Part shown: in pieces, positions 1-64,000 of the stretch
Numbering within the stretch: the stretch's first letter is position 1
How the letters are laid out: every line of letters begins with the position of its first letter
Virus record (IMG/VR): IMGVR_UViG_2740892441_000001
Length of the DNA stretch: 64,000 bases
Direction: 5' to 3' (one strand)
DNA from: a virus
Lineage: Duplodnaviria > Heunggongvirae > Uroviricota > Caudoviricetes
The notes under the pieces: model-generated
What the model saw: only the letters and a program-made list of their open reading frames with translations
What the model was told of the DNA's origin: nothing
Database searches by the model: none
Program-made: the position numbers and the translations under genes

Positions 1-2
1 TG

Positions 3-164
3 GACGCTGGCTATACTCAAGCCAACCAGTTGATCAATCTTTGCGAACGTCTCGGACTTGTTGAAAAAGTCAAAGGAGCTGGGAGCGCAAAAGCTGGTAC
101 TCAGCAATATCGCTTTATCAAGAATGATTTCTACAATTATCTAGCTGATGCTTTCAAAGCGTAA
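3..164 (+). CDS. hypothetical protein, 3-prime fragment (gene starts upstream of window)
   Basis: Open frame from window edge to TAA at 162-164 (53 codons, no start codon in window); followed by hairpin and RBS of next gene. Confidence 0.3.
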   Translation, partial: DAGYTQANQLINLCERLGLVEKVKGAGSAKAGTQQYRFIKNDFYNYLADAFKA

Positions 165-211
165 TTAATGGAATCAAGCGCCCACTATGGGCGCTTTAAA
201 GGAGCTTTAAA

Positions 212-415
212 ATGGTCAGCTATGACAAGATCCGCGCGGAATATCGCGCAAAGTATCGCGCTTACAAACTGGAATTAATCGATGATTTGATCGCGCAACG
301 CGACCAATTAAATTTTACGTTTTCTGATTTGCTTAACAGCAAGCGAGATTGCAAGCGCAAACGTGAATATTTACGTTTAAGCGCATTAATCGGAAAACTT
401 CAAAATTCTATTTAA
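212..415 (+). CDS. hypothetical small basic protein
   Basis: 67 aa ORF; AAGGAG-type RBS about 8 nt upstream of ATG; same RBS as next gene. Confidence 0.45.
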   Translation: MVSYDKIRAEYRAKYRAYKLELIDDLIAQRDQLNFTFSDLLNSKRDCKRKREYLRLSALIGKLQNSI

Positions 416-435
416 TTTTTTTAAGGAGCTTAATC

Positions 436-663
436 ATGTTTGTTCTTATCGCTGGCGTTAACGTCCACAATGAATATTGTGTTAATGATATTGCTGGGAT
501 CGCTGGTTACGCTGGATCTGTTGAGCTTATAGATGAAACGACGCGCAAAATTGACTTATTGAGCGACCAGGAGCGAAAAAAAGCAGACGTGAACGACGCT
601 GATATATTTTTAATGTTAAAAGCGTTTGTAGAAATGGGATTTGAAATCAGTTTACATAAATAA
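436..663 (+). CDS. hypothetical small protein
   Basis: 75 aa ORF; TAAGGAG RBS upstream; followed by intrinsic terminator hairpin. Confidence 0.5.
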   Translation: MFVLIAGVNVHNEYCVNDIAGIAGYAGSVELIDETTRKIDLLSDQERKKADVNDADIFLMLKAFVEMGFEISLHK

Positions 664-668
664 AATCG

Positions 669-692
669 AGCGCCCACTATGGGCGCTTTTTT
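669..692 (+). terminator. rho-independent terminator (GC hairpin AGCGCCCACTATGGGCGCT + T-run)
   Basis: Perfect inverted repeat followed by TTTTTT; same hairpin also at about 176-196. Confidence 0.6.
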
Positions 693-713
693 CGTTTCCA
701 ATACTCCCACCAT

Positions 714-739
714 AACGCGCCATCATTGGCGCGTTTTTT
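714..739 (+). terminator. rho-independent terminator (AACGCGCC..GGCGCGTT + T-run)
   Basis: Inverted repeat followed by TTTTTT. Confidence 0.55.
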
Positions 740-1144
740 ATTGTCTTTAACTCACTCCAACAACATAAAAATAAGCGCCAAAATAACGCCATAGACGCGA
801 TTTTATATCCTCGCCAGTACATACCCATTACTTAACACATTAACGCGCTTAAAACGCGTTATATTGCGCTATAGAGTATGGTTAATCGTTGGCTTTTAGT
901 CTTGCTTTATGATCCGCGTTTATTTGTCGGCGCGGATCGGCATTTTGTTTTGTTCCGTATCCGCTCGCGTATTATGTGCGCGTGATTTTTCACATAATCA
1001 CACCACTTAATCACGTATGTGATTATGCTACGAAAGAAATCTGGATGTCTCAGGCGACGAAAGTCATCATAATTTTCCCCGCTCACCTGTCCGACAACCG
1101 CTGGTTGGATTCAACCAGCTTCCCGATGTTTTTTCTATATAAAG

Positions 1145-1235
1145 GCGAATGCAGCCGTTTCCCGAAAAAATCCTGGCCGTTTCCCGTCGGCTCATGAATG
1201 CGTTCCTCGCCGTTTCTGAAAATTTCCCTGCGGCA
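1145..1235. repeat. three direct copies of GCCGTTTC(C)CGAA-like motif
   Basis: Motif recurs as a 6-copy array at about 4785-4910. Confidence 0.4.
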
Positions 1236-1279
1236 GCTGGTGGCTATAGAGAAAGGGCCGTTTCTGGCCCTCTTCTCAG

Positions 1280-1762
1280 TTACACGCCATCAAGGATGTG
1301 GATGCGGTTGCTTGCGTATACATTCAGCATAAAGTTAGCGCAAAACAGTTTCCATGTATCAACGCCAGCGGTATACGTAATGTTTTTGCATTTAATCGCA
1401 TTGTTGGCGATCCGCATCCCCTGCGATACTGCTTCATCGTCGGAAAATTTGAACGACGATTGAGTTTTAATCCAGACAGAAATCTGCGTAGCGAACTCAA
1501 TCAGCTTGGACTGGCAGAATCGCCCGGAGCGCACCGGAAAGACGAACGTTCCGAATCCAGAATTTACCACATACGCTTTCTCAAATACCCGCGAGTAACG
1601 ACGATTGCCAATGATGTCGCGTGCAATAATGCATTTTTCTTGTGCTGACAGTTCTACCGTCTCATTGTCGCGCCATGCACCAAGTACTCGTTTTTCAATG
1701 TCAGAGAACGTTACAGCGATATTGCCATGTGCGGGTGCGTTTACAGTAGCGATAAAATTCAT
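1280..1762 (-). CDS. hypothetical protein
   Basis: 160 aa ORF; AAGGAAA RBS before ATG; conserved promoter-like motif immediately upstream. Confidence 0.55.
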   Translation of the reverse strand: MNFIATVNAPAHGNIAVTFSDIEKRVLGAWRDNETVELSAQEKCIIARDIIGNRRYSRVFEKAYVVNSGFGTFVFPVRSGRFCQSKLIEFATQISVWIKTQSSFKFSDDEAVSQGMRIANNAIKCKNITYTAGVDTWKLFCANFMLNVYASNRIHILDGV

Positions 1763-1783
1763 GATTATTTCCTTATCGTAAAT

Positions 1784-1830
1784 AACAAATTGTTTTCTTG
1801 TTGGTGTTAATTATCGTTGTACGAATAAGG
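1784..1830 (-). promoter_or_regulatory. conserved early-promoter-like motif (minus-strand reading GATAAT-AACACCAA-AAGAAAACAATTTGTT)
   Basis: About 40 bp element recurring upstream of at least 10 minus-strand genes; contains GATAAT -10-like hexamer and AACAA.TTGTT palindrome. Confidence 0.35.
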
Positions 1831-1844
1831 CGTCAAAGTGGAAA

Positions 1845-1932
1845 GTTGCGGTAGCCGGACGGGAACAGGTGGGTTTTTCGGTTGCCTGGAGGTAAGAGGT
1901 TGGTGTTTTTAGCCTGCGGGAAACAGGATGGT
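1845..1932. repeat. about 80 bp repeat element (GGTAGCC..AGGTGGGT..TTTTCGGT..GCCTG..AAGAGGTTGGT..GTTTTT), second copy at 5505-5590
   Basis: Two copies alignable by eye; each looks like an internal tandem duplication of a ~30 bp unit. Confidence 0.4.
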
Positions 1933-1937
1933 CATTT

Positions 1938-1961
1938 AAGGCCACCAATGCTGGTGGCCTT
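1938..1961 (-). terminator. hairpin AAGGCCACC-AATGC-TGGTGGCCTT, putative terminator or processing site
   Basis: Same hairpin family at 2409-2432, 11238-11258 and 15421-15441, always between a gene end and the next promoter motif. Confidence 0.35.
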
Positions 1962-1966
1962 AGTCT

Positions 1967-2248
1967 TTAGTGGAGCAGACCGATGTCGATGGTATCCCCT
2001 GAATCCCCCACACGGATCATCAGCATGGCGAAGGCGTTTAGTGGATAACTGGCGTGCCATTCAGGGAAGCGGTCATCTCGCATGAAGTCGGCAATGTCGT
2101 AAACGCAGCCCTCAAAGTGGAAGAATCGCGTGCTTACCTGCTCGTCATATTCCACATGATCCATTTCTTGCTGTTCTGTTTCCGGCAAGTCCAGCCATGA
2201 TTCAAGGAATACATTTTGTGCTTTAGGGGTAATGGTGAAATCAGTCAT
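1967..2248 (-). CDS. hypothetical protein
   Basis: Start moved to internal ATG with GAGGA RBS; the longer track ORF would read through the promoter motif. Confidence 0.4.
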   Translation of the reverse strand: MTDFTITPKAQNVFLESWLDLPETEQQEMDHVEYDEQVSTRFFHFEGCVYDIADFMRDDRFPEWHASYPLNAFAMLMIRVGDSGDTIDIGLLH

Positions 2249-2267
2249 GAGCATATCCTCACTGCGT

Positions 2268-2325
2268 AAACATATTGTTTTCTTGTTGGTGTAATTATCG
2301 CAGTGTAGATAAGGCATAAAAGAAG
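2268..2325 (-). promoter_or_regulatory. conserved early-promoter-like motif
   Basis: AAACATATTGTTTTCTTGTTGGTGTAATTATCGCAG matches the recurring motif. Confidence 0.35.
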
Positions 2326-2583
2326 TTAATACAGGCTGAATACACAAGAAAGGTTCTGGAAGTTGATAGCCAGGTTTCAAACTAACCTTCGGTTATTAAA
2401 AGTCATTTAAGACCACCAATGCTGGTGGCCTTAATAATTATCGCCCGATTACGCTAAGGATCTTTTCCTCAACTGATTTGTTGTTGCGACTAAACTGCCT
2501 TGCGTATCTGATGACAGAAGAGGCGTTTTGCTTTCTGACCATCTCGGCTCTTTCCTTCAGGCGTTTCTTGAAATCGCCCATAT

Positions 2584-2976
2584 TTACCACCAGGCGCAGA
2601 ACGTCAGTCTGTTATTGTGAAAGTCGTAATTATTAATCAGCTCTTCTACAAGTGCTTTCAACTCCCCCACGTCACGCCAGTAATCTTCGTCATAATCCAT
2701 GCTGCCAAAGTAAAAACCTCCAGTCGGCTCGAACTCATCCTGAGTAGGCAGAAGGGCTTCGCAATTACTCTCGTTGAGACGAATCAGAGTAGCCTTTAGA
2801 GCGCAAAGATCATTCTTTGTAATTTCTAAAAATTTAAAACTATCAACTTTGCCTACGTTCCGATTCACCCACCCAACAAGCGCATTAAACTTATAAAAAT
2901 AGCCTACTTCCTTTCTGGCTGCTTCGTTATTCAGATCGTTTTTTGGCTGCGTCTCGATATAGATATCAAGTCCCAT
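2584..2976 (-). CDS. hypothetical protein
   Basis: 130 aa ORF with AAGGAAA RBS. Confidence 0.55.
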   Translation of the reverse strand: MGLDIYIETQPKNDLNNEAARKEVGYFYKFNALVGWVNRNVGKVDSFKFLEITKNDLCALKATLIRLNESNCEALLPTQDEFEPTGGFYFGSMDYDEDYWRDVGELKALVEELINNYDFHNNRLTFCAWW

Positions 2977-3100
2977 GATGGTTTCCTTATTAAGTATTAA
3001 GTTGCTTCAGTGAAAGCATTTTCACAAATCAGATAAGGCAGAAAACAAATTATTATCGGGCATAAGAAAATGGCGCGGTTTACGCGCCATTTAAAGAGGA

Positions 3101-3496
3101 TTAAGCGAATACGCTTTCAGGGATTAAGGTATCAGCAGGAATGCCGGATGTAATACGCAGACCGTACTGGCCAATCCAGGTGGTGCTGGTGTTCAGGCTG
3201 GAGGCGAATACGGAATTAACCATATTCATCATGGTTTCAAACACCTCTTCATCAACCTGGCGGAAGTAGTTCTCGATTTTCAGCAGCAGCGGGTCAGTTG
3301 CATCGAGAATGGACTGGTATTGAGTCGCGTACTCGCCGCCGGAGGCATCACCTTTACGCACGATCGTACTGGCCTGTACTTCGGCACCAGTTTCGGTGTT
3401 GTACGTAACAACGGTGATTTTTGCCACATTCTTACCTTCGGCGGTTTCAGAGGCATAGTAAACATCAACTGTCAGTTTTTCGCGTTTAACGGTCAT
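3101..3496 (-). CDS. hypothetical protein
   Basis: Start refined to internal ATG with GGAGAG RBS (131 aa). Confidence 0.5.
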   Translation of the reverse strand: MTVKREKLTVDVYYASETAEGKNVAKITVVTYNTETGAEVQASTIVRKGDASGGEYATQYQSILDATDPLLLKIENYFRQVDEEVFETMMNMVNSVFASSLNTSTTWIGQYGLRITSGIPADTLIPESVFA

Positions 3497-3539
3497 TTCA
3501 CTCTCCGTAGTGTATTGGTTATTTTTATATTCTATGATC

Positions 3540-3555
3540 GTAAGTATGTACTTAC
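3540..3555. promoter_or_regulatory. palindrome GTAAGTA-TG-TACTTAC (operator-like motif B)
   Basis: Member of dispersed ATAAGTA-N-TACTTAT palindrome family. Confidence 0.3.
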
Positions 3556-3560
3556 AAAAC

Positions 3561-3588
3561 AAAAAAGCCCCGTAAGGATGGCGGGGCT
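3561..3588 (-). terminator. rho-independent terminator (GCCCCG..CGGGGC with U-run on minus strand)
   Basis: GC hairpin adjacent to A-run on plus strand; lies just downstream of gene 3623-3934. Confidence 0.5.
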
Positions 3589-3622
3589 GTCGTACTGTCG
3601 ACTAATTACCACTTGCACATTA

Positions 3623-3934
3623 TCAGGCTATTGCCATCACTGATGCTCTCTGAATCTCTTGCTGGGCCACGCGGTTAACTTCCATCAAAGCCAGTTCGAG
3701 CTGATGTTCCGGCCACATTCTTTGAAACGCCATCCAGCCTTTTCCACGCTGGCGGCGAACATTCATTACATAACGAGTAAAGGTGTTTTTATCGAAAGAC
3801 ACCGCTGTTTCACGGAACAGACGAATAGAGGTTCCATTGGCAACGATGTCCAGCAAAGTTAATTGAGCAACCAGCGCAGGCTTCTCTTTTCTCTTCTGGT
3901 CTTTGTCCAGACCAAGAACCAATGATTTTTTCAT
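3623..3934 (-). CDS. hypothetical protein
   Basis: Start refined to ATG with GGAG RBS (103 aa); promoter motif upstream. Confidence 0.45.
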   Translation of the reverse strand: MKKSLVLGLDKDQKRKEKPALVAQLTLLDIVANGTSIRLFRETAVSFDKNTFTRYVMNVRRQRGKGWMAFQRMWPEHQLELALMEVNRVAQQEIQRASVMAIA

Positions 3935-3945
3935 CACAACTCCGT

Positions 3946-3986
3946 AAACAACTTGTTTTCTCAATGGCGTAAATAATACCAGTAAG
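3946..3986 (-). promoter_or_regulatory. conserved early-promoter-like motif
   Basis: AAACAACTTGTTTTCTCAATGGCGTAAATAATACC. Confidence 0.35.
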
Positions 3987-4087
3987 AAAACGGCTACAAA
4001 GCATATTGATCAGGTGCATGAGCGATATGCAGGTTCTTCCCTGCGGCTATAGAGAAATTAAGCCAGCAATGCTGGCTTTGGTTGGGG

Positions 4088-4417
4088 TTACTCGAATACT
4101 TCAAGAAACTCCTGAACGTCCCAATGCTGGACGAGGTGAAGATAGACCTTAGAAATCACGTCATTTTCGCTATCGCATGTGAAGTAGTACTTCTGGCTGC
4201 GGTTGTATGTGTCCACACAAAATTCGCTCATATCCATAAAGTCAGCATCTTCACCCATGTCGCAAATCATCAAAGCAGGTGCGTCATCACGAGTCATCAG
4301 CTCAAGCACCCACCGCGAATTGATCAGAGTGGAAGACCAACCTTCTAACTCATAAAACTGATCAAACTCTTTTTGAGTTAATTTCTTGATTTGGTTGATG
4401 TCGATATTTGCAAACAT
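4088..4417 (-). CDS. hypothetical acidic small protein
   Basis: 109 aa, D/E-rich; promoter motif upstream. Confidence 0.5.
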   Translation of the reverse strand: MFANIDINQIKKLTQKEFDQFYELEGWSSTLINSRWVLELMTRDDAPALMICDMGEDADFMDMSEFCVDTYNRSQKYYFTCDSENDVISKVYLHLVQHWDVQEFLEVFE

Positions 4418-4429
4418 AAATCAATCCTT

Positions 4430-4478
4430 AAACAACATGTTTTCTTATTGGTGTTATTATCGCAATAACGCATAGGCG
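4430..4478 (-). promoter_or_regulatory. conserved early-promoter-like motif
   Basis: AAACAACATGTTTTCTTATTGGTGTTATTATCGCAATAACG. Confidence 0.35.
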
Positions 4479-4784
4479 AAAAAGGATTTTATTCCGGTGA
4501 ATGTGGTTTTGGCAGTGAGTTTTCAGGTTCAGTACCGAGTACACTTTTTACATTATTCTGATTTAGTAGCCGAAGGTGGCTGGTGGGCAGAATAATCATC
4601 TCCCCGAAAACCTACTGAAATCGATTGTGACCCGCTGACTGTCTGGCACAATTACGCTGTAGTTGGGCATTCAGAGGGAATCCAGCGGTAAGTAAGTTCG
4701 CCTGCACGTGAGCGCCTCTCTTCTTCCCGCACATTACAGGTGGATAGCCGCAACTCTCCCTCTCGCTATACCGGTACGCCGCCG

Positions 4785-4910
4785 TTCCTGAACCGGCATC
4801 GAGCCTTTTCCCGAAATCCACACAGGCAACTCGACCGTTTCCCTGAAAACCTCCAGCCGTTCCCCGAAGGCAACCCAGCCGTTTCTGTAGCGGGATGCAG
4901 CCTTTTCCCT
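4785..4910. repeat. six tandem ~20 bp repeats (A)GCCGTTTCCC(T)GAA
   Basis: Direct repeats visible by eye; same motif at 1145-1235. Confidence 0.5.
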
Positions 4911-5089
4911 GTATGGACCGAAGGCTGACCGTAGGGGTGTTACGGGGGATAAAATCAGTAGTTGAATAAATACGAAAAAGGAGGCGACACCCCTCCTTCC
5001 CTCCCCACTTATACATACCTGGCTTCTTCGCTATGCATGTTGTGTTTTCTTCGTGTTTTATCTGTTTCAACCTCTCTATAGGCGTTAAT

Positions 5090-5500
5090 GCTCACTCCTT
5101 CCAGAACGTTCTATACGGCAACTATTTCTGTTGGTGAATTGGGTGTGTTGTTTTCTCTGTCGGTGTATGTGGTTTCGTTCGTTTTGCGGTGGTTCTTCTA
5201 TAGGGTGTTCTCGTCGTTTTGGTGATTGTTCTTCTCCGTCTATGGAGTAATGGCAGGTGGGCGATTCCTTTCGTTATTGTGTTTGAGTTGTTTGTCTGGA
5301 GTGCGTGAAGGGCTTTTGTAGTTATTCGTGTATTGGGTAATGGCGTTTCCCGTGATTGTTCTGTTTCGTGTCTTTTGGGATTGAAGAATCCTTGCGGTAA
5401 CAGGCTTCGTTGGGGTTTCAGTGATTCTGGTGTTTCTTCGCTGTTTGGGTAATGGCGTGTCGTGGGTATCGCGCGTATGAATGTTTTCGGATTGCCTGTG
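5090..5500. repeat. G+T-rich low-complexity tract (plus strand), ORF-free
   Basis: Extreme strand compositional skew; the only ORFs are low-complexity minus-strand artefacts. Confidence 0.45.
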
Positions 5501-5504
5501 AAAG

Positions 5505-5590
5505 TTAGGTTGGTTGTCCGGTAGCCTGGGAAGAAGAGGTGGGTCTTTTCGGTAGCCTGCCATAAAGAGGTTGGTTGTTTTTGGGAATGG
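5505..5590. repeat. second copy of the ~80 bp repeat element seen at 1845-1932
   Basis: Alignable by eye to 1845-1932. Confidence 0.4.
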
Positions 5591-5980
5591 CATATGCGTT
5601 ATTTAGTTGTTTTGTTATGCCTGAAAATAAGTTGTTTATATGGTTATGTAACGCAACGGGAACGATTTTGAGCGTGTGTTTTTGTTGGTAGTGTGTTGGG
5701 TCGTCTGTGGTGAAAATTGGACGCTGTGGCGCTGTCTGCTGCGTAGGATTGCGGGTATAAGAAGTAATGTGTGAAAACGTCAATTTTTTAGACCAAATCG
5801 GGTGAAAGCGTTGACGTTTCGTTGATCTGTTATTCAGTTGTTTTCTTGTTTGTATAAACAACTATAACCTATTGATATTTAAGGGTGTGATTGCAGGTAT
5901 GGAAGGGGAGTAGTGGCGATCAACGGATTCTTATAGAAAAGAATCAAATTGTGACCGCCATTATCAATAAGTTGCAACCG

Positions 5981-6550
5981 TTAGTTGTTCAGATAAACAT
6001 TTGGAACACGGACGTAGAAGTTCCTGTCACCGGTAAGTTCCAGAGTAATGTTAATGTCATTACCATTGTCTAGTGTAGCCGTTGCTCTATAGAACTTATC
6101 CGTCACCTTGTCCTCTATTGTCACCTTCATACATTTTGGTGCAGTCGAACCGTTATTCTCTTTCAGAATAGTTGTCACGAGAGGGCAGGCTGCTTCTTCA
6201 AGAGCAACCTCGTCCTTGTGTGGGATGCCGATGAAGATAATCCAAGCCAGCGACGCAACGATTATGATAAATGGCACTCTGCTGCCTTTTGTAATAGTCG
6301 CGCGCTTCCAGAGATAGACAGGCAGGAGGAATACCCCCCATAGAATTGAAGGTGGTTCACAGCCAGACTCCGATAGAGCCATTCTGTCAGCTACTAACAA
6401 ACCGATGGTAGTTACACCCCCAATTATAATAGCGTAATTGGTATACTCTTCCGGCAATACTCCAAAGAAGAAAGGCATGAACGCTAGAATCCACGCATAA
6501 ATGTTATTCAGAGGTTTTGTTTGTTGGTTCTGGGTTTCCATCACATCCAT
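5981..6550 (-). CDS. hypothetical membrane protein (several hydrophobic segments)
   Basis: 189 aa with multiple hydrophobic stretches. Confidence 0.5.
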   Translation of the reverse strand: MDVMETQNQQTKPLNNIYAWILAFMPFFFGVLPEEYTNYAIIIGGVTTIGLLVADRMALSESGCEPPSILWGVFLLPVYLWKRATITKGSRVPFIIIVASLAWIIFIGIPHKDEVALEEAACPLVTTILKENNGSTAPKCMKVTIEDKVTDKFYRATATLDNGNDINITLELTGDRNFYVRVPNVYLNN

Positions 6551-6702
6551 TCCATCACATAAAAATCGCTTTTATATATTATCAATTTTCTCACTTGTAT
6601 AACCTAAATACGCATCCGTTTATCAATCCACCTTCCACAAACATCAGCTTTGGCTATGAAAAATGACAATCTCAAAGTGAAACCATTATCATAGGATAAC
6701 GA

Positions 6703-6888
6703 TTAGATGAGATGGTCTAATTCATCATCTATCATCGCTTTAACACTTGAGTCATTAACCCCGTATTGATTTATGAGCCGTTTCAGCTCCGGTGAAAACT
6801 GAAGGTAGATATCGTGGGCGTTTTTCACTGTAGGTTCAACGCCACGCATTTCAAGCGCCTTTAGTAGATATGAGTCTTCTTTAAGCAT
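6703..6888 (-). CDS. hypothetical small protein
   Basis: 61 aa ORF in operon context. Confidence 0.35.
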   Translation of the reverse strand: MLKEDSYLLKALEMRGVEPTVKNAHDIYLQFSPELKRLINQYGVNDSSVKAMIDDELDHLI

Positions 6889-6924
6889 AAATTCTCCGTT
6901 ATCTAGTATGAAGCGATTGCCGGA

Positions 6925-7233
6925 TTACCATTGCCAGCACTCAAGCCCTTCAACGACCGGTGCGCCACAATCAAAATGTACAGAGTCAAAGCCTACATCA
7001 AGTACTTTCTGAATGTTCGCAATCGCGCCCTCGGATATACCATATCGACGCAACTCATCTTTCCAGTCATCGTCCTGTAACCCGGCGTGGACAATGCAAC
7101 CGTACTCAATTTGTGAAACCCAATCCAGCTCATTGCTTGCGATCATGAATCGGCGAGCATCTTCCTCTGATGTATGAGATGAGCTGATCAATGCCACCTG
7201 GTAGGCTTGGGTAATGTTCAACATTTCAACCAC
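6925..7233 (-). CDS. hypothetical protein
   Basis: 102 aa ORF; promoter motif pair immediately upstream. Confidence 0.5.
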   Translation of the reverse strand: MVEMLNITQAYQVALISSSHTSEEDARRFMIASNELDWVSQIEYGCIVHAGLQDDDWKDELRRYGISEGAIANIQKVLDVGFDSVHFDCGAPVVEGLECWQW

Positions 7234-7238
7234 TCCGA

Positions 7239-7303
7239 AACAATTTGTTTTCTTATGTGGCTTATTATCTCAATCAACAAAAGGCAGAAAACAAATTGTT
7301 TTA
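7239..7303 (-). promoter_or_regulatory. two adjacent copies of the conserved promoter-like motif; the hairpin that usually follows is missing where host-like DNA begins
   Basis: AAACAATTTGTTTTCTTATGTGG...AAAAGGCAGAAAACAAATTGTTTT. Confidence 0.35.
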
Positions 7304-7337
7304 GGGTTTGTTAAAGTCAGAAGGGATTGTGTCTATA

Positions 7338-7372
7338 TGAAAATGCCCAGCGTATTGCCGGGCATTGTGAAG
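7338..7372 (-). terminator. metG terminator hairpin (AATGCCC..GGGCATT + U-run on minus strand)
   Basis: GC stem followed by TTTT on the metG sense strand just after the stop codon. Confidence 0.5.
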
Positions 7373-7385
7373 AATGGTTGCTTAA

Positions 7386-9419
7386 TTACTTAACCTGGTG
7401 GCCAGGTTTAGCACCAGCATCCGGGCTTAACAGGAAGATGTCTTTCCCGCCGGGGCCAGCAGCCATCACCATGCCTTCGGAGATACCGAAACGCATTTTA
7501 CGCGGAGCCAGGTTAGCCACCATAATGGTGTGACGGCCAATCAGTGCCTGTGGGTCTGGATAAGCGGAACGGATGCCTGAGAAGACATTGCGTTTTTCAC
7601 CGCCGAGATCCAGCGTCAGGCGCAGCAGTTTGTCAGAACCTTCAACAAAGTCTGCGTTTTCGATCAGCGCCACGCGCAGGTCAACTTTGGCAAAGTCGTC
7701 AAAGGTGATGGTTTCCTGAATCGGGTCGTCTGCCAGCGGGCCAGTAACTGGCGCGGCAGTAGCTTTCACTTCTTCTTTAGACGCTTCCACCAATGCTTCC
7801 ACCTGTTTCATGTCGATACGGTTATACAGTGCTTTGAACGGATTCACTTTATGGCCCAGCAGCGGTTGCTGGATACCATCCCAGGTCAGTTCTGTATTCA
7901 GGAATGCTTCTGCACGTTCAGTCAGTTTCGGCAGTACCGGCTTCAGGTACGTCATCAGCACGCGGAACAGGTTAATGCCCATAGAGCAAATCGCCTGCAG
8001 ATCGGCATCGCGTCCTTCCTGCTTCGCCACCACCCACGGAGCCTGTTCATCGACATAGCGGTTAGCCAGGTCAGCCAATGCCATGATTTCACGGATAGCT
8101 TTACCAAATTCGCGGCTTTCCCATGCTTCGCCAATCACTTCAGCGGCATCAGTAAAGGTTTTGTACAGTTGCGAGTCAGCCAGTTCGCTTGCCAGCACGC
8201 CGTCAAAACGCTTGTTGATAAAGCCTGCATTACGGGAGGCCAGGTTAACCACTTTGTTCACGATATCGGCATTCACGCGCTGAACGAAATCCTCCAGGTT
8301 GAGATCGATATCATCAATGCGCGAAGAGAGTTTCGCAGTGTAGTAGTAACGCAGGCTGTCGGCGTCAAAATGATTCATCCAGGTGCTGGCTTTAATAAAG
8401 GTGCCGCGAGACTTGGACATCTTCGCGCCGTTCACCGTCACATAGCCGTGAACAAACAGGTTGGTCGGCTTGCGGAAGTTGCTGCCTTCCAGCATGGCAG
8501 GCCAGAACAGGCTGTGGAAGTAAACGATATCTTTACCGATGAAGTGGTACAGCTCGGCGGTGGAGTCTTTCTTCCAGTATTCATCGAAGCTGGTAGTGTC
8601 GCCGCGCTTGTCGCACAGATTCTTGAAGGAACCCATGTAGCCAATCGGTGCGTCCAGCCAGACGTAGAAATATTTACCCGGCGCGTTCGGAATTTCAAAA
8701 CCGAAGTAAGGTGCGTCGCGGGAGATATCCCACTGTTGCAGACCAGATTCAAACCACTCCTGCATTTTGTTTGCCACCTGCTCCTGCAACGCACCGCTGC
8801 GGGTCCATGCCTGCAACATTTCGCTGAAAGAGGGCAGATCAAAGAAGAAGTGTTCAGAATCACGCATTACCGGCGTAGCGCCAGAAACTACCGATTTCGG
8901 CTCAATCAGTTCAGTCGGGCTGTAGGTCGCGCCGCAAACTTCACAGTTATCGCCGTATTGATCTGGCGCTTTACATTTCGGACAGGTGCCTTTCACAAAA
9001 CGATCCGGCAGGAACATGCCTTTTTCCGGGTCGTACAACTGAGAGATAGTGCGGTTTTTAATAAAACCGTTCTCTTTCAGGCGAGTATAGATAAGCTCAG
9101 ACAGCTGGCGGTTCTCTTCGCTGTGCGTCGAGTGATAGTTGTCATAGCTGATGTTAAAGCCTGCGAAATCAGTCTGGTGTTCCTGGCTCATTTCGCCAAT
9201 CATCTGTTCCGGTGTGATACCAAGCTGCTGTGCTTTCAGCATGATCGGCGTACCGTGGGCATCGTCGGCGCAGATGAAGTTGACCTCGTGGCCGCGCATT
9301 CGCTGGTAACGGACCCAGACATCAGCCTGGATGTGCTCCAGCATATGGCCGAGGTGGATTGAGCCGTTAGCGTACGGCAGCGCGCACGTCACCAGAATTT
9401 TCTTCGCGACTTGGGTCAT
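7386..9419 (-). CDS. metG: methionyl-tRNA synthetase
   Basis: 677 aa translation matches E. coli MetG along its length as recalled from memory ([31 protein letters not shown]...KPGHQVK); start set at the MTQVAKK ATG, upstream extension of the track ORF judged spurious. Confidence 0.95.
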
Positions 9420-9576
9420 AGTAGGCATTACTTCTTTGTAGTGAAAAGGGGCTTGATAGTAACAAAATGGCCTTATGTCTGCCATGTGATAACAGCATTT
9501 CTCATAAATGATTAAATGTCGTAGCTGGAGTACACTACAAGGCGACAATTGCGCAAATTAAAATAAAGGAGACGGG

Positions 9577-10677
9577 ATGAGCGAGTCCAAATCGCCGGAT
9601 GCCCTGAGAGCAATGGTAGCCGGTACGCTGGCTAATTTTCAGCACCCAACCCTGAAGCACAACCTGACTACGCTTAAAGCGTTACACCATGTTGCGTTGA
9701 TGGATGACACACTGCATGTCGAACTAATCATGCCTTTCGTGTGGAATAAGCCTTTTGAAGACCTGAAAGAGCAATGTAGTGGTGATCTGCTCCGTATCAC
9801 TGGCGCAAAGGCTATCGACTGGAAGCTGTCGTACAACATTGCCACGCTTAAGCGCGTCAAAAACCAACCAGGCATTAATGGCGTTAAGAACATCATCGCC
9901 GTCAGCTCAGGCAAGGGCGGTGTAGGCAAATCGTCCACAGCAGTAAACTTGGCACTGGCGTTGGCTGCTGAAGGTGCGAAAGTTGGTATTTTGGATGCCG
10001 ATATCTACGGTCCATCAATTCCAACCATGCTGGGTGCGGAAAACCAACGTCCAACCTCACCGGACGGTACTCACATGGCACCTATCATGTCTCATGGCCT
10101 GGCAACCAACTCTATTGGTTATCTGGTCACCGACGACAATGCAATGGTGTGGCGTGGACCGATGGCCAGCAAGGCGTTAATGCAGATGTTGCAGGAAACT
10201 CTATGGCCTGATCTGGACTATCTCGTTCTCGATATGCCGCCGGGCACTGGTGATATTCAATTGACGCTGGCGCAGAACATTCCTGTAACTGGTGCTGTTG
10301 TGGTAACTACGCCGCAAGATATCGCGCTGATCGATGCGAAGAAAGGCATTGTGATGTTCGAAAAAGTCGAAGTGCCGGTACTGGGTATCGTCGAAAACAT
10401 GAGTGTGCATATTTGCAGTAACTGCGGTCATCACGAGCCAATTTTTGGCACCGGTGGCGCACAGAAGCTGGCCGAGAAATACAACACGCAGTTGTTAGGC
10501 CAAATGCCACTTCATATCTCTCTTCGTGAAGATCTGGATAACGGAACACCAACCGTTATTAGTCGTCCAGATAGCGAATTTACGGCTATTTATCGTGACC
10601 TCGCAGATCGCGTTGCTGCCCAAATGTATTGGCAAGGTGAAGTAATACCTGGCGAAATCGCATTCCGCGCAGTGTGA
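9577..10677 (+). CDS. apbC: Fe-S cluster carrier ATPase ApbC/Mrp
   Basis: 366 aa; strong match to enterobacterial Mrp/ApbC (P-loop SSGKGGVGKS, CSNCGHHEP motif); divergent from metG as in enterobacterial chromosomes. Confidence 0.93.
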   Translation: MSESKSPDALRAMVAGTLANFQHPTLKHNLTTLKALHHVALMDDTLHVELIMPFVWNKPFEDLKEQCSGDLLRITGAKAIDWKLSYNIATLKRVKNQPGINGVKNIIAVSSGKGGVGKSSTAVNLALALAAEGAKVGILDADIYGPSIPTMLGAENQRPTSPDGTHMAPIMSHGLATNSIGYLVTDDNAMVWRGPMASKALMQMLQETLWPDLDYLVLDMPPGTGDIQLTLAQNIPVTGAVVVTTPQDIALIDAKKGIVMFEKVEVPVLGIVENMSVHICSNCGHHEPIFGTGGAQKLAEKYNTQLLGQMPLHISLREDLDNGTPTVISRPDSEFTAIYRDLADRVAAQMYWQGEVIPGEIAFRAV

Positions 10678-10680
10678 TAA

Positions 10681-10704
10681 AAAGGTGGTGCAATGCACCA
10701 CCTA
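10681..10704 (-). terminator. hairpin GGTGGTGCA-ATG-CACCACC with U-run on minus strand (terminator for humD-like gene)
   Basis: Stem-loop followed by TTTTTT on minus strand; T-run overlaps the apbC stop, marking the right junction of the host-like block. Confidence 0.45.
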
Positions 10705-10714
10705 AACAGTTCTC

Positions 10715-11104
10715 CTACATCACAGGACAATCATCAAACTCGCCACTTCTTGCGTCGTTGATAATGTGAGTGATCACACCAAACACGGCATTGCTGCCCG
10801 TGCATCCATCATCATCCTTTGGCAATGCTTCCTTCTTACCAGTTCTTAAATCCTCCAGATGCTGACGTGGATACTTCCGGTATCTTTTTACGCGATATTC
10901 CCCATCCAGAGCACATACAAGAAGAGATCCATCAACAGGAGTGAGTGAGGAATCGACCACCAGCAATGCACCCTGCAATATTCCCTCACGATGATGACTA
11001 TCAGCCGCCCTCATGAAGTAGGTCGCTGAAGGATGTCTAATTATCTGCTGATCAAGAGAAATACGGCTCTCTGCATAATCCGCCGCAGGAGATGGGAAGC
11101 CCAT
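10715..11104 (-). CDS. humD: UmuD'-like S24-family protein lacking the cleavable N-terminal arm (HumD-like)
   Basis: Starts M-GFPSPAADY, aligned to Gly25 of E. coli UmuD (the RecA-mediated cleavage point); in-frame stop 5 codons upstream excludes an N-terminal arm; Ser and Lys of the S24 dyad retained; LexA box upstream. Confidence 0.7.
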   Translation of the reverse strand: MGFPSPAADYAESRISLDQQIIRHPSATYFMRAADSHHREGILQGALLVVDSSLTPVDGSLLVCALDGEYRVKRYRKYPRQHLEDLRTGKKEALPKDDDGCTGSNAVFGVITHIINDARSGEFDDCPVM

Positions 11105-11122
11105 AGCGTTTTCACCTCAAAA

Positions 11123-11142
11123 TACTGTTTATATATACAGTA
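11123..11142. promoter_or_regulatory. LexA (SOS) box TACTGTTTATATATACAGTA
   Basis: Near-perfect CTGT-N8-ACAG palindrome about 20-40 nt upstream of the humD-like start. Confidence 0.65.
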
Positions 11143-11208
11143 TACATGAAAGAAACCCACTTAGTGCAACCGATCGAGACTCTTCACCAAACAAAAATAT
11201 TTTTCTCA

Positions 11209-11258
11209 AATAAGAAAAGGCAGAAAACAAATTGTTTAAGGCCACTAGTTGTGGCCTT
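11209..11258 (-). promoter_or_regulatory. promoter-like motif plus hairpin (AAAAGGCAGAAAACAAATTGTTT + AAGGCCAC..GTGGCCTT)
   Basis: Same composite element as at 15399-15441. Confidence 0.35.
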
Positions 11259-11274
11259 AATGGGGGAGGGGTGC

Positions 11275-11799
11275 TTATTGGCTATGGCTAAAAATCAAAT
11301 GAGACACTTCATGTGGTTGTAGCTCGTCAAGATCCGGGGCCACAAAACCTTTTCCGAAAGACTTCACAAGTGATTCACCAGCCGCATCATTGTCACCTAT
11401 TACGCGAAAGTCATACGGCAGCATTGCCAGTTGACGACGTAATCCTGCTGAGAAAGTCGAACCTAACAGCGCCCACGAATTTCCGCCCGCGTTGTGCACT
11501 GCTGCACTTTTAAAAATCGACTCAGTTATCCATATCGGTCCATCTTTTAAAGGAAGATAGGTTCCCCATAGTAGCTGTCTGCCGTGCGCTCGTGTGAAAT
11601 ACCGGGCCATCTTCGGATTGCTATGCTGCTTAGGAGCGCCTGGTCTGTATGTCTGATACCCGGCCAACATCCCATCAAACCTGTATAGAGGGAACGTAAC
11701 AACTCCTTCGCTTTCATCGATCCACTGTCTATATGGATGCACATCATGGCGGTAGTTGCGAGTTAGCAAATGAGCTTCCAGCTTTCCAAATTTGGTCAT
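11275..11799 (-). CDS. Toprim-like domain protein (tentative)
   Basis: Start refined to ATG with GAGGGA RBS; conserved Glu and VIGDNDAAGE (DxD) motif resembling Toprim. Confidence 0.4.
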   Translation of the reverse strand: MTKFGKLEAHLLTRNYRHDVHPYRQWIDESEGVVTFPLYRFDGMLAGYQTYRPGAPKQHSNPKMARYFTRAHGRQLLWGTYLPLKDGPIWITESIFKSAAVHNAGGNSWALLGSTFSAGLRRQLAMLPYDFRVIGDNDAAGESLVKSFGKGFVAPDLDELQPHEVSHLIFSHSQ

Positions 11800-11812
11800 A
11801 ACTTCGCATCCC

Positions 11813-12667
11813 TCATAACACTTCCCATTTATCACCATATTTCTCCATAGCTCTTAGCCAGTAAACATGGCCACTAGGCATAGTGATGTGAGGCTCGCCA
11901 AACTCTTCTCCATGCACATCAAAGATGTCCCCAACAGAGAATTGGGGGATTTCTACGCCGTTTTCACCTATATGCGTAATTCGTATACGTTTCGGTTGAA
12001 ATTGTCCACCTTTGAGCGAGTTGTTCACTGCTCTGGCAATTTTCTCCCGCAATTGCTGCGTTACGTGGTACTGAACCGCAATATCCCGCAACTCGTTCAC
12101 CAGTTCTCTAATCTGGTGATCTTTAAGCTCATTATTTGGGTGATGGGCAACAACTCTGGTTAATTCACCCTTGTCTTTTGCTCTTACGTATGCAGCTCTT
12201 GTGCATTCGACCCATGTATTACCGCCTACATTAACTTCGTAGATTAGGCTGGACTTATCTGTCAATTCGGAACAAATACGGGCCGTGGTCTGGCAACTAG
12301 AGCATTCGCAGTTATCGCGGAAACCGTGGTCTACTGGCTGCGGTTTCACATCATCAACTTTTTCTACCCTATTGGAATTTAAATACTTCGAAGCCTTGCT
12401 ATGCCAATCGCTGGTTTTAGGATCTTGTCCATCCATCAAACGCCAGGCTTCAGCGATTAACTCATAACTAGTGACTGTAGCTTCCTGCGCATCACCAATA
12501 AGTCGTGTAATCTCTCTTTCAAGCCGACCGCCTAGCTCTGTTTTAGTGCAATGTTCTGACCAATCGCCAGCCTCAAGCAGCGCGAGAATGCTTAAAATAT
12601 CGTCCAATAGAACGGTAGTATTATCGACTTCCTTCTGAAACTCACCGGCTACTGATTTATGCATCAT
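11813..12667 (-). CDS. hypothetical protein with Cys cluster
   Basis: 284 aa ORF; CECSSC motif; operon with flanking genes. Confidence 0.5.
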   Translation of the reverse strand: MMHKSVAGEFQKEVDNTTVLLDDILSILALLEAGDWSEHCTKTELGGRLEREITRLIGDAQEATVTSYELIAEAWRLMDGQDPKTSDWHSKASKYLNSNRVEKVDDVKPQPVDHGFRDNCECSSCQTTARICSELTDKSSLIYEVNVGGNTWVECTRAAYVRAKDKGELTRVVAHHPNNELKDHQIRELVNELRDIAVQYHVTQQLREKIARAVNNSLKGGQFQPKRIRITHIGENGVEIPQFSVGDIFDVHGEEFGEPHITMPSGHVYWLRAMEKYGDKWEVL

Positions 12668-12966
12668 TCGTCATCCTCATCCGAGTCATCCTCATCACAG
12701 GATGAGAGTAGTGGGTTAGTCATTCGCCCTACTTGAGTGGCGTAGCCACGCCGACAGAGATTGCGCAGCACACTGTATATTTCGAACATCTCGGTTCGTT
12801 CATCGCCAACATCAAGCTCAGATGCTATAGCGTGGCATTCAGTCGCGAGAGCCGATATTTTCTGAAATAACTCTGCTTTATTCACTCTTAGACTCCTGCG
12901 GAGGTTCTGGTAGCGGCATCCAGTGAGTTGCTTGCTCAATACCATTACCCGGCTTAATCGTTGCAT
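12664..12966 (-). CDS. hypothetical protein (start uncertain)
   Basis: 100 aa ORF whose 5-prime end overlaps the upstream gene in another frame; true start may be internal. Confidence 0.25.
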   Translation of the reverse strand: MQRLSRVMVLSKQLTGCRYQNLRRSLRVNKAELFQKISALATECHAIASELDVGDERTEMFEIYSVLRNLCRRGYATQVGRMTNPLLSSCDEDDSDEDDE

Positions 12967-13612
12967 CTCCGCGCCGAAAGGTGCTTCCGGTATAGCGTGC
13001 GGAGCATATTAGCGGTTCAACCAGAGAGCTATCGAAATTCACCGAAATAAGCACGTTCTGGCCCTTTTCAGGCATTCGCTCACTACAGCTTATCCAACCA
13101 TCCGGAGTTACCGGATTGTTGCCAGCCTCATACGCGACCCTTATCCAGTGCATAAGCATTTCAGTACTTACACATCCACAATCAACATCAATTTTGTCAT
13201 GCTGCTGTTCCAGCCATTGCTCAAAAGTTAACTTGTAAGTTTGGCTTACAGGTTTGGCTTCCAGTTCTGCTATGTGATTTTTGGCTGATTCCAACTCAAT
13301 CGACAATTTTTCCAACTGCTCTTTATGATTTTTATATTCCTGATATGCGTGCCAAGACTGACCTTTGCGCACACTATCAGTGATATCAGCAACCTGCTCT
13401 GGTGTTAGCGTGGTCAGTGGCTGTGCTGGAAAAATCATCACTTGCCCGGCATCCCAATCAAAACCCGCCTGAATTGACTGAACCTCAACTGATGGTGTTG
13501 AACCGATGCGACCAGGCGAATGAACAACGATCGTTACATCCATATCGCGACGATGGCTGTGGTTGTTGGACAAAATACGATTCACCGACTCAGAAAATTT
13601 GGAAAATTTCAT
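12878..13612 (-). CDS. hypothetical protein with DUF551-like C-terminal motif (tentative)
   Basis: Start set at MKFSKF ATG forming an ATGA overlap with the upstream stop; C-terminal HWMPLPEPP-type motif. Confidence 0.45.
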
Positions 13613-13935
13613 GCTGACCCCTCTTTCTCTCCCCGGATAATTCTGTTGCACACATCCACACACTCGTCGCAGATGAAAACGGCGTCCCCAGCAATTAACT
13701 TTTTGACGGCGTACTGGGATTTGTTGCAGAAGCTGCAACAAAGTGTTCGCCTGGCTGATAAGGATGGAGCGCCAGATGTCAGCCGCTCCATATCGTTCTT
13801 GCGACGCAATATCACACGGCTGAACTCAACCAGTTTCTCCGGGGATATCTCCTCCTCCTCCGTAGCGAGCGTCTCTAGTCGTTCGAGTATGTGGAAGGCT
13901 TTTTCCTGGGTAATTGCAGAATGCGATGTGGTCAT
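13609..13935 (-). CDS. small protein with ClpX-type C4 zinc-binding domain
   Basis: C-terminal [31 protein letters not shown] closely resembles the ClpX N-terminal zinc-binding domain (LYCSFCGKSQHEVRKLIAG..YICDECVDLC, recalled from memory); no AAA+ module follows. Confidence 0.55.
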
Positions 13936-13936
13936 C

Positions 13937-14548
13937 TCACTCTCCTTTGATGCGAATGCCAGGGGCGCGTGGCACATTAACTTCCACGATGCGCACTGTT
14001 GGTTTGTACATCTCAATCGCTGTCAGCCAGTCAGCTCCTGTCATGCGCTTTTCCGCATCGCCATTAGTCCACTGAACCGGTACACCAATAGCCTTCATCG
14101 CGATTTCTATTTCCCCGGCAATGGCGCTTTTTCCGCAACCAGTAAAACCAGATACAACGACCAGAACTTCACCTTTGGCTGGTTTTATTTCCCGTGCTTC
14201 CAGTTCTGCAATGCGCTTACTTCCATCCGAGATAACGCCCTCGTAATACTCACGCTGCTCGTTGAGTTTTGATTTTGCCAACTCCAGTTGTTTTGTTAGT
14301 TCTGCAATACGACAAACATCGTTGATACGCGTTTCCTCTAATGCGTTGCTCTCATCCAGTAGCGCCAGCACGGTTTCTGGTCCGGCCAGAAATTTGAAGG
14401 CGTTGAGGGCATCAATATCAACACCGCTATCTTTAAGTTCCTGTTCGCTTATCAGATCATCATCAACTGGCAACATTAACAGGCGTTCCATTGCCGGAAT
14501 TGCACGCTCTGCCGCCTCACGCAGTGCCTGATAGTCAATCTTGCTCAC
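13937..14548 (-). CDS. hypothetical protein, paralogous module shared with 14545-14988, short Walker-A-like GFTGCGKS
   Basis: 203 aa; shares VLALLDE..LE.T.I..CRI.EL segment with the adjacent gene. Confidence 0.5.
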
Positions 14549-14988
14549 TGGATGACTCCTTTACGAAGCAGTTCAGCAATACTTACGCATATCTCTGCGC
14601 CTCTAATCAGCCCCGGAACGTTCTTGTTTGGCCCAACTTCACCATCAACAAAATCAATCATCGCGTTACGAGCCATATCCACGCCCTGCGCACGTACTTC
14701 AGCCAGAAAAGCATCGGTAGCTGGAGTTTCGCTGTGGTGCAGGGCATCGTTGATAATCATTGCAGCAACTCCGGCCTGCCCTGCATCCGTGACCGACACA
14801 TGCTCAAGAGTTACGGCCATTGCGTGTTTCAGCCCAGCGTTCTCTGCCACCAGCGCAGCGAGATTAGTCTCAAGCTCTGAAATTCGGCACGTGGCATCAA
14901 TATTTGTGTCCTCCAGCCGCTTAATTTCATCCAGTAGTGCCAGCACATCCTGCGGATGCTCTTCGACCTCTTCAAATTCTTCTTCCAT
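14545..14988 (-). CDS. hypothetical acidic protein, paralogous module shared with 13937-14548
   Basis: 147 aa; 4-nt overlap with downstream gene. Confidence 0.5.
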   Translation of the reverse strand: MEEEFEEVEEHPQDVLALLDEIKRLEDTNIDATCRISELETNLAALVAENAGLKHAMAVTLEHVSVTDAGQAGVAAMIINDALHHSETPATDAFLAEVRAQGVDMARNAMIDFVDGEVGPNKNVPGLIRGAEICVSIAELLRKGVIQ

Positions 14989-15022
14989 ATATCACCTCAA
15001 ATAAGTGGTTTGCTGCCTGAGC

Positions 15023-15352
15023 TTATTTTGCTTTGAGCAACTTCATCGCTTCGTCAATGCGTGATTGTGTCCCTGCGTTTGGCTCCACTACCTGAAGGCG
15101 GCGGGCATCTTCAAGAAGTTTCGCAATCATTTCTTTAAGTACTTCGTTATCGTTATTCATGAGCGTGCTCCTGTCAGTTAGCTTTGAGTAACGCGCCGCG
15201 ATTTGCATCTCCACGGTTCCGTCATGCAATGCAACAATCTCTCGGACAGCAACCGGGTGGTTGATGTAGTCTTCGCCGGTATATTTTCTTTTCTGACCAA
15301 CGCCACCATGAGCGCCAGCGGCGAACATATGAGCTTCGGAAATACTAGACAT
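15023..15352 (-). CDS. short HD-domain protein resembling the N-terminal half of Mesh1/SpoT-type (p)ppGpp hydrolases (tentative)
   Basis: AHGGVGQKRKYTGEDYINHPVAV...ALHDGTVE matches the H...HD signature; only 109 aa. Confidence 0.45.
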   Translation of the reverse strand: MSSISEAHMFAAGAHGGVGQKRKYTGEDYINHPVAVREIVALHDGTVEMQIAARYSKLTDRSTLMNNDNEVLKEMIAKLLEDARRLQVVEPNAGTQSRIDEAMKLLKAK

Positions 15353-15360
15353 TCTTAACT

Positions 15361-15441
15361 CCGTTGTTTTCTAGTTGTGGTTATTTTCACAAATAAGAAA
15401 AGGCAGAAAACAATTTATTCAAGGCCACAACTTATGGCCTT
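15361..15441 (-). promoter_or_regulatory. promoter-like motif plus hairpin
   Basis: TTGTTTTCTAGTTGTGGTTATT...AAAAGGCAGAAAACAATTTATTC AAGGCCA..TGGCCTT. Confidence 0.35.
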
Positions 15442-15471
15442 TATTTATTCATGCCGAAGGATTTGTAGCGT

Positions 15472-15852
15472 CTAATTGCCGGATAAAATGGGGTGAGGTG
15501 CTTGCCAGTAGGCCCCACCGTTCCATGTGAACCCCATGCGAATAAGAGTGTTTATTGCGGCTTTGGTAGACTCCGATTCGACACTGGCTTTTCGAAACTC
15601 TTGAACCTCTTTCGCCAACTTGTATGTAATTGTGCAGGGGACGATTGCAGCCCAGCCTTTCTCATGACTGTTAATGACCATCTGGATGTGACCATCCAGA
15701 ATAGGTTGATCAGGCATGTTATTGAAAACGTCTGCCTGTTTTTGAATGTGAAGAAAAAGCCTTGCCAGCTCCATTTGCTCACTACGAGACAAGGGATTAT
15801 CAAGAGGGCTTTTTGCAAAAGCGGCTATACGCTGTGCGTCAATGCCAAACAT
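15472..15852 (-). CDS. hypothetical protein
   Basis: 126 aa ORF, start/stop overlap with upstream gene. Confidence 0.45.
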   Translation of the reverse strand: MFGIDAQRIAAFAKSPLDNPLSRSEQMELARLFLHIQKQADVFNNMPDQPILDGHIQMVINSHEKGWAAIVPCTITYKLAKEVQEFRKASVESESTKAAINTLIRMGFTWNGGAYWQAPHPILSGN

Positions 15853-16556
15853 CAGCGCACCTCACCATCTTTATGGCTGGAGTTAACTTCCGCCATTAAA
15901 TGTCTGACGTAATCGACAAGAGAGCCACCTGGTGGAATCTGGCATTCCTCAACTAACTGGAAGTAGATATCAGCAGCATTACGTGTATTGCTACCCGCGC
16001 ATATTCTTTCTTCCCGAAGTGCATGAAGCTCGTTGATCAAACGGTCACACTCTCCGTTACGCTGATCCACAACAGCCTCAAGTTCTGCGACGCGTTCACC
16101 TGGCGTCTTACCTTCTTTGCGTTGGATGGTAACGACGAAATCGCCCATTTCAGGGACGTTGTAATCCAGCTCAAGGTAGTTTTTGGCACCGCTGCGGACG
16201 AACTCACCCGCGAACATGGTGGCGAACATCGCAGAGGCCATTGTGCCGTTGAAAAGTGACTCCAGATCTAACGGAGTCCCGGCAGCCAGAGCCTCTTTTG
16301 CTGTATCCATTGCATCCATGAACCGATCAAACTCATTGGCGCGCTTTTCCAGGTCTTTCCATTGCTCGCTCCAACGTTTGGCAACGAAGTCTATGAATGT
16401 TTTCGCGGATTCATCAAAATCCCCCTCAAACTTAACGATGCCTTTATCAATAATGATCTGGCCTACCGCATCCTCTGCATAACCTTTCAATGTAAACTTG
16501 AAAGGAAAATCGGAATGGCCTGTGACGTTAAAATGCTCTAACTGGAGGTTGCTCAT
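15852..16556 (-). CDS. hypothetical protein
   Basis: 234 aa ORF. Confidence 0.5.
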   Translation of the reverse strand: MSNLQLEHFNVTGHSDFPFKFTLKGYAEDAVGQIIIDKGIVKFEGDFDESAKTFIDFVAKRWSEQWKDLEKRANEFDRFMDAMDTAKEALAAGTPLDLESLFNGTMASAMFATMFAGEFVRSGAKNYLELDYNVPEMGDFVVTIQRKEGKTPGERVAELEAVVDQRNGECDRLINELHALREERICAGSNTRNAADIYFQLVEECQIPPGGSLVDYVRHLMAEVNSSHKDGEVR

Positions 16557-16617
16557 GTGTTTTTCTCTTATCGTTTAGTTACTACATTCTTACACAAATT
16601 AAGTAAGTATTTACCTA

Positions 16618-18303
16618 TTATTTAACGCGTTTGAAAACGTATACGCTGACTGTGATCCCGGTATCTTCAAACTCGTTGGTAAACGACTTCCCTTTGGCAT
16701 AAACGTAATTATCCATCGTCATCCAGCTCAGGATTGGCGCAGTGCCCGGCAATACTGCTACAAGACGCCCGCCGACTTTCAGATGCCCCAGCGCAGCCAG
16801 CGTGTGCTCTCTATGACGACCAAGCGAGTACGGCGGGTTCATAACGATTTTGTCGAACTGATAACCTGCGTTGTCCTCAGACCACTTTATGAAGTCACAG
16901 CAAATCGTGTTCGTATACCCTTTTCCACGCAGGATATCAGCGAAGAGAGGTGCGATTTCTATGCAGGTAACATCTTCCAGATCGGCGTTAATATAGGCCA
17001 GAAGATCCCCACGTCCGGCTTGAGGCTCCAGCAGCTTCTCACCAGGCTTCAATTCAGTGGCTCTGGCAACGTACTCAGCAATCAAGCGTGGGGTAGGGTA
17101 GAACTGGTGTGATTTTGTATCCGGTATTAAACCGGTAGCCACAATCGTATTTAGCGTATGGCCGATGTCATACGGGAACTGCCAGTGCTTTTTCTCCTGC
17201 ACGCCGCCAATGAAGCTCAGTGTGCGCTCAAGCTCTTCCACCTGCGACTTCTGGAGAGCTGAATCAGAGAAGTACCATACGCCTTTGTCTTTGCTCAATC
17301 GCCCGTCACGAAGCGCAGTGCGAACCGGCACGGAGATCGTCTTCTGGATTAAACCGAACTGCTTTGGTGCCCGTGTTTTTGGCGCAGTTCGGCATGGCGA
17401 GGGGATTGCAGCAGGCATACTGTAAGCCAGCACCTCATTCAACTTCCAGGCCACGTCAGGATGTATTTCAAAGTGAACGTTGCCGTTCTTGAACATCTTC
17501 ACGCGCATCAGATTTCCATCGACGTTCATCCAGTCACCGGTCTGGCAGTCGTTTGCCCTATACGCAGCTGATAGCACCTCAGCAGTGCGGTTGATGGTAA
17601 TAAATTCTTTGTGCGCGAAGAAATGAAGCAAGACACGCAGATCGTCGATGTAGTCCTCTTTGCGATAGTTCACGCTAACGCTGTCCCGCCAGAAATCAGA
17701 AATGCAGTCAGCGATTATCAGACGCTCGCTGAAACCGTTTGTCTTATTTGTCTTGTGCGCAGGACTCAGCGCCTTAAACAAGCCATACACGCGCTCAGAG
17801 AGATATTTGTGCCTGTCATTCAGCAAATTAAGCATCGTGGGTATGACCGTTTCTGCTTTGAACTCCGGTACACCAACGAACTCTTTAACCTTCATCTGGT
17901 AGCCGGTTCTGTCGGTTTTGATGACTTCCTGTTTGCCCTCTATAAACTGCTCGCGCCACTCATCTCGACGGGAAGCTGGCATGATCAGCAAAACGTTAGT
18001 CATGTCCGTGACCTTCCTCCAGTACTCGGCCCAAATATTCTGTTTCACCCATTCCAGATCGACTTTATCCAGCCAAGCTCGATTCAAACGTGAGCGTTCT
18101 TCATCTGGTCGGTGGTTCAGTTGCAGCAGGCGATTAATCATGTTGTGGCGTTCGTCGCCATAAACGAAGTCGTGAACCTGGTACATGAAAGCGATCTCTT
18201 TCTCGCACTCGGCCACAATTTCGTGGATGACGTTCATTTCCTGCCGATAGTCGATAGCAGTGTTTGAGTTGGCATCGTCGATGATGGAAAGGGCTGTATT
18301 CAT
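16618..18303 (-). CDS. N6-adenine DNA methyltransferase, gamma-class motif order, with about 400 aa N-terminal region
   Basis: C-terminal FYPTP...LLEPQAGRGDLL...VMNPPY (motifs I and IV as in TaqI-like N6A MTases); no adjacent restriction gene recognised. Confidence 0.6.
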   Translation of the reverse strand: MNTALSIIDDANSNTAIDYRQEMNVIHEIVAECEKEIAFMYQVHDFVYGDERHNMINRLLQLNHRPDEERSRLNRAWLDKVDLEWVKQNIWAEYWRKVTDMTNVLLIMPASRRDEWREQFIEGKQEVIKTDRTGYQMKVKEFVGVPEFKAETVIPTMLNLLNDRHKYLSERVYGLFKALSPAHKTNKTNGFSERLIIADCISDFWRDSVSVNYRKEDYIDDLRVLLHFFAHKEFITINRTAEVLSAAYRANDCQTGDWMNVDGNLMRVKMFKNGNVHFEIHPDVAWKLNEVLAYSMPAAIPSPCRTAPKTRAPKQFGLIQKTISVPVRTALRDGRLSKDKGVWYFSDSALQKSQVEELERTLSFIGGVQEKKHWQFPYDIGHTLNTIVATGLIPDTKSHQFYPTPRLIAEYVARATELKPGEKLLEPQAGRGDLLAYINADLEDVTCIEIAPLFADILRGKGYTNTICCDFIKWSEDNAGYQFDKIVMNPPYSLGRHREHTLAALGHLKVGGRLVAVLPGTAPILSWMTMDNYVYAKGKSFTNEFEDTGITVSVYVFKRVK

Positions 18304-18406
18304 AATTGCACCATTAAGAAGTGATTTGTTTAATGGTGCAATTATTTCAAAAATGAAAAGGTACTAAATAGAAATAAACAGGCAATCCTTCAAATAAAGG
18401 CATTGG

Positions 18407-19305
18407 CTAATCATACTTGGAGGTATTTATCACCAGAATTTTGTTTGTATAAATCTTCTTAATATCCCATGTGACATTACCGGAATACCATTGACCGTTA
18501 TATACTTGGTTTCCAGTTGCACCTGTCATTGTTACATAGACAGGTCTGTCGTAATCGGTTCGTCTATAGTTATATACCCCAACCATAGCAGGCATTACCG
18601 CACATGGATACCCCATATCTATTGTAAATTGAGGGTCAGAAATAGTGATAAGTTTCGCATCAAGGGGCATCATCTCACCGTGATACACCATTGCGCCTGC
18701 GCTGTTATACATGGCAATGCCATAGCCAGAATGTGGTAACACCATATCAGAAAAAGCATAAACTGTTATTGTTCCGGGGCTACCATTTACCTGATGCAAT
18801 CTGAGAGCATTGTATCCGTTACTATGCTCATGAATAAACATCATGTTCGCCTTATTACTGCTTTTTATGAAAAAAAAACATGATTTGTTTGATGGGATTG
18901 ATGTTTGAAAAACAGAACCTTTAGATGTAGACATTGTCCCTTTATTAATCAGATTTTGCGGAGTAAATTCTGGACTCATCCACAAACTTCCATCTGATTG
19001 AGTAATTGACATCCCGAACATAATTATCCCCAGTATGTGTATATGTAAGAACCAAGCCCTGTATATAAATTTGACCAACTAACCGTATTTCCATTAATTG
19101 TCACTGTTGGAATAGGTAAATCGATATAGTTGTCGTTGTTAAGAGGCATCAGTGACCATACAGCATGTAGCGATTTACCCGGTGGTGGATTGGAGTACGT
19201 CTTAGAGCCTGATGACGCCGTAAATCGATCAAGAAAAAAAATAGGTGTAAGGAAGCCTGTAACGTTAATTCCTTTATTGTTGTAAATCCCTGTACCGTAT
19301 GCCAT
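18407..19305 (-). pseudogene. AT-rich N/Y/G/T-rich ORF split by a frameshift (two overlapping ORFs 19024-19305 and 18407-19078)
   Basis: Markedly lower GC than neighbours; A-homopolymers at the ORF overlap. Confidence 0.35.
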
Positions 19306-19359
19306 TTTTCATCCTTGTTTTTATCAACATAATATGGCCGATCATGCGGCCATATCAGA

Positions 19360-19929
19360 TCAATTAGAGCTTTGAAAGGCTTTGTGTGGCTGTGTTGCGA
19401 GGTTATGTCGATGACTTAACTCACGCATCATGTCTTCAAGGCGACTCTTTGTGTCGTCGAGTTGATCAGCCATTGCTCCCAAAAGCTGACGAACGGCCAT
19501 CGGATCGTCGCTGTTTAGTGATGGCATTTTATAACCCGCCTGAGAAGACATCAGATTGAACGCAGACATCAACATCGTTAGAGAGGATTTAAGCCCGGCA
19601 ATTTCACGATCTTTGCTGGCAATAATCGTCTCACTTTTGTTACCGTCATGAGTTCCTTGAGTCTCGCTCACCATATCCAAAGTCGCTTGCAACTTATCAG
19701 CTCTCTCTTTTTCAGCAAGGTAATGAACACCGAAATGATGTGCTAAAGCTACAACCTGAGTTGGTTCTTCAAAGGTGGAATTAAAATTAAGTACTGTAAA
19801 CAGTCTCTCAAATATGGAAACGTCTTCTGTTCCCCGAACAATGCCTAACATTTTGACAAGTTCATTAGCATCCATTTCTTCGAATAGGGCGTTTTGTTCA
19901 TCAGCTATTGCTTTGCATTTCTCGCACAT
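19360..19929 (-). CDS. hypothetical protein
   Basis: 189 aa; promoter motif upstream. Confidence 0.5.
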   Translation of the reverse strand: MCEKCKAIADEQNALFEEMDANELVKMLGIVRGTEDVSIFERLFTVLNFNSTFEEPTQVVALAHHFGVHYLAEKERADKLQATLDMVSETQGTHDGNKSETIIASKDREIAGLKSSLTMLMSAFNLMSSQAGYKMPSLNSDDPMAVRQLLGAMADQLDDTKSRLEDMMRELSHRHNLATQPHKAFQSSN

Positions 19930-19947
19930 GTGTTTTCCTTAATGCTT

Positions 19948-19995
19948 AAACAAGTTGTTTTCTTATTGGCTTTATTGTGATGTGACATAAAAGGG
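19948..19995 (-). promoter_or_regulatory. conserved early-promoter-like motif
   Basis: AAACAAGTTGTTTTCTTATTGGCTTTATTGTGATG. Confidence 0.35.
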
Positions 19996-20226
19996 GAGCA
20001 AGCTAAACGTAAAGGTGCAAACTCTCTATTTCGGTCAACGAAACACAAGGGCCAAATGGCCCTTGTCATTAACACGTTGCTTTACGGACTAGCGGATAAG
20101 CGAAGTAGATCGCCAGACCAATGAGGACGCCATCAGAAATGACAGACATCATCTTTCCCGTAAAATCCACCAACACCGCCATCACCAGAAGAGCAATGAC
20201 GGTCACAAGCCGGAATCTCTCAAGCA

Positions 20227-20652
20227 TTAGAGATAAGCATCCAGTGACAACTGAAGCGCCTGGGCGATCTTTTTCAGCGCCAGCTCTTCTGGTTCATCAA
20301 TGCCGTCTTGGTCGGCAATATCAAGGCACAGACACAGTACATCTACTGCATCATCAGTCCCGGCCACATCCGCCAGCTCACGTAAAGCCTGGGCATTAGC
20401 ACGGCGCGGTGAGGCTTCGTATTGAGCGCGGATATTGGCGCTCATCTGGGCAATCTCACCAGCAAAAGGAGAAAATGCAGGCAGAGCTGCAATTGTTTTC
20501 TCAAGAATGGAAATTTCTTTTGCGTCACATGTACCGTTGGCATAGGAGATCATGTACCCGCCCCACACGGTGGCTTCAACCGCATCACGGTTCTCCATTT
20601 TTTTGACTTCGATAACTGCTTTACGAGTTTTCTTTTTGAAGAAACCTAACAT
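20227..20652 (-). CDS. TerB-like domain protein (tentative)
   Basis: C-terminal DQDGIDEPEELALKKIAQALQLS resembles the TerB signature. Confidence 0.4.
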   Translation of the reverse strand: MLGFFKKKTRKAVIEVKKMENRDAVEATVWGGYMISYANGTCDAKEISILEKTIAALPAFSPFAGEIAQMSANIRAQYEASPRRANAQALRELADVAGTDDAVDVLCLCLDIADQDGIDEPEELALKKIAQALQLSLDAYL

Positions 20653-20745
20653 GTGTTTTCCTTTTGTTATTTGTCAAAACAAGTTGTTTTCTAGTTAAAT
20701 AAATTGCTTACGCAAAGACGGTCAATGCATAGGCACTAACAGCCG

Positions 20746-20937
20746 TCAGAAATAACCAAGTACCGAACCAACTGGAAAAACAAAAATCCCAACTACACGA
20801 GCCAAGGTCATGCCAGCCTGAAACTGGAGATCACCAGAGCAAACAAGTTTTATAATGTTCGATACCCAACCGGCGGCCATGAGGCCAGAATTGCCAGCCA
20901 AATTTTTCCAAAGTGATTTGAAAACCAGTTCATACAA
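20746..20937 (-). CDS. hypothetical small membrane protein
   Basis: 63 aa hydrophobic ORF. Confidence 0.3.
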   Translation of the reverse strand: MYELVFKSLWKNLAGNSGLMAAGWVSNIIKLVCSGDLQFQAGMTLARVVGIFVFPVGSVLGYF

Positions 20938-20942
20938 CCGCC

Positions 20943-21437
20943 TTAGTCACAGCATGATCCTGAGTAACTGGATGAACTTGAGGTATCGCATCCACCGCCA
21001 TCCCATCCAGAGTGACAGGACGCTCCACTGGAGTGGTGGTAATTGTCGTCGACGAAGGTGTGGTGATGGATGAATCCGGCATCAAAAGGCTCTGACCGGC
21101 TGGAACGGCTACCGTCGCCAGTGAAACTATAATGAGAACGTAGGCCATTGGTTTCAGCCTCTTTCTTTGAAAATTTTCCATCCGAACGGTCCTTGTTATT
21201 TTTCTCCTTCACTAAAGGCCGTGCATTTTTCGCTTCACATGAAGAACTGGAGGTTACAATCGCCCCCACGTTCGCAACAACTGACGCTTGCTTATCTAAA
21301 CGTGCCTTCAGCACCAGAACGGTAGTTTCCAATTCATCAAGACGTGACAGAAGGCGACCGCTAAATAATTCGGCCAAAATTTGACGTAAAGAACGAGGGC
21401 GTTTAGTTGCAGGAGTTAAAAAAAATTGACGTGCCAT
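20943..21437 (-). CDS. hypothetical protein (3-prime part low-complexity, may be out of frame)
   Basis: 164 aa ORF; overlapping alternative ORF 20930-21181 has a signal-peptide-like segment. Confidence 0.3.
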   Translation of the reverse strand: MARQFFLTPATKRPRSLRQILAELFSGRLLSRLDELETTVLVLKARLDKQASVVANVGAIVTSSSSCEAKNARPLVKEKNNKDRSDGKFSKKEAETNGLRSHYSFTGDGSRSSRSEPFDAGFIHHHTFVDDNYHHSSGASCHSGWDGGGCDTSSSSSYSGSCCD

Positions 21438-21582
21438 ATGGACTCCATCCAGTGTCAGAAAGAGTTGCGGCTGGCGATTGCCAGCCGCCTTTCTCGTTCC
21501 ATCCTGGAACTGTGTCTTACCGACACATTGTCATCCTGACGCCGATAAGATACATGATTTAAAATGATAGGTAAACACTTAC

Positions 21583-22176
21583 TTACTGCTTGTTATAAAC
21601 AAAACCAATATCTTTCTTGTGAGGCATATCTGCTGCGGAAAAAGCTGCGATCTTCGCGAGTCGATCACATATTTCATTTTCACGATGCCCGGCGTGACCT
21701 TTAACCCACTTCCAGCGAACATTATGTCGACTTGCGGCCTCATCCAGACGCTTCCACAGATCAACATTCTTTACCGGTTTTTTGTCAGAAGTCATCCATC
21801 CATTGCGTTTCCAGAATTTCATCCACTGTGTCATGCCGTTTTTCAGATACTGGCTATCAGAGTGCATAATAACGTTGCATGGATATTTCAAACGCTCCAG
21901 CCCGATAAGTGCCCCCATCATCTCCATGCGGTTATTGGTGGTGCTATGAAAACCATCTGAGAACTCGCGTTCCTCACCACGATACTGGAGAACTATACCG
22001 TAACCGCCCGGGCCACCCGGATTTTTAAGGCAAGAGCCATCACTGAAGATTTTCACGGTTTTAAGCTGGGGATTGAACTCTACGACAGGCGTTGTGGGAT
22101 TGGTGCGGGGAGAATTTTTGTTTTTGTCTTTTTTGCGAGTTTTTGCTTGCGACCGGGCTGGTGTCTTCGACGTCAT
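21583..22176 (-). CDS. rnhA: ribonuclease HI
   Basis: [10 protein letters not shown]...[11 protein letters not shown]...HSDSQY...[12 protein letters not shown] matches RNase HI; start set at ATG after AGGAG RBS. Confidence 0.75.
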
Positions 22177-22756
22177 ATAAACTCCTGAATCAAGCGCCGC
22201 GCCGTTTTTTCCTCGCGCGTGCGCACACACGTGCGTGTAATAATTATTAAAATAAACAAATTACTTCCCAGTACAGGTTTTTATAAACCTGAACTGAACG
22301 AACGAAGTGAGTGAAGTTCACCTCGAACGAAGTGAGAGGTTGTCTTTTCAGGTAATACTCTCCCAGGGAGGTGAGTATAAAATTCCTCACCAACCTGGTC
22401 GTTTCATAACCTGAAAAGCTATGGTCTAAGTCTACTGCCAGCTTAGACTTGGGAAGTTATGGATGACAGCACCCCAGAACCGAGATCTTCCCACACTTTA
22501 TGAAGGGGAGTACTGGATTCAACCTCTCGAAACACCCCAGACTCGACAATCATAAAGTGACCCTTGTCTCCGCTCACTTTGGTTCCCCCTTCCCCGACAC
22601 CTAAACGGCACCGGTTCTACGCTGGTAGTGAGCTTTTTTAAACCTGACGCCAGTGACGCTTACCCCCACCCATCAGGTCGAGTCTCCAGTCTACGACTGG
22701 AAACTATCAGATCTTAGCACTTACAATTCATCTTATGAATAGTTTGTACTTATCTA

Positions 22757-22987
22757 TCATTTCGATTGATTATTTTCTCGACCATGTAGTTGAACATTCA
22801 AGGCAAACACCTCGTTAATCAACTCACCTAAAAGCTGTTCAACAAGTTCGCGATGCTCCCCAAGATGCAAGCACTTAATTGCCCATTCGTACAAGTTGAA
22901 AGCCTGCTCGCGATCTTTCATCATTTCACGGGCCTGGGCCAGAAAATCGCTCTCTACGAGCGCAACGACATTAGTCGGGTATGACAT
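22757..22987 (-). CDS. hypothetical small protein
   Basis: Start refined to ATG with AAGGAAA RBS (76 aa). Confidence 0.4.
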   Translation of the reverse strand: MSYPTNVVALVESDFLAQAREMMKDREQAFNLYEWAIKCLHLGEHRELVEQLLGELINEVFALNVQLHGRENNQSK

Positions 22988-23172
22988 GTTAGTTTCCTTA
23001 AAGTGATTCATAAAATCGATTTTAAAGCGTCTGGGAAGGGGTTCTAGTGGATTCTGTAGTGATGTTCAGGTCTGGAGTCTCTGATACAAAACAGCCTGCT
23101 TCCGTATATTAATAATTAATATGTAGTTATTTATATATACAGAAGCAGGCTAATTACAGACGCCAGAACAAA

Positions 23173-23766
23173 CTAAGCAGCCTTCTTTGATGGTCTTTTT
23201 TTCCTGATCACATTCGCAGGATCATACCCTCCCAGACTTTTCATGACGTCCAAAGGGATCTTGCTTATAGAGTGCCCAGCGTCCTGACAGAATCCTCGAA
23301 AAACAACGAGCATACTGCCACCTGGGTTGATGTTTACTTCTACCTGACCCAGATTGACGTCAGGCTCGACAAACGCTACGCGGCCACCAGACAGAATAAT
23401 CGTCTCATTCGCACACTCTGTTGCACGCTCATACCACTTTGTATCTAGGGATTGAGGAATTAGCATCACTGTTGTAACTCCGCGAGCCTGCTCACGTATA
23501 GCCGCATCAATCCAGGGGGAGATTTTGGAGTAGGGTGGATTGAGGAAGGCAATTGTACCTGGCTGTCCCCATTCAGATTTCAAAGCATCACGCTCAACGC
23601 CTATGAAATTAGGCAGCTTTGCATTGTCCTTGTTGCAGGCAACGTCAACATCAAATGTCACTCCAAGATAACGTTGAATGGCAGAAAACAGCCAGTCAGG
23701 TGTTCTCCAGAGGTCACGAAGAGAGTTGTCGCGCTTTCGCTGTTTGATTTTTTCGGCTGCAATCAT
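23173..23766 (-). CDS. phage Dam-family N6-adenine DNA methyltransferase
   Basis: LWRTPDWLF...FDVDVA...AFLNPPYS signature of phage-type Dam MTases. Confidence 0.7.
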   Translation of the reverse strand: MIAAEKIKQRKRDNSLRDLWRTPDWLFSAIQRYLGVTFDVDVACNKDNAKLPNFIGVERDALKSEWGQPGTIAFLNPPYSKISPWIDAAIREQARGVTTVMLIPQSLDTKWYERATECANETIILSGGRVAFVEPDVNLGQVEVNINPGGSMLVVFRGFCQDAGHSISKIPLDVMKSLGGYDPANVIRKKRPSKKAA

Positions 23767-23777
23767 CTTCTTTCTCG

Positions 23778-23797
23778 ATAGGTAAGTAAATACCTAT
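23778..23797. promoter_or_regulatory. palindrome ATAGGTA-AGTAAA-TACCTAT (motif B) just upstream of Dam RBS
   Basis: 7-bp inverted repeat. Confidence 0.3.
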
Positions 23798-23949
23798 TTT
23801 TGCATTTGATTTTATGTCTGGCAATCAAATAAAACGCGCCAGAAATGCAAACGAGAAGCTCTCTGGCGCGTTTTTGTGGTGCTGGGTATGTGATTGGCTT
23901 ACCCAGCACTATAAAGCTCTCTATGGGCTTTATTTTCAGTAGGGGAACG

Positions 23950-24759
23950 TCATCCAATAGTGTACTCCGCGACAAACTTCTTAACGATCGGTGATTCTTC
24001 GTTCAATGTTAGATTTCCACCGCCTCTAACGGCAATTCCTGTCGCTGGAAATACAGCCATCATTTGCCCAGCCTGAGTTGACGCAGTGTTAAGCGGATAC
24101 GGTTTTTCTGGATTGCTCATTAAAGCAATCTTAATACTATTACTTGTAGCCTTCTTTTCTGTGAGAAGGTGTCTCATGGAAATTACCGTGTAAACACTAA
24201 TATCTGGACCTCCGCTAAACCAATTAAGAAGGTTTAATATCTTATCCTTTGCTTTGACAGGCGCGTTATCGTAAGCGTCTAAGAAAATATCTTTTTCTAA
24301 GCCCGCTTTATTGAAAAACGAATCATCTTTATCACTTAAAGTAAAACGAGGACCTCTTGCAGTACGAGCTTTTTTATTTGTATTGCTATCATTTGACTGT
24401 TGAACTTTTAATTCATCATTAACCTCAACACACTCTTCAACCTCAATAAATCCCAATTGTTCTGGCTCGTTTTCGGCAGCTTCAACACTTTCAGCGTTAA
24501 TTACGTTTATAGGCTCATGCGCTAACTCCAACTCATTTAAAGCAGAGCTGAAATCACCTGCTTTTTCTTCATTGAACAGTTCTTCGGCAACATCATCAGA
24601 ACTCATGGCTACGCCAGCATCTAGGCCGAGCAGCAGATCGTCAATATCATCAGTATTTTCAACCTGTGCAGCTTTTTTTACTGGTTCATCAAGTGATTGC
24701 AACATGGCTGTCAGCTCGTCCAGATCATCATTTGTCATTACATTTTCAACCGAACTCAT
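23950..24759 (-). CDS. hypothetical acidic protein
   Basis: 269 aa, D/E-rich N-terminal half. Confidence 0.45.
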   Translation of the reverse strand: MSSVENVMTNDDLDELTAMLQSLDEPVKKAAQVENTDDIDDLLLGLDAGVAMSSDDVAEELFNEEKAGDFSSALNELELAHEPINVINAESVEAAENEPEQLGFIEVEECVEVNDELKVQQSNDSNTNKKARTARGPRFTLSDKDDSFFNKAGLEKDIFLDAYDNAPVKAKDKILNLLNWFSGGPDISVYTVISMRHLLTEKKATSNSIKIALMSNPEKPYPLNTASTQAGQMMAVFPATGIAVRGGGNLTLNEESPIVKKFVAEYTIG

Positions 24760-24917
24760 GTAAGTCTCCTTCTGTTTGGTTACATTTGCGTTTCGATGGC
24801 TACATTTTGACTAAACCTATCAGGCGGAAAAGTATTAAATACAGGCAGGAAATGATTGAAAGGCGACTGTTCTTTAAAAGAAAGCCTACTTTAAACTTTT
24901 TAAAGTAGGCTTTTGTT

Positions 24918-25466
24918 TTACACAATTTCAGAGGGTAATTTAAAAAATCCGTACTTATTACGTGCCTTAAAGAAGCATTGCATCATTAAGTTTGTGTCAT
25001 ATAAGGCACTATGTGCTTTGGCATGATCGTATATAAAGCCAAGAGAGAAGGCCAACTCTTCAAGGCGGGGACGTTTACCGTCTTCTGTGGCCCACAGGGA
25101 AAATAGAGTGTCAATCAATGGGATGTCTGGAAGCGAAAAACCGTAACTTTTCAGCTCATGCCTAATAAACGGAATATCGAACGCTTCGCCGTTGTGGGCT
25201 ATCCAAATATCGGAAGAAGAGAGATACGAAGCGACAGATGAAGCGTGATCGGCTAGTAACGGCTCGGCGGCTAAATCTTCAAGACTGATGCCGTGTACCG
25301 CTTGCGCTTTCGGATCGATACTGCGACGCGGGTTGAACCGCATTGCAAAACTATCAACCATTGTCTGTGTCTCAATTTCGTACTTCACCATTGCGATTTC
25401 AATGATTTTATGGCCTGAGAGGAAATCAAGACCTGTTGATTCGATGTCCACCCCTGTAGCAATCAC
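24918..25466 (-). CDS. DnaQ-like 3-5 proofreading exonuclease (DEDDh)
   Basis: Exo motifs DIESTGL, HNGEAFDIPF, HSALYD. Confidence 0.7.
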   Translation of the reverse strand: MIATGVDIESTGLDFLSGHKIIEIAMVKYEIETQTMVDSFAMRFNPRRSIDPKAQAVHGISLEDLAAEPLLADHASSVASYLSSSDIWIAHNGEAFDIPFIRHELKSYGFSLPDIPLIDTLFSLWATEDGKRPRLEELAFSLGFIYDHAKAHSALYDTNLMMQCFFKARNKYGFFKLPSEIV

Positions 25467-26257
25467 TTTTTATCTCCTTTTACTGGTCGTTTGGACGGTG
25501 TGAAGATGGCAGCTTCAACATCCCACCCCCTCAAAATTCGCTGCGAGATAATGGTCGCAGTCAAGCCAACCTCTCTAGCCCATTCGGTAATTCGCTGAGT
25601 TCTGCCGCGACACTCGATCAGACGCTTACTATCTCGGTTGGCATACGTGTCGACGCTGGCGTTAAGCGCGCGATCTAATGGCCACCCTTTCTTGATTCGA
25701 TAGTGAAGAGTTGATGTCTGAATCCCGGCTCTTTTAGCCCATTGTGAGAGAGTCAGCTTTTCCCCCTTATGCTCCAAAATTAAGTTTGAACGCGTGTTAT
25801 TGGCCTGTTCTTCAAAAGTCGCCCATCTGCAATTTTCAGGTTCGTAGTCACCATTCACATCTTTGCGATCAAGAGACATCCCCTCTGGTCGCTCTCCCAT
25901 GTCAGCATAAAAGTTTTCAAATATTTGCCACCGCTCGCAGACTTTGATACCTCGGCCGCCATACCACTTATAGGCGTGATGGGTTGGTTTTTCACATCGT
26001 TCCCGCATACCCAGCCATATACGATAAATTGGCGTTTTACTCATACCATGAGGCTTTACGCTACGGCGATGTGCGTTGTAGACACAGCCACACGATATTG
26101 TCGCCCCGTGATTTAGCTTCCCGTAACTAACCAGGCAGGTGTTGCCGCAATCGCAGATGCAATCCCAAAGTCGCCCTTGTTTGTTTGAAATACCGGAATA
26201 TTTAAGTGCAACCAACTTTCCAAAACGTTTACCTGTTATGTCTACCGGTTGTCCCAT
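25463..26257 (-). CDS. HNH-family homing-endonuclease-like protein
   Basis: Cys cluster; DRKDVNGDYEPENCRWATFEEQANN HNH-like motif; C-terminal helix-turn-helix-like repeats. Confidence 0.55.
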   Translation of the reverse strand: MGQPVDITGKRFGKLVALKYSGISNKQGRLWDCICDCGNTCLVSYGKLNHGATISCGCVYNAHRRSVKPHGMSKTPIYRIWLGMRERCEKPTHHAYKWYGGRGIKVCERWQIFENFYADMGERPEGMSLDRKDVNGDYEPENCRWATFEEQANNTRSNLILEHKGEKLTLSQWAKRAGIQTSTLHYRIKKGWPLDRALNASVDTYANRDSKRLIECRGRTQRITEWAREVGLTATIISQRILRGWDVEAAIFTPSKRPVKGDKK

Positions 26258-26266
26258 TACTACTCC

Positions 26267-26685
26267 TTACAACTTCTTAGCGCCCTTAAGTAGTGCGCTA
26301 CGTACAAATTGAGCCGCTTTTTTCAAAGTTTCTTCACTGGTTTCACAGACAACCGGATCTTTCCACTTACCTGACGCCGTGTTGAGAATGTTGATTTGGT
26401 TGCTATCCAGACAAACAGAGACGTAAAGCACCGTGCCACCAGCCAGCATCAAATGCATAGGAAACAGAGGCTTTTTACTGCCTTCACTGAACTGAGACAT
26501 GGCGATGTTAATGCTTCACCTACTTGTGCGCCAACAAGCCCTTGCGCAATTTCGAATACGGTACGAATAGCCAGACGAGCCTCTCGATCGCTCATAAGCG
26601 ACCGGGAATGTTCGTCCGCTACACGAATCAAAGCCTCTGTTGTTTTCCGATCCAGTTCATCTTCAAGTAACATTTCACTAAACAT
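26267..26685 (-). CDS. hypothetical protein, possibly one gene split by a frameshift (ORFs 26449-26685 and 26267-26500)
   Basis: Two same-strand overlapping ORFs in different frames. Confidence 0.3.
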
Positions 26686-26746
26686 TTTTTATCCTTAACC
26701 CATTTTGAGAGTTTTATTGTCGCAATGTCGAAGAGGCGAACAATTT

Positions 26747-27391
26747 CTAATGAACGGTCACTCGGCCACAGAACCGGTTTTCTATCTTTTCTACAGCGTT
26801 ATCTAGCATTCTCATCACTGATCTGGCTCTTGCTTCAACCGTGCGATATCGGTTGGAAACGACGAAGGTTTGCAGATCCCCCCTTTGCGGATGCAGGTGA
26901 ATTTTTGTCAGTTCCCCGCACATCAACGCATCAATACGAGCGACATACAGACGGTCTAATGATGCTCGTTGTGATCGCAAGTAATCTCGCTCTGAGAGAG
27001 CGACTCCCGGGCGTAAGCCAGCAATGGCGTTAAAGTTTGAAATAGCAGTTTTGTGGCAAAACTTTTCGATATCGAGGGCTAACTCAATACATCGATCTTC
27101 ATTGGTATGGCCGACCAAATCCAACGTGTAGGCCATAACATCAGCAGGTGTGCGATCGATAACAAAGCCTTCAACACCACGCGTAAGTAGCTCTATATGC
27201 TTTGCTATTTCCATTTGAATCTGAAGCCGCTCATATAGAGGCATAGACTCACCTACTCGAACACCGAGTCGGCTCATCAAACTTCCGACACCAGCATCCA
27301 CGTAAGGGATTCCGTAATGTTTGTCGATATATTTTGCCAGGGTTGTTTTCCCACTGCCCTGAGCACCAGTGATCCCAATCCGGTAATCCAT
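26747..27391 (-). CDS. P-loop kinase, putative deoxynucleoside monophosphate kinase
   Basis: N-terminal GITGAQGSGKTT Walker A; nucleotide-metabolism gene neighbourhood. Confidence 0.5.
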   Translation of the reverse strand: MDYRIGITGAQGSGKTTLAKYIDKHYGIPYVDAGVGSLMSRLGVRVGESMPLYERLQIQMEIAKHIELLTRGVEGFVIDRTPADVMAYTLDLVGHTNEDRCIELALDIEKFCHKTAISNFNAIAGLRPGVALSERDYLRSQRASLDRLYVARIDALMCGELTKIHLHPQRGDLQTFVVSNRYRTVEARARSVMRMLDNAVEKIENRFCGRVTVH

Positions 27392-27866
27392 TACGACCTT
27401 CTGTATACGATCTGCGAAAAGCCAGGCTCTTCCTCGCTGGCTCGTTGGGTATAAGCTGTTTCAACAGGCACAAAGCCTAAGTTACGCATCATGCTTGCCG
27501 GGAAGAATGCATCGGCGTTTGGTACATCAACGCCGATGTGGGAGAGCCAAATCTCTTCAACATGCGGCATGAATAGCGAGTAAATTTGTTCCCCGCCAAT
27601 CACCCACACAGGCTCTGGTAATCGCAACACATCATCCACACCAGCAGGTAGAATCCATTTGGTACAAAGCCATGAGAGCGCGTCAAAACGAGGTTATGAC
27701 GCTCTGGAAGAGGGCGTTTGAGACTTTCCATCGTTTTACGCCCCATAACGACAGTGGCGTTTTTGGTGAGTCTCTTAAATAGCTTCAGATCGGTAGAACA
27801 ACGCCAGGGGAGTTCATTCGCTATGCCGATCTCATAGTTACGGCCAACAGCAGCGATCATCTTCAT
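27391..27866 (-). CDS. frd: dihydrofolate reductase, apparent frameshift between N- and C-terminal halves
   Basis: N-half [21 protein letters not shown]...VMGRKT and C-half [10 protein letters not shown]... match DHFR in two overlapping frames. Confidence 0.6.
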
Positions 27867-28276
27867 TTGCTCACCTCATAGATGACCGGTCGATGGTGAG
27901 AGTCGGCTAAAGCGGCACGGAGTCGAGGATCGTGCACCAGCGCAGCGATAAGCAGATCGCCTTTATGCTCCGCTAATGTGCGCTTAATATGCTTCTCATA
28001 ACTGGTGCCATTCGGTACGAGATGAAGCCAGTCATAATCAACGCCAAAATCTTTCAGCCATCGTTTAGTTGGCGCTTCAAGAGTTTCAGAGCGGCTACTG
28101 ATAAGCACCACTTCAGCCCCTGAGCGAGCAAAACCACGCAACATACGGCTGGTGGGGAAAATGAGTTCATCACCGGCAATGAGCTGGCCTGCATCCGCGT
28201 CAGATACTGATTTACGATGGCTGGCATTTGCCAGCACACCTTCAATTTCGCATAAGACATACATACCTCTTGCCAT
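27863..28276 (-). CDS. hypothetical protein
   Basis: Start set at internal ATG adjacent to thyA stop. Confidence 0.4.
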
Positions 28277-28277
28277 A

Positions 28278-29381
28278 TCACACCGCCACTGGAACCTTGA
28301 TCCACGGTAGAGGGTCATAGCCAAGAATTAAAACCTCGTCCCATTTGAAATCATCCAACTCTGACCATTCATGAGGGAAAATAACGACCGGATCTGAATG
28401 CTCTGGAGCCTGTCGTTTCATTAGCTCACACACACCTTCCATGTGGTTGTTGTACAAATGCACGTCAAAGCCAAAATGCACAAATGCACCGGCCATGTGA
28501 CCCGTAATCTTCGCGAGAAAATGAGTGAGAATGCCATAGCCAGCAATATTGAATGGCATACCAACAAAAGTGTCTACGCTACGCTGTACGAGGCAGGAGT
28601 TGAGGATGCGTTTGGGGATTCCAAGTTCATCCAGTTCAGCTTCAGTAACACTGCCGTCCATCTCCAGATCGTATAGCATCTTGGTGTAGATAGACTCGTA
28701 ACCGAGGCGACTGTGTTGAAGACCAATGTCAGTTGCCATCGTTAAACGGGTTTCAAAATCCAGCTCACGACTCCACAAAGAGAAGACAAAGTGGCAAGGT
28801 GGCAGTTTCATATCCTCAAGCTCGCCTACGTTCCATGCGTTAAGCATGATGCGACGATCGGTGGGGTTCGTGCGCAGTGTATCGACAATACGCTGTAGCT
28901 GATCGATTTCACGGGACAGCACTACGCGATCTTCACTGATACCCAGGTATCCCTCGACTTTGTACCCGCGTTCACGGAAAGTATCGATCTTGCTCAGATA
29001 TTCACTATGGCTCACGATGCGGGTATCTTCCCATCGACGCCACTGCTTACCGTAAACCGGCCCCAAATCGCCATTCTCATCGGCCCATGCATCCCAAATC
29101 TTAACGCCGTTATCCTTGAGAAATTGGATGTTGCCCGTGCCTTTCAGATACCACTCAAGTTCGACAAGTAGTGGCTTAAGATTTACCGCCTTTCCAGAAA
29201 TAAGCGGCACAGTCCCACCAGTAAGCATGTAGTAAGAGGGAACATAGCAGGTGCTTAAAGTACCAGTGCCTGTGCGATCATCAGCCTGCACGCCGCTTTT
29301 AAGCACCGTCTCAATAACTTTTGCATACGATGCGTTTGTTACCTGACCGTTCGTATGCTCTCGATTCAAAAGGAGTGACAC
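28278..29381 (-). CDS. thyA: thymidylate synthase family protein (ThyA-like with two insertions)
   Basis: DRTGTGTLS, RRIMLNAWNVGEL, LPPCH catalytic motif; GTG start with GAGG RBS; 367 aa versus about 264 for E. coli ThyA. Confidence 0.7.
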   Translation of the reverse strand: MSLLLNREHTNGQVTNASYAKVIETVLKSGVQADDRTGTGTLSTCYVPSYYMLTGGTVPLISGKAVNLKPLLVELEWYLKGTGNIQFLKDNGVKIWDAWADENGDLGPVYGKQWRRWEDTRIVSHSEYLSKIDTFRERGYKVEGYLGISEDRVVLSREIDQLQRIVDTLRTNPTDRRIMLNAWNVGELEDMKLPPCHFVFSLWSRELDFETRLTMATDIGLQHSRLGYESIYTKMLYDLEMDGSVTEAELDELGIPKRILNSCLVQRSVDTFVGMPFNIAGYGILTHFLAKITGHMAGAFVHFGFDVHLYNNHMEGVCELMKRQAPEHSDPVVIFPHEWSELDDFKWDEVLILGYDPLPWIKVPVAV

Positions 29382-29396
29382 AAAAACCTCACAAAG

Positions 29397-29412
29397 ATAA
29401 GTAATTACTTAT
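29397..29412. promoter_or_regulatory. perfect palindrome ATAAGTAATTACTTAT (motif B) upstream of thyA RBS
   Basis: 16-bp palindrome. Confidence 0.3.
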
Positions 29413-29551
29413 TCATCGTGTGAGTTTACATTCATTGAGAGAACAAGACCAGACAGATAAAAAAATGGTGGCCATAGGCCACCAAAACGAATAGTCATTC
29501 CAGAGTTTTATTACGCATGTTAAATATACACAGATAGATAACTACCTACAA

Positions 29552-30421
29552 TTATTTTTTGATCATTCCGTACATTGCTGAGGCTTTAGCTTGCTCAACA
29601 AAGGAGGATAAATCGACATCACTATAGGTTGGAGACTTCAGAATCTTTCCATCGGAAATTCGAAAACCGATCATCTTATCGGTGCCATCAGCATGGCGGA
29701 ATCCCAGATCTGAAGAGTCGTATTTGCAGTTGGCCACAGCCTGGCGACGTTCCTCAACATCAGCAGGCCATAATTTTGTCATGTTAGACCGATGAATTTC
29801 GCCAACCAGCTCGACGACATTGATACCGAGGAAATCAGCCAGTCGATAAGTCATCATGCACGCCACATAGATTTTGTTCATTACACGGCGCAGTTCCTGA
29901 ATCAGCTCAGAATCCTTAACAGTCTTCTTCTCAAGTTTATCTGCCAGCTCTTCGAGCATACATGACGCCTCACGAGCTTCCTGAAATGGCATTGCCATAT
30001 CATCGAAAACAGTGTTACCGGGCACAAAAATTGTCTGCATAAAGCGATCAATGCTCTGTTCCTGCGTGTAATAGGTCATGCCGGTAGAAATACCACCTTT
30101 GATGGAGACCATCGTACCAACACCAACGTATAAAAAGTCGGCCATTGCATCCAGCAGTTGCTCAATATCCCCATTCATTGCGGCTGGAATACCTTCCACT
30201 ACAGCTTCTTCATGAATCAGGCTTGCACGGAGACGAAGCAGCTCTGGTGTCGGCATAACGCGTCTCGGATGCTGGAAGAGTTCATGAAACTGATCGACCA
30301 TCTTGTAAATACTTTCAGTGGCTACACCATGGCCTTCATGCAACTCATATGGTTCTGGCTTAAATCCAATGAGTCGATCGGTGGCAAGTTTCAGGTGGTC
30401 AGTCAGTTTGGTAAAGTTCAT
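29552..30421 (-). CDS. putative MazG-like nucleotide pyrophosphohydrolase (tentative)
   Basis: Start refined to MNFTK ATG with AAGGAA RBS; two helical EE..D-type repeats. Confidence 0.4.
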   Translation of the reverse strand: MNFTKLTDHLKLATDRLIGFKPEPYELHEGHGVATESIYKMVDQFHELFQHPRRVMPTPELLRLRASLIHEEAVVEGIPAAMNGDIEQLLDAMADFLYVGVGTMVSIKGGISTGMTYYTQEQSIDRFMQTIFVPGNTVFDDMAMPFQEAREASCMLEELADKLEKKTVKDSELIQELRRVMNKIYVACMMTYRLADFLGINVVELVGEIHRSNMTKLWPADVEERRQAVANCKYDSSDLGFRHADGTDKMIGFRISDGKILKSPTYSDVDLSSFVEQAKASAMYGMIKK

Positions 30422-30498
30422 GCTAGTTTTGTTCCTTCTTAATTCTTGTGATCCATTGTGGCCCAGCGTTGCCAGGCCACATAATGCTTTGTATCGGT

Positions 30499-31641
30499 TT
30501 ACAGGTCTGCAAACTGGCTTAGAGAAGCCTTGTCCACGGTAGAATCGATCTGACCTACCAGATATGTGCTTTGCTCTGCCTCTTGTGGTGCAATTTGCAG
30601 TGTGTCGGTTAACAACCACTTGTTCATCCAGACCAGCGGATCTGTGGTAACTTCTGGAAATAAAGCCTTCAGGCCAAGACGATTCATAGCCAGATTGGTG
30701 CGGTATTTTACATAGGTCTTCAGAATATCCGCGTTTAAACCAATCATCGAACCGTCTTTGAAGAGATAGTCTGCCCAGTTCATTTCTTGTTCGGCGACTG
30801 ATTTCATGGTGTCGTAAATGACGTTTTCTTCATCAGCAGCAATCTCTTTCCACAATAAACCTTCGCGACCGGTACGCATGAAGCGGATCATGCGTTCAGT
30901 TCCTTCGCAATGCAGAGCTTCATCACGGGCAATAAAGCGCATAATTTTGGTGTTACCCTCAAGCAACTTCCGTTCGCCAAAGGCAAACGTACATGCAAAA
31001 CTTACATAGAAACGGATCGCCTCAAGCGCATTAATGGACACCAACGTGCGGAAAAGCTGACGGTGCAAAGGGTATGGCTCCCAGCCATATTCATTTACGT
31101 ACAGACGTTCAAACTCTTTCTCACCTAACGACTGGCGCTCGCAGGTCATCCCATAAAGCCTGTCATATTCAGCAGAGATACTGATCGCTCGGTTGATGAT
31201 TTCTTCATCCGTAACAATACCGTCAAAAACAATACTCGGATCGTCCACCATGCCACGAATAATGTGGGTGTAGCTGCGGCTATGGATAGTCTCAGAGAAA
31301 GACCACGTTTCAACCCACGTTTCCAGTTCAGGAATAGAGATAAGCGGCAGCAGAGTTGCGTTTGGGCTACGTCCCTGAACTGAATCGAGCAACGTTTGAT
31401 AACGGAGATTACTCAGGAAAATGTGGCGTTCGTGGTCCCGCAGCTTCGTATTGAAGTCGATGCGATCGCTCGAAATATCAACTTCTTCCGGCCGCCAGAA
31501 GAAAGACAATTGACGTTCAATCAACTTTTCAAAATCACGGTATTTTTGTTGATCGTAACGAGCCACGTTGACAGATTGTCCGAGGAACATAGGCTCTTTG
31601 GTTGCATCATTAGCACCCAAACGGAACGTTGAATATGACAT
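30499..31641 (-). CDS. nrdB: ribonucleotide reductase beta subunit
   Basis: Matches E. coli NrdB over its length as recalled ([36 protein letters not shown]...[15 protein letters not shown]...ARDEALH). Confidence 0.9.
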
Positions 31642-31663
31642 GTGTTTTTCCTTTTTTGATGTG

Positions 31664-31700
31664 TTTAAACAAGTTGTTATCTTATGTGTTTAAACAAGGC
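31664..31700 (-). promoter_or_regulatory. promoter-like motif upstream of nrdB
   Basis: GTTTAAACAAGTTGTTATCTTATGTGTTTAAACAAGG. Confidence 0.3.
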
Positions 31701-31741
31701 TTACAAATCAAAGATAAGGTGGGGATATACCCCACCATATG

Positions 31742-34056
31742 TCAGATTTTGCAGGCTCCGTCGCACTCATCTTCTGGCTCGACGGCTACAGCTTGCGTAA
31801 GTGGATTCTGCGCTTCGTCGTCATCACGCTTTCCTGCACCATCTCTGGTGTTGTGGTAGTAAAGCGTTTTAACTCCCATCTTGTAGGCGAGAAGCAAATC
31901 TGACAGTAGCGTCATCATTGGGACTTTATCGCCTTCAAAGCGAGAAGGGTCATAGTTGGTATTGGCTGAAATAGCCTGGTCAAAGAACTTCTGGATGATC
32001 GCCACCTTTGTCAGATAGCCGCGGTTGTCCGGCATATCCCACAGGTATTCATACTGTTCCTTCAGTTTTTCAAACTCAGGCACGACCATCTTGACGATGC
32101 CGTCCTTAGAAGATTTCACTGACACCGGGCCACGAGGCGGTTCGATGCCGTTGGTGGAATTAGTGATCTGGCTGGAAGTCTCGCATGGCATTTGTGCCGT
32201 CAGTGTGGAGTTGCGAAGGCCGTATTTTGCAATACGTTCACGCAGTTCTTCCCACGGCATCTTTAACTCAAAGTTGGTTTCGCCGCTTTCGTCTAATGAA
32301 GAACGGTAATGGTCGATCGGCAACTGACCAATTGCGTATTTGGTCTGCTCAAACCAGTCACACTCACCTTTTGCTTCAGCAAGTCGGCAGCTGGCGTCAA
32401 GAAGGTAATACTGGATAGCTTCGAACGTTTCATGCACCAGTTTATTGCCAGCGGTATCAGAATAACGAACGCCATTCTTTGCCAGGTAATAAGCAAAGTT
32501 GGTTACACCAATTCCCAGGCTACGACGAGCTTTGGCAGGCACTTCGGCTGCCTCCATCGGATAGTCTTGATAATCCAGTAACGAATCCAGTGCAGCAACG
32601 GCATAGAACGCCACCTCTTTAAGAGACTCCAGTGAACGGATGGCTCCGAGGTTAAAAGCGGATAAAGTGCATAGCGCGATCTCACCGTTCGGGTCGTCGG
32701 TAAATGCCAGTGGACGGGTGGGTAGAGTGATCTCCATGCACAGGTTTGACTGGCGAACAGGTGCAAGAGCAGGAATGAAAGCGCCATGCTCGTTAATATG
32801 ATCGACGTTCGCAATATAAATTCGGCCCGTGGACGCTCGTTCCTGCATCAGAGATGAGAACAGCTCAATGGCAGGTACTGACTTCTTGCGAATTGAATCA
32901 TCGGCTTCGTATTTATGGTACAGCTTTTCAAACAGATCCTGGTCTGTGAAGAAGGCTTCGTACATATCAGGCACATCATGCGGCTGAACAGAGTGATGTT
33001 CTCGCTTCTGACGAGTCGACGGTACATTAGACGGTTACTCATGACGCCGTAATCAAGATGGCGAACGCGGTTTTCATCAATACCACGGTTATTTTTCACC
33101 ACCAGCAGACTTTCAACCTCAAGATGCCAAATCGGGTAAAACGCTGTTGCTGCGCCACCACGAACACCACCTTGCGAACAAGATTTAACAGCCGTCTGGA
33201 AATGCTTCAGGAATGGAATAACTCCGGTATGGGTGGCTTCACCATTGCGGATCTCACTGCCCAGCGCACGGATACGGCCAAAACCAATACCAATTCCAGC
33301 ACGACGTGAAACGTAGTCGATAATTGCGGCTGAAGCTGCACTAATCCCTTTCAGACTATCGCCAGACTCAATCAGCACACAACTGGAGAACTGACGGGTT
33401 GGAGTACGGACGCCGGCCATGATTGGTGTGGGCAGAGACAGCTTGAACGTACTTGTAACGTCATAGAAACCTTTGACCATCTCCATACGTGTTTTGCCCG
33501 CGCAGTCGTCTTCCCAATTCTGGAACAGACACATGCCCACCAGCATATAGATATGTTGCGGGCCTTCGTGAATCTCACCAGTAACACGGTTTTGAACGAG
33601 GTATTTGCTTTGCAACTGCACCGTAGCTGCATAGCCAAAAAGATCGTCACGTTTCGGCTTAATGTAATTGCCGAGTTCTTCGATCTCTTCAAATGAATAA
33701 TGTGTCAGCAAATCCTTGTCATAAACGCCCTTGTTAACGTTCTTGACAATGTGTTGGTAGAAGTTCGGATAGTCGTAACGACCGAAGGCATCTTTGCGGA
33801 TTTTAAAAATGTTCAGGCGGGCAGCCACCTGCGAGTAATTTGGTGCATCTGGTGAGATCAAATCAGCGGCAGATTTAACCAAAGCCTCATGCAACTGGCT
33901 GGTGGTAATCCCATCAAAAATGCTGGTCGCAGCTCCCATTGCTACAGCGGATGCGCTTACACCACGAATGCCTTCTACGCCATACATTACGACGCGGTTG
34001 TATTTTTCTTCGGATAACGGCTCTGTTTGGCCGTTACGTTTTACGATGCTTATCAT
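31742..34056 (-). CDS. nrdA: ribonucleotide reductase alpha subunit, split by a single-base frameshift near 32975-32985
   Basis: ORFs 32848-34056 and 31742-32974 both match E. coli NrdA; restoring one C after ...TLFS reconstitutes FSPHDVPDMYEAFF. Confidence 0.85.
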
Positions 34057-34129
34057 GTATCACCAAATAAAGAGGGCCACTATATTTAGTGGCCCATGTT
34101 AATAGATAAGCACTCACCTATCAATGAGA

Positions 34130-34699
34130 TCAAATGAGAGACTTGAGAACATCGCGCACCTGGCGAAACTGATCTGTTTGCATACCGGTATGGATGGCAG
34201 CCACCGCATCAGCCAAATGTTCGTTTTTGTTCACGAGAACATCCTGTCCAGATTGCTTACGACGCAGCCACGGTGCTTTAGGGTGTTTTTTCGTAGCCCA
34301 CTGGATAATCTCTTCTTTCGATGTTGTAAGTTTATTGCCGACAAAATGTTTAATTTCGTTTGGAGTAACCTGGATCAATGGCTTATCTACGCACGCAAGT
34401 ACACCGATGCAAATACCGTAAGACGTCTGCGAACGAGAGTTTTGGCTCCCAACCGGTAGCTCACAAAAAACCATATTTGCCTTATCAATGATTGGCTTCG
34501 CAACACGCCATATTTCACTGGCACGGCGCAGATCGTCACTGTTCACACGAACGGTCTTTTTGTTACTCCCCGCTTTAGTCTCAACAAGAGTAAGGCCGTG
34601 AATCTCAAGTTCGTCCGTTTCAAGGTCTAAAGTGCCCACAGCAAGCCCAAAGTTGCTCATAGAGGGATCAACACCAACTACGCTGATTTTTTTACTCAT
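34130..34699 (-). CDS. RuvC-like Holliday junction resolvase
   Basis: N-terminal VVGVDPSMSNFGLAV and C-terminal EHLADAVAAIHTG resemble RuvC catalytic motifs. Confidence 0.6.
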   Translation of the reverse strand: MSKKISVVGVDPSMSNFGLAVGTLDLETDELEIHGLTLVETKAGSNKKTVRVNSDDLRRASEIWRVAKPIIDKANMVFCELPVGSQNSRSQTSYGICIGVLACVDKPLIQVTPNEIKHFVGNKLTTSKEEIIQWATKKHPKAPWLRRKQSGQDVLVNKNEHLADAVAAIHTGMQTDQFRQVRDVLKSLI

Positions 34700-34708
34700 A
34701 TAGTCTCC

Positions 34709-35451
34709 TTACCATGTTCCCCATAGAGGGTTTTCCAATAATCTCGCCTCCAACGAATTGGCTACTATTGCCGTTTGCAACGTTGGTTGGGGATAGTTTG
34801 CAAAGTCTGAATACTCATTTTCCTGCGTGACACGTTTATCTACGGCATGTTTAACGCCACTTGCTATGAAATGACGCATGATACCCAACAGCCTCCGACT
34901 GTCTGCACTATCGTTTGCTAAAACATGAGGGAGCTGAAGTTCGATTTCTACCATTTCTCCATACTTACCAACAAACTGTAGTTTGTCCGCACTGTACTTT
35001 TTATCCCTCCTTTGGATAAGGAAACCAGTAAAAGCATCACCTGGCGATGCCAAACTATCCACCCGCTTATTGGCAAGTCGAATAAGGTTCGTGAAAGCCA
35101 TACAGTGATGCGCCCCCATTCCCCCAAAGAATCCTTCGCTATTAATGTTAAGATCTTCAGTTTCATGGGATGCAATAAACCCAGGCCCGACGTTGGGAGA
35201 TATCCCCCCTCAACAAAAGGATTAATCAGGATCGGCGCAATACATCCAGGTGGTAGTGATTTCAAACTTTGCATCAATGGTGTCTCGGATATTAGACCAA
35301 GCAACGCGGCGAATTGTACTCCGTCAATATTGTTGCTGCCCCACAGAATACGTGGAGCCGCACCATTGGAAGTATGCCCATTGATCAGTTTTATCGACTG
35401 CATCACTGCAAATACCTGCAAAAACTGCGAGCGGCTTAATTTAAACGACAT
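34709..35451 (-). CDS. hypothetical protein, apparently frameshifted (ORFs 34948-35451 and 34709-35119)
   Basis: Overlapping same-strand ORFs; C-homopolymer at about 35205. Confidence 0.3.
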
Positions 35452-37357
35452 AGCTGCGCCCCTCTTTAACTTCCAGCGTAATAGTTTCCCGGAACCATGA
35501 CTTCATCTCTTTATGGGAGATAATCAGCACAGTACCTCGCTCGCGAGCTTTGGACTCCAGAATACCCATGAGGCGTTCAAGACCGGCTGTATCGAGTGCA
35601 TCGTCAATTTCGTCGCCGATAAACAAATCGATGTTTTTACTCGCCCGGTTACTAACCAGATCCTGCAATGCCAAAGAACACGCAATGCGAACCTTCCGCT
35701 TCTCACCACCAGAGAGGGTTTGGAACGACTTACTTGAACCTTTCTTCTGCACACTAATGTTGAATTTGTCGCGATACTCACCTTTTTTAGTGACATCCAT
35801 CGTCGACCACTCAGCAGTAATGTTCCCGTCAGACAACGTATTGAGATATTCTGCTGTGCGTGTATTCAGGAAAGGCGTAACAGACGTCAAAATATGAGAA
35901 CGCACCCCGGCAGGAGAGTAGACCTGACGAGCTTTTTCCAATAGCAACGTTTGTTCCTGAATAGCCTTCAACTCATCTTTTAAGGACTTGAAGGTAGACT
36001 TACTGGATACCAGGTTATCTTCGTGTCTGGCGATAAGAGCAATAAACGGATTAATCTCTTTTGATATACGATCGACCTCAGTACGAGCACGAGTCACAAG
36101 AGACTCAATAGCAACAACCTCCTTCTCACGATGACGCAAAGATGAGAGTTGTTTCGTAAGCTCTTCAATCCGGGCAATGATAGCCGTTACATCAGGTGTC
36201 GTTTTAACAAGGGCAGACTCAATGCTTAACGCTTTCTCAAGATTCGTTTTGTGTTTAGCCATTGCCTCTGCAAGTGTCTTCGCCTGACCAATTTCCTGAC
36301 GTGCTTGTTCAATGAAATTCTCCTTCACCGTTGATAGATCTTCTTCGCAGTAGGCTTTGCCACAAGTAGGGCATGGTGATCCCACTTTAGTACCAACCTC
36401 TTCTGCTTTGGTCTTAAAATTACGCGCACGGTTCATTGCATCAGCCTGACTATTTTCTGTAGCTTTGATGCTTGCCCGAATATCAGTTATCGCACCACGA
36501 ACTTTGAGCAACTTGGCGTCATGTTCTTCTTTTGAGGCTAACTTTTTGCGCTCACTTTCGATTGCCTTCTCGGTATCACGTATCTGTTCGGGAAGAGTGC
36601 GGATCTCAAGTTCAACTTCCGTTAACTCAACTTCGGCACTGGCCAGCCCAGCCAGGGCATCGTCATAACGTTTAGAACGCTCTTGCTCCCATGATTCAGA
36701 GGAGGCTTTCGCTGACTCAATTTCTGACTGTGTTGCCTCAATGGTCGAGATTGTCGACTCCAATTTGGTTTTAACCACATCCATACGTGCGGCAGCTGCA
36801 TTAGCTCGCTCACGAGCAATAGCGTAGGCGCGTGTCAGTCTGTCAACGCCAGCGGCTTCTTCTACGATGGTTTTGAGGTTTTTGTCGGACATTCCAGGTA
36901 AATCTGGCATAGCTTCTTGGCTCGCATAGATGGAAGCCATGAAAACCTCTTTAGATGCACCAATCAGGCGTTCAACGAACTCCTGCGTCAGCGTGTCCTT
37001 GCCTTTGGTCATGTCACCGTCTTCACCGCGGACGATCAGCCGGTTCTTGAACTCTTTGTGTTTACGGTGACGAATGATCGCGTATCTCTTGCCTTCATCC
37101 TCAACAGTCACCATTACACGACAGTTTTTCTCGTAGCCTGTAGACAGCACGTCGTCACCTTTGACTCCATGCGCAGTTTCGCCATACAGACACCACATCA
37201 GGCTGTTCATCAAAGTAGATTTACCAGCGCCATTACTTGATGCGGAACTATCATCACTATTAACACCCTGAATGAGCACTAAACCACGCTGATCTAACTC
37301 GACCTCCGCGCTGGCGATAGCCATAAAATTCTCAACCTGGAGCTTTAAAAACTTCAT
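35441..37357 (-). CDS. SbcC/Rad50-like recombination nuclease ATPase subunit
   Basis: Walker A NGAGKST, long coiled coil, CPTCG zinc hook-like motif, C-terminal LSGGEKRK signature and Walker B. Confidence 0.75.
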   Translation of the reverse strand: MKFLKLQVENFMAIASAEVELDQRGLVLIQGVNSDDSSASSNGAGKSTLMNSLMWCLYGETAHGVKGDDVLSTGYEKNCRVMVTVEDEGKRYAIIRHRKHKEFKNRLIVRGEDGDMTKGKDTLTQEFVERLIGASKEVFMASIYASQEAMPDLPGMSDKNLKTIVEEAAGVDRLTRAYAIARERANAAAARMDVVKTKLESTISTIEATQSEIESAKASSESWEQERSKRYDDALAGLASAEVELTEVELEIRTLPEQIRDTEKAIESERKKLASKEEHDAKLLKVRGAITDIRASIKATENSQADAMNRARNFKTKAEEVGTKVGSPCPTCGKAYCEEDLSTVKENFIEQARQEIGQAKTLAEAMAKHKTNLEKALSIESALVKTTPDVTAIIARIEELTKQLSSLRHREKEVVAIESLVTRARTEVDRISKEINPFIALIARHEDNLVSSKSTFKSLKDELKAIQEQTLLLEKARQVYSPAGVRSHILTSVTPFLNTRTAEYLNTLSDGNITAEWSTMDVTKKGEYRDKFNISVQKKGSSKSFQTLSGGEKRKVRIACSLALQDLVSNRASKNIDLFIGDEIDDALDTAGLERLMGILESKARERGTVLIISHKEMKSWFRETITLEVKEGRSYVV

Positions 37358-37632
37358 ATAACACCTCTGATATCGTGTGTTAGCTTTTGGCCTTCTTTCA
37401 ATCTGAACTCCGTATGCGCCGGGAAGGATCTGCGCCTCAATACGCCTTTTCTTGTTAACCTTCCAAGATAAAACGCTACGGGATTTCCTTGTGGCGGGTA
37501 GGGCTTGTGAAACATCACCGTCTGGCCTCGTTCAAGTCTTTTCATCGTGATGGCAAAGTCTCGAAAGCTCCCATAACGACTTTGCTTCACACAGCCTCCG
37601 AACTCTCCGCTTCGGTGAGGATTTCCTGACAC
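37354..37632 (-). CDS. hypothetical small protein between the sbcD-like and sbcC-like genes
   Basis: 92 aa ORF overlapping both neighbours; may be spurious. Confidence 0.2.
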   Translation of the reverse strand: MSGNPHRSGEFGGCVKQSRYGSFRDFAITMKRLERGQTVMFHKPYPPQGNPVAFYLGRLTRKGVLRRRSFPAHTEFRLKEGQKLTHDIRGVI

Positions 37633-38672
37633 AAAATATCCAATTTGCTCAGATCAAATCCGCCGTCAGTATCGTGGACAATCTTGCAATAAGCAGATAC
37701 CGACTCTCCCAGGCTATCGATTTTGCTGGTTTCAGTTGTGCTGGCTGTCCCTTCCATCATTGATGACTTACGGATGAAGTTGCACACGACACCTTTTGCA
37801 CCCATTGTTTTGAGGATGTTCTGGTACTTAATGCCTTCTTCATCGTTCTCAATTACGGCGCGGAAACGCACGTAGTTGCCGCGAATTTGGTCATCAGCAA
37901 CATCATCTTCCAGGTTAATGAATTTAGGCGCACTGGTTTCGTAGTGACTGAAACTGCCGTCCGGGTTTACGATCATGTAGCCAGCCAGAGATCCAACATC
38001 TCCCCAATTTTGATGAGTCAGTGCACCGACACTGATAACTCCAGGAATGACCTCTTTGTGGTTGTGGTAATGCCCACTAAGCACGAGACGAAAGCCGATA
38101 TCCTTTAACTCCTGCGCATCGATACCGACGTCAGGCATTGTTGGAATGGCTTTGTTAATGGATGTATGGATAACAACGTCATGATTATCACCTTCTACGC
38201 TCTTACGTAATGCTTTCAGATCGCTGATAAGCTCCGCATGATTGTTACGCCAGCTAATCAGGTGGACAGTGACATCACCAATTTTTATTGAGTGTGGGCG
38301 TTTTCCACATACGATTACCACGCCGATAGAACTCAGCGATGCTGCTGCGTTGGCGCTATATACTGAATCGTTGGTTTCAAGATCGTGATTACCGGCCAGC
38401 ATTACTACTGTCAGATCAAGCTCGTTGATAATCCACTTGTACGTTTCAGTTACGTAATGCAGAACAGAAGGGGACACAGTTCCTCGGACGTGAAATGTAT
38501 CACCGGCAACCAACATGTACTTACAACCAGCCTTCTTCATGGCGATGGCGGCTTCTTTCGTTGCTTCCAACTGTATTTCAAGTCTGGAGTTAAGCCCCTC
38601 AGCGTTCGTCGTGGAGAACGCATCCCATTTGTGGTAGTGGCAGTCAGAAATGACGCCGTATGGCAAAGTCAT
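37587..38672 (-). CDS. SbcD/Mre11-like nuclease subunit
   Basis: Calcineurin-like phosphoesterase motifs (DCHYH, GDTFH, GNHD); start refined to ATG with AAGGAAAAA RBS. Confidence 0.75.
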   Translation of the reverse strand: MTLPYGVISDCHYHKWDAFSTTNAEGLNSRLEIQLEATKEAAIAMKKAGCKYMLVAGDTFHVRGTVSPSVLHYVTETYKWIINELDLTVVMLAGNHDLETNDSVYSANAAASLSSIGVVIVCGKRPHSIKIGDVTVHLISWRNNHAELISDLKALRKSVEGDNHDVVIHTSINKAIPTMPDVGIDAQELKDIGFRLVLSGHYHNHKEVIPGVISVGALTHQNWGDVGSLAGYMIVNPDGSFSHYETSAPKFINLEDDVADDQIRGNYVRFRAVIENDEEGIKYQNILKTMGAKGVVCNFIRKSSMMEGTASTTETSKIDSLGESVSAYCKIVHDTDGGFDLSKLDILCQEILTEAESSEAV

Positions 38673-38785
38673 GTGTTTTTCCTTTGTGGTTATTTTGATA
38701 CAGATATTAAGTGTGTTTGAGAGGCGAACAATCCAGATAACACGGCCATTAAGAATGTTCACAGACACATGATTATGGCAAATTC

Positions 38786-38805
38786 ATAGGTAAGTGAATA
38801 CCTAT
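38786..38805. promoter_or_regulatory. palindrome ATAGGTA-AGTGAA-TACCTAT (motif B)
   Basis: 7-bp inverted repeat. Confidence 0.3.
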
Positions 38806-38898
38806 TTTTATGGGCAACAAAGATTTCTAGATGTTACAAGCCACTCTATAATCGCAGTCACTTAATGATGACAACCAAACGAAAAAGGAGAACTGACG

Positions 38899-39402
38899 GT
38901 GAAACGCGTAATTATAGGGACGATGGCCATTGCTCTGATCGGATGCGTACCAAAACCACCTCAAGATGAAAAGTCAGCTGGCGGGTACGTTGATATTTAC
39001 TCCACTTCAAGCGTAGCAATTGCCCAAGACAGAGCCGACAAATTGTGTGGAAGCCATGCCTATTATGTCTCTAACGACAATGATTTAACCAAAGTCATGG
39101 GTAGATACGCGCCTTCATTCCCAAAAATCAGGTTCAACTGTGATCTTGAAATGGCCGCTTATCTGGGCAGCAAAGAGGCAAAGGAGATCAAAATGAAACG
39201 CATAGAGGAAGCCTACAAGGAGATGTACAAGGCCCAATATGAGCTGAAAGAAGTGCGCCGTAAGAACGCTGATCCGAAGAAGCTGGAGTCTTACACAGAA
39301 CGCGATCCGGACGGTACTATTCGCAGCTACAGCTTCTTGAATGGCAAGTCGTGCGAATCAATCGTGTACCCAGACGGCACGGGCAAAACGACTTGTGATT
39401 AA
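38899..39402 (+). CDS. lipoprotein (signal peptide with lipobox LIGC)
   Basis: GTG start after AAGGAG RBS; N-terminal hydrophobic segment + Cys; own terminator; plus strand amid minus-strand genes. Confidence 0.6.
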   Translation: MKRVIIGTMAIALIGCVPKPPQDEKSAGGYVDIYSTSSVAIAQDRADKLCGSHAYYVSNDNDLTKVMGRYAPSFPKIRFNCDLEMAAYLGSKEAKEIKMKRIEEAYKEMYKAQYELKEVRRKNADPKKLESYTERDPDGTIRSYSFLNGKSCESIVYPDGTGKTTCD

Positions 39403-39410
39403 TTCTTCAG

Positions 39411-39436
39411 GAGCACCTCGTATGGGGTGCTTTTTA
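39411..39436 (+). terminator. rho-independent terminator
   Basis: GCACC..GGTGC hairpin followed by TTTTTATTTT. Confidence 0.55.
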
Positions 39437-39439
39437 TTT

Positions 39440-39874
39440 TGGGTCGCGAAACAGCATGTCGGCCATTTGCGAGGATTTGACGTAGCACTTTGCCATCATC
39501 GGCTGACTAGGGTTTGATGCGATCATGTCGGACACCAGCATTGACCCATAGCCTTTTCCGCGAAGCTCTTTGACAATACTGACGGCACGGAGTTCAAGTC
39601 AAGGTGCGCCAGTCGGATCGAGTGCGGCACAGAACCAGATTAGTCCTACTTTTTGTCATCAGAACGATGCAGCAGGATGTAGATAAAATGCCCGGAGTAT
39701 TGGCCCCGCTCGTTCGTCTTGATTGCCAGTCTGGTCTGCTGCTCAAAGGTTTTACCCCCCCTTTGATGTGAGGATCTCTTCGTAGAAGTGACCTTTGCGT
39801 GCGCCGTCCTCGAACTCAGCCATGATAAAAGGCATGTCTGTCACAGTTGCTGCCCTTGAATAAAATTCACTCAT
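39440..39874 (-). pseudogene. GNAT-family acetyltransferase remnant with frameshifts
   Basis: MSEFYSRAATVTDMPFIMAEFEDGARKGHFYEE in one frame and KGYGSMLVSDMIASNP in another; G7 homopolymer at the shift. Confidence 0.35.
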
Positions 39875-39930
39875 GTATTAATCCTAAAAGCCCTCAGTGT
39901 CTTTCTAATGCACCATATTTTATGCCTCGG

Positions 39931-40593
39931 TTAAACCCTGAGATTACGTTTAAAACGTCTCAGTGGCTTTTTACGCGCTGCGTTTATGCTTATGACGCCA
40001 GCTTTTGGACGTGGGTCAACAAGGTTAAGCTCTTCTTCGCTGTGGTATTCGAGGTCGAACTCACGTTTTACATGTCTGATGTAGATTGCGGTGAGCAGGC
40101 TATCTTTGGTCAGAAAGTGTCCGTAGGATTTGCGGATCACTTCTTCTACCTTCTCGATTTTCTCACCACCCATACAGAGATGATTAAACCGGCTGTGTTT
40201 CCGCAACATTTCGTCTACTGGGCCTGAGTAAACCTTGTCTACTTTCCCAAAACGGATGATTTTCCCTGTGTCTGCGGATACGAGGCAAATCAGCTTGTCT
40301 GGTGATAAACGATCTCGCCACGTCACACCTGAACGGAGTGTGTTGAAGTAGGGCGCATCCAATCCGATGATCGGTTTACGAAATGCGAGCAATGGAACGT
40401 ACCTGATACAACTATTCAAATGAAAGTTCACACCAGCCTTATCAAGTTTAATTCTGGTTTCGTAGATCGGGCACTTCGCCGCTATACCGCAGATATCACA
40501 AAGTAACTTCTGCTTATTCAGGTTGGAATTTGATTCGATAGTGTAGGAGCCGTCCTCAAGACGACGAACCCAGCGCGTGCGTTTTAGATCCAT
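39931..40593 (-). CDS. hypothetical protein with N-terminal CxxC pair
   Basis: 220 aa ORF. Confidence 0.5.
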   Translation of the reverse strand: MDLKRTRWVRRLEDGSYTIESNSNLNKQKLLCDICGIAAKCPIYETRIKLDKAGVNFHLNSCIRYVPLLAFRKPIIGLDAPYFNTLRSGVTWRDRLSPDKLICLVSADTGKIIRFGKVDKVYSGPVDEMLRKHSRFNHLCMGGEKIEKVEEVIRKSYGHFLTKDSLLTAIYIRHVKREFDLEYHSEEELNLVDPRPKAGVISINAARKKPLRRFKRNLRV

Positions 40594-40692
40594 AATCGTT
40601 TTTTCAGTAGTTATTGGCCGATGCTACGATAACTCATTAGGCATACCTTAATCTGCATTTGCCTGTTTTACTTATCCCAGTTATCCACTGGA

Positions 40693-40752
40693 TAGATCCA
40701 AATAAGAGATCCCAAGTAAGATCAAATAGAAGATCCAAAGAGATCCCCGATC
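40693..40752. promoter_or_regulatory. GATC (Dam site) cluster, six sites in about 60 bp
   Basis: GATC repeated at 10-13 bp spacing; typical of Dam-controlled origins. Confidence 0.45.
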
Positions 40753-40792
40753 GCCTCTAGCCGTTGCGGTTACTGGTCTGAAAGGGTGTTGC

Positions 40793-40900
40793 CATCCACT
40801 ATGGAGAGCAAAGAAACCTCTGTAGAGAGCTGAATAACCGCTATGAAGAGTAAAACAACCACTCTGGAGAGCTGTATATATCCACTGTAGAGAGTAGAGC
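40793..40900. repeat. iteron array 1 (about five ~21 bp direct repeats, ACCACT.T.GAGAG-type)
   Basis: Direct repeats at regular ~21 bp spacing. Confidence 0.5.
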
Positions 40901-41006
40901 ACATTGTCTTTTATGGATAACTTAATGACTTAATTCTTCATTAACATACTGATATACATAGATATATTTTAAACTCTACTCTTAGTCATGATTCTTATGT
41001 CCTTAA

Positions 41007-41015
41007 ATATCCACA
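41007..41015. promoter_or_regulatory. DnaA-box-like ATATCCACA
   Basis: 8/9 match to TTATCCACA. Confidence 0.4.
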
Positions 41016-41053
41016 GAAGAGTAGAGTTACCTGTTCTTGAAATCCTCTGATTT

Positions 41054-41062
41054 TTATCCACA
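41054..41062. promoter_or_regulatory. DnaA box TTATCCACA
   Basis: 9/9 match to consensus. Confidence 0.5.
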
Positions 41063-41171
41063 GGCCCGATCCAGTAATTCAGATCACAAAGAGAACCAAA
41101 GAGACCCATAAAGACCCAATAAGATCCCCGCCCACCTCAAACCGTTGTGCCATCTGCCTTCAGACATGATC

Positions 41172-41300
41172 GATATCCACTATAGAGAGCGAATAATCCA
41201 CTATAGGGAGCAAAGCAACCACTATAGAGAGGAGAAAAACCACTATAGACGGTAGGATAACCGCTGTGATGAGTGCTACTATCCACTGTAATCAGCAAAG
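41172..41300. repeat. iteron array 2 upstream of repA (six ~21 bp direct repeats ATCCACTATAGAGAG-type)
   Basis: Regular direct repeats ending about 35 bp before the repA start. Confidence 0.6.
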
Positions 41301-41336
41301 GCCACCAAAGCCGTCGAATAACAAGAGACATTTGGA

Positions 41337-42392
41337 ATGAGCGAAAACGGCAATAAAAACATAGCGATCGTTGAAGCATTTTCAGAAACAGATAAAAAGA
41401 CAGGCGAAGTTGTTACGTTGGTTCCTAACACTAATAACACTGTTCAGCCTGTTGCTTTGATGCGTCTGGGCCTCTTCGTTCCGACGCTGAAATCGACATC
41501 CAGAGGAAGAAAGGGGCAAATGGTCTCTATGGATGCCTCTGCTGAACTCAAACAGCTGTCTCTGGCAAAAGCCGAAGGGTACGAAGACATAAGGATCTCT
41601 GGCCTTCGGCTTGATATGGATAACGACTTTAAAACGTGGGTGGGAATAATCCACGCGTTTGCCAAACACAAGGTCGTTGGCGATACTGTCACGTTGCCGT
41701 TCGTTGAGTTTGTAAGGCTGTGTGGCATTCCGACCGCCAGGTCATCAGCGAAGTTACGCAAACGCCTGGACAGTTCGCTAAGCCGTATTGCCACAAATAC
41801 CATCTCGTTCCGTAGCAAAGGCTCTGATGAGTTTTACGTAACGCATCTTGTGCAAACGGCAAAATATAGTGTCAAGCACGATACGGTCGAACTGAAAGCA
41901 GATCCCAAGATTTTCGAACTCTACCAGTTCGACAAAAAGGTTCTTCTGCAACTCCGGGCTATAAACGAACTCTCAAGAAAAGAATCCGCTCAGGCGCTTT
42001 ATACTTTTATTGAAAGTTTGCCGCCTGATCCGGCACCAATATCACTAGCCCGTTTACGCGCCAGACTTAATCTGACAAGTCGCACTATTACTCAGAATGC
42101 GACGGTAAGAAAGGCTATGGAACAGCTGCGAGAGATAGGATATCTCGATTACACGGAAGTTAAGCGCGGAAACTCGGTCTACTTCGTCATCCACTATAGG
42201 CGGCCAAAGTTACGCCAGGCACAAATATCAACAAAAATCGATAATGATGAGACGGAATATAGCCTCCCAGATGAGAATCAAGATGACATTATCGACGTTG
42301 TGCCTGACGAAAAAGAAGGCAAAATGGTCATGTTGAGTAAAGAAGAACTGGCGCTTCTCGAAGAGTTGCGCAAGGCAAAGACTCGCAAATAG
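41337..42392 (+). CDS. repA: plasmid replication initiator RepA (P1/P7-type, iteron-binding)
   Basis: [16 protein letters not shown] and [19 protein letters not shown] resemble P1 RepA as recalled; flanked by iteron arrays. Confidence 0.8.
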
Positions 42393-42404
42393 CCCAACCA
42401 CTGT

Positions 42405-42875
42405 AGTTAGTAGTAAGGCTCACTATCCACTGTAGTGAGCCTTACTTATATCTGTAATTCGCTATCCACTATAGTGAGTATCGTTATCTGTTGATAACCA
42501 CTGTAGGCAGTAGAATGCAAATACTGAATCAAATGTTAGTGATCACTAACACTGATGAAACAAGGGCTGCGAGGTTAGTGGTCACTGGGTATCTTGGAAA
42601 ATTTACTGTCTATAGTGGTTGTTGTCGCCCTCATCTTTGAGCGTATCCACTGTGGCGAGTGGATATCCACTGAAAACAGCAAAGGCTTACTCACCATAGT
42701 GGATACCCGCTGGACATCTCACTCCAATACTCACCATAGTGGTTGTTTGATGCGAATGAAAGGCTGTCTACTCGCTACAGTGGTTAGCAGATATGTAGGA
42801 AGAGAGGACTGCAGACCACAGTGGATAATGAGCTGATACGAATGCGGTGAGCTGGCTACTCACCGCAGTGGTTGG
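42405..42875. repeat. iteron array 3 downstream of repA (about 12 copies of CCACT(A/G)TAG in both orientations)
   Basis: Same core as the upstream iterons; resembles P1 incA-type copy-control arrays. Confidence 0.6.
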
Positions 42876-42880
42876 TGCTA

Positions 42881-43093
42881 TTAGTGTATTTTCTTCAACA
42901 GGCCCCAAAGTGTTCCGGCTTTTGTAGTCAGTTTTCCTGTTTCTGGATCGTACATACGCCATTCACGCCGCTGGTGGACGATATACCCATCTTCACGTTC
43001 CAGACGCTCAAGAATGCCAGGCTGCTTGAAACCCTTAGCACGCCAGTATCCGCTTGTTTTCTCGATTTCCAGACCTGCCAGTGTTAATGCCAT
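42881..43093 (-). CDS. hypothetical small protein
   Basis: 70 aa ORF. Confidence 0.3.
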   Translation of the reverse strand: MALTLAGLEIEKTSGYWRAKGFKQPGILERLEREDGYIVHQRREWRMYDPETGKLTTKAGTLWGLLKKIH

Positions 43094-43428
43094 TATCCAA
43101 CCTCCTTGCAGTCATCGAAAAGGTAGCTTTGCTGAGAAGCGTGCACGCCATAGAAGCCCTTGTATTTGTTGTATACGAAGTGGTCTTCTCCGACGCCGGT
43201 TAATTTGCCATTACGGTTTGTGAGATATGGGGATGACAATACTCGATCGTCACGCACAACATAGAACTGGTCGCCGCTGTCTACGACCATCGCTCCATAT
43301 GGTGCTTTTATGACGTCGGTAAGAGCGCCATTCTTAACGTCGGCTACAGACATTTCACACTGATAAACAGTGGTGTCGGCCACAACGATCGAGGAAAGGA
43401 ACAACAGAGCGAATGGGATGGCCTTCAT
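43093..43428 (-). CDS. hypothetical secreted protein (N-terminal signal peptide)
   Basis: MKAIPFALLFLSSIVVA hydrophobic leader. Confidence 0.45.
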   Translation of the reverse strand: MKAIPFALLFLSSIVVADTTVYQCEMSVADVKNGALTDVIKAPYGAMVVDSGDQFYVVRDDRVLSSPYLTNRNGKLTGVGEDHFVYNKYKGFYGVHASQQSYLFDDCKEVG

Positions 43429-43643
43429 GCTGCCACCTCTTTGATTACATCAAATGCTGAATTAAATACGAGCACGATAGCCAAAGCGTTTATGACTACA
43501 TCGTTCACCGGGGAAAAGACTTTACGAATGACACCAGTGAAAATGCAGTCGATGACAAAAGCTATTGACACGATGAGTAACAAGTATTCAATAAAAATCT
43601 TCATGATAGGTAGATACTAACTTATATAAATTTTACTGTAAAC

Positions 43644-43919
43644 TCACTCAAAAGTGCTGATGCTTAAAATACGCTCAAGATGTGCGGCATCTTCATCACT
43701 GATTTGTTGAGTCTCTTCTACGTACCAACAGTTGCCGTTATGCCAACAAACACCATCATCATCAACCATCACTGAATCAGCGTCATAACCTGTATATCCA
43801 ACGAGAATACGCTGGATCAGCGCGTCAGTTTCTTCGTCGTTAAGGCCATCGGCTTTGACCATAAAAAGCGGAAACACGTCATAGACAGTGCTGGTAACGA
43901 TTCGAACTAAAACTCTCAT
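43644..43919 (-). CDS. hypothetical protein
   Basis: 91 aa; AAGGAAAAACAC-ATG initiation region. Confidence 0.5.
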   Translation of the reverse strand: MRVLVRIVTSTVYDVFPLFMVKADGLNDEETDALIQRILVGYTGYDADSVMVDDDGVCWHNGNCWYVEETQQISDEDAAHLERILSISTFE

Positions 43920-43974
43920 GTGTTTTTCCTTTTGTGGTTAGTGTTTACTTATTTTGTTAGTTATGAATAGGCGA

Positions 43975-44400
43975 TCAATCTTCTTGTTTAGGGAAAAACT
44001 GTTCAATAACTCTGTCAACGGCTGTGTCTATATGGAGTAGATGCCACACAACCATATCTTTGCTTCCCATGCCTTGTGTGAATATCACGTCATACTTACG
44101 CCATGCGCAGTGGAACCAATATGCTGAGTCATCAATTGGTAAATCCTCTCCCGCCTCTTTGAAGTATTTCAGCAGCATTGCTTGCTCTGCCGTTGGCGTT
44201 GGGCCTATTTCCTGAGCGTACATACGGATAAATCGCTGCCAGTCTGTCTCGTCGGGGGTTGGATCTGGTGGGGTCATTTCTGCGATAGCGTTTCGTAGCT
44301 GATGTGCCCAATCAGGTTCAGGAAAGCCTTTTGATACTTCATCATCAATAACATCCAGAGCCACGTTTGCGGCATCGTAGAGTTTCTTAATAGCTGTCAT
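43975..44400 (-). CDS. hypothetical protein
   Basis: 141 aa; promoter motif upstream. Confidence 0.5.
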   Translation of the reverse strand: MTAIKKLYDAANVALDVIDDEVSKGFPEPDWAHQLRNAIAEMTPPDPTPDETDWQRFIRMYAQEIGPTPTAEQAMLLKYFKEAGEDLPIDDSAYWFHCAWRKYDVIFTQGMGSKDMVVWHLLHIDTAVDRVIEQFFPKQED

Positions 44401-44416
44401 GTTTTCTTATCCTTTT

Positions 44417-44458
44417 AAACAAATTGTTTTCTTAATAAGATAATTGCGATAAAAAAGG
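44417..44458 (-). promoter_or_regulatory. conserved early-promoter-like motif
   Basis: AAACAAATTGTTTTCTTAATAAGATAATTGCGAT. Confidence 0.35.
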
Positions 44459-44481
44459 CGTCCAACTGGACGCCTGAACTT
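44455..44481 (-). terminator. rho-independent terminator (AGGCGTCC..GGACGCCT + U-run)
   Basis: Hairpin with T-run on minus strand just after the SPFH gene stop. Confidence 0.5.
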
Positions 44482-44491
44482 TTTAGGGGAG

Positions 44492-45322
44492 TTATTTCAC
44501 TGTAATGAAAGGAGTGTTAGCCCCTTGAGTCATGTACTGCGGTAACTGGCCATTCCATTTATTGATGGCTTCCAGTTCCATAACGTTCGGGTTTTGACGC
44601 AGAGCTTCACCGCGCAGACGAATGGCGTCTGCTTCTGCTTGCGCACGAGCACGGATAGCATCAGCTTCACCATTAGCCTGTTCACGTAGCATATTCGCCT
44701 CAGCTTTACGTTGTTCAACTTCCTGCTGACGTTGCAGAGTACGCTGGTTAGCCGTTACTTTGGCGTTAATAGATTCAATGACAGTTTTTGGGTAATCAGG
44801 CTTTCCAACCCATGACAGGCTCAGTACCTCAATACCAACCGGAGACATCTCTTTCTGAATATCTTTCAGTGCGTTGTCCAGCAATTGTGCCTTACCACCG
44901 TCGATAAATGAGTCAGTGGTCATACGGCTGGCCAAACGGTTTAGAGAGTCGGCAATTTTCTGACGCAGATCTGATTCGGTGATATCGTCTACGCCTTTGC
45001 GATAGGTCTGGAACACCGTAGTTACCTTGTCACGATTAACCAGATACGCAACGCCAATTTTGTGACCAATAGCAGTACCGTCACTCATCTGGAATGTGAA
45101 CGGCTCGTCGTAGGTCTTCATTTGTTTGAAGGTCGGGAATACGTAAAGTTCGGTGTTAAGACCTGTCCATTGGCGACCAACGCCAACCACTTCACCAATC
45201 CCTTTGTCTTCACCTAATTTGTTTACTTTGATGCCAACGTATCCAGGCTCAACGCGATCGCAGCCAGTAAGACCCATTGTGCAAATAGCCGCCAGAGCAA
45301 CTGCAAGTAAACCTTTCTTCAT
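44492..45322 (-). CDS. SPFH/band-7 domain lipoprotein
   Basis: Lipobox LTGC; band-7 core; C-terminal coiled coil rich in A/E/R/Q. Confidence 0.65.
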   Translation of the reverse strand: MKKGLLAVALAAICTMGLTGCDRVEPGYVGIKVNKLGEDKGIGEVVGVGRQWTGLNTELYVFPTFKQMKTYDEPFTFQMSDGTAIGHKIGVAYLVNRDKVTTVFQTYRKGVDDITESDLRQKIADSLNRLASRMTTDSFIDGGKAQLLDNALKDIQKEMSPVGIEVLSLSWVGKPDYPKTVIESINAKVTANQRTLQRQQEVEQRKAEANMLREQANGEADAIRARAQAEADAIRLRGEALRQNPNVMELEAINKWNGQLPQYMTQGANTPFITVK

Positions 45323-45325
45323 TAC

Positions 45326-45526
45326 TTACTTCTCCTTCGAATTGATGAGTGACTTTAGAAACTTACGACCTGCAATAAACCCGATCACAGGAGCACCAAA
45401 AGCAACGATGATTCCAAGCATTACGGCAATGTCGCTTTTAGCAGAGATCAGCGACGGAACCAGCAAACAGTAGATGAAAACTACAGATAGACCTGTAACT
45501 ACTGCCATAAGATAGAGTTTGATCAT
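45326..45526 (-). CDS. small membrane protein (NfeD-like partner candidate)
   Basis: 66 aa, two hydrophobic helices, immediately upstream of the SPFH gene. Confidence 0.45.
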   Translation of the reverse strand: MIKLYLMAVVTGLSVVFIYCLLVPSLISAKSDIAVMLGIIVAFGAPVIGFIAGRKFLKSLINSKEK

Positions 45527-45558
45527 GTGTTTTCCTATGTGGTTATTGTGTGCTAATG

Positions 45559-45574
45559 ATAAGTAAGTACTTAT
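45559..45574. promoter_or_regulatory. palindrome ATAAGTA-AG-TACTTAT (motif B)
   Basis: 7-bp inverted repeat. Confidence 0.3.
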
Positions 45575-45592
45575 ACATTTTCAACATACAAT

Positions 45593-45614
45593 AAAGGCGT
45601 CCGTTTGGACGCCT
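45593..45614 (-). terminator. rho-independent terminator after the recA-like gene
   Basis: AGGCGTCC..GGACGCCT hairpin + T-rich tail on minus strand. Confidence 0.45.
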
Positions 45615-45619
45615 GATAA

Positions 45620-47959
45620 TTAATCTTCTAGTTCTTCTGTTGGTGATGTCTTCTCTCGTCGGTCATCTATCGCCTGTAACGCAGCAATGATTTCAGCCAG
45701 TGGCTTCTCCCGATACATCTCGACGATCTGCGATTTGGTGTATTTCTTGTCACCAATTTCAACTCTCCCGCTGGCGTTCTTTGGCAGGTATCCTTCTTCC
45801 AGCATGTACTCGACGAGCGATTCGATAACGTCGAGGCCACGAGTAGGATCGAAGTAGAATTTCCAGGTGCATTTGCCATACGGTGGTGCAACTTTGTTTT
45901 TGATGCACTCTGCGCCTACGTCCTGACCGATCTTCTCTTTCCCATCCTTCATCACCGATGCACCGAGACGGATGCGCACAGAAGCGTAAAACTTCGGTGA
46001 ATCGCCGCCTGGAGACGTAGTAGGGTCGCCAAACATTACACCGATTTTTGTGCGAACCTGATTCAAGAAGATGATGCAGGCGTTGTATTTGCGTGCCCAC
46101 AAAGCCAGAGTAGGGAAGTTCGCACTCGTCGCACGCGCCAGTGCCGTATTGTCGTTCATGTTTAGCTGATCTTTGTCTTTGGCTGTGCCTTCAGCCATCT
46201 TTTCGAACTTCTCGGCTTTGGAGTTCGGAACCATAGACGCAAGAGAGTCAGCCACGATACAGATAGGTGCTGATTCGGGGATAAGCTCTTCATCACGAAC
46301 CAATTTAAGTATTGTGCCGATCAACTCTACAGAGTCTTCGAAGGTATCTGGCTGCTTGTATACCCACTGACCGTCATCCTCATCTGCATTCAAACCATTG
46401 GCTACAGCCAGGCCAACGTCAAAACTGTTTTCATGATCGAGGAATACCGCCAGACCATCTTGTTTTTGAGCGGAGATCATCGCTGCTGTTGCAAGGAATG
46501 TGTTGTGGCTGATAATCCCGTTAGACCAGAAAGAGTGTGTTTCCGGCATCGCTACGTCGAACGTTGGTGCTTCACCTTCCTCAATAGCCACGACTTCGTC
46601 GTAGAACAAGTTAGAGCCAATTACCGCTGCCAGTTGTGCAAACAGATGCTCGTTAAAACGATTCTTTCTGCCAATGAAGGAGACATAGATTTCTCGCAGT
46701 TTGTCTATTCCGACACGATCGCCGCGGCCAATAACGTGGTCTACCAGAGCGTAGTCTTCACGGGTGGTCTTGGTGAGCGACTCGTAGAGTGATTTCACTA
46801 AGCCGCTGATGTGCGGAACATAGCCTGAGTAAGTGCGGTCAAAACCAATGTCCCGTTTGGTTGCCACTGATAAACGTGCCGGAGATTCGAAACCAATCGT
46901 TGACAGAAAAAGGTCGTAATTAGAGCCACTGAATGACAGCCGGTAATATGTATTTTCATAACCCGCGACGTGTTTTTCAGAGATAGTTGACGTAATCCCC
47001 AGATTCAGGAGCATGAGGCGAATTTGCTGTAGCAGCAGCCCACTCGCGCTCACAACCTCAATGCAGCGACCATCATTGACGTGGCATTCCAGCTCAAAGT
47101 AGCCGCGAAGGAATGCAATTTGAGCCTCGCTATTGGCGCGACGCACACTCAACGGAACCTGCTTGCCAGCAGCTTTCTCATACTCCAGACCATATTCTTT
47201 AAAAAGCAGCGAACGCACCTCTTTGCTAAACAGCACATGGTCTTCCGAGCCGTTATGTTTTCTCGTAACTGGCATCTTGTCTGATACCAGCGAAATGAGG
47301 CGGTAGTACTCATCCTTGATGAAAGGATCTGTGTTAGAAAAATTCACTGAATTTTCAGAGGCCACGTATCCGTCAGCAATTAAATAGCCCATCAGTTTTG
47401 CGATATTGGCATCCAGGTGCTGATCGCCGAATTGATGTGTGCCAACCATTGAAGGAATCGTGTCGCCTACACTGATTTTTTCAGCATGTCGCCAGACGAC
47501 ATTACCTAAGTCGTCAACCACACGGATTGGGTGACGGAACGTAGCCTCGATATAACCGCCTGATGCCAGCTTAATACGCTTGAATTTGCGACGGTTGTTC
47601 CATGTCAGGTGTGAGGTCTTCTCTATCACGCCATTTTCATTGATGAGTCCAACGTTATGCTCTACATCGCGAGTAGTGCATGTCGCTTTGTACCCTTCAA
47701 TCTCAAACAACTCTTTCACTGTTACCATTCCACGCTCCGTCAGCAGCATGGTGTCTGCGGTAACACATTTCCCCGCACTTGGAGGACCGAATACTTCGAC
47801 GATACGACCACATGGGAAACCGCCATCGTAACGACCGGAAATCGCTTTGTTTAACGGAGGAAAGCCTGTGTCAATCCAATGAGTTACTTTCTGAATTTCG
47901 TCGTTGCTACCGATTTTCTTTTTCAGAGCAAGTGCCAGTGCGGATTTTCCTTTTGCCAT
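45620..47959 (-). CDS. recA: RecA-like recombinase interrupted by an in-frame intein
   Basis: Exteins give GPPSAGK|TFLAT (Walker A) and a RecA-like C-terminal core (IFLNQVRTKIGVMFGDPTTSPGG..KFYASVRIRL); about 357 aa without the intein. Confidence 0.8.
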   Translation of the reverse strand: MAKGKSALALALKKKIGSNDEIQKVTHWIDTGFPPLNKAISGRYDGGFPCGRIVEVFGPPSAGKCVTADTMLLTERGMVTVKELFEIEGYKATCTTRDVEHNVGLINENGVIEKTSHLTWNNRRKFKRIKLASGGYIEATFRHPIRVVDDLGNVVWRHAEKISVGDTIPSMVGTHQFGDQHLDANIAKLMGYLIADGYVASENSVNFSNTDPFIKDEYYRLISLVSDKMPVTRKHNGSEDHVLFSKEVRSLLFKEYGLEYEKAAGKQVPLSVRRANSEAQIAFLRGYFELECHVNDGRCIEVVSASGLLLQQIRLMLLNLGITSTISEKHVAGYENTYYRLSFSGSNYDLFLSTIGFESPARLSVATKRDIGFDRTYSGYVPHISGLVKSLYESLTKTTREDYALVDHVIGRGDRVGIDKLREIYVSFIGRKNRFNEHLFAQLAAVIGSNLFYDEVVAIEEGEAPTFDVAMPETHSFWSNGIISHNTFLATAAMISAQKQDGLAVFLDHENSFDVGLAVANGLNADEDDGQWVYKQPDTFEDSVELIGTILKLVRDEELIPESAPICIVADSLASMVPNSKAEKFEKMAEGTAKDKDQLNMNDNTALARATSANFPTLALWARKYNACIIFLNQVRTKIGVMFGDPTTSPGGDSPKFYASVRIRLGASVMKDGKEKIGQDVGAECIKNKVAPPYGKCTWKFYFDPTRGLDVIESLVEYMLEEGYLPKNASGRVEIGDKKYTKSQIVEMYREKPLAEIIAALQAIDDRREKTSPTEELED
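46502..47767 (-). mobile_element. intein with LAGLIDADG homing-endonuclease domain inserted in the RecA P-loop
   Basis: Begins with Cys after GPPSAGK, ends ...SHN before Thr; LAGLIDADG-like blocks LMGYLIADGYV and FLRGYFELECHV; 422 aa. Confidence 0.7.
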
Positions 47960-47961
47960 GA

Positions 47962-48234
47962 TCAGGCTCCTTTTGTTTCGTTGATTCGTTTTAAAGCGGC
48001 GGATTCGTCGAATACAATCGCATCGTGGTTAAGGAGTCTGGATACACGAGCGAGGATTTTTACGACCTGCTCGCTGACTAATCCAAACTCGCGATCTGTC
48101 GCTTTCATTCCGGCAGCGCCTAGAATTGACGGCAGTGCGATGACAGCGTACTCACCGTGATAAAAGACAATCTCTTTTGCCAGTTGGGCAGGGGTGGTTG
48201 TAGCGCCATTAATAATCGATTTAAGCATTAGCAA
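47962..48234 (-). CDS. hypothetical protein
   Basis: 90 aa ORF. Confidence 0.45.
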   Translation of the reverse strand: MLMLKSIINGATTTPAQLAKEIVFYHGEYAVIALPSILGAAGMKATDREFGLVSEQVVKILARVSRLLNHDAIVFDESAALKRINETKGA

Positions 48235-49171
48235 TACCTTTCGAATGGAAGAACAAACACTTCAAGGTCTTCAAGGAACGAACGGAAATTCAGCTCGTAG
48301 CACAGTTGCTCGAATGCTTTCACGTCACGATTGCCTTTGATTGTTTCGATTTCGGTAGGCGGAAACTTCGTCTCAATCAGGTTCATTAGCGTGATGTTTC
48401 TCTTGAACGCTTCGAGCATTCGACAGCCTGTTTTCTCGTTGAAGGCATTCTTCGCTAGTTTGTTGAAGGCGGTCTTATGGCGTCCTTTGTCAACCACGAT
48501 TGAGCCGTCGTTGATGCCGCGTACCATCGTTGCGACACTTCCCCATTCATGCAGCAGCTCTTTCGCACCGCCAGCACCAATGCCACCAACACCGCTAATG
48601 TTGTCCGATTTATCGCCTTGTAATGCTTTTGCTTCCAAAAATGCGCGAGGAGTAGCGAATCCTGTCAGCTCCGCAAATTGCTCAAAATTAACCTGCTTGT
48701 TTTTGGCGTCTTCGCGCAGGCTTACCCAGCTTACGTTTTCGCGAACTAACTGAAGCCAGTCGCTATCGCCTGTTAACAGATAGATGTGTTCAACGGTTGG
48801 CTGCGCTGCCATGCGGGATACCAGCAGCCCGGCCAGATCATCCGCTTCTGCATCTTTTGCAATGAGTTGGGTAACTCCAAGCGCGGTCATCATTTTGAGG
48901 ATGTATGGCTTCTGGATAGCAAAGCCTTCCTTCATCTTTTTCATATCAGGATCGTCGTCGCGATTTGCTTTGTAGTCCGGGTAAAAGTCGCGACGCTTGT
49001 CACTAAATCCATCCCAAAGAATCATAGGTCGGGCATGGAGGATGGAGGCATAACGACGGACGTTCTTAACAAAGCCGAAAGCAGCCTGTACTTCCATTTC
49101 GCCGTTGTGCAATTTGTCAGATTGTTGGTGGTAATAACCCAGCTATTGCCATCTACGAAGAGATAATTCAC
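48228..49171 (-). CDS. flap endonuclease / 5-3 exonuclease, apparent frameshift near 49100
   Basis: C-terminal ORF has YKANRD, EADD, GDSD, GDKSDNISGVGGIG motifs; N-terminal LFVDGNSWV is in ORF 49022-49222 in another frame; proposed GTG start with GGAAGGAA RBS. Confidence 0.7.
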
Positions 49172-49190
49172 CGGTACATTCCTTCCAAAA

Positions 49191-49216
49191 AGTAAGGCGT
49201 CCGTAGACGCCTTACT
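49191..49216 (-). terminator. rho-independent terminator after the SSB gene
   Basis: TAAGGCGTC..GACGCCTTA hairpin + TTTTT on minus strand. Confidence 0.5.
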
Positions 49217-49231
49217 GGTCACGTAATGGGA

Positions 49232-50260
49232 TTACAGAGAGTCCAGCTCTCTCAGTAGGTCATCCAGACCTTCATCTTCCGTCGCAGATGCGGCTGCTAC
49301 AGATGTCGCTGCGACTGCTTCAGACTCTTTGACTGATACTGCAACGGCAGCGGAACTTGCTTCTGGTTTAAATTCAGTTTCAACGGCACGGAGGATTTCT
49401 TCATCAACCAGACTGGTTGGTTCAGAAGCCGGTGTGTGCGCGGTTGCTACAGCCGTCGCTCCTTCTGTATGACCAGTGACAGAGCCAAATCCAGGTAGTG
49501 CCGCAGCCGATGTTTTCGCGGTTGAGGAAATTGCTGGTGCAGATGCTGCGGCAGTTGGTGCAGCGATGCCAATCAGACGACCCATAGTGCGAACTGTCGA
49601 CAGAAGACGAGTTTCATCAGCCTGATTTGCGTATGCGATCAGATCATGCTGGGTGTTCCAGAATTTATCTTCGATATCGCCTTTGTAGACTTTACGCTTA
49701 GGCGAGACGTCATATTTGGTATCGCGACCAGAGCCAGTACGTTTAATCAGGAATGCGTAGCCTTCCTCTTTGCTCAGTGGATTGCCGATATCATCAGCGA
49801 TGTCTTCGGTGATTGCTTTGCAGATATCATCGAATACAGTAGACGGCAGCTCGATTAACTGGCATTTCTCAGCATCTGCGAAATCCTCACGAGCAGAAAG
49901 AATGCCGTTGACCAGGTAGCGAGGAGTGGCACGCATTTGACCGATGCGTTCTTCCATTGCTTTGTTACCCTTGTGACGAGCGCGACCTTCCATCACCATT
50001 TCGCATAGCTGACAAGCGCGACCGTGAGTATGTTGCTCACAAATATAAGCGTTGGTTGCTTCTTTACCTTCCTCGTTCTGATACTTAACGTAGTGCATAC
50101 CGAAAGTCTGGAAGAACTTACCGTTTGGGTCGTCTTTATTCGGGAAGATGCGGATATAGTTGACGCCGTCTTTTAAGCGAGTCAGATCAACGTTGTTGCC
50201 ACGTTTGGCGGCAATGTCTTCACGAGTTTTGTTAAGCAAATCAAGTAATGTCTTAGACAT
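49232..50260 (-). CDS. putative ssDNA-binding protein (zinc-ribbon-like motif, acidic C-terminal tail)
   Basis: CEQHTHGRACQLC metal-binding-like cluster; Ala/Ser/Thr-rich linker; C-terminal EDEGLDDLLRELDSL acidic tail. Confidence 0.5.
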   Translation of the reverse strand: MSKTLLDLLNKTREDIAAKRGNNVDLTRLKDGVNYIRIFPNKDDPNGKFFQTFGMHYVKYQNEEGKEATNAYICEQHTHGRACQLCEMVMEGRARHKGNKAMEERIGQMRATPRYLVNGILSAREDFADAEKCQLIELPSTVFDDICKAITEDIADDIGNPLSKEEGYAFLIKRTGSGRDTKYDVSPKRKVYKGDIEDKFWNTQHDLIAYANQADETRLLSTVRTMGRLIGIAAPTAAASAPAISSTAKTSAAALPGFGSVTGHTEGATAVATAHTPASEPTSLVDEEILRAVETEFKPEASSAAVAVSVKESEAVAATSVAAASATEDEGLDDLLRELDSL

Positions 50261-50377
50261 GTGTTTCTCCTTGTTGTGATTTGGCCGATGGCGCTATGCG
50301 CGTTGGGCTTTCGTTCATTCGTGGCTCTTTCGAGCTGTTAAATGATAGATCAGTACTTACTTATTATCTATCAAAAA

Positions 50378-50809
50378 TCAACGGGGAGTAATAAAGCGTT
50401 CAGAGCCTAATCGCTCTAATTCAACGATGGCCATCTTTGACGCCTGAACGATCATGTCTCGGCGATGCGAAAAGGCGGCGACAGCATGTTTGTATATGTC
50501 TGCGATGTGCCGTGCTTCATCCAACTTCTGCCGTTTAGACAGATACTGTGGGTTTGTTTTAACCTTAGCGTCCAGTACAGACTCGTTGAACTTAATGCCG
50601 TTCATACTCAAGTTCTTACGCTCTGTGTCGTATAGCTTTGCTTCAACAGCTTCAAGGTTAAGTTTTGCCTCTGCGACATCTCGATCTGCCTGCGCTAGTT
50701 TTGACCCATACTCCATTAAAAGCCGTGGCTGTTTACGCCATACTTCCTCAAGGTTGTCGCGGTCGAACTCCAGATCGGCCATGATTTTAGAAAAAATATC
50801 AGTGTTCAC
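50378..50809 (-). CDS. hypothetical protein
   Basis: 143 aa ORF. Confidence 0.5.
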   Translation of the reverse strand: MNTDIFSKIMADLEFDRDNLEEVWRKQPRLLMEYGSKLAQADRDVAEAKLNLEAVEAKLYDTERKNLSMNGIKFNESVLDAKVKTNPQYLSKRQKLDEARHIADIYKHAVAAFSHRRDMIVQASKMAIVELERLGSERFITPR

Positions 50810-51017
50810 TCTAATAGGTTCCTACTTATAAAATCTGTATCAATTATATCAAACAGAGAACGGGTTTATGGCGTCATGTCAACTTTGTTCAGGGGAAGAT
50901 ATTGAGATCACCGAAGATAATTAGTTGTCTTATTTTGGTAAGCTGTGCTGACCATCTTTAGGTCACATACATGAGATGGATGGGGGTGTGGCATGAACGG
51001 ATGAAATTCAGTCGCCG

Positions 51018-51046
51018 TTGACAGATGTCAACACTGTGAATAGAAT
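51018..51046 (+). promoter_or_regulatory. sigma70-type promoter (TTGACA-17-TAGAAT) with overlapping palindrome GTTGACA-GAT-GTCAAC
   Basis: Consensus-like -35/-10 with 17-nt spacer; inverted repeat across the -35 suggests autoregulation. Confidence 0.55.
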
Positions 51047-51063
51047 ACTATTATCGGAGGCGA

Positions 51064-51288
51064 ATGAAGCAACATCCGAATAAGCATATTCAAGCAGCCA
51101 TTGACTATGCATTAAGTAAAGGCTGGATCTGGGTAGCAGCTGGTGGTGCTGCACATTGTTTTTGCAGACTGCGATGCGGTAATCCAGAAGGTGAACACAA
51201 AACTCACCAAATGAGCGTATGGTCGACTCCGGGTAATCCCGAAAACCATGCCAAACAGATCAAACGAATGGTTGATCGTTGTAAATGA
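51064..51288 (+). CDS. HicA-like toxin (tentative)
   Basis: 74 aa; KGWIWV..GGAAHCF...STPGNPENH...QIKRMV loosely follows the HicA pattern; GGAGG RBS. Confidence 0.35.
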   Translation: MKQHPNKHIQAAIDYALSKGWIWVAAGGAAHCFCRLRCGNPEGEHKTHQMSVWSTPGNPENHAKQIKRMVDRCK

Positions 51289-51348
51289 TTTCAAGGCGGC
51301 ATTAGCCGCCTTTTGCAGAAACTGTCCAACTATCTTCAAAGGAAAACT

Positions 51349-51912
51349 ATGGCGCTTTATAACTTCACTCTGACGCTCTCAGGCGTATCGTATGAGACGG
51401 AAGGACTGGAAGACGCGCTGTACCAAAACGGCTGTGACGATGCGCTAATTTGCGCATATGGAAACTCCGTCTATGTAGAATTTGACCGCGAAGCACAATC
51501 ACTTGATGCAGCTATCGCATCTGCGGTCGACAATATTGAATCAGCCGGTATCGGTGCAATTGTTGAATCCGTCGACTCGGCTCTTGTGGGCTTAAGCGAT
51601 ATCGCGGAACTGACAGACCTGTCTCGCCAGGCAGTGGCGTTGCTCAAAGACGGTAAGCGCGGAAGCGGCGACTTCCCTTGCCCTGTACAACGCATAAAAG
51701 GCCAGTCTCCTCTCTGGGATTGGGCTGATGTGGCTGAATGGCTCATGAATAACGGACGACTTAAAGAGGGCGATCAAATTGTCCAAAATGCCCGAACTTT
51801 GAGTAAATGGAATCTGGCGCTTCGAAACAGCGTCTCGAAAGATTTCAACGAAATAGAGCAAATTGCGGAGAAACTGATTAAACGCCGCAAAGATATTGCG
51901 AAATGCGCATAA
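51349..51912 (+). CDS. HicB-like antitoxin with C-terminal HTH (tentative)
   Basis: Start set at ATG after AAAGGAAAA RBS; C-terminal LSDIAELTDLSRQAVALLKDGKRG..WDWADVAEWL helix-turn-helix-like. Confidence 0.35.
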   Translation: MALYNFTLTLSGVSYETEGLEDALYQNGCDDALICAYGNSVYVEFDREAQSLDAAIASAVDNIESAGIGAIVESVDSALVGLSDIAELTDLSRQAVALLKDGKRGSGDFPCPVQRIKGQSPLWDWADVAEWLMNNGRLKEGDQIVQNARTLSKWNLALRNSVSKDFNEIEQIAEKLIKRRKDIAKCA

Positions 51913-51913
51913 T

Positions 51914-51945
51914 GATGCCCGCCAATTGGCGGGCATCTGTTCTCT
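51914..51945 (+). terminator. hairpin GATGCCCGCC-AATT-GGCGGGCATC after the two-gene cassette
   Basis: 10-bp GC-rich stem; weak T-tail. Confidence 0.4.
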
Positions 51946-52241
51946 GTAAAGGTGTCTGGCATCGTCTGGTTCGTTAACGTTTACTAAACCAATGGTGACA
52001 AAAATTAGTTATCTTTGAAAAATAAAGGTTGCATGAAAAGAAGGGGTATGCGTTAATAGCATCGTTGGTTTGCAATACAGACCTTATGTAAGCAGTTTTA
52101 GTAAAGCAGTCTCAGTTCAGTGTTATCTTCTGATTTCCCTTCTTCGTGAGTCTCCTCCTTAAGTGCCTAAGTAAGTCCCAATCTATACAGATCAAATTCT
52201 CGCCGCACTATGTGGCTCACAAAATTAAGAAGGTAATATCT

Positions 52242-52457
52242 ATGTCTAATAAAATGACTGGTTTAGTAAAATGGTTTAACTCTGATAAAGGCTTTGGCTT
52301 TATTTCTCCTGCTGATGGCAGTAAAGATGTTTTTGTACATTTTTCGGCAATTCAGAGTAATAATTTCCGCACTTTGGAAGAAGGCCAGCAGGTCGAATTC
52401 TCTATCGAGAATGGGGCTAAAGGCCCAGCAGCAGCAAATGTCGTTGCTCTAAGTTGA
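52242..52457 (+). CDS. cspA: cold-shock protein, CspA family
   Basis: [38 protein letters not shown]...[10 protein letters not shown] matches CspA-family proteins; long ORF-free leader upstream. Confidence 0.8.
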
Positions 52458-52733
52458 TTCAACGCTGATGATCCTCATTTCTACAATAACGAAGACGGTG
52501 TAAGCCTGAGTGGATAGATTTGTAGGATTGTACAAGTTGAATAAATTAGCATGGTAAGGCCATGCTAATTAAATCGACACAACGGCCAGTTTATTCCATA
52601 AAAGTGAATTGCCCATTGTGGCGAAATGCGGGGTTGCCGCATGAATAGTCAAAGGCAGAAGCTAACTGCCGGCATGGCAAAACAAAGTGCGTAAGAGGAG
52701 TGACTTCCTCAACAAGCGTCATAATTCTTTATA

Positions 52734-52757
52734 AACCCGCCAACAGGCGGGTTTTCT
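52734..52757. terminator. bidirectional terminator hairpin AACCCGCC-AACA-GGCGGGTT
   Basis: GC stem with T-run on plus strand and T-rich tail on minus strand; lies between csp and the dnaE-like stop. Confidence 0.5.
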
Positions 52758-52760
52758 TTA

Positions 52761-55700
52761 TTACTTATTTATTGTCTCCGCGATATCAGCCAGAATGGCC
52801 TCCAGTCGCTCTCCTTCTTCCGGTCGGAAGTACAGGATATTCGGGTTAAATCCGTAGAAGACGGTTGCATCAAGCTCTGGGAAGTACTCCTTACGACCAA
52901 TCAGATCTGATGGTTTACTCTTATTGTTAAATAGTGCGGTTGAACGACTACCACACGTCAAAATGTAGGTCGGACGCACCAGATTGATCTCTTCACGCAT
53001 AAAGTCGGTGAACTGGCCGATCTCGTCTTTGGTGTAGTCTTTTTCTTTGTCTTTAACCTTCTTGCAAACGCCTGTGACATAGAGATCGCCCATGCGTAAA
53101 TCTCCAGCCGTCAATAGCTTGGCCTTAAAGTCGTCGTATCCGTTCTCCATGAAGTAACCGGTTCGAGCATCATTGCCGTTCGCATTGTCCAGAATGATCA
53201 TGATTTTCGGCTTAATACCAATGCTGGGGCGGATTAGTTCATCACCTAAGCCCATTTCAGCCGCCATCCGTGTCATGAGCACGTTAATCTCAGCCGAACG
53301 TTTGGGGTTCATCTCAAACGGACGTGAGGCTTTAACTGCGTCTATGACAAGGTTTCCCATCAATTCAGCCTGGTCGCGTAGGCGCTCTGGATCAGTTGCT
53401 GGCAGACTACCTGGCTCGATGGATGCAAACGCCCCTACTTTTTGCAGCGATTCGCGCACTCGACTATTACAGGCACGTTTCTCGACAGCTTCTTCGAATT
53501 GCGCCAGTGACTCGAATTTGCCGCCAACTTTTTCTCGCGCTCTCATGATGGCTTGGCAGCCATTCTCAGAACACCCCTTCACAGCAGAGAAGGGCGCATA
53601 CAGCACCTGGCTGCCATCTTCAAGCGTGCGGATCTCGATTCGGTTAGATGACACGTTAACGTCTGGTGGCAATACGCGAATACCATAGGTCAGCGCATCT
53701 TTAACCAGCCCCTGGTGTTTATCTTCGCCAAGAATAGTGAGAGCAGCAGCGAAAAACTCTGCGGGATAATGAGTTTTCAACCACATAGATTGATAACTGA
53801 TTAAGGAGTAGGCAACAGAGTGTGATTTATTGAACTGGTAGGCACCATTTTTTTCGAATGCGGTCCAGATCTCCTTCGCTTTCATCTCTGATAGCCCTGG
53901 ATGTGACGCTGTAACGCGTACTGCGTTTATAGGTAGTTTTGCGCCGTGCTCAAGTGCCTCTTCGACAGTTTTCAGAGTTCCGTCTTCGCATTTAAAATGT
54001 TCCGCACGGTGAATGCGCTGTGTAGTGCCATCTTCCAGCTCAACGTCTATCCAGCCAGCTTGAGCCTGAACGATGAACTTCTCGCCCATGCTCTTCATTT
54101 TTTCCATGTTCTTCTTACCGATTGCGGAACGCACACCGTCAGCTTCAGCCATTGTGAAGCCGGCAAGCAATCGAGTCGCGTTCATCGTCTGTTCCTGATA
54201 GAGAATCACGCCATTTGTTTCCGCGGTAAGTTCATCAAGAACGGGGTGTAATGATTCCGGCGTCATAAAGCCTTTGGCGACAGAAACATAGTCGTCCAAC
54301 ATGCCGGATTGGATCGGGCCAGGTCGGAAGAGTGCGGTCGTGGCGACAACGGTTTTAAAGCTCATTGGCTCAATGCCACCGCCTAGATCTTTAAGCAGCT
54401 TGCGCATGGGGCCGGACTCCAGCTGGAATACGCCCTGTGTATACCCTGCAGCAAAACCATCCAGCACCTTGCGATCTTCAAGAGAAATGGCATCAAGATT
54501 GATATCTTCACCTGTGTTCTCTTTTATGTAGCGTTTTGCACTATCGAGCAAATCGAGAGTTGCCAGGCCAAGCACGTCCAGCTTAATTAGGCCCATAGCC
54601 TCGCAGTAACGCTTGTCAAATGCGATACAACGCGCGTCACCACGGCGCTCAACCGGTGTACGTTCTGTCAGAGGAACACCTGCTACAATCATCCCTGCCG
54701 CATGTCTACCAAAGCCACGCATAAGGCTTTGTAACTTGCAGGCTGCATTGAATGCATCAGGATATTTTGTTGCGTATTTGTCGAGACTTGCCAGTTGTTC
54801 GCGCAGCTCTTCCAATGGAAGGCTATCATCCTCGACGTTCTTCAGTTCTTTTGATACCGCCATATCTGCGGACTCCACACCATAAATACGAGCGGTGTCA
54901 CGTAGTGCAGAGCTGCGCCCAGGTAGGTGAAGTTCGGAATGCCTGCAACGTAATCTTCGCCGTAGCGTTCATTCAGATACTCGATCACCTCATGGCGACG
55001 TGCCTGGCTGAAGTCCAAGTCCGCATCCGGCAAGTCGAGACGCTCAGGGTTGATGAAACGCTCAAACAGAAGACCGTGACGGATTGGGTCGACGTTGGTT
55101 ATGCCTATGCACCACGCCACCAGAGAACCGGCAGAGGAACCACGACCAGGCCCGACAGGAATGCCAGTTTCACGGCTGTGATTCATCAGATCGCGTACCA
55201 TCAGGAAGTAACCACAAAATCCCAGGCGAGTCAGCGTGTTCATTTCGTACTTTAGCCGCTCAACATAAACCCTGTTCTCAGAAGCAGGTGGTGTGTATCC
55301 AAACTCTTTTGTGGTAAGACGTTTACGCAGCCCTGCAACAGCCAGTTTCATCAGCGTTGCAGGTTCGTCGTCTGCCATCTTGGGCAGTGCTGGTGGCAAT
55401 TCATGCCAGCGCCATGTGCAGGCATCGATAATGGAGTCCTGCGTTGTTGAGGCCATTGCAGCTGTTACCGGCACATCCATGCGAACGGAGAAGGCTTTAA
55501 GCGCCTCAAGGAGATGGCGACGACCATTGATGGCGTTATCTCGCTGGTGGGGGATACGCAGACGATGCGGCTGGTCGATTTTTATGTTGTTCGTAACCAT
55601 GTGCGCAATGTCTTTAATGTCTGCATCGTCGATCGATTCGTAATAAGCGGGATAGAACGCTACTGGCTCTATTTTCAGTGCGCTGGCTACTTTCATCGCT

Positions 55701-56278
55701 CGGACGTTAATCTGGTCGTAGAATGGGGTAGGGTGCGGATAAACCACGCTATAGAAGTTGTCTTTCCCGCCCGCTGTAATCAGTGAGCTTATGATTTTTG
55801 CAAAATCGTTGCGTTGGAACACGCTACCGATGTCGGAAGTGAGCAGGATGATGTTGCCTTTGGCATATGTAGAAACCAACTGTTCGAGCGAGAGACGCGG
55901 TACAAAGTAGAACTGTTCTCGTGTGTTGGCCACCGTCATTAGTTCGCAGATGTCGCGATATCCTTGCTCATTTTTAATTAGAGCGGTAAACGAGTAGTTA
56001 CGTCCCCGCTCTAATGATTCCATACATCTCATAGATTCTTTAGCAAGTTTAGCCCGGTGCTCGTATGTGGGATCATCAACGATATTTAGTTTCACACCAC
56101 AAATAACCGCCATGTCGTCACCAGCGGCACGTTGTAGTGGAATAACACTCGCAATATTCATGCTATCTGCTGAAATTACAGCGGTGTAGCCAGCTTCTCT
56201 GGCAATCTTCACCGCGTTTTCTGCTTTTAGAGCCGACTCCCCAAGTGAGAAGTCAGTTCGAACCATCAGTGCTTTCAT
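52761..56278 (-). CDS. dnaE: DNA polymerase III alpha-like (DnaE-type) polymerase, apparent frameshift near 54842-54878
   Basis: N-terminal ORF has PHP domain and GIPVGPGRGSSAGSLVAW..DPIRHGLLFERFINPER; C-terminal ORF has GLIKLDVLGLATL, GVFQLESGPM, FNKSHSVAYSLISYQSMWLKTHYPAEF. Confidence 0.8.
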
Positions 56279-56457
56279 GTGTTTTTACCTTTATGGTTTT
56301 TTTGATTTTGTCATTGGGGAAGCTACGAACTTCCCATACATCGAAATCGCAACTTCTTTTGCTGATTGGTGACAATCGGGCTTGTCTGGACATACCAGAC
56401 AAGCCTTACCAGTTTCAGAAGCAGCGATAAGAGAGCCGAAACATCCTTTACGCACGA

Positions 56458-57693
56458 TCAACCAAATATTTTTTGAACAACTTCACGAGCCGCTTGTGCA
56501 GAAGCTGAAGGGAGTTTGTTAATGAAAGAACGCTCAATACCTGTCACAAAGTCGCCTCGCATCATTCCAATCTTGGCCGACAACAAAAGTTCACGAGGGC
56601 CAATTGGCTGACTGATAAGGTGTTCTTCGTATCCATCGCGAACGATACCGGCAAACTTAACCATCTTTTCTGCGTATTCATCCACGATACCGGCATTTAT
56701 CAACATGTTGATCTCTGCCTCTTTGCTCATGTATTTCACATTCGAAACGATGCCAAAACGCGAAAAGTTCGCGGCGTTCTGGATGTTTGTACCCTGGTAC
56801 AAGCCGGTTTCATCACCAGATCCGTTCGTGTTGCCAGTGCCAATGAAAGCAAACCGTTCATGCGGAGTAATGCGACGCCATTCTGGAGTCGCCTCTTTGA
56901 TGACTAACGCTTCACCTTCCAGCACTGGCTGATACACGCCAAGAATTTGTGGAAACGCAAAGTCATATTCATCCGCGAGGTAAACCCAGCCATGCTTCAT
57001 TGCGAGCGCAAGCAAGCCAGGCTCGAAATACGTAGAGCCATCACGCGCCAGAATTTGTCCCGTAACATGTGCCTCTTCCATTGATGCTGTATGTTGGGCA
57101 CGGATCAACGGACGATTGAGCAAAGCACATAGCTGTGTAGGCAATGACGATTTGCCTGTTCCTGCATGACCCCACAAATAGCCTGGTATGCCAAGTTCAA
57201 GCATCATGAAAATGTCTTTGATCAGTTCGAAGTCGCCATATACGTATCCCTTCTTCACTTCTGGAACGAACTCTGGAAACGGCGTATTGACGTTGACGCT
57301 AACCATGAGCGGCGTCCCACGTTTTGTTCCGAGTTCTTTCACCGTTACGTTTAGCAGTTCGTGAGCTGCGACCAGATCTGTCTTGTACTCAACTGTGCCT
57401 GTGTAGCCTGGGCTACTGGTCACGCCAGATGATTTGGCCATTTCGCTTTTTTGCTCGGCACGTTTAGCTTGAATTGCATCAAGTGCCTTTTTCGATAGCG
57501 TTGGCTCATCTGGAAACTGTGTTGTGTACATTTTCAGTACGGTGTCAGGATCGGCATCTTTTACTGACTCAGGAATGCCCTCGCAATTACCATTGGCTAC
57601 ATGGGACTTAAAATAGTGAAATGATTTTCCGCACCACTTGCAAACAAGGTAATCAGAAGGATTTTTTTCATTTTGCAGTGCAGTAGTAGTCAT
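56458..57693 (-). CDS. CobS/MoxR-like AAA+ ATPase
   Basis: Walker A GHAGTGKS and AAA+ core; paired with the vWA protein. Confidence 0.65.
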   Translation of the reverse strand: MTTTALQNEKNPSDYLVCKWCGKSFHYFKSHVANGNCEGIPESVKDADPDTVLKMYTTQFPDEPTLSKKALDAIQAKRAEQKSEMAKSSGVTSSPGYTGTVEYKTDLVAAHELLNVTVKELGTKRGTPLMVSVNVNTPFPEFVPEVKKGYVYGDFELIKDIFMMLELGIPGYLWGHAGTGKSSLPTQLCALLNRPLIRAQHTASMEEAHVTGQILARDGSTYFEPGLLALAMKHGWVYLADEYDFAFPQILGVYQPVLEGEALVIKEATPEWRRITPHERFAFIGTGNTNGSGDETGLYQGTNIQNAANFSRFGIVSNVKYMSKEAEINMLINAGIVDEYAEKMVKFAGIVRDGYEEHLISQPIGPRELLLSAKIGMMRGDFVTGIERSFINKLPSASAQAAREVVQKIFG

Positions 57694-57755
57694 GCGTTTT
57701 TCCTTTGTTTTCTAATGAGCGTTCAACTTCTTATATAAATATATCATTATCTATC

Positions 57756-57771
57756 GTAAGTGGTTACTTAT
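57756..57771. promoter_or_regulatory. palindrome GTAAGT-GGTT-ACTTAT (motif B)
   Basis: Inverted repeat upstream of the cobS-like gene. Confidence 0.3.
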
Positions 57772-57788
57772 CGTTAAGGCTGTTTTGT

Positions 57789-59896
57789 TCACTTTAAAAT
57801 GATACGAGATAGTTCAGTAACTACAGATGAACCAAGACTATCAACGCTCGTTACCAGGGCATGATTTGAGTAAAATCTCTCCGGTGCGTCAGTCATGATG
57901 CCAATTGCCATCAAATCAATGTCAGTCTGCGTTTCAATTTGCTTCGCAACCGAACGCAAATGAGCGTCAAAACCTCTCCCAACAGCCCACGGCTCGCCAT
58001 CACTCAGAACAAGCATGATCTTCCTGTCCTCCATGCGACCGGAAAATAACGATGCAAGACTGGCTATGCTTTCACCATCCACGTTATTAAGAAGTGGGAA
58101 TGTGTAGCCTACGCACCCCATACGTGAGCGAACTTCGCGAGAATTTACCTTTTCATTCCAATTTTTGATGATAGGTAGCATTAAAGATTCAAAGCGAGAG
58201 AACTCATACTTGACAGCCTTAAGTTCTCCTGCCGCCATATGACTACCAAATGTAGTGAAGCCGGTGATAATGTTGGGAACATTTATTCGATCAAGGGCAT
58301 CGGCGATGGTATATGCACTTGCAAGAGCTAGTTTTATCGTTTCGCCACTCATTGAACCTGATAAATCAATCACTTGCTGAACACAGGCGTTAACGGCTTT
58401 AGATTCTTCTTTTTTACGAAACACGCGATCATCATTCATTGCTAATCTGTAGATACTAGAGCCATGAATGCGCCCCCGACGCTGGCCCGGTATAAACTGA
58501 ACTCTGTTTCTGCTTGCTATTGCACGTTCCAGGTCTTTTGCTAGCGTCGACGAAACACCTGACGAAAGATGCTTTTCAATATATTTGTCGAAGAGCTGGT
58601 TGCCTTCAGGAACGATGCGATAGCGGCTGATTGGATATCCTCCCAAATCAATATCGGAGAATGTTTTAATAAGCCGTTTGATATGGCTTCTGCCTGATCA
58701 ATCGAGCCGATGAAGTCGTATGAGCGATTGTATGGCCTGTATTCGCTTTTCGAGCTTTCTGTTAACTCGCTTTTAATCGTTTCGGATAGAGCATCTTCTG
58801 TCATGCCTCCGACTTCATCTTCTATGCTATCCAGCTCCTCTAAAGCCTCTTCCAGACTCATTTTTGACGGAGTTGGGATATCTGAAGAGCCGTCTTCTGT
58901 CGTTTTTCTTTTTTCGTGGTCAGCGGTTAATGATTCTGACGCCGCGTTATCAGAAGCATCAGAATCTGATACCTCTTTATCATTTTCTGTATCATCGAAT
59001 ATTGTTTCTGATGATTCAGAATTATCTGAATCATCACTGTTGTTATTATCATGTTTGTGCTTACTATGTGATTCTGATTTGATAGATTTGTGATTATCTA
59101 ACGATGAAGGTGTCTCATGATCTTCGTTGTCTTCATTGTTTTCTCCAGAGGCATCCGTCTGGTCAGCGTCAGAAGGATCGGAAGTTTTTCCCGGAGCTGA
59201 CTCCTTACCTTTGCTTTCACTTTCAGTGTCTTTGAGGATCTTAGCTATGGTCGCAGCCACCTTTACACAATCCTCGGTGCAAGACATGTTACGCACGGCC
59301 ACATCGATACCATATTCTTTTAATAATGAAATTGGTTTCTCAATGACAGGCCAGTATTCATCCATGAAATCTACGAACGGTGCTTGGCCATCCCAGGCTC
59401 TTACAACCGGACAGAGAAAGAAGTTTAGAAAAAGCGCGCGCTGATCTTTGCCACAATAAGCAATAGCCTCTGAAGCCTTTGGTTTAAAGACTTTTTCGAT
59501 TATAAGGCGCTGAGTTGCCATCAGATTACGTCTTGTTCCGTTAAAGACCTGACCCATTTTTCGCTCGATGAACACGTCTTCTAAGGCATTCCATAGCGAC
59601 CAGGAAGGAACGCGTCCTTTTTCTCTCATTTTGTTGGACACACGAATATCGGTAAACAAAATGTGAGCAACCTCATGATCGAGAAATCCGCGCACAGCAT
59701 TCATCAATGCCGGTGTTGCGTTATCCGGGATTGATGGGATGTTTACGAGAATTGGCTCTCCATCATCGTTATAGCGTACATAAGCGTCGTCCCCTCGTTC
59801 TGCAACAGGGATGTTTTTACCTGAAAGGAGAGCGACTACTCGTTTTACACTGTCACGGAAGTCCTGAACCTCTTTGATGGAACGTTTTTTAGACAT
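57789..59896 (-). CDS. CobT-like von Willebrand factor A protein with acidic Ser/Asp-rich linker, apparent frameshift near 58541-58646
   Basis: C-terminal ORF has MIDAS motif DLSGSM; N-terminal ORF carries an acidic low-complexity linker; the two overlap in different frames. Confidence 0.55.
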
Positions 59897-59994
59897 GGCT
59901 AATCCTTTGTTATGAAAACAAATTATTTACTAGTGTGTTTAATGTAGCACTGCGCGAACAGGGAACTAAGCCATTCGCGCAGGGAGAAGAGGGG

Positions 59995-60207
59995 TTAACA
60001 GATTCTGACGGCTAAAGACCCGGAGCCGGTATTGAGAAGCGTGAAGCGTTTGTTGTTAAGTTCGAATATAAATCCAGTTGTGTCATTCACACCAACCTGA
60101 ATCTGCTCATTCGGTAGATCGGTGAGGATGTCAGCTACACACTCATCAGCTAATTTCTGTACGTGTCCGATCTCAAGAGCGATTAGGCTGGAAATAGTGG
60201 TTTTCAT
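59995..60207 (-). CDS. hypothetical small protein
   Basis: 70 aa ORF. Confidence 0.3.
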   Translation of the reverse strand: MKTTISSLIALEIGHVQKLADECVADILTDLPNEQIQVGVNDTTGFIFELNNKRFTLLNTGSGSLAVRIC

Positions 60208-60384
60208 TCAATCAATCCATTCTAACTTATACTATGGTAAGGAATACTACTAAAATTTGTATCAATACTGAATACATTCATATCATATGAAAGTTGATTT
60301 TCTTACCTATTTTGGGCTAATTTTTCTCCGTGCAATGGCCTTTAACCGGTCTTTTAAGTGCCTATCGAAAAAAATGATAATAGC

Positions 60385-60412
60385 TTTACAACCCTAACCT
60401 TTGATGTAATAT
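60385..60412 (+). promoter_or_regulatory. sigma70-type promoter (TTTACA-16/17-TAATAT) for the HTH regulator
   Basis: -35/-10-like hexamers with suitable spacing upstream of 60459. Confidence 0.45.
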
Positions 60413-60413
60413 C

Positions 60414-60427
60414 GGTAAGCACTTACC
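60414..60427. promoter_or_regulatory. operator-like palindrome GGTAAG-CA-CTTACC at the regulator promoter
   Basis: Half-sites resemble the dispersed motif B palindromes. Confidence 0.4.
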
Positions 60428-60458
60428 AGAGAGAATTGAACGCGCAAAGGTTGTAACC

Positions 60459-60845
60459 ATGTCTGATAACAAGATTGAATTTATAGAAAGTCGCTACGCT
60501 GCTTTTATCGCAGGGTTGATTGAATCCTCACCTATGAGCCAGGCCCAGATAGCCAAAACAATTGGGTATAAAAACGCCAACAACCTTTCTTTAATTAAAA
60601 GCGGCAAAATTCCTTTGCCTATCGATAAGGTTCGTCCGCTGGCGCTGGCACTGGGTATTGAGCCAAGTCGTCTTATGATGATGGTGCTGGAAGAACGCCA
60701 ACCCGAACTCGCAGCATTTTTATACAAAGAAGGCACTGCTCCTCTTAACGAGGACGAAAAACAGGTTCTTGCTGCATATAACGAGCGATTCGGTAAAGAG
60801 AAAGGCGCATCACAAAAGGTTGTTGAGGCCATAAAGTCTCTATGA
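60459..60845 (+). CDS. XRE/Cro-CI-type HTH transcriptional regulator
   Basis: SQAQIAKTIGYKNANNLSLIKSGK helix-turn-helix; 128 aa. Confidence 0.65.
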   Translation: MSDNKIEFIESRYAAFIAGLIESSPMSQAQIAKTIGYKNANNLSLIKSGKIPLPIDKVRPLALALGIEPSRLMMMVLEERQPELAAFLYKEGTAPLNEDEKQVLAAYNERFGKEKGASQKVVEAIKSL

Positions 60846-61943
60846 AAAATTTACACGAATAAGCTCTGTTGATAGACGATCTCCCTTAAATTTGTGGTCA
60901 ATTTCGTCTAAATCCGGTTGCTCTACGATTGATGCGATGTACGTCGAGAAACTTTCTAAGGCGTCTCGCATCTCGTCCATATAATCGTGCCGGTCGTAGA
61001 CCCGATCTATCCCCTCAAGACTGTGGTTCATGATTTTACGTGATACCTCCTGGCTTATGCCTAATGCTGGGAAGTAACTACGCGCAGTACGGCGCAAATC
61101 TCGGGGTGTAAATGGCTCAAGCTCCATCAGTTCTGGTCGTTCCAGAATACGACGTAATGCCTGGGCTATTGCTACTTTAGACATAGGAAGGTCTTTCCCG
61201 ATTTTTTTATTCGAAGGCACGAGCCACTGGCTGTCTTTACCGTATTCGAACAACTCTTCAATGCATGTGCGCATTAATGTGCTTAAAGGCAGCGAATGCT
61301 CACGTGCTGACTTGTTTCTCTTGCCTTGATTCCAAACTCCACGCTTAAGATTGAACTCACTTTTTTTAGCCCGCAGTACTTCGTCAGGTCGTCTTGCTGA
61401 TACAAGACACAGCCTGGCCGCCCATTTTGTACCAGCGCACACATTGAAGTAGTCCCATACATTCCAGAACACCCATACCTCTGCGTCGGTCAGCTTCCGC
61501 TCGCGAGGCGTGGGCTTTGCGCCACCGGCAACTTTGTTTAGTGACATATCGTTTAACGGTGACACGTCTATCATCCCCTGGAAGGCGCACCAGCTAAGGA
61601 ACTGCTTCATCAGAGAGAAAACGCGGCGGCCCATAACAATTTTGCCATCCAGTATTAGTGGGTTGACCAGTTGGTTCACCATGAACCTATTAATGTCACT
61701 TACTTTTACATCGGCAATGTGCGGCAAAACATGTATCAAAATACAATGAACAGCGATCTCTGGCCGACGTCTTGTTATCAGCAGAGATAAGCGAGTGAAT
61801 AACATGAATGCGTCCGAGAATCTCATGTCATTGATAACCTGCGAGATCATAACGGCCTGCATTTGAGATGCTCTTTCGAGATACTCAATCGCTTCTTTTG
61901 AGGTGTTCTCCGCTGCGCGTGCTCTGTCAAAGCTATTTTTCAT
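60840..61943 (-). CDS. tyrosine recombinase/integrase
   Basis: C-terminal catalytic region SARRPDEV...HSLPLS...FTPRDLRRTARSYFP...NHS..GIDRVYDRHDY (R..K..H-R-H..Y pattern). Confidence 0.6.
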   Translation of the reverse strand: MKNSFDRARAAENTSKEAIEYLERASQMQAVMISQVINDMRFSDAFMLFTRLSLLITRRRPEIAVHCILIHVLPHIADVKVSDINRFMVNQLVNPLILDGKIVMGRRVFSLMKQFLSWCAFQGMIDVSPLNDMSLNKVAGGAKPTPRERKLTDAEVWVFWNVWDYFNVCAGTKWAARLCLVSARRPDEVLRAKKSEFNLKRGVWNQGKRNKSAREHSLPLSTLMRTCIEELFEYGKDSQWLVPSNKKIGKDLPMSKVAIAQALRRILERPELMELEPFTPRDLRRTARSYFPALGISQEVSRKIMNHSLEGIDRVYDRHDYMDEMRDALESFSTYIASIVEQPDLDEIDHKFKGDRLSTELIRVNFS

Positions 61944-61970
61944 ATGACAATCACCGAGTTACGCCGATGC

Positions 61971-61989
61971 ACTGTATAAGTAAACAGTA
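61971..61989. promoter_or_regulatory. LexA-box-like ACTGTATAAGTAAACAGTA upstream of the recombinase gene
   Basis: CTGT-N8-ACAG palindrome about 30-45 nt upstream of the start. Confidence 0.4.
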
Positions 61990-62125
61990 TGTTAGGCATA
62001 GATTCTTATAGGATCAAGAGTAAAAGTAACTCATTTTTACTAATGATTCCATACATAGTAGGTATGGAATCATTTAGACGTTGTTTTTTGAATTTTAAGG
62101 GAAATAGGAGTGAGTTTGGTGGGAA

Positions 62126-62150
62126 TAAAAAACGGCTCATGTGAGCCGTT
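62126..62150 (-). terminator. rho-independent terminator after the glutaredoxin gene
   Basis: ACGGCTCA..TGAGCCGT hairpin + TTTTTT on minus strand. Confidence 0.5.
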
Positions 62151-62154
62151 AAAA

Positions 62155-62400
62155 TCAGAGGGTGCTGACGTATGCAGCCAGTTCTGTGTATCCGCCAATC
62201 GGTTGGCCATCGATCAGCACCTGGGGGATAGTCTCTACCGGTTTACCAACAATTTCACTTAGTTTTTTCTTGTCGATACCGGCAGTGGTGATGTCGATGT
62301 ACTCATAATCACCGTAGCCATGTCCCTTTAGTTGCTTCGCCAGCTCGACCGCACGTTTGCAGTATGAGCAGTTATCTCGTCCGTAGATAGTGATCGTCAT
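62155..62400 (-). CDS. glutaredoxin/NrdH-like redoxin
   Basis: 81 aa; CSYC active site near N-terminus; thioredoxin-fold pattern. Confidence 0.7.
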   Translation of the reverse strand: MTITIYGRDNCSYCKRAVELAKQLKGHGYGDYEYIDITTAGIDKKKLSEIVGKPVETIPQVLIDGQPIGGYTELAAYVSTL

Positions 62401-62747
62401 TGCTTTGCCTCATGCCACTTTTGCTTCAGGAGATAGCCTTCCAGGGGCCAGATTTGATCGATAGCATCTTTTCGAGCGTACTCGCGACCAACATCAAAGT
62501 TGAAGATTTCTGGTCTTACGCACGCAGATTTTCCCGTTACGGTATATCCATTTTTGAGAACCATAACGCAGAACGTTAAGAGTTTTAACGACTCATGACC
62601 TTTGTCGATATCTGTTTTTGAATTGTAAACAGAGATGAAGTTATCCCCGTGGCTGGCATCATATGCAGTGAAATAATGTTCACTTTGAATGAGTTGTTCA
62701 ATGTGTTCAGAGGTGACTTTTAGTGGTGTGTTCTCTTTGCTGGTCAT
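62397..62747 (-). CDS. hypothetical protein
   Basis: 116 aa; GGAAGAAATA RBS; overlaps glutaredoxin start by 4 nt. Confidence 0.5.
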   Translation of the reverse strand: MTSKENTPLKVTSEHIEQLIQSEHYFTAYDASHGDNFISVYNSKTDIDKGHESLKLLTFCVMVLKNGYTVTGKSACVRPEIFNFDVGREYARKDAIDQIWPLEGYLLKQKWHEAKQ

Positions 62748-62790
62748 TATTTCTTCCTACAAAGTTCGTAGACTTGACTCTTTCAGTTGC

Positions 62791-62820
62791 AAAAAAGGGG
62801 CCGAAGCCCCTTTGAATTTT
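62791..62820 (-). terminator. rho-independent terminator downstream of the tRNA cluster
   Basis: GGGGCCGAAGCCCC hairpin with TTTTTT on minus strand. Confidence 0.55.
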
Positions 62821-62968
62821 GCGCTGAAAAAAAGTGTTGCTATGATGTTAGCAAGCTATGGTTAAGAACGTCTGCCGTAATTGTCTATCACAGCGTTGAG
62901 CGGTCTGGTTTATGTTAGCGGAGTCTTAATCGAGTTGATTAAAAGGCCAAACCGCTCAACGCTGTGTC

Positions 62969-63055
62969 TGGCGGAGAGTAATGGAATCGAACCATCATCG
63001 CTTGCGCAATGGGACGGTTTTCAAGACCGCTTGAGCACCATGCTCTCTACTCTCC
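62969..63055 (-). tRNA. tRNA-Ser(TGA)
   Basis: Hand-folded: acceptor GGAGAGT/ACTCTCC, anticodon loop CTTGAAA, long variable arm, T-loop TTCGATT, encoded CCA; 87 nt. Confidence 0.7.
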
Positions 63056-63063
63056 AATTGTGT

Positions 63064-63139
63064 TGGTGCCGGTTAACGGATTCGAACCGCTGACATCCTG
63101 CTTACAAGGCAGGTGCTCTACCAACTGAGCTAAACCGGC
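63064..63139 (-). tRNA. tRNA-Thr(TGT)
   Basis: Hand-folded: acceptor GCCGGTT/AACCGGC, D-arm GCTC-AGTTGGTA-GAGC, anticodon loop CTTGTAA, T-loop TTCGAAT, encoded CCA; 76 nt. Confidence 0.8.
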
Positions 63140-63141
63140 AT

Positions 63142-63216
63142 TGGCGATGGTGGGTGGATTCGAACCACCGACCAGTTGGTTAACAGCCAACTGCTCTACC
63201 GCTGAGCTACACCATC
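63142..63216 (-). tRNA. tRNA-Asn(GTT)
   Basis: Hand-folded: acceptor GATGGTG/CACCATC, anticodon loop CTGTTAA, T-arm GGTGG-TTCGAAT-CCACC, encoded CCA; 75 nt. Confidence 0.8.
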
Positions 63217-63978
63217 AATTCGGCACTGCCAGTATTTTTTACTCAACAGTGCCAATCGCGACGGTTTAGTTTCTGCCAGGAAACGCACCGCTACTTGCAC
63301 TTTTCGTTAGTGCCAGACGCTTTCGACTTCGCTCAATAGTAGAAGGCAAAATCTTTAAGTAGATGATGTTTCTGAGGACAGCACCTACTTTGTAATTTAT
63401 ACAATGTGATGTATGGAATCATTTGTTGTGAAAACAGGCACCAATGGCAACAGTGGTTAAACCTACACAACAATCCTGTCTTCACAACGTTGAGGCCACT
63501 ACTCCGATTGAATGTTTGCCCAACATGTTACATATCAACGCTCGCCGGTATCTCTGTGAATAGAACCTTAGAATTGATAAAAATGTAATGGCCTCAACGT
63601 TGTGTGCTGGCTAACCATACCAGCCGGGCTACGTCGCCGCTTTTTAACCCAGTATAAACGACATAATTGAACAAAATGACGTAACAGGATGGGCGGTCAG
63701 TGGCTAAGAATCCGGGAGTCCATATGGGGTTGAAAATATACCAACCGCCCATTCTGTTACTTCATCGAATAGGGCATAGTGGTTTGGCTGTCTATGCCCT
63801 ATCCTGCGTTCTGCAATCACACTCGCTCAGTGTGTCCCATTTCGGTAACGAGGCTGGAAACTGACCTCGCTGGTGTTTGGCTTATTAGGCTACTGCCAGA
63901 TAGACTTCTTCGTTTGCACTTGTATTTAAGTTCAAACAGTCGCGTCTCAACGAAAACAAAGTCATCTTATACACAAAA

Positions 63979-64000
63979 GATAAGTAAGTAAATACTTATC
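63979..64000. promoter_or_regulatory. palindrome GATAAGTA-AGTAAA-TACTTATC (motif B) at window edge
   Basis: 8-bp inverted repeat. Confidence 0.3.

Follow-up and report, generated by a model that had tools for sequence, protein, structure and literature searches.

The window, by which we mean the whole 64,000-nt stretch of viral DNA analysed here, carries two arrays of one short direct repeat. The two clusters are real and far beyond chance, they are the only two such arrays on the replicon, they are conserved among relatives, and they are placed beside terminator-like hairpins. From their organisation we infer that the arrays act as DNA, that is, as clusters of double-stranded binding sites, that a nearby 216-aa protein may be the binder, and that their role would belong to the lytic cycle. 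This is a tentative reading, which we regard as quite possible but still short of probable.

Two arrays of one motif

All nine copies of the repeat are on the plus strand, arranged as follows.

1154-1235, plus strand: array 1, three units at 1154 (GCCGTTTCCCGAA), 1176 (GCCGTTTCCCGTC) and 1209 (GCCGTTTCTGAAA), spaced 22 and 33 bp
1224-1235, plus strand: conserved TTTCCCTGCGGC closing array 1
4781-4921, plus strand: array 2, six units at 4781, 4803, 4834, 4856, 4878 and 4900, spaced 22, 31, 22, 22 and 22 bp

A preliminary description of this DNA had claimed one motif at two loci, in three and six copies, and the arrays are present as described. When a weight matrix was run over the window and over the whole of the 112-kb relative NZ_CP047004.1, all nine scores of at least 14.9 bits fell inside the two arrays, and no site elsewhere exceeded 13.6 bits. 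The core given in that description, GCCGTT(T/C)CC(C/T)GAA, had to be shortened: as a 13-mer that includes GAA it fits three copies (3 found versus 0.19 expected), whereas (G/A)CC(G/T)TT(T/C)C(C/T) is common to all of them. The spacing, put there at about 20 bp, measured 22 bp. The related pattern SCCKTTYCY matched the window 17 times versus 6.2 expected, a count reached by none of 100 shuffles, and the frequency of the motif thus clearly exceeds random expectation. Eight of these 17 matches are array copies and one more is a copy in a hairpin at 1257; the array copy at 4834, which starts with A, is missed by this pattern.

Conservation and surroundings of the arrays

Over its first 7.4 kb, the window is 95-96% identical to about 250 E. 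coli plasmids of 100-125 kb and also matches phages Cyrano, CMS-2020a and PhiR41_1 and, in part, SSU5. On these matches, the window is assigned to an SSU5/pHCM2-like phage-plasmid, and we used the annotation of the complete 112-kb relative NZ_CP047004.1 as our map. The RepFIB repA gene lies at 41337-42392 of the window. Phage-plasmids of the SSU5/pHCM2/pMT1-like family are frequent in clinical Enterobacteriaceae and have resistance genes aboard, and almost nothing is known of their cis-acting sites besides the RepFIB replicon. No other conserved non-coding signal of this family is as distinctive as the arrays, which would also make a handy marker specific to it.

Matches to the array regions came from 766-841 plasmids of Escherichia, Klebsiella, Enterobacter, Salmonella, Citrobacter and Cronobacter, many of them at 60-80% identity. 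The syntenic position of both arrays is unchanged in eight annotated relatives and in about 70 IMG/VR contigs, with Yersinia pMT1 as the exception: pMT1-type plasmids matched the array 1 region only, the region of array 2 drew no match from any Yersinia record, and at the Y. pestis pMT1 locus that we examined array 1 is kept and array 2 is absent. Among non-redundant relatives, the identity of the core columns is 98% in array 1 and 88% in array 2, compared with 72% and 65% for the respective spacers and 67-70% for the flanks, and the motif is kept at both syntenic places though the flanking proteins fall to 23-62% identity. Array 1 in particular keeps its place in all relatives, among them lineages whose neighbouring proteins are at 31-62% identity. 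Array 2 varies between three and six units in relatives, and its insertions and deletions are whole units (22 bp in L017, 44 bp in L080). A period of 22 bp is dominant, accounting for 168 of the 247 spacings in relatives; distant lineages show spacings of 10, 12, 24-28, 32-36 and 49 bp with no fixed helical phase, and some units of lineage L121 are just 10-12 bp apart. The 22-bp period is therefore a feature of lineage and not a requirement, and strict helical phasing as a requirement is ruled out by the same spacings.

Array 1 sits at a junction where a plus-strand operon converges with a long series of minus-strand genes. The order of the operon is SF2 helicase, small proteins, FljA-like protein, 216-aa protein and two small ORFs. 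Array 2 lies inside a stretch of about 1.5 kb that is without annotation in most records. The features around the arrays are these.

1695-2219 of locus L001, about 0.8-1.3 kb left of the window start: FljA-family gene
3-164, plus strand: last 53 codons of the gene for the 216-aa protein, covering a putative winged-helix recognition helix and wing (from the translation); the rest is left of the window
669-982, plus strand: terminator-like hairpins at 669-693, 714-735, 910-939 and 966-982, between the end of the plus-strand operon and array 1 (terminator scan)
1250-1275, minus strand: hairpin after the stop codon of the gene at 1280-1762, with a degenerate fourth motif copy, GCCGTTTCT (1257), in its loop (folding and alignment)
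1280-4417, minus strand: six small genes between the arrays, mostly behind one common promoter-like element
4962-4974, unstranded: 13-mer TTGAATAAATACG within the AT-rich block that adjoins array 2 (alignments)
4975-5001, minus strand: terminator-like hairpin immediately ahead of array 2, at the end of a C/A-rich untranslated stretch of about 870 nt (terminator scan)
1781-1797, 2266-2282, 3041-3057, 3944-3960, 4428-4444, 7236-7303, 11223, 19946, 20675, 31665, 44415 and 59914: sites of the near-palindrome AAACAANTTGTTTTC

To the left of array 1, three strong plus-strand terminator-like hairpins occupy the equivalent place in lineage L118. The hairpin at 1250-1275 reads as a terminator in the Salmonella and Klebsiella lineages, and in the window its T run is inside the stem. 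Judged from the alignment, the motif copy that it carries is probably incidental, because the hairpin of lineage L118 is without the motif. Pairing in the 4975-5001 hairpin is kept in relatives via G-T pairs that, as read from the alignment, can form on the minus strand only. Since terminator-like hairpins surround array 1 on both strands and precede array 2, little transcript of either strand is expected there. The 13-mer at 4962-4974 recurs in distant lineages with minor changes (TTGAATAAATACG in L103, TTGAATTTCTACG in L118). In a search for promoters, the closest downstream promoter-like site was about 270 bp from array 2, and there was none for array 1. All six inter-array proteins fell into PHROG families of unknown function.

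The stretch at 5002-5870 (about 870 nt) has no annotation in most records, and its two strands are extremely asymmetric in composition. Its plus strand is G/T-rich (GC skew at most +0.48, AT skew at least -0.55) and its minus strand C/A-rich, and it is bounded by a promoter-like element at about 5838-5900 and by the minus-strand terminator-like hairpin at 5001-4975. Conservation across genera amounts to 67-70%, and the ORF called here in phage Cyrano is at background in the lysogen. The appearance is that of a long non-coding RNA without structure, which might serve Rho, Hfq or an Hfq-like protein as a substrate or decoy. Against an expectation of 0.67, the near-palindrome AAACAANTTGTTTTC is present 14 times, typically with a recurring promoter-like element (TTGnnn-15 nt-GATAAT) on one side and the start codon of a small minus-strand gene on the other. 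A relative has the same element upstream of its ParA-like gene, and its probable role is that of an operator or leader common to early genes. Another repeat family, TAGCCTGCGGGAAACAGGATGGTCATTT, has a period of 30 nt, with three copies at 1852-1937 and two at 5522-5580, and the 450-bp piece containing the latter two is also present in large Klebsiella IncFIB/HI1B plasmids, beside DUF262 and type I restriction-modification genes.

Among the genes, a host-like metG (methionyl-tRNA synthetase, 7386-9548) is aboard the phage-plasmid together with an adjacent apbC, and metG directly adjoins the small-gene cluster. The FljA-like gene in LF82/Cyrano is up about 16-fold in macrophages. A minus-strand ORF of 61 aa at 6703-6888 has a weak Pfam match to the T7 gp5.9 RecBCD inhibitor (E = 0.005, below the cut-off). 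Four Chi sites (GCTGGTGG), at 1236, 1950, 2421 and 4579, are all on the plus strand and within 3.4 kb, two of them inside terminator-like hairpins, and the window as a whole has 15 versus 1.55 expected. That density is about that of the E. coli chromosome. We considered the Chi cluster as a clue to a DNA end and rejected it, given that a plasmid of 96% identity does not keep its orientation and that the overall density is chromosome-like.

Candidate readers of the arrays

The preliminary description went on to suggest that the arrays are protein-binding sites, for partition, replication or transcription factors. The idea of binding sites is the part that is best supported, and the versions that invoke RepA iterons or an adjacent par operon fail. 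We favour binding at the level of DNA because the units have one orientation, their cores are conserved while their spacers drift, units are gained and lost whole, no convincing RNA structure emerged, and terminator-like hairpins flank the arrays. The units of lineage L121 that are only 10-12 bp apart suit side-by-side binding on DNA. As to RNA, the RNAalifold consensus was weak on both strands, and folding z-scores were about 0, except for -2.1 for one long minus-strand helix in array 2 that is not kept in relatives. Minus-strand units showed no folding excess over spacer-shuffled controls, and several of the repeat units are unable to form a hairpin on any account. With no consistent per-unit hairpin, conserved RNA structure was rejected, as was a known RNA family, for which the Rfam 15 search of positions 1-12000 gave a single chance-level match, located elsewhere. 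A CsrA/Rsm sponge was likewise discarded, as the most informative positions are CC.TT.C on the plus strand, corresponding to AA and GG(C) on the minus strand and not to GGA, and units 1209 and 4878 are without GGA. Single plus-strand units fold at -4.8 versus -3.9 kcal/mol for spacer-shuffled controls, and this excess of 0.9 kcal/mol is a small hint of single-strand structure, against a pure double-stranded reading.

On the favoured reading, the arrays would be cis-acting clusters of double-stranded sites for a sequence-specific protein of the phage-plasmid, with each unit offering one asymmetric core, CC(G/T)TT(T/C)CC, and with adjacent units allowing cooperative loading. The most likely binder would be the candidate 216-aa protein. 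Its gene shares one plus-strand block with the SF2 DNA helicase, ends 990 bp left of array 1, and lies to the left of that array, at a distance of 0.6-0.9 kb, in all the lineages with arrays that were checked. The protein is 81-86% identical across genera, with residues 167-181 invariant, and its gene is the best conserved nearby (median identity 86% versus 75% for a 160-aa neighbour); in distant lineages identity is only 31-52%. The model has an N-terminal helical hairpin followed by a C-terminal helix-strand-helix-helix-strand-strand arrangement. Foldseek matches are weak and none is significant, but nearly all are to winged-helix proteins (Orc1/Cdc6, MukE, PadR, RTP), and the invariant stretch, residues 167-181 with the strands that follow, coincides with the predicted recognition helix and wing, within a winged-helix part modelled at low confidence (pLDDT 40-60). 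Against this choice of binder, the co-occurrence of the protein with the arrays is plain conserved synteny, with no independent counter-example, and the motif is invariant while the protein drops to 31% identity, which a conserved host factor would explain equally well.

The most likely role would be a DNA transaction in the phage cycle. The gene for the 216-aa protein (CYRAN_113) is at background in the lysogen, which fits a lytic-cycle role better than a role in partition. The version that we favour is a second, lytic-cycle origin, or an origin enhancer, of the adjacent helicase operon, apart from the RepFIB replicon. If the arrays mark such an origin, or another control site, they would offer a handle on the switch between plasmid and phage life. 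The AT-rich sequence that adjoins both arrays suits this reading, but its blocks are short, and DnaA boxes, of which there are none near the arrays, weigh against it. Scans of 0-7 kb found DnaA boxes only as one-mismatch matches in unrelated places, and with neither a DnaA nor an IHF consensus site in or beside the arrays, involvement of these two host proteins was rejected. The arrays do have the direct-repeat trait of Rep-type iterons, being tandem, in one orientation and with a conserved core. The iterons of RepA itself, however, are ATCCACTATAGAGAG with a 21-bp period and flank repA at 40794-42660; the arrays are unrelated to them in sequence and lie about 36 kb from repA, and were therefore rejected as RepFIB RepA iterons.

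Another way to view the arrays is at the level of the transcript, where the repeats (G(G/A)AA(C/A)GGC on the minus strand) would act as a multi-site operator or decoy for the FljA-like protein, an account that we consider unlikely. The gene, 1.5-3.5 kb left of the arrays, encodes a full-length FljA homologue (Pfam Flag1_repress PF03614, E = 4e-80), is found beside array 1 wherever the flank suffices, and is expressed in the lysogen. The model of the protein (pLDDT 85) predicts two tandem Sm/Hfq-like domains (helix plus five strands), and the structures that match it best in the PDB are all Hfq. Repressors of the FljA type work post-transcriptionally, on fliC mRNA (PMC2652032). Phage-plasmids from non-flagellated Klebsiella and Y. 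pestis also retain the gene, so that something other than fliC must be its target there. An exact 12-nt sequence, TGAGCCGACGGG, is common to unit 2 of array 1 (1181-1192, minus strand) and the fliC leader of E. coli K-12 (L109, 4650-4661). We rejected the array as a mimic of that leader: the 12-nt identity is real, but the motif matrix finds no site in the K-12 leader (best score 0.9 bits), and the part in common is mostly spacer and specific to the E. coli clade of phage-plasmids. The transcript-level account is further weakened by the terminator-like hairpins, behind which the arrays lie on both strands, by the ORF called over array 2, which is near background in the lysogen where the FljA-like gene is expressed, and by the lack of excess folding in minus-strand units; the A/C-rich common leaders of the small genes would be an equally plausible target for an Hfq-like protein. 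A broader proposal is that the FljA family (proteins P0001-P0082) consists of tandem-Hfq-fold RNA binders native to SSU5-like phage-plasmids, with the arrays as their own multi-site RNA targets or decoys and the Salmonella phase-variation repressor FljA as a domesticated copy of a regulator that had this repeat for its first partner, and this strikes us as distinctly improbable. A wider scan for FljA homologues in the genome collection found only six loci, all of the same family. The predicted tandem Hfq-like fold of these FljA-type "transcriptional regulators", and their retention in non-flagellated hosts, are relevant to flagellar phase variation.

Two further explanations keep the arrays as DNA sites but change their reader. 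The arrays could be dispersed centromere or maintenance sites, for a type Ib ParA-like ATPase and its 117-aa partner or for two proteins with ParB-N domains, which we hold to be very doubtful. In favour, centromeres of type Ib and type II typically consist of direct-repeat arrays, a search beside the ParA-like operon found no repeat array there, leaving that operon with no assigned centromere, and dispersed centromere sites exist in the phage-plasmid N15. Array 1 also persists in pMT1, an element that lives on solely as a plasmid, but pMT1 has lost array 2 and uses P1-type parABS. The ParA-like gene and its partner are outside the window, about 38 kb from the arrays in the complete relative. 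The near-palindrome in the promoter region of the ParA-like gene is an equally good candidate for a centromere or operator, and small ribbon-helix-helix partners usually read repeats of 4-7 bp. The arrays could instead serve a conserved host factor, for example by forming a polar barrier that stops transcription or replication where the two strands' units converge, or serve packaging, as pac repeats for the small terminase subunit; we judge this quite unlikely. The invariance of the motif across lineages whose phage proteins are at 23-31% identity fits a conserved host reader. Also in favour of this account, the units all point one way just downstream of minus-strand terminators, array 1 is exactly where plus- and minus-strand transcription units converge, and in other phages the small subunit of the terminase binds clusters of short repeats. 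We know of no host-factor consensus that the motif matches, however, the DnaA-box and IHF scans speak against this account too, and a distance of 9-13 kb separates the arrays from the terminase genes, whereas pac is usually in or beside terS. A literature search for data on the virion DNA ends found none.

Comparison with known systems

Our literature searches found no description of these repeats, of SSU5 packaging or of a lytic origin, and the arrays look to have gone undescribed in the literature searched. For the lytic origin proposed on the favoured reading, the analogues are P1, with oriR versus oriL, the ori and crr of phage P4, whose type I iterons are bound by the alpha protein, and the oriL and oriR of SPP1, whose boxes are bound by G38P. 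Like the arrays, the P4 and SPP1 sites present a short asymmetric word in two non-coding clusters a few kilobases apart, near a replication operon that contains a helicase. The arrays differ in that the candidate binder is a small coiled-coil and putative winged-helix protein, not a primase-helicase, and in that their motif is unrelated.

The Rep iterons of RepFIB and P1 type (incC/incA) share with the arrays direct repeats, a period of 21-22 bp, two arrays and one orientation. The arrays, unlike these iterons, flank six small genes and not a rep gene, and have no DnaA boxes nearby. Type Ib and type II centromeres (pB171 parC1/parC2, R1 parC, the pSM19035 omega heptads) resemble them in having separate direct-repeat loci of variable copy number; the arrays, however, are not beside a par operon, and their unit is longer, with a core of 9-12 nt in a 22-nt unit. 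The FljA-fliC leader system of Salmonella phase variation is alike in that a FljA-family gene adjoins the arrays and one unit contains 12 nt of the E. coli fliC leader, but the repeat motif is absent from the leader, the arrays are behind terminator-like hairpins, and the family persists in non-flagellated hosts. Taken as a whole, the arrays look like members of the familiar class of iteron-like repeat arrays, involving no new principle.

Follow-up and report, generated by a model that had tools for sequence, protein, structure and literature searches.

The repeat dispersed in this DNA was found to be a 13-bp palindrome, AAACAA-N-TTGTTT, which is common to all of its copies and has a constant position in 15 or more promoters of an SSU5-type phage-plasmid; the window, i.e. 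the whole stretch of 64,000 nucleotides that was analysed, belongs to an Escherichia coli phage-plasmid of the SSU5/pHCM2 type. The palindrome is probably a dispersed operator, the docking site of one phage-plasmid repressor that silences the virus-type genes in the plasmid state. We infer that a protein binds these sites, that it represses and that it is encoded by the element, and the same holds for its identity.

Sequence and symmetry of the core palindrome

By allowing up to one mismatch, 13 AAACAA-N-TTGTTT sites were counted in the 64-kb window (8 perfect and 5 one-mismatch 6-1-6 palindromes) against 0.58 expected, a number reached in none of 100 shuffles, showing that the near-palindrome pointed out in the initial annotation is real. 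The total ranges from 13 to 16 sites in the window and is about 20 in the whole genome of Cyrano, a near-identical prophage, including those before terS, parA and dnaB. One arm is usually lengthened to AGAAAACAA, a 9-mer that occurs 18 times on both strands (1.25 expected; 14 copies run with the genes and 4 against them), and the 19-bp form of the site is AGAAAACAAnTTGTTTTCT. Across 63 non-redundant sites the information content was symmetric over both arms, and the mismatches in the arms were uncompensated, so that the two arms degenerate independently, as is characteristic of the two-fold symmetry of a dimeric-repressor operator.

When ten copies were aligned, only AAGAAAACAAnTTGTT contained invariant or near-invariant columns, and the part shared by the repeat amounts to 13–17 bp. 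The element had initially been described as promoter-like and about 40 bp long; this length is too great for the common part, since the consensus given for it, GATAATWAACACCAAYAAGAAAACAA, matched only once at up to 3 mismatches (1790–1815) and no more than four or five promoter cassettes, which form a subfamily, have about 40 nt in common. The sites in the window lie gene-proximally on the 5′ side in non-coding DNA: 10 of the 13 were non-coding (P = 9e-6, on a crude ORF map with 81% coding), and the remaining 3 fell in ORFs over-extended at their 5′ ends. The palindrome is not an SOS box (CTGT-N8-ACAG), and separate LexA (SOS) boxes were found at 11125–11140 and 61972–61987.

Placement of the palindrome in predicted promoters

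The copies fall into two classes in terms of their position in the predicted promoters. In class A, the palindrome is located 11–14 nt downstream of the −10 hexamer, at about +8 to +20; a −10-like hexamer at this distance was present at 7 of the 10 class-A sites in the window as well as at most SSU5 and Klebsiella sites. The −10-like GATAAT noted earlier was correctly recognized, and it is frequently part of a TGn-extended −10. Class-A modules, on the minus strand like all the features below, were located at 1783–1815 (GATAAT 1810–1815, palindrome AAACAATTTGTTA 1783–1795, start codon 1762), 2268–2299 (TGC-GATAAT 2294–2299, palindrome AAACAATATGTTT 2268–2280, start codon 2254 or 2248), 3946–3978 (TGG-TATTAT 3973–3978, perfect palindrome 3946–3958, start codon ~11 nt downstream), 4430–4461 (TGC-GATAAT 4456–4461, palindrome AAACATGTTGTTT 4430–4442, start codon 4417), 19948–19979 (CACAAT 19974–19979, perfect palindrome 19948–19960, start codon 19929) and, before a cobT-like gene, 59916–59946 (TGC-TACATT 59941–59946, palindrome AAATAATTTGTTT 59916–59928, start codon 59896).

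In class B, the palindrome lies directly over the −35 region (about −44 to −32) and abuts a conserved 25-nt promoter module, TCTGCCTTTTnTTrwTTGwGAwAAT, which was found four times against 0 expected. At 3018–3055, the degenerate palindrome TAATAATTTGTTT (3043–3055) stands directly 5′ of the promoter module TCTGCCTTATCTGATTTGTGAAAAT (3018–3042; start codon 2976). The module at 11200–11258 consists of a hairpin AAGGCCAC..GTGGCCTT (11238–11258), a perfect palindrome (11225–11237) and the promoter module (11200–11224), downstream of which lie the LexA box at 11125–11140 and then an S24/UmuD-like gene (11104–10715). At 15364–15441, the hairpin (15421–15441) is followed by the palindrome-like GAATAAATTGTTT (15408–15420), the promoter module (15383–15407) and a downstream half-site AGAAAACAA (15364–15372; start codon 15352). 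The hairpin that had been noticed upstream of several copies was thus seen at the class-B copies centred at 11231 and 15414. One promoter (7238–7301) bears palindromes of both classes with centres 51 bp apart: perfect copies at 7289–7301, over the −35 region, and at 7238–7250 flank TGA-GATAAT (7264–7269), and the start codon at 7224 is that of a DUF5983 protein.

Regarding the other sites, a perfect palindrome with an extended arm (AGAAAACAACTTGTTT, 20677–20692) is positioned 24 nt before the start codon (20652) of a TciA-like gene, the palindrome AGATAACAACTTGTTT (31667–31682) lies between nrdA and nrdB (nrdB start codon 31641), and another perfect palindrome with an extended arm (44417–44432; start codon 44400) stands downstream of a terminator-like hairpin. 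An orphan palindrome, AAACAACTTATTT (5625–5637), lies in a strand-asymmetric, poorly coding stretch and recurs at the same place in SSU5 and pJN2-26, and a lone half-site AGAAAACAA (57705–57713) is directly 5′ of the Shine-Dalgarno sequence of an AAA-ATPase (CobS-like) gene (start codon 57693). The element was present at all 11 positions cited in the initial annotation, although at ~11209 and ~15361 the palindrome lies upstream of the 25-nt promoter module and not in the arrangement described there; the copies at 3043–3055, 5625–5637, 7289–7301 and 59916–59928 and the half-sites at 15364–15372 and 57705–57713 had been missed.

Most modules combine TGn, a hexamer whose second and sixth bases are A and T, and a poor −35, with GCCTT conserved at about −30, and the cassette subfamily in addition has a conserved initial transcribed sequence, ACACCAAyAAG. 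The sequence AAGGAAAAACAC-ATG, reported as following the element, is a real context (9 occurrences versus 0.75 expected), but it occurs without the palindrome too and is an independent ribosome-binding-site context rather than a part of the element.

Conservation in relatives and expression in the lysogen

When related phage-plasmids were searched, the palindrome turned out not to be confined to one genome. It is kept at orthologous promoters in Cyrano, Salmonella SSU5, Klebsiella pJN2-26 and Yersinia (Y. pestis) pMT1, in which the flanks diverge, and also in IMG/VR metagenomic relatives with almost no nucleotide similarity and in elements whose ParA-partner protein is merely 48–64% identical. 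Invariant columns in the orthologous alignments were 77 of 84 in the palindrome and 243 of 574 in the flanks, a comparison that is biased because the relatives' sites were found by motif search. The parA promoter carries the palindrome in Cyrano, SSU5 and pJN2-26 and likewise in L132 and L134, two distant relatives, and its layout TTTACA-17-TAGGCT-15-palindrome is kept even at such a distance. Direct repeats of the 7-bp-spaced units also occur in distant relatives. SSU5, which was isolated as a plaque-forming phage, has no integrase/XRE-repressor module, yet all of its sites are kept, which weighs against the operator reading; therefore, either the sites matter outside classical lysogeny too, or the binder is another conserved protein.

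Expression was taken from the published RNA-seq supplementary table of LF82 lysogenic for Cyrano, where the background median is 9.8 (PMC9928086). Among 15 genes directly behind a palindrome, 13 read 5.7–25.5, i.e. background, and the lysogen-expressed genes, namely the TA systems, repA, C43, C45 and C117, have no palindrome (PMC9928086). The silent palindrome genes have −10 elements close to consensus. The parA operon (parA-C29-C30) read 50–89 despite its site, 5–9 times the background (PMC9928086), which speaks against the operator reading; this expression could reflect autoregulation. Two ParB-domain proteins of the element were silent in the lysogen, and Cyrano was induced 39-fold by ciprofloxacin (PMC9928086).

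Explanations of the palindrome and candidate binders

Of the three options raised in the initial annotation, a dedicated regulator is best supported, by the symmetry, the −10 phasing, the −35 placement, the cross-genus conservation and the silence in the lysogen. In the proposed mechanism, the palindrome would be a double-stranded DNA site for a sequence-specific protein with two-fold symmetry, in all likelihood a product of the phage-plasmid; the recognition unit would be approximately AGAAAACAA, with the extended arm as the promoter-proximal one. The site is predicted to be built into host sigma-70 promoters, many with a TGn-extended −10, at about +8 to +20 or −44 to −32, and RNA polymerase would be kept out or trapped by protein bound in either position, so that a single regulator could silence some 20–25 transcription units of 'lytic' orientation during plasmid maintenance. 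Among the units held silent would be the par operon, the terminase/late operon, accessory cassettes and genes of replication and nucleotide metabolism, and release of the single repressor would switch all of them on together. Two further observations run against this operator reading: the centres of the core arms are separated by only 7 bp, an uncommon arrangement for helix-turn-helix dimers, and a class of activator-dependent promoters would also be silent in the lysogen.

An operator acting at the RNA level is an unlikely explanation. According to it, the A-rich/U-rich AGAAAACAAnUUGUUU in the 5′ leader, 4–25 nt before the Shine-Dalgarno sequence, would be bound by an element-encoded translational repressor, the FljA-family protein CYRAN_114 (encoded ~0.8 kb outside the window), which would keep ribosomes from binding and make the mRNAs less stable. 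Precedents are FljA on fliC mRNA and T4 RegA on early mRNAs. The class-A palindromes do lie in the predicted leader, 11–25 nt from start codons, and CYRAN_114 has a full-length Pfam Flag1_repress match (1e-80) and a weak Hfq-like stretch, is conserved in SSU5, pJN2-26 and pMT1 at 75–78% identity, and is expressed in the lysogen (18 in LB overnight culture; log2 ~7–8 in other conditions; PMC9928086). FljA-type proteins are also documented to prevent translation of fliC mRNA (PMC2652032). However, exact reverse-complement symmetry serves no purpose in a single-stranded RNA site, and no hairpin is formed: a minimum free energy of 0 was obtained for the 16-nt core, leaders folded no better than shuffled controls (z of −0.24 to +1.16), and Rfam gave nothing at its gathering threshold at any palindrome site, results that likewise leave the conserved 5′-UTR structure offered earlier unsupported. 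The fliC leader is not known to resemble the palindrome motif. The extended half-site occurs in both orientations to transcription (4 of 18 antisense), class-B copies lie upstream of their own promoter's −35 region behind a terminator-like hairpin, and one SSU5 copy stands between convergent genes; the sites as a whole are thus not restricted to the sense strand of 5′ UTRs as a translational operator would be, and only the class-A copies, taken alone, fit. We also give little credence to positive control, in which the palindrome or TTTnnnGCCTT (~11 nt upstream of the −10) would mark promoters that need a phage activator or RNA-polymerase modifier made only after induction, as at the MotA-dependent middle promoters of T4 and the Lpa-dependent late promoters of P1. 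In favour of such control are the poor −35 hexamers, the failure of a simple sigma-70 scan to call these promoters, the conserved GCCTT at about −30, the class-B palindromes centred near −38, close to a class-II activator position, the silence of the genes in the lysogen, and the presence in the element of several genes for replication and recombination that are T4-like. On the other hand, activators do not normally act from downstream of the −10 and the start site, which is where most copies are found, many −10 elements are TGn-extended and near-consensus and hence usually activator-independent, and no activator, MotA or AsiA homologue was noticed in an unsystematic look.

Binding by a nucleoid protein or transcription factor of the host (IHF-like, H-NS or other), in which case the sites would be an adaptation to host silencing or architecture and not belong to a dedicated phage regulon, appears very unlikely. 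The motif is AT-rich, loosely resembles the IHF core WATCAANNNNTTR and does not vary between Escherichia, Salmonella, Klebsiella and Yersinia hosts, all of which have these proteins, and cGATAAtTAA at the −10 may resemble the H-NS nucleation motif. Against this, no palindrome matched WATCAANNNNTTR exactly (only four degenerate copies were as close as one mismatch, and the consensus palindrome differs from it at two positions), IHF and H-NS sites are not exact palindromes, and the ~20-fold enrichment appears specific to the element family. Finally, it is highly improbable that the promoter cassettes are mere homology patches at gene boundaries for swapping accessory cassettes, with a palindrome devoid of any regulatory role. 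Recombination-prone module boundaries, as initially suggested, find some weak backing as a side effect: 1–7300 and 11000–16000 are mosaic, about 40 nt are common to four or five cassettes, and homology with close relatives breaks at 4438–4445 and 15378, no more than 10 nt from sites (4 of ~30 endpoints versus ~0.2 expected). But the palindrome is equally conserved at the non-mosaic core genes nrdB, cobT, dnaB, parA and terS, 13 bp are too short for efficient homologous recombination, and neither the fixed −10 phasing nor the two-fold symmetry would be explained. Such a linker role is secondary at best.

The dispersed operator proposed here can be compared with several known systems. The C1 repressor of P1 likewise serves a plasmid prophage in which operators are scattered round the genome and separate operons are under one repressor, and P1 and Cyrano are both SOS-inducible. 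The P1 operator, however, is the asymmetric 17-mer ATTGCTCTAATAAATTT, of which no match was found in the window at up to 3 mismatches, whereas the site here is a symmetric 6-1-6 palindrome. The stoperators of mycobacteriophage L5, bound by gp71, are similar in that a 13-bp site recurs ~20–30 times genome-wide between closely spaced genes, that many copies are in the transcribed leader, that their flanks are biased with respect to transcription direction, and that they jointly silence the prophage, as is proposed here. L5 stoperators are asymmetric and strictly oriented; in contrast, the core here is symmetric with only a 3-nt arm extension oriented, 14 copies of it being sense and 4 antisense, some copies overlap the −35 region instead of lying downstream of the start, and there is no relationship between the repressors or between the host phyla. 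Sigma-70 promoters of the extended −10 (TGn) type whose start is covered by an operator share the TGn plus hexamer and the poor −35, GCCTT at about −30 and the cassette ACACCAAyAAG being extra here. The operator of KorB from RK2/IncP (TTTAGCSGCTAAA) is likewise a palindrome of 13 bp, in which a single central base separates arms of 6 bp, omega of pSM19035 binds heptads just as the units here are 7 bp apart and form direct repeats in distant relatives, and both regulons have sites at many promoters including that of the par operon itself, which is also the case here. Differences are that the KorB operator has an unrelated sequence (the window contains one KorB-like match, at 55251, away from the palindrome sites), that the ParA-partner candidate has no detectable similarity to ParG or omega, and that the targets here are phage lytic genes, not transfer or replication genes.

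As to the binder, a different palindrome seems to belong to the local XRE repressor. The lead candidate, put forward tentatively and with more doubt than confidence, is the ParA-partner protein encoded outside the window directly after parA (CYRAN_29 family). The parA-C29-C30 operon is the only palindrome-controlled one that encodes a plausible DNA-binding protein and the only one clearly expressed in the lysogen, and SSU5, without the XRE repressor, has C29. The family has invariant SRTMS and FTRSDVIRAAI segments, and in every element with an invariant palindrome its presumed DNA-contact segments do not vary either. Ribbon-helix-helix proteins would fit units that are spaced by 7 bp and found in both direct and inverted arrangement. 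The AlphaFold monomer model (pLDDT 62.6) gave no fold match in the PDB, and the family profile matched neither PDB sequences nor ParG and omega. Speaking against the ParA-partner are pMT1, which keeps six sites without a CYRAN_29-family gene, and a separate 18-nt inverted repeat beside the par operon, which could be the real centromere. If the ParA-partner is indeed the binder, a partition adaptor would double as the global silencer of the phage lytic transcription units, forming a KorB/omega-style circuit in a phage-plasmid in which good plasmid segregation would be coupled to not being lytic.

A palindrome shared by predicted promoters

The element that the initial annotation had described as a promoter-like sequence of about 40 bp at 11 sites was present at every position listed, but the part common to all copies is shorter. 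When ten copies were aligned, columns with little or no variation occurred only within AAGAAAACAAnTTGTT, and the shared unit was the palindrome AAACAA-N-TTGTTT, which occurred at 13 sites with at most one mismatch (8 of them perfect) compared to 0.58 expected. Its extended arm, AGAAAACAA, was found in 18 copies (1.25 expected). The consensus of about 40 nt held for one subfamily of cassettes and not in general, and a 26-nt form, GATAATWAACACCAAYAAGAAAACAA, had a single match when as many as 3 mismatches were allowed. Palindromes at 3043-3055, 5625-5637, 7289-7301 and 59916-59928, as well as lone half-sites at 15364-15372 and 57705-57713, had been overlooked. Ten of the 13 palindromes were non-coding (P = 9e-6, based on a deliberately crude ORF map with 81% coding), and the remaining three lay inside ORFs over-extended at the 5′ end. 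The sequence AAGGAAAAACACATG, previously regarded as following the element, is real (9 copies, 0.75 expected), but represents a separate ribosome-binding-site context: this conserved translation-initiation context was found on the minus strand at 31639, 38670, 43917, 50258, 57691, 20650 and other positions independently of the palindrome, several copies having no palindrome at all.

A generic sigma-70 scan missed these modules, whose -35 hexamers are weak, and -10 hexamers were instead sought by anchored search. In class A (1789, 2274, 3952, 4436, 7244, 19954, 20683, 31673, 44423 and 59922), where the palindrome is downstream of the -10, 7 of the 10 sites had a -10-like hexamer (GATAAT, TATTAT, CACAAT or TACATT, usually with TGn in front) that preceded the palindrome by 11-14 nt, and a Shine-Dalgarno sequence and start codon came about 11-25 nt past it. 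If transcription starts about 7 nt after the predicted -10, the class A palindrome would span approximately +8 to +20. In class B (3049, 7295, 11231 and 15414), the palindrome is joined to a 25-nt module, TCTGCCTTTTnTTrwTTGwGAwAAT (4 copies, 0 expected), which terminates in a TGn-extended -10; fused to this predicted promoter module, the palindrome would cover the -35 region, from about -44 to -32. The promoter at 7238-7301 bears two perfect palindromes, one of each class, 51 bp apart. The 9-nt extended arm faces the core promoter in both classes alike, and this constant direction explains why 14 copies of the 9-mer are sense and 4 are antisense. The hairpin AAGGCCAC..GTGGCCTT noticed earlier indeed precedes the palindrome at 11231 and 15414. 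The cassette subfamily (1789, 2274, 4436, 7244 and partly 3952) also has TTTnnnGCCTT near -30 and shares ACACCAAyAAG as its initial transcribed sequence, and this extra similarity explains why 40 conserved bases had been perceived. Decayed remnants of class B palindromes were found upstream of the subfamily cassettes, suggesting that they descend from a double-operator ancestor.

The first 20 kb of the window showed 94-97% identity with SSU5/pHCM2-type E. coli phage-plasmids (CMS-2020a, PhiR41_1 and Cyrano, also known as pLF82) and many PLSDB plasmids, with Salmonella phage SSU5 and Klebsiella phage-plasmids as more remote kin; part of the window matched 1,338 PLSDB plasmid records, including relatives of Yersinia pestis pMT1. 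Compared to the annotated genome of Cyrano, a near-identical prophage, the window comprises the accessory-gene region, the nucleotide-metabolism/recombination/replication region and the integrase/repressor/cobT region, and almost all of its genes are encoded by the minus strand. The palindrome is not confined to this genome. Cyrano has further copies outside the window, with a pair ahead of terS and single copies at the parA promoter and ahead of the DnaB-type helicase gene; orthologous promoters of SSU5 and Klebsiella pJN2-26 bear the same palindrome, and the surviving backbone of pMT1 has six sites at orthologous promoters. In a pattern scan of IMG/VR, the motif clustered in SSU5-sized contigs among the matches listed, where it was dense in contigs of 90-112 kb with 0-26% nucleotide similarity to these genomes, and the half-site TTGTTTTCT also appeared as direct repeats beside the palindrome. 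The palindrome was kept at every window site having an orthologous intergenic region. In alignments of seven such regions, for which the relatives' sites had been located by motif search, 77 of 84 palindrome columns were invariant compared to 243 of 574 flanking columns. Even in elements whose ParA partner has no more than 48-64% identity, the palindrome is present at the parA and dnaB promoters. The searchable literature, one possibly relevant 2026 preprint on an SSU5/pHCM2-type phage-plasmid not included, yielded no account of the motif.

Expression in the lysogen and the mode of recognition

For the Cyrano lysogen of E. coli LF82, published RNA-seq values per gene have 9.8 as their background median (PMC9928086, supplementary table). 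In the same data, the genes directly behind a palindrome gave 7.1 (terS), 21 (helicase), 7.8 (cobT), 5.7 (C58), 12.9 (nrdB), 7.0 (tciA-like), 7.1 (C87), 6.3 (C93), 7.5 (C101), 12.8 (C105), 12.2 (C106), 5.7 (C108), 6.7 (C110) and 25.5 (C111), and the par operon was the only palindrome-bearing unit clearly on (50-89; PMC9928086). Strong expression without a palindrome was seen for the toxin-antitoxin pairs, repA, C43, the integrase/XRE-repressor pair, C81, C99 and C117/118. Silence despite a near-consensus extended -10 is the pattern predicted by repression, and the palindromes are probably operators dispersed over the element. C43 (CYRAN_43; 184 aa, with its homologue at approximately 61400-61950 of the window) stood about 720-fold above the prophage background in the LF82 RNA-seq.

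Ciprofloxacin induces Cyrano 39-fold (PMC9928086). Two canonical LexA (SOS) boxes in the window, CTGTTTATATATACAG at 11125-11140, just upstream of an S24/UmuD-like gene (11104-10715), and CTGTATAAGTAAACAG at 61972-61987, in the divergent interval that separates the integrase gene from the CYRAN_43-like gene, fit this induction of a near-identical prophage, and both observations together make an SOS-triggered release step plausible. The LexA boxes are a separate feature, and the palindrome was rejected as an SOS box.

Four lines of evidence favour a two-fold-symmetric protein that would read the sites as duplex DNA. First, predicted leaders folded no better than dinucleotide shuffles (z = -0.24 to +1.16) and had no consistent structure, with a minimum free energy of 0 for the 16-nt core. 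Second, Rfam gave no match at the palindrome sites. Third, mismatches in one arm were never compensated in the opposite arm, and information content was symmetric between the arms. Fourth, the extended arm occurs in both orientations, and class B copies are upstream of the -35 region of their own predicted promoter. The conserved 5′-UTR structure offered as one option in the initial annotation was thus rejected, since leaders resembled shuffles and Rfam was empty at the sites. For a rival, less likely model of recognition at the RNA level, the natural candidate binder would be the FljA-family protein encoded just outside the window (full-length, 'repressor of phase-1 flagellin', Pfam Flag1_repress 1e-80; at Cyrano 100780-101301, some 0.8 kb past window position 1), whose gene is conserved in SSU5, pJN2-26 and pMT1. 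This protein may repress host flagellin, or be the binder in such an RNA-operator model.

Other readings were weighed against repression from dispersed operators. An activator-dependent promoter class is conceivable for the class B geometry, but fits poorly to the position of the palindrome in class A. Recombination at the modules, corresponding to the module boundaries proposed earlier, has some support in that homology breaks relative to the close relatives Cyrano and PhiR41_1 fall on the sites at 4438-4445 and 15378; however, it explains neither the conservation at core genes nor the phasing to the -10 hexamer, so we treat it as a side effect. Among known systems, the palindrome does not correspond to the consensus sequences of IHF, of P1 C1 operators or of the KorB operator. 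In function, dispersed operators of this kind would resemble the scattered C1 sites of P1, the mycobacteriophage L5 stoperators and the global KorB/omega regulons of plasmids, but neither sequence nor the defining features tested place the palindrome in any of them. We class the set as a probable multi-operator regulon belonging to a temperate element, for which several candidate regulators were considered.

Candidate binding proteins

The most attractive candidate for the binder, albeit a doubtful one, is CYRAN_29, the small ParA partner encoded after parA outside the window. Its operon is the sole palindrome-controlled one that encodes a possible DNA-binding protein, and the sole one on in the lysogen, as expected for an autoregulated repressor; moreover, two of its segments, SRTMS and FTRSDVIRAAI, do not vary even when overall identity falls to 48%, and a ribbon-helix-helix protein would fit both the 7-bp unit spacing and the mixture of direct and inverted units. 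The absence of its gene from pMT1 counts against it. The AlphaFold monomer had a pLDDT of 62.6, no fold match was found in PDB by Foldseek and no PDB profile matched, nor did hhalign match it to ParG or omega. Just past the par operon there is an 18-nt perfect inverted repeat, GACCTGCTTCTGTATATA / TATATACAGAAGCAGGTC (Cyrano L003 31157-31213, outside the window), and a related large inverted repeat containing TATAAATA is located at the Cyrano genome end upstream of the terS palindromes; the 18-nt repeat is a candidate centromere, pac site or late-promoter element.

The XRE-type repressor (60459-60842, plus strand, 100% identical to CYRAN_45) is an unlikely binder, since its own control region has a different palindrome, GGTAAG-N2-CTTACC, conserved in the Klebsiella relative and nearly conserved, with one arm mismatch, in pMT1, although the protein is only 56-65% identical in these two. 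It is also disfavoured by SSU5, which lacks the gene yet retains all palindrome sites. The divergent control region between this gene and a small minus-strand gene leading into cobT (60208-60458) carries GGTAAGTGCTTACC (60413-60426) and further GGTAAG/CTTACC half-sites, and from its sequence looks like a second, local operator system apart from the dispersed palindrome. CYRAN_117, a small lysogen-expressed protein with a ribbon-helix-helix-like pattern, was downgraded because the residues of its putative DNA-contact beta-strand vary among orthologues, whereas the motif does not. CYRAN_37, CYRAN_123 and two ParB-domain proteins were silent in the lysogen, with Pfam signals absent or weakly winged-helix, and were set aside; CYRAN_43 is strongly expressed in the lysogen, but absent from SSU5, pJN2-26 and pMT1.

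Other features of the element and the predicted regulon

The window contains several further features. Three clustered tRNA genes (Ser-TGA, Thr-TGT and Asn-GTT; 62969-63216, minus strand) lie beside the integrase module. A full-length Rfam match to the cspA thermoregulator (52064-52481, plus strand; 189.7 bits, E = 1.6e-50) indicates that the element has a cold-shock-protein gene with a thermosensing leader, encoded by the opposite strand from the lytic genes. Next to the RepA gene, at 40694-41249, repeats of 21 bp (consensus CCACTATAGAGAGC...) and of 12 bp (consensus AGATCCAAA...) form arrays that are presumably the replication iterons. At 22200-22340 (minus strand), direct repeats of CACTTCGTTCG are followed by an alternating purine-pyrimidine tract, CACGCACGTGTGTGCGCACGCGCG, in an intergenic region matching the area of the lysogen-expressed 44-aa CYRAN_81. 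The stretch at 4450-5900 (minus strand) is strand-asymmetric and A/C-rich with only dubious, low-complexity ORFs (GC skew +0.127 and AT skew -0.183 for 4001-6000), and contains the orphan palindrome at 5625-5637, which SSU5 and pJN2-26 also retain; the stretch may correspond to a non-coding RNA or form a long leader.

Phage-plasmids of the SSU5/pHCM2 type occur frequently in Enterobacteriaceae and increasingly carry resistance genes, and to our knowledge their lysis/lysogeny control is essentially uncharacterised. The palindrome is one readily identified cis-element, found at almost every promoter of lytic orientation, and thereby defines a regulon; it also helps to correct gene starts and promoter annotation. 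A 19-bp duplex of the site (AGAAAACAAnTTGTTTTCT) offers a direct experimental handle on the master regulator. The prediction is that one protein would jointly control the accessory cassettes, replication, partition and the late operon.

Follow-up and report, generated by a model that had tools for sequence, protein, structure and literature searches.

The 64,000-nucleotide stretch of DNA analysed here (the window) is an Escherichia coli phage-plasmid of the SSU5/pHCM2 type, sharing 97% identity with Escherichia phage Cyrano and ~190 E. coli plasmids. Klebsiella, E. coli, Enterobacter and Salmonella commonly carry phage-plasmids of this type, and CTX-M-55 is one resistance gene carried within the family. 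The interval considered below, positions 4418-5980, lies between two minus-strand genes (4088-4417 and 5981-6550), and our literature search turned up no account of it. An earlier note on this DNA had called the region ORF-free, and PGAP indeed calls nothing between the two genes in RefSeq E. coli plasmids; the ORF calls made in the region differ from one annotator to another, even in strand, PGAP making none. The mechanical ORFs at 4612-5070, 5240-5593 and 5505-5861 (all on the minus strand) are disrupted in close relatives (>85% identical) by indels of 1, 2, 11, 22 and 31 nt, including an extra nucleotide at 5385 that 14/14 other close sequences have and the window lacks. The two longest are whole-unit changes in the repeats described below, namely the deletion of a 22-nt A repeat and the gain as well as the loss of a 31-nt B repeat. 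Given the 1-, 2- and 11-nt indels among close relatives, together with the changes in these repeat units, no conserved reading frame exists in 4418-5980, and the claim that the interval is not protein-coding is well supported. A test of codon-position periodicity was underpowered, and it is the indels that settle the coding question.

The left edge of the interval (4418-4500), conserved in an 8-way alignment, holds the promoter and leader of the left gene on the minus strand, with an extended -10 element TGCGATAAT (4450-4464) and a palindrome AAACAAnTGTTT (4430-4445). It is followed at 4779-4912 by the A array, which comprises six plus-strand direct repeats of the GCCGTTTCCC type and which the earlier note had recognised as six tandem repeats of ~20 bp. 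The copies, defined by the 8-mer CCKTTYCY, start at 4782, 4804, 4835, 4857, 4879 and 4901 (spacings of 22, 31, 22, 22 and 22), and thus have the size and helical register of iteron-type direct repeats (~17-22 bp). They account for 6/16 plus-strand matches to this 8-mer in the 64 kb, the sole other cluster being at 1155-1258. The array is conserved in all lineages, makes the minus strand purine- and G-rich, and went undetected by Tandem Repeats Finder because its copies are too degenerate. Next comes a conserved core (4938-5014) with the elements GTTACGGGGGAT, TTGAATAAATACG, CCCCTCCTTCCCTCCCC and CCCACTTATAC, the third being a pyrimidine tract that reads as a G cluster on the minus strand. In the window's lineage, 4975-5001 forms a terminator-like hairpin with a T run on the minus strand, which is not conserved in SSU5 or Klebsiella (alignment read by eye).

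An unusual feature of the region is a keto-skewed tract with 65-75% G+T on the plus strand. The skew itself had been noticed before, as a tract of ~400 bp (5090-5500); its extent was underestimated, the tract running from about 5050 to 5900. The 400-nt window starting at 5151 is the top outlier of the whole stretch, with 73.8% G+T against a mean of 50.3% (sd 3.7), or ~6.4 sd, and the composition of 5050-5750 is 40% T, 31% G, 15% A and 14% C. The minus strand is therefore A+C-rich and nearly structure-free. Within the tract lie a conserved block at 5103-5137 (CGTTCTATACGGCAACTATTTCTGTTGGTGAA) and plus-strand boxes that are near-invariant across lineages: box 1 at 5229-5260 (TTCTTCTCCGTCTATGGAGTAATGGCAGGTG), box 2 at 5322-5350 (...GGGTAATGGCGTT), box 3 at 5434-5461 (...GGGTAATGGCGTG) and a weaker box 4 at 5579-5592 (GGGAATGGCA). 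SSU5, Klebsiella and Enterobacter keep the skew, as do most of 74 protein-anchored loci. Among near relatives, 61% of the substitutions in the tract are transitions and 15% are G<->T. The cumulative skew of the whole window shows no replication-type inflection at the locus, the helical periodicity of T tracts (a test for curved DNA) does not exceed that of shuffles, Chi-like words are not enriched in the tract beyond composition, and the region has no G-quadruplex motif.

To the right, 5520-5581 carries two 31-bp plus-strand B repeats of the form GGTAGCCTG-N5-AAGAGGTKGGT-TTTT (one to three copies in other lineages), a pattern with 0 matches in shuffles. They are followed by a GTTATTTAGTTGTTTTGTT module (5596-5640) with a palindrome AAACAAnTTGTTT at 5624-5636, degenerate in the window, perfect in most relatives and also found in the leaders of ~10 early genes, and by a conserved block at 5648-5680 (AACGCAACGGGAACGATTTTGAGCGTGT). 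The half-site block (5753-5819) consists of GGGTATAAGA (5753-5762), then the inverted AAAACGTCAA (5774-5783) and TTGACGTTT (5811-5819) with a conserved spacer TTTTTAGACCAAATC, and its half-sites may represent either -35-like TTGAC elements set back to back or a protein site. This is the inverted repeat that had been placed near 5790-5840; it exists, slightly to the left, with arms at 5775-5783 and 5811-5819. Both arms are conserved, their central pair is mismatched in 13/24 relatives with no compensating change, and no covariation between the arms was found in these 24. The interval ends with an A+T-rich promoter-like module at 5826-5870 (GTTATTCAGTTGTTTTCTTGTTTGTATAAA), which includes the most A+T-rich 40-mer of the region, and with a boundary block at 5912-5965 (GTGGCGATCAACGG-TCTTATAGAAA-TGTGACCGCCA) that is kept although the right-hand gene varies between lineages. 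Conserved -35-like TTGAC elements face both directions, one being a minus-strand TTGACG at 5783-5778; the predicted -10 elements are poor, and a consensus promoter scan returned none in the region.

Both repeat families recur at just one further locus, 3.6 kb away (1150-1937). There, an A array on the plus strand (1150-1270; copies at 1155, 1177, 1210 and 1258) lies just downstream of a conserved gene for a 160-aa protein (1280-1762, minus strand), and three B units (1845-1937, plus strand) lie just upstream of that gene's promoter. The similarity between 1845-1932 and the region, which had been described as a second copy of an ~80 bp element, is thus real and consists of the 31-bp units, two at 5520-5581 and three at 1850-1937. 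The same 16-mers are common to the two loci, and all A and B copies are co-oriented. Across ~100 kb of related plasmid and the window, the motifs occur only at these two loci; in viral contigs and metagenomes their occurrence is confined to this phage-plasmid family, the A-repeat pair pattern giving chance-level matches only in viral contigs outside it. No structural match was found for the 160-aa protein.

The distribution of the region shows that it is not spacer DNA, a claim of the earlier note that is well supported by its persistence in far relatives while the flanking genes are swapped and by its conserved order of parts. It is retained, at ~75% identity, in 56-90% of 35 far relatives, the flanking genes being found in just 10-18%; such retention while both flanking genes are replaced indicates that it is under selection. 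Its conservation equals that of core genes, and its neighbours turn over. The entire region is present in 240/5426 complete E. coli genomes, and its right-hand 500 bp in 838 PLSDB plasmids from six genera; a single-protein search of genome contigs returned just one locus. The order of its parts is repeated in Salmonella, Klebsiella, Enterobacter and gut-metagenome relatives: six 22-bp-phased GCCGTTTCCC repeats, the conserved core, the skewed tract with its GTAATGGCG boxes (0.7-0.85 kb and 70-74% G+T across lineages), two 31-bp repeats, the palindrome, the inverted TTGAC half-sites and the boundary block. The A-to-B distance (~570-690 bp) and the length of the tract are also kept. Judging from these comparisons, this 1.5-kb element, located between swappable cargo genes, is among the best-conserved non-coding parts of the backbone. 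It is missing or truncated in 3-4/74 related contigs, and in one plasmid an IS3 interrupts it within the tract, so that it is not necessary for plasmid maintenance; the element may be dispensable.

Several known functions suit the locus poorly. A packaging site is disfavoured by the position of the terminase genes, ~12 kb away in the related plasmid pCTX, and a centromere by the lack of any par gene adjoining the repeats, the ParA-like operon (34.7-35.8 kb of pCTX) being >40 kb away; no obvious repeat array was found next to that operon. The RepA plasmid origin is elsewhere, at 40.7-42.9 kb around repA (41337-42392), with different 21-bp iterons and DnaA boxes. Nor are the boxes RepA iterons, as they score <5 bits on the iteron matrix against 16-25 for real iterons; one isolated 13.6-bit site (5071-5086, minus strand), in a lineage-specific insertion, is probably due to chance. 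The region has no DnaA box (TTATCCACA-type, at most 1 mismatch), and nothing conserved or telling emerged from GATC clusters or IHF/Fis consensus sites. Its most A+T-rich windows are 5838-5880 and 5601-5640, none that is strongly A+T-rich being found beside the A array. No cognate initiator gene adjoins or overlaps the repeats: searches of the neighbouring genes against Pfam, PHROGs and NCBIfam gave unknown-function matches only, the neighbouring proteins being without family match and none of the adjacent genes being initiator-like. A type III toxin-antitoxin system (ToxI-like) was also considered and rejected, as neither array shows the order repeats, terminator and toxin gene on one strand (the order at the partner locus is terminator, repeats, promoter, gene).

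A long non-coding RNA was another of the earlier suggestions; a structured one is disfavoured too. The covariance search that had been proposed (Rfam 15) returned nothing at the gathering score in the region, the only match with E<5 being at chance level (19.8 bits vs a threshold of 40.2 bits), and a tRNA scan of the region was empty. Sliding RNAalifold on both strands of 24 diverse sequences gave a structure conservation index <0.4 in all 150-column windows, with no conserved fold on either strand. In Cyrano lysogens, the only condition for which RNA-seq is available, the cargo gene CYRAN_102 is expressed and the signal then drops to the floor in ORF CYRAN_103, which corresponds to 5506-5862 of the window (PMC9928086 Table S1). 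The minus-sense sequence of the tract has the composition of rut sites as predicted from sequence, being C-rich, G-poor, unstructured and untranslated: its C/G ratio is 2.15 over 700 nt, with 2 ATG and 1 GTG, and its mean folding energy is about -10 to -16 kcal/mol per 150 columns. Minus-sense RNA of the A array has 7 GGA triplets at ~22-nt spacing. The most favourable RNA:DNA hybrid for a minus-sense RNA in the whole window falls at 4712-5011, on the A array and the G cluster (a modest z of ~-3), and this minimum overlaps the A array in 31/50 related loci; for a plus-sense RNA, hybrid formation across the tract is unfavourable.

The reading that we tentatively favour, as a possibility that the sequence suggests, is that the region is a cis-acting replication or control locus of the lytic cycle, perhaps a lytic replication origin. 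It would be a conserved element of the SSU5-type backbone acting in cis, on DNA, during the lytic cycle, its short direct-repeat arrays docking one or more phage proteins. The docking sites would be the A repeats (22 bp, two helical turns), the B repeats (31 bp, three turns) and the 3-5 GTAATGGCG boxes; the 22- and 31-bp registers and the co-orientation of the copies would suit proteins arrayed along a single face of the helix, and it is from these that we infer protein binding. At the right end, back-to-back TTGAC -35-like elements and the palindrome of early-gene leaders suggest repressor control, with a locus that would stay silent in the lysogen and be transcribed once the lytic cycle is induced. 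Between the arrays, the 0.7-0.85 kb zone would present one strand almost entirely of G+T and another almost entirely of A+C. With the bases sorted between the strands in this way, neither strand of the opened duplex, nor any transcript of the zone, should pair with itself. In this reading the zone would serve for opening and loading at a transcription-activated lytic origin, separate from the RepA/iteron plasmid origin, and the second A/B locus, 3.6 kb off, would be its partner site. Such an origin is plausibly needed, as the family encodes T4-like proteins for replication and recombination (gp32-like SSB, DnaB-like helicase, primase, Rad50-like protein, RecA, RNase HI and DnaE) but no recognisable lytic initiator. 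The reading also accords with the conservation and non-coding status of the region, the confinement of its A and B repeats to two loci, its silence in the lysogen, the lack of conserved RNA structure, the separate location of the RepA origin, the TTGAC elements facing both ways and the modest minus-sense hybrid optimum on the A array and the G cluster. Weighing against it are the lack of DnaA boxes, of G-quadruplex motifs and of a strongly A+T-rich element beside the A array, the lack of an initiator-like gene next to the locus, the poor -10 elements, and the contigs and the plasmid in which the element is missing, truncated or interrupted; moreover, phage origins are not known for an extreme keto skew. 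The strand-sorted tract could be a kind of device not yet described in phages, a persistent R-loop or D-loop initiation zone, akin in its logic to the mitochondrial D-loop, for the T4-like replisome of a plasmid-prophage, flanked by protein-binding arrays that the partner site 3.6 kb away has as well, but we regard this bolder proposal as unlikely.

The main rival, which strikes us as possible if somewhat doubtful, holds that the functional product is an unstructured, A+C-rich and G-poor minus-sense non-coding RNA of the lytic phase, ~0.65-0.85 kb long, starting at ~5745 or 5650 and ending at ~4975. It could be a Rho-loading insulator between the variable right cargo genes and the conserved left early genes, or a sponge or leader whose repeats bind a protein, as the A repeats with their GGA triplets or the CGCCAUUAC boxes might do. 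Rho classically loads on RNA that is C-rich, untranslated and unstructured, and the minus-sense tract combines its skewed C/G ratio with a near absence of start codons and little predicted structure; moreover, the conserved property is strand composition rather than sequence, all repeats share the orientation of the minus-strand genes around them, and the minus-strand TTGACG, the hairpin at 5001-4975 in the window's lineage, the GGA triplets of the A array and the drop from CYRAN_102 to CYRAN_103 would find a place in this scheme. However, the region is silent in lysogen RNA-seq, it has neither an Rfam match nor covariation, and the hairpin is not conserved in SSU5 or Klebsiella. The helical registers and the location of B repeats upstream of the partner-locus promoter point instead to sites acting at the DNA level, and an insulator would have no use for three repeat families. 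Even less expected is a pure transcriptional control region, with divergent promoters, operators and terminators between cargo and early genes, the G+T skew being a mutational by-product (for example of exposure of the plus strand as ssDNA). Such a view, which we consider distinctly unlikely, would account for the TTGAC elements, the shared leader palindrome and the promoter-like module, and the substitution pattern of the tract carries no direct sign of keto selection; yet 1.5 kb far exceeds what a control region needs, and neither the preservation of tract length and A-to-B distance nor the near-invariance of the boxes would be anticipated.

A role in plasmid stability or copy control, with the A/B arrays at two sites 3.6 kb apart serving as centromere-like or pairing sites for a maintenance protein in the lysogen, seems improbable. 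Two dispersed direct-repeat arrays do resemble direct-repeat centromeres, such as parC of R1 or parC1/parC2 of pB171, and the ParA-like operon of the related plasmid is without an obvious array of its own, but the distance of the arrays from that operon and from any par gene, the dissimilarity of their motifs to RepA iterons and the existence of the IS3-interrupted plasmid and of element-less contigs all argue against such a role, which would also leave the skewed tract unexplained. It is more improbable still, to the point of being barely credible, that the region is a relic, a decayed duplicate of the partner locus (B repeats, promoter, gene, A repeats) whose gene has eroded. The minus-strand order of B, middle and A is the same at both loci, with similar B-to-A distances (~580 bp at the partner locus and ~610 bp here), but tblastn of the 160-aa protein against the tract found no residual similarity, and neither conservation like that of core genes amid neighbours that turn over nor an extreme skew with invariant boxes in every lineage is expected of a relic. 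Returning to the cis-acting lytic locus, a conserved element between swappable cargo is, as a candidate lytic origin or control switch, both concrete and open to testing, and an explanation of its extreme strand-sorted composition could be of general interest.

Comparison with known systems brings out both likenesses and differences. Like the iteron origins (lambda ori, P1 oriR/incA, F ori2), the region has co-oriented direct repeats of ~20 bp, here in a 22-bp register, in a non-coding stretch of a replicon; unlike them, it has neither DnaA boxes nor a clear A+T-rich unwinding element by the repeats, no initiator gene lies next to the repeats or overlaps them, and the genuine RepA iteron origin of the element lies elsewhere, with other repeats. 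Two-site cis replication regions are known from phage P4 (ori plus crr) and SPP1 (oriL/oriR), where, as here, one phage genome has the same short repeats at two loci separated by a few kb; in the present case two repeat families are each shared, and one locus surrounds a gene whereas the other surrounds a skewed non-coding tract. The R-loop origins (T4 oriF/oriG, ColE1) share with the region promoter-like elements upstream of a non-coding zone and, in this family, a T4-like replisome with RNase HI, and the segment most favourable to a hybrid with leftward RNA is at the distal end of the zone; the zone is, however, ~10 times longer than the T4 unwinding element, and the putative RNA is unstructured, unlike ColE1 RNA II. 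On the RNA side, the minus-sense tract resembles Rho utilisation (rut) regions in being C-rich, G-poor, untranslated and unstructured, but exceeds a typical rut site ~10-fold in length, and the GGA motifs of the A repeats, with their ~22-nt spacing, recall CsrB-type sponge RNAs, except that they are not presented in hairpins and that the region has no Rfam match. Finally, and by analogy only, since the systems are unrelated and the skew here may be selected rather than mutational, the region resembles the D-loop and H strand of vertebrate mitochondria, which likewise span ~0.7 kb with conserved blocks at the bounds and one strongly G+T-rich strand, the strand that in mitochondria is displaced as single-stranded DNA.

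The gene-free stretch at 4418-5980 is a real, strongly conserved and unannotated composite non-coding element in a clinically widespread phage-plasmid family, and its strand-sorted, G+T-rich tract is unusual. RefSeq PGAP calls no gene in the interval and no frame is conserved among relatives, in line with the earlier note's claim that it is ORF-free; the hypothetical ORFs of other annotators differ in place and strand. In 14 sequences >85% identical to the window, all candidate ORFs are interrupted by indels of 1, 2 or 11-12 nt, and clean 22-nt and 31-nt indels correspond to the loss or gain of exactly one unit of the A or the B repeats, respectively (see below). These indels indicate that the repeats are real units and that the locus is without a conserved reading frame.

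The window matches 265 PLSDB plasmids of ~110 kb (mostly IncFIB, non-mobilizable), and of 5426 complete E. coli genomes 240 carry its element, plasmid-borne in every case; these matches identify the window as a phage-plasmid of the SSU5/pHCM2 type. Relatives were gathered in two independent ways, by a conserved DNA word and by the conserved neighbour protein encoded at 3623-3934. Among the 35 far relatives (<85% identity), positions 4400-6000 can be aligned in 56-90%, at ~75% identity, while the left gene (4000-4400) is retained in 17-18%, the right genes (6000-7400) in ~10% and metG in none. This retention, together with a conserved order of parts, upholds the view that the region is not spacer DNA. 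Near-invariant blocks alternate with drifting, length-variable spacers in a 24-sequence alignment, and the most distant lineages keep the same order as the window: A repeats, CTTATAC, 3-5 GTAATGGC boxes, 1-3 B repeats, palindrome AAACAAnTTGTTT, TATAAG, GTCAA-N27-TTGAC, GCGATCAACG and CTTATA. The right-hand 500 bp are found, almost never annotated, in 838 plasmids of Klebsiella, Escherichia, Enterobacter, Salmonella, Citrobacter and Cronobacter. Only 3-4 related contigs lack the element or carry it truncated after the A array (L102, L112 and L125 among the variants), and one plasmid (pECAZ155_2, L061) has its G+T tract interrupted by an IS3, near window position 5200; these cases indicate that the element is dispensable for plasmid maintenance.

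The features described in the earlier note are all present, with small corrections. Its six tandem repeats stand as a degenerate 8-mer, CCKTTYCY, at six plus-strand sites (4782, 4804, 4835, 4857, 4879 and 4901; 6 of the 16 plus-strand matches in the window), but Tandem Repeats Finder reports no array; the sole other cluster of this word in the window is at 1155-1258. The proposed likeness to 1845-1932 resides in 31-bp B units, GGTAGCCTG-N5-AAGAGGTKGGT, with two copies at the locus, three at 1845-1932 and none in shuffles. The arms of the inverted repeat were found, but at 5775-5783 and 5811-5819 rather than 5790-5840. A repeats follow a 22-bp and B repeats a 31-bp register, every copy in the same orientation, and outside the locus both families are found at a single further site, a partner locus 3.6 kb leftward. 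This partner locus holds a conserved 160-aa gene, with the B units immediately before its promoter and the A units immediately after its terminator. B sites are likewise paired in gut-metagenome contigs, spaced 31 bp or 3.0-3.6 kb. The helical registers, along with the placement of B units upstream of a promoter, argue for protein binding at the DNA level. The 160-aa protein has a confident predicted fold (pLDDT 88), for which a search of solved structures returned no match.

At the right-hand end an invariant spacer separates two inverted TTGAC elements, 27 bp from each other; a further element of this kind, TTGAYA, is located near 5965. A plain consensus promoter scan of this end found none; in a position-matrix footprint over the relatives the TTGAC elements score as conserved -35-like sequences with weak -10s, in both directions. 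The palindrome AAACAAnTTGTTT at 5624-5636 also occurs in the leaders of ~10 early genes, and its extended form AAACAAnTTGTTT(TCT) has 20 copies in the window where 0.39 would be expected (e.g. 1783-1798, 4430-4445, 7238-7253/7286-7301, 11222-11237, 19948-19963 and 44417-44432). These copies are found in 5' leaders of minus-strand genes, following extended -10 promoters (TGCGATAAT), or they adjoin terminator hairpins. The palindrome probably serves a global early-gene regulator as its operator.

In the annotation of the close relative pCTX (NZ_CP047004.1) the locus sits within a long minus-strand gene run, with the terminase genes ~12 kb and repA ~35 kb away; the distance from the terminase genes speaks against the packaging site suggested earlier. 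Its right flank (5981-9548: a 189-aa protein, small ORFs and metG) is missing from far relatives and looks like an insertion hotspot for cargo (morons). Immediately left of the window start, pCTX encodes (71026-71550; 8927-9451 in the stretch L010) an annotated transcriptional regulator matching Pfam Flag1_repress (FljA, phase-1 flagellin repressor) over its full length (E = 4e-80), an unexpected phage-plasmid cargo. Elsewhere, a cspA thermoregulator (Rfam, 189.7 bits; 52064-52481, plus strand) precedes a phage-plasmid-borne cold-shock gene, cspG in the pCTX annotation, and a minus-strand cluster of three tRNAs (Ser-TGA, Thr-TGT, Asn-GTT) lies at 62969-63216, where pCTX has an extra tRNA-Tyr.

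A plasmid origin at the locus was ruled out, as the replicon (40681-42860) has its own, different sites: repA (41337-42392) is flanked by TTATCCACA-type DnaA boxes (40681 and 41054) and by >25 21-bp iterons (AACCACTATAGAGAG), upstream and, in both orientations, downstream, in an incA-like array. The boxes of the locus do not match a matrix built from these iterons. One iteron-like word, AACGCCTATAGAGAGG (5071-5086, minus strand), scores 13.6 bits, against 16-25 for real iterons and a random-window 95th percentile of 11.9; it lies inside a lineage-specific tract insertion and is probably due to chance. Searches of the locus for Chi-like words, DnaA boxes, G-quadruplex motifs and periodic helical curvature yielded nothing of note, Chi-like words in the tract being no commoner than its composition predicts and the curvature signal no stronger than in shuffles. 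The window as a whole holds 15 copies of Chi (GCTGGTGG), with 1.55 expected, on the plus strand at, among others, 1236, 1950, 2421, 4579, 42970, 51139, 55389 and 55543 and on the minus strand at 10957, 14847, 26436, 33099 and 33537; its orientation flips between 4579 and 10957, close to the locus, and a second time by the RepA origin at ~41 kb, a pattern that replication direction might produce, with small numbers and gene orientation as a confounder.

The family also has T4-like genes for replication and recombination: a gp32-like SSB (PF08804 in pCTX), a DnaB-like helicase, a Toprim primase (DnaG/Toprim), RecA, RNase HI, DnaE, ligase and a Rad50-like ATPase with a phosphoesterase (Rad50/SbcC-like ATPase and metallophosphoesterase), to which pCTX, in the equivalent of window ~12-60 kb, adds a 5'-3' exonuclease, NrdAB, thymidylate synthase and a DHFR annotated DfrA51. 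No lytic initiator was recognisable among these genes.

The G+T excess of the tract is the strongest compositional outlier in the 64-kb window (peak 400-nt window 73.8%, against a mean of 50.3%, sd 3.7). The tract noted earlier is present, but extends over ~5050-5900 rather than 5090-5500; it consists of 40% T, 31% G, 15% A and 14% C. The same skew marks nearly all of the 74 loci anchored by a protein, as well as those of SSU5, Klebsiella and Enterobacter. Nearest-neighbour energies disfavour a hybrid with plus-sense RNA across the tract; for minus-sense RNA the best 300 nt in the entire window (4712-5011) cover the A array and a purine G cluster, an optimum shared by 31 of 50 related loci, the effect being modest.

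Our tentative interpretation is that the locus serves the lytic programme in cis, as DNA, most plausibly as a lytic origin that is activated by transcription and paired with a partner site. The main alternative, somewhat unlikely, is an RNA product: the minus-sense transcript, A+C-rich and unstructured, would itself be functional, perhaps as an insulator that loads Rho between lysogen-expressed cargo and early genes, or as a protein sponge. The minus-sense tract is nearly structure-free (about -10 to -16 kcal/mol per 150 columns), with a C/G ratio of 2.15 and three potential start codons in 700 nt. An Rfam covariance search, a check suggested earlier, gave no match at the locus, and no conserved RNA secondary structure was found on either strand (structure conservation index <0.4 throughout), nor any covariation in the inverted repeat, where 13 of 24 sequences have a mismatched central pair. 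In LF82 transcriptomes (PMC9928086 Table S1), tied to the window by coordinate mapping from the annotation of phage Cyrano, the ORF matching 5506-5862 does not rise above the floor value in any of the ten conditions, in a data set that covers lysogens and may lack strand-specificity; the cargo gene just upstream (CYRAN_102, counterpart of the 189-aa gene right of the locus) is expressed.

That the locus is a plain control region, its skew a mutational by-product, seems improbable. Transitions make up 61% and exchanges between G and T 15% of differences among near relatives, a spectrum that does not separate selection from mutation bias. A stability or centromere role is improbable too, since partition genes, whose adjacency had been raised as a check, do not adjoin the locus. 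That the locus is a relic of a duplicated partner locus we consider very unlikely. Searches of the literature found no description of the locus. In the proposed lytic origin, protein-binding repeat arrays and a repressor-controlled promoter region would flank a zone whose strands are unable to self-pair. The two-site layout of such an origin and its partner site would resemble P4 ori/crr and SPP1 oriL/oriR, and the logic of its activation by transcription that of T4 oriF and ColE1.

Follow-up and report, generated by a model that had tools for sequence, protein, structure and literature searches.

A metG-apbC block in the cargo slot of SSU5-like phage-plasmids of Escherichia and Shigella

Phage-plasmid metG in the literature and in the window

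Phage-plasmids were shown to combine conserved phage genes with variable, plasmid-like gene repertoires (Pfeifer et al. 2021, PMC7969092). One of them, Cyrano, forms virions and has a copy number of approximately 5.5 (PMC9928086). The occurrence of metG on such elements has already been published for pWPMR2 of Shigella sonnei, and metG expression from pWPMR2-type phage-plasmids of S. sonnei was reportedly tied to antimicrobial survival in the sense of tolerance or persistence (Tam, De Silva et al., medRxiv 10.1101/2024.10.27.24316207). In summaries of this work, plasmid copies of metG were described as highly variable (PMC12452169; bioRxiv 10.1101/2025.09.12.675607). The role of phage-plasmid metG in antibiotic survival is reported here as given in secondary summary.

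We analyzed a stretch of 64,000 nt (IMG/VR record IMGVR_UViG_2740892441_000001, Caudoviricetes), hereafter called the window, in which the genes for methionyl-tRNA synthetase (MetRS, metG) and the iron-sulfur cluster carrier ApbC/Mrp (apbC) are embedded in a phage-plasmid backbone. An initial annotation had offered two explanations for this block, genuine capture of host genes by a mobile replicon or an assembly chimera, and had considered that the capture might be a new event. In the BLASTn search proposed there, a 3,501-nt query over both junctions (7250-10750) was matched end to end (query positions 1-3501) and in one piece, with 95-99% identity, by about 200 plasmids of 105-115 kb and by four phage records. 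The plasmids were assembled independently in unrelated projects, and the phage records include Cyrano/pLF82, CMS-2020a and PhiR41_1, which was deposited as a phage with MG1655 as host. The nearest record to the block of the window was the avian E. coli plasmid pPSUO78_2 (99.1% identity), and contiguous identity of 96-97% to Cyrano and pMRY16-002_2 extended over 4.1-5.6 kb, reaching into both flanks. Genes near the block, encoding ParB, a UvsW-type helicase, DUF4942, rnhA and tciA/B-like proteins, also match members of this clade. A set of 5,426 complete E. coli genomes contained approximately 220 plasmid-borne copies of metG (about 4%).

Of the two explanations, capture by a mobile replicon is thereby upheld, while the one-piece matches speak against a chimera. 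The notion of a new event has to be given up, since related phage-plasmids carry the same block at the same position as conserved cargo. We are confident that we are dealing with genuine accessory cargo, conserved in an Escherichia/Shigella clade of SSU5-like phage-plasmids (pECOH89, pLF82/Cyrano and pWPMR2 type). As such, the block is a known and ordinary feature of these elements, and its evolutionary side is modestly interesting. What our analysis adds is evolutionary: an old mobile lineage of apbC, a mosaic metG, a second deep lineage and a variant with der.

Composition and borders of the cargo segment

According to ORF analysis, the block consists of full-length metG (7386-9419, minus strand) and apbC (9577-10677, plus strand) with 157 nt between them. 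The ORFs, equivalog scores and motifs corroborate the initial description of two full-length genes in the divergent arrangement of enterobacterial chromosomes. The product of metG has 677 residues and starts with MTQVAKK; a longer ORF with a TTG start was dismissed as an artefact of ORF listing. MetRS comprises the catalytic, anticodon-binding and C-terminal tRNA-binding/dimerisation domains, contains PF19303 and PF01588 in Pfam, and scored 1017.6 bits against the NCBIfam equivalog NF001100 (cut-off 587; profile positions 3-676 of 676). The motifs HLGH (residues 22-25), KMSKS (333-337) and WVVAK (462-466) and a zinc knuckle (CPKC..CEVC, 146-162) are present. Compared to K-12, metG is 94.2% identical at the nucleotide and 98.4% at the amino acid level (dN/dS 0.03), and just two of the 11 substitutions among the 677 residues are unique to the plasmid copy. 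Considering this identity and dN/dS values of 0.01-0.03, the phage-plasmid MetRS is probably active in aminoacylation. ApbC, a P-loop NTPase of 366 residues recognized by ORF, NCBIfam, Pfam and motifs, reached 759.3 bits against NF008669 (cut-off 348; profile positions 5-369 of 369) and contains the deviant Walker A motif GKGGVGKS (112-119) and the cluster-binding CxxC motif CSNC (280-283). Its identity to K-12 is 81.7% for nucleotides and 94.5% for amino acids, and its N-terminus has a deletion of three codons relative to the chromosomal forms of 369-370 residues. A comparison of GC content, likewise proposed in the initial annotation, yielded 0.49-0.53 for the block versus 0.39-0.47 for the flanks. 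For metG, GC3 was 0.62, the same as in E. coli, whereas apbC had a GC3 of 0.50-0.53 on phage-plasmids (0.52 in the window), compared to 0.60-0.76 on chromosomes and 0.42-0.50 in the backbone.

The region between the two start codons (9420-9576) was characterized as a divergent regulatory region by alignment, identity profile and a relaxed promoter scan. The 55 nt adjoining metG are conserved with chromosomes, whereas the apbC-proximal part is 38-55% identical to E. coli and partly unalignable to K-12. The relaxed scan and the conservation point to a candidate extended -10 element, TGtTACTAT, at approximately 9456-9464 on the minus strand; a scan of 9420-9576 with the strict sigma-70 consensus found no promoter. 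Upstream of the apbC start lies a ribosome-binding site, AAGGAG. Downstream of metG, an intrinsic terminator (7340-7366, minus strand) consists of a 10-bp stem followed by UUUUCAUAU in metG sense (-16.9 kcal/mol, z=-5.0). In an alignment with K-12, E1V33, Citrobacter and Salmonella, its position was as in chromosomes and the sequence of its stem was different; the flank of this terminator resembles no sampled Escherichia sequence. Taken together, the block shares with the chromosomal metG-mrp/apbC locus (E. coli b2114/b2113) the divergent order, the gene families, the place of the terminator and the 55 nt of leader and putative promoter beside metG. Unlike the chromosomal locus, the block has no yehE and yehF beside it, its apbC is three codons shorter, has a lower GC3 and has diverged by 18%, and differences are also found in both terminator stems and in the intergenic part near apbC.

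On the left, the backbone neighbour of metG is a gene for a DUF5983-family protein of 102 residues (6925-7233, minus strand; PF19419, E=8e-13), which has homologs with 47% amino acid identity in SSU5 and Klebsiella phage-plasmids. On the right lies a humD-like gene for a UmuD-type S24 peptidase (10715-11104, minus strand; 219.8 bits against the NCBIfam HumD equivalog). The space between these genes is filled differently in related elements: pGS04EC-1 carries a DUF4145 gene, pNT1F34-108k is empty at this site, a plasmid of E. marmotae has der downstream of apbC, humD itself is missing in one relative (L005) and replaced by der in another (L086), and SSU5 and its Klebsiella relatives have other small genes beside the DUF5983 anchor and lack metG-apbC. 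Within the SSU5 supergroup, the site of the block is hence a cargo slot with variable content. The element has tRNA genes as well. A compositionally skewed stretch at 5.0-6.0 kb was searched for tandem repeats, and none were found.

The borders of the cargo can be placed by comparison with relatives that carry other cargo. Backbone homology on the left ends at 7307 against pGS04EC-1 and at 7301 against L005, and on the right shared sequence restarts at CTACATCACAGG, at approximately 10711; in pairwise blastn, homology to pGS04EC-1 was confined to 6703-7307 and 10715-11144. The whole cargo segment that sets the clade apart from these relatives therefore spans 7308-10710, whereas homology to K-12 in blastn covers 7385-10673, approximately from stop codon to stop codon, and includes no chromosomal flank. 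Just outside the left border, a regulatory element of the backbone, a perfect 16-nt inverted repeat (7238-7253 / 7286-7301), has as its right arm the recurring motif AAGGCAGAAAACAAATTGTTT, of which the window holds four copies (at 3035, 7281, 11217 and 15400; 0.02 expected). A hairpin follows within 0-10 nt after three of the four copies, the exception being the copy at 7281, after which the next hairpin is the metG terminator at a distance of 42 nt. The initial annotation was thus right in stating that the motif lacks its usual hairpin at the left junction. At the right junction, a hairpin with a 9-bp stem identified by a terminator scan (10683-10703, minus strand; folds of -15.3 and -15.8 kcal/mol) begins 5 nt past the apbC stop codon and is oriented to terminate humD because its T-run is on the minus strand. 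In abutting the apbC stop codon and in its sense, this hairpin agrees with the initial description as terminator of the humD-like gene. However, it lies outside the conserved humD backbone: pGS04EC-1 has a different hairpin at this junction, indicating that the hairpin varies with the cargo and not with humD. No IS remnant, terminal inverted repeat or target duplication was found at the junctions, no direct repeat brackets 7308-10710, and no transposase ORF was found between 6900 and 11100. An inverted repeat at the right junction (7163-7179 / 10711-10727, 15 of 17 bases) was disregarded, as it was estimated to be at chance level among the 121 pairs reported.

Selection, mosaicism and age of the block

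Across 11 copies, omega was 0.013 for metG and 0.008 for apbC, and a search for frameshifts or premature stops in these copies was negative (0/11). The 11 distinct DNA alleles of apbC encode merely three distinct proteins, while MetG occurs in nine protein variants. Together with a dS in the block of up to 0.36 among phage-plasmid copies, the latter number matches the high variability of metG described in the literature. Strong purifying selection acts on both genes, neither of which is disrupted. In addition, a PHI-type test on metG was positive (p<0.001); 51% of the site pairs were incompatible. The metG of an S. sonnei plasmid contains a tract of 344 nt that equals K-12 over 42 polymorphic sites (p<0.0005), and apbC of Cyrano has an 80-nt tract identical to K-12; the conversion tracts that were directly seen measured 56-344 nt. 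For the window's own genes, conversion tracts against K-12 were not significant (metG p=0.30, apbC p=0.62), and recent K-12-like conversion of either gene was rejected. Gene conversion is thus demonstrated in relatives and not in the copy of the window.

All of approximately 5,424 chromosomal E. coli alleles were 93.4-94.5% identical to the metG of the window, compared to 95.5-98% for plasmid alleles. Among the matches listed, apbC is approximately 82% identical to any sampled enterobacterial chromosome, and the nearest chromosomes are approximately 88% identical over the block. The dS of apbC relative to K-12 is approximately 1.3-1.7, compared to 0.58 between K-12 and Escherichia E1V33. As the donor scan comprised one genome per species, with the chromosomes of E. 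albertii, E. fergusonii and E. marmotae outside the sample, a closer chromosomal donor of apbC than those sampled may exist. To judge by these sequence comparisons, the source of the block is other than the present kind of host chromosome. Enterobacter hormaechei B56 was rejected as a near donor: its metG is identical to K-12 (dS=0), and the record therefore represents no independent lineage. Likewise, low-identity "plasmid" matches from Salmonella and Klebsiella were rejected as host-specific versions, being chromosomes filed as plasmids. A large protein search, in which clustering at 90% hides finer structure, returned no representative closer than 95% to ApbC. One ApbC protein, WP_000004356.1, is annotated on plasmids of four Escherichia species.

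In trees built by the crude method of neighbour joining on protein distances, the phage-plasmid clade of MetG was sister to or within Escherichia in 191 of 200 bootstraps, and ApbC had the same placement in 30 of 200. A second, deeper mobile lineage agrees with the window in the order DUF5983-metG-apbC and in the N-terminal deletion of apbC, and the homology of the window to its locus (L095) covers 6924-10670. The mobile copies were monophyletic in 155 of 200 bootstraps for ApbC and in 1 of 200 for MetG, and the mobile ApbC clade had no well-supported sister group. The ratio of apbC to metG dS is 0.63 within phage-plasmids versus 1.5-2.1 between chromosomes, which argues against simply faster evolution of apbC; this explanation was rejected because apbC dS is lower than metG dS within phage-plasmids. 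We conclude that apbC marks one old mobile lineage, a signal that the mosaic metG has lost.

Several histories could have led to this block. An assembly chimera, in which a fragment of a chromosomal contig was misjoined into a phage-plasmid contig, would fit with the step-up in GC and with the abrupt end of chromosome homology at both stop codons, but its probability is negligible in view of the same junctions, each matched in one piece, in phage genomes and some 200 independent complete plasmids, and of the block-specific terminators on both flanks, which are conserved among the plasmids. The block is also 5.5-18% diverged from every E. coli chromosome and therefore is not the host's own locus. 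Presence in hundreds of relatives settles the question of an artefact without recourse to read data. The 98.4% amino acid identity of MetRS to K-12 and the retained chromosomal gene order might instead suggest a recent, one-off capture by this replicon from its current host chromosome. This is very improbable, since metG is at most 94.5% identical to every E. coli chromosome, apbC is as distant as described above with its proximal intergenic region partly unalignable to K-12, and about 200 elements share the block with considerable internal dS. A scenario of two acquisitions deserves more attention, in which an old apbC from an enterobacterium outside Escherichia came with its upstream region and a whole Escherichia metG was later inserted or replaced independently. 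In line with it, identity breaks sharply at approximately 9420-9465, where metG gives way to the intergenic part near apbC, and the MetG and ApbC trees are discordant. However, a single capture is more economical because the divergent pairing is universal on chromosomes, the non-Escherichia-like flank of the metG terminator is not predicted by recent import of a whole gene, both mobile lineages share the adjacency of metG and DUF5983 as well as the apbC type, and conversion tracts of 56-344 nt were seen directly. We thus regard two acquisitions as unlikely.

Our preferred explanation is that an enterobacterial divergent metG-apbC pair entered the variable slot between the DUF5983 gene and humD long ago, without a transposon, and would have brought along the promoter region that its genes share and the metG terminator. 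On the element, apbC would have kept its old mobile ancestry because it was too diverged from host apbC to be overwritten, while its base composition drifted toward that of the phage. In contrast, metG would have remained Escherichia-like and become mosaic because it is highly conserved and recombines with the chromosomal metG of the host and among phage-plasmids. We tentatively combine these points in the possible reading of an ancient DUF5983-metG-apbC module with a frozen, element-specific apbC and a metG kept by conversion, in a slot that gathers translation-related genes. If this reading is true, the module predates the split of two deep mobile lineages, the evolutionary modes of its two housekeeping genes are opposite, and the slot, with der in some relatives, would collect essential translation-related genes. 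The same ApbC protein on plasmids of four Escherichia species would then point to a role for the element itself, and through recurrent conversion of metG with the essential chromosomal gene, the phage-plasmid would shuttle metG alleles between strains and species.

Function and relation to known systems

At least one relative of the element is multicopy. The element would equip a lysogen with additional MetRS, expressed from the metG-type promoter that was retained, as well as with a second iron-sulfur carrier of the ApbC type. In chromosomal studies, reduced MetRS function was linked to persistence (PMC11004401), so that the route from extra copies to survival is not obvious. The genes may alternatively serve the lytic cycle or counter-defence, for instance through charging of Met-tRNA and initiation in the infected cell or through maturation of iron-sulfur enzymes of the element, and not antibiotic tolerance of the host. 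The constraint on ApbC, which is at least that on MetRS (omega 0.008, three variants) and unexplained by tolerance, the presence of der, a third essential gene related to translation, which some relatives carry in this slot, and the tRNA genes of the element are in favour of such a role. On the other hand, the sole phenotype recorded in the summary of the S. sonnei work concerns lysogens (PMC12452169), and SSU5 and its Klebsiella relatives do without metG-apbC. We consider a lytic-cycle role instead of tolerance as somewhat doubtful, although it is compatible with the preferred explanation and does not exclude it. That the block is neutral, decaying hitch-hiker DNA could be supposed given that housekeeping duplicates are often redundant, but is hardly credible with intact reading frames in all 11 copies, a dN/dS of approximately 0.01 at a dS of up to 0.36, and regulatory and terminator elements that were kept.

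The block shows that a housekeeping locus of chromosomal look inside a phage genome need not be an artefact and can serve as a calibration case. With the block, about 4% of the complete E. coli genomes have a second metG, located on a replicon that is multicopy and infectious, and considering the published tie to antimicrobial survival in epidemic Shigella, spotting it in new assemblies has surveillance value. The constraint on apbC, at least as strong as on metG, the exchange of metG with chromosomes, the second lineage and the der variant suggest that the tolerance story may be incomplete, and the co-carried iron-sulfur carrier merits testing.

Among the described systems, Cyrano (pLF82), pECOH89 and PhiR41_1 are closest. 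They share the backbone, the DUF5983-metG-apbC-humD order and the junctions with the window, their blocks are 95.8-98.6% identical, and the differences are allelic only; in Cyrano, one change renders the stem of the metG terminator perfect. Virions and plasmid copy number were determined for Cyrano, whereas the element of the window is known here from its sequence. The pWPMR2-type elements of S. sonnei are, like the window, SSU5-supergroup phage-plasmids (approximately 108-111 kb) with a second metG. S. sonnei plasmids such as LR213459 and NZ_CP099775 carry the same block at the same site, but the window copy is a different allele from that of the S. sonnei plasmid examined and lacks its 344-nt K-12-like tract. 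With phage-plasmid cargo of the kind described by Pfeifer et al., the block has in common that it forms a self-contained unit, promoter and terminator included, and lies where close relatives differ in gene content. Such cargo typically confers resistance, defence or virulence, whereas the window has core housekeeping genes there.

An essential synthetase that is duplicated on a mobile element and affects antimicrobial survival also recalls MupA and MupB. These are plasmid-encoded isoleucyl-tRNA synthetases that are highly divergent and drug-insensitive and give resistance to an inhibitor. A drug-insensitive replacement synthetase of this kind was rejected for the window, as MetRS is barely diverged from K-12 and scored approximately 33 bits on the MupA/MupB models (cut-off 1900). 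The phage-plasmid enzyme, in contrast to MupA and MupB, retains 98.4% identity to the MetRS of the host. If it has an effect, dosage or regulation is thus a more likely route than replacement of the target.

The metG-apbC block and its junctions

The block consists of metG (7386-9419, minus strand), encoding a methionyl-tRNA synthetase (MetRS) of 677 aa that starts with MTQVAKK, and apbC/mrp (9577-10677, plus strand), encoding a protein of 366 aa; the two genes diverge from an intergenic region of 157 nt. The initial annotation had recognized a full-length pair in the chromosomal arrangement, and this was confirmed by the open reading frames, by full-length matches to the NCBIfam equivalogs of MetRS (1017.6 bits, cut-off 587) and ApbC (759.3 bits, cut-off 348), by intact motifs (HLGH, KMSKS, the zinc knuckle and the anticodon-binding Trp region in MetRS; GKGGVGKS and CSNC in ApbC) and by blastn against Escherichia coli K-12. 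In this comparison, the K-12 metG region aligned with 7385-10673, from stop codon to stop codon, and none of its chromosomal neighbour genes was found beside the block. The GC content is 0.49-0.53 in the block versus 0.39-0.47 in the flanks. The metG-proximal leader is kept, with an extended -10 element (TGtTACTAT) common to K-12 and the block; an AAGGAG ribosome-binding site precedes apbC, and terminators are predicted at both block ends. No tRNA-Met accompanies the extra metG in the window, where a cluster of three tRNA genes (62969-63216, minus strand) holds Ser-tga, Thr-tgt and Asn-gtt. Strand composition is extreme in the interval 5001-6000 (GC skew +0.23 to +0.41, AT skew -0.54), where no tandem repeats were detected; the ORFs there resemble low-complexity artefacts, and the counterpart region in the block-carrying plasmid pMRY16-002_2 has no annotation.

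The phage-plasmid pGS04EC-1 lacks the block, and homology of the window backbone to it covers 6703-7307 and 10715-11144. Since this homology stops at 7307 and shared backbone sequence restarts at about 10711, the cargo segment is delimited to 7308-10710, and it includes two short stretches outside the K-12 homology, 7308-7385 on the left and 10678-10710 on the right. The left stretch contains the metG terminator hairpin (7340-7366, metG sense; 10-bp stem followed by a U-tract, -16.9 kcal/mol, z=-5.0), which has exactly the position of chromosomal metG terminators but a different stem; in the phage-plasmid Cyrano, a change perfects this stem. The right stretch contains a hairpin with a 9-bp stem, which had been taken for the terminator of the adjacent humD-like S24 peptidase gene (10715-11104, minus strand). 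The U-run in humD sense agrees with that assignment, but the corresponding hairpin of pGS04EC-1 is a different one, so the hairpin moves with the cargo and not with humD. On the left flank, the motif AAGGCAGAAAACAAATTGTTT, found four times on the plus strand of the window (3035-3055, 7281-7301, 11217-11237 and 15400-15420; 0.02 expected), is followed by a terminator-like hairpin at three of the four sites and lacks it only at 7281, just as noted initially. The backbone breakpoint lies 6 nt past this copy, which is also part of a perfect 16-nt inverted repeat (7238-7253 and 7286-7301) just upstream of the DUF5983 gene (6925-7233, minus strand). The AAGGCAGAAAACAAATTGTTT element is probably a terminator tail combined with a promoter or operator for leftward backbone transcription units. 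Target-site duplications and IS remnants, suggested initially as possible traces at the junctions, were not found bracketing the cargo, and neither was a terminal repeat.

The site beside the DUF5983 gene is a variable cargo slot, because its content differs among related elements. In pGS04EC-1, the same left gene and humD enclose a DUF4145 gene, and pNT1F34-108k lacks metG, apbC and humD. SSU5 and the Klebsiella phage pJN2-26 carry the DUF5983 anchor, with 47% aa identity, next to YdfZ and LprI genes or a GFA-family gene, respectively, with metG, apbC and humD absent beside it in both. In the E. marmotae plasmid NZ_CP146383.1, der, encoding the ribosome-biogenesis GTPase Der/EngA, directly follows apbC and replaces humD (4517-5989 of locus L086). 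The E. coli plasmid NZ_CP148383.1 likewise has der after apbC in the place of humD. This third essential housekeeping gene in the slot shares about 92% identity with der of the E. coli chromosome, and only about six records among complete E. coli genomes contain it at 95-99% identity. Another variant occurs in the E. coli plasmid NZ_CP027369.1, where the block match is split into two pieces (H14 and H53) spanning 4,367 bp, with an annotated HD-domain gene separating apbC from the gene for the S24 peptidase. The alternative cargo of pGS04EC-1 (L004:6745-7488) encodes a 247-aa DUF4145 protein without an NCBIfam match and has its own bidirectional hairpin.

Distribution of the block

The block had been interpreted as either an assembly chimera or a real capture of host genes; the analysis refutes both the chimera and a new host-derived capture. 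A 3,501-nt query covering both junctions (7250-10750) gave unbroken matches over its full length, with 95-99% identity, in about 200 plasmid records of approximately 105-115 kb (Escherichia 191, Shigella 6, a few others) and in four phage records (Cyrano, two CMS-2020a and PhiR41_1). Because both junctions are intact in all these records, the sequence comparison excludes a chimera for the family and makes it very unlikely for the record analyzed here. Cyrano and pMRY16-002_2 have the same genes around the block as the window, and 5,426 complete E. coli genomes contain about 220 copies on plasmids beyond the chromosomal one. Judged by its presence at the same position in related phage-plasmids, the block is conserved cargo and not a new event. 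Some database entries are mislabelled: the metG of CP170191.1, whose title reads Enterobacter hormaechei B56 chromosome, matches that of E. coli K-12 exactly, and PLSDB contains multi-megabase or several-hundred-kilobase 'plasmids' (CP125156.1, CP061244.1, CP148763.1 and others) with an ordinary chromosomal metG-apbC locus.

Discordant histories of metG and apbC

Window metG is 94.2% identical to K-12 metG (dS 0.28, dN 0.008), a distance equal to that between K-12 and the cryptic Escherichia sp. E1V33. The approximately 5,424 chromosomal E. coli alleles are all 93.4-94.5% identical to it, and plasmid alleles 95.5-98%. Window apbC is only 81.7% identical to K-12 apbC (dS about 1.6, dN 0.035; K-12 versus E1V33, dS 0.58) and equally distant from Salmonella, Citrobacter, Klebsiella and Enterobacter (77-82%). 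All true phage-plasmid apbC copies share 95.6% identity or more with that of the window; the next-best 'plasmid' matches, at 78-82%, are chromosomes filed as plasmids. Along the block, identity to K-12 switches abruptly at about 9420-9465, from 96-100% at the metG 5' end to 38-55% in the apbC-proximal intergenic part and 75-90% in apbC. The GC3 of apbC (0.50-0.53) is below every chromosomal copy compared (0.60-0.76) and near that of the backbone (0.42-0.50); metG has the E. coli value of 0.62. In neighbor-joining protein trees of 39 taxa, plasmid MetG fell within Escherichia or beside it as sister in 191 of 200 bootstraps, and plasmid ApbC, on a long branch, was sister to Escherichia in 30 of 200.

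Both genes are strongly constrained, with omega values of 0.013 (metG) and 0.008 (apbC) across 11 phage-plasmid copies; the 11 distinct apbC DNA alleles encode three proteins, one of which (WP_000004356.1) is annotated on plasmids of E. coli, E. marmotae, E. fergusonii and E. albertii. A faster clock of apbC on the plasmid was considered and rejected: within phage-plasmids, dS is 0.139 for apbC versus 0.222 for metG (ratio 0.63), and between chromosomes the ratio is 1.5-2.1. Incompatibility affects 51% of informative site pairs in metG (PHI-type permutation test, p<0.001), and in the Shigella sonnei plasmid copy, a 344-nt tract matches the K-12 chromosome without a difference over 42 consecutive polymorphic sites (p<0.0005). 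In apbC there are short tracts of 80 nt (Cyrano) and 56 nt (Esc6). No significant K-12 tract was detected in the window's own metG or apbC (p=0.30 and 0.62).

An ApbC protein search, in which no cluster representative was closer than 95%, yielded a 366-aa ApbC with 81% identity from a few third-party E. coli assemblies with the gene order DUF5983-metG-apbC (for example L095:5386-9101, GCA_021861085.1). Homology of this second lineage to the window spans 6924-10670, and its flanks contain a Rpn/Transposase_31 gene, IS605 TnpB, hok, a BOF-domain gene and a cytochrome c peroxidase gene; it is absent from PLSDB and all 5,426 complete E. coli genomes. Its apbC, which at the DNA level matches only phage-plasmid apbC, is closer to the plasmid gene (76% nt, 81% aa) than to K-12 (73% nt, 79% aa) and has the same three-codon N-terminal deletion, and its metG shares 96.9% identity with that of K-12. 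With these copies added, mobile ApbC was monophyletic in 155 of 200 bootstraps and mobile MetG in 1 of 200; mobile ApbC copies share four states seen in no chromosomal sequence compared.

Origin, possible role and relation to described elements

The simplest reading would be one old capture of the metG-apbC pair beside DUF5983, the history of which apbC may preserve, with host alleles repeatedly overwriting metG in pieces because it would be conserved enough to recombine. These evolutionary details would need a proper population-scale analysis. In a lysogen, the element would be expected to raise metG dosage several-fold, the figure of about 5.5 copies applying to Cyrano only, and to add a second ApbC. 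Antimicrobial survival ascribed to plasmid metG is the only phenotype on record (PMC12452169); in chromosomal studies, persistence was linked to a reduction of MetRS function or to impaired editing of homocysteine (PMC11004401). Conceivably, the genes also act in the lytic cycle, or ApbC matures Fe-S proteins of the element.

The block is thus real, common and, at least for metG, already described. According to the summary in PMC12452169, Tam, De Silva et al. (medRxiv 10.1101/2024.10.27.24316207) reported that plasmid metG expression creates a sub-population predisposed to acquire cephalosporin resistance. A surveillance preprint named the element pWPMR2, assigned it to the SSU5 supergroup and reported that S. 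sonnei and E. coli CC131, CC23 and CC73 carry it. Cyrano, the phage-plasmid pLF82 of strain LF82, is SSU5-like, forms virions and is present at about 5.5 copies per chromosome (PMC9928086). To these descriptions, our analysis adds, modestly, the discordant gene histories, gene conversion between element and chromosome, a deep second lineage, a cargo slot with der as alternative content and the very tight constraint on ApbC.
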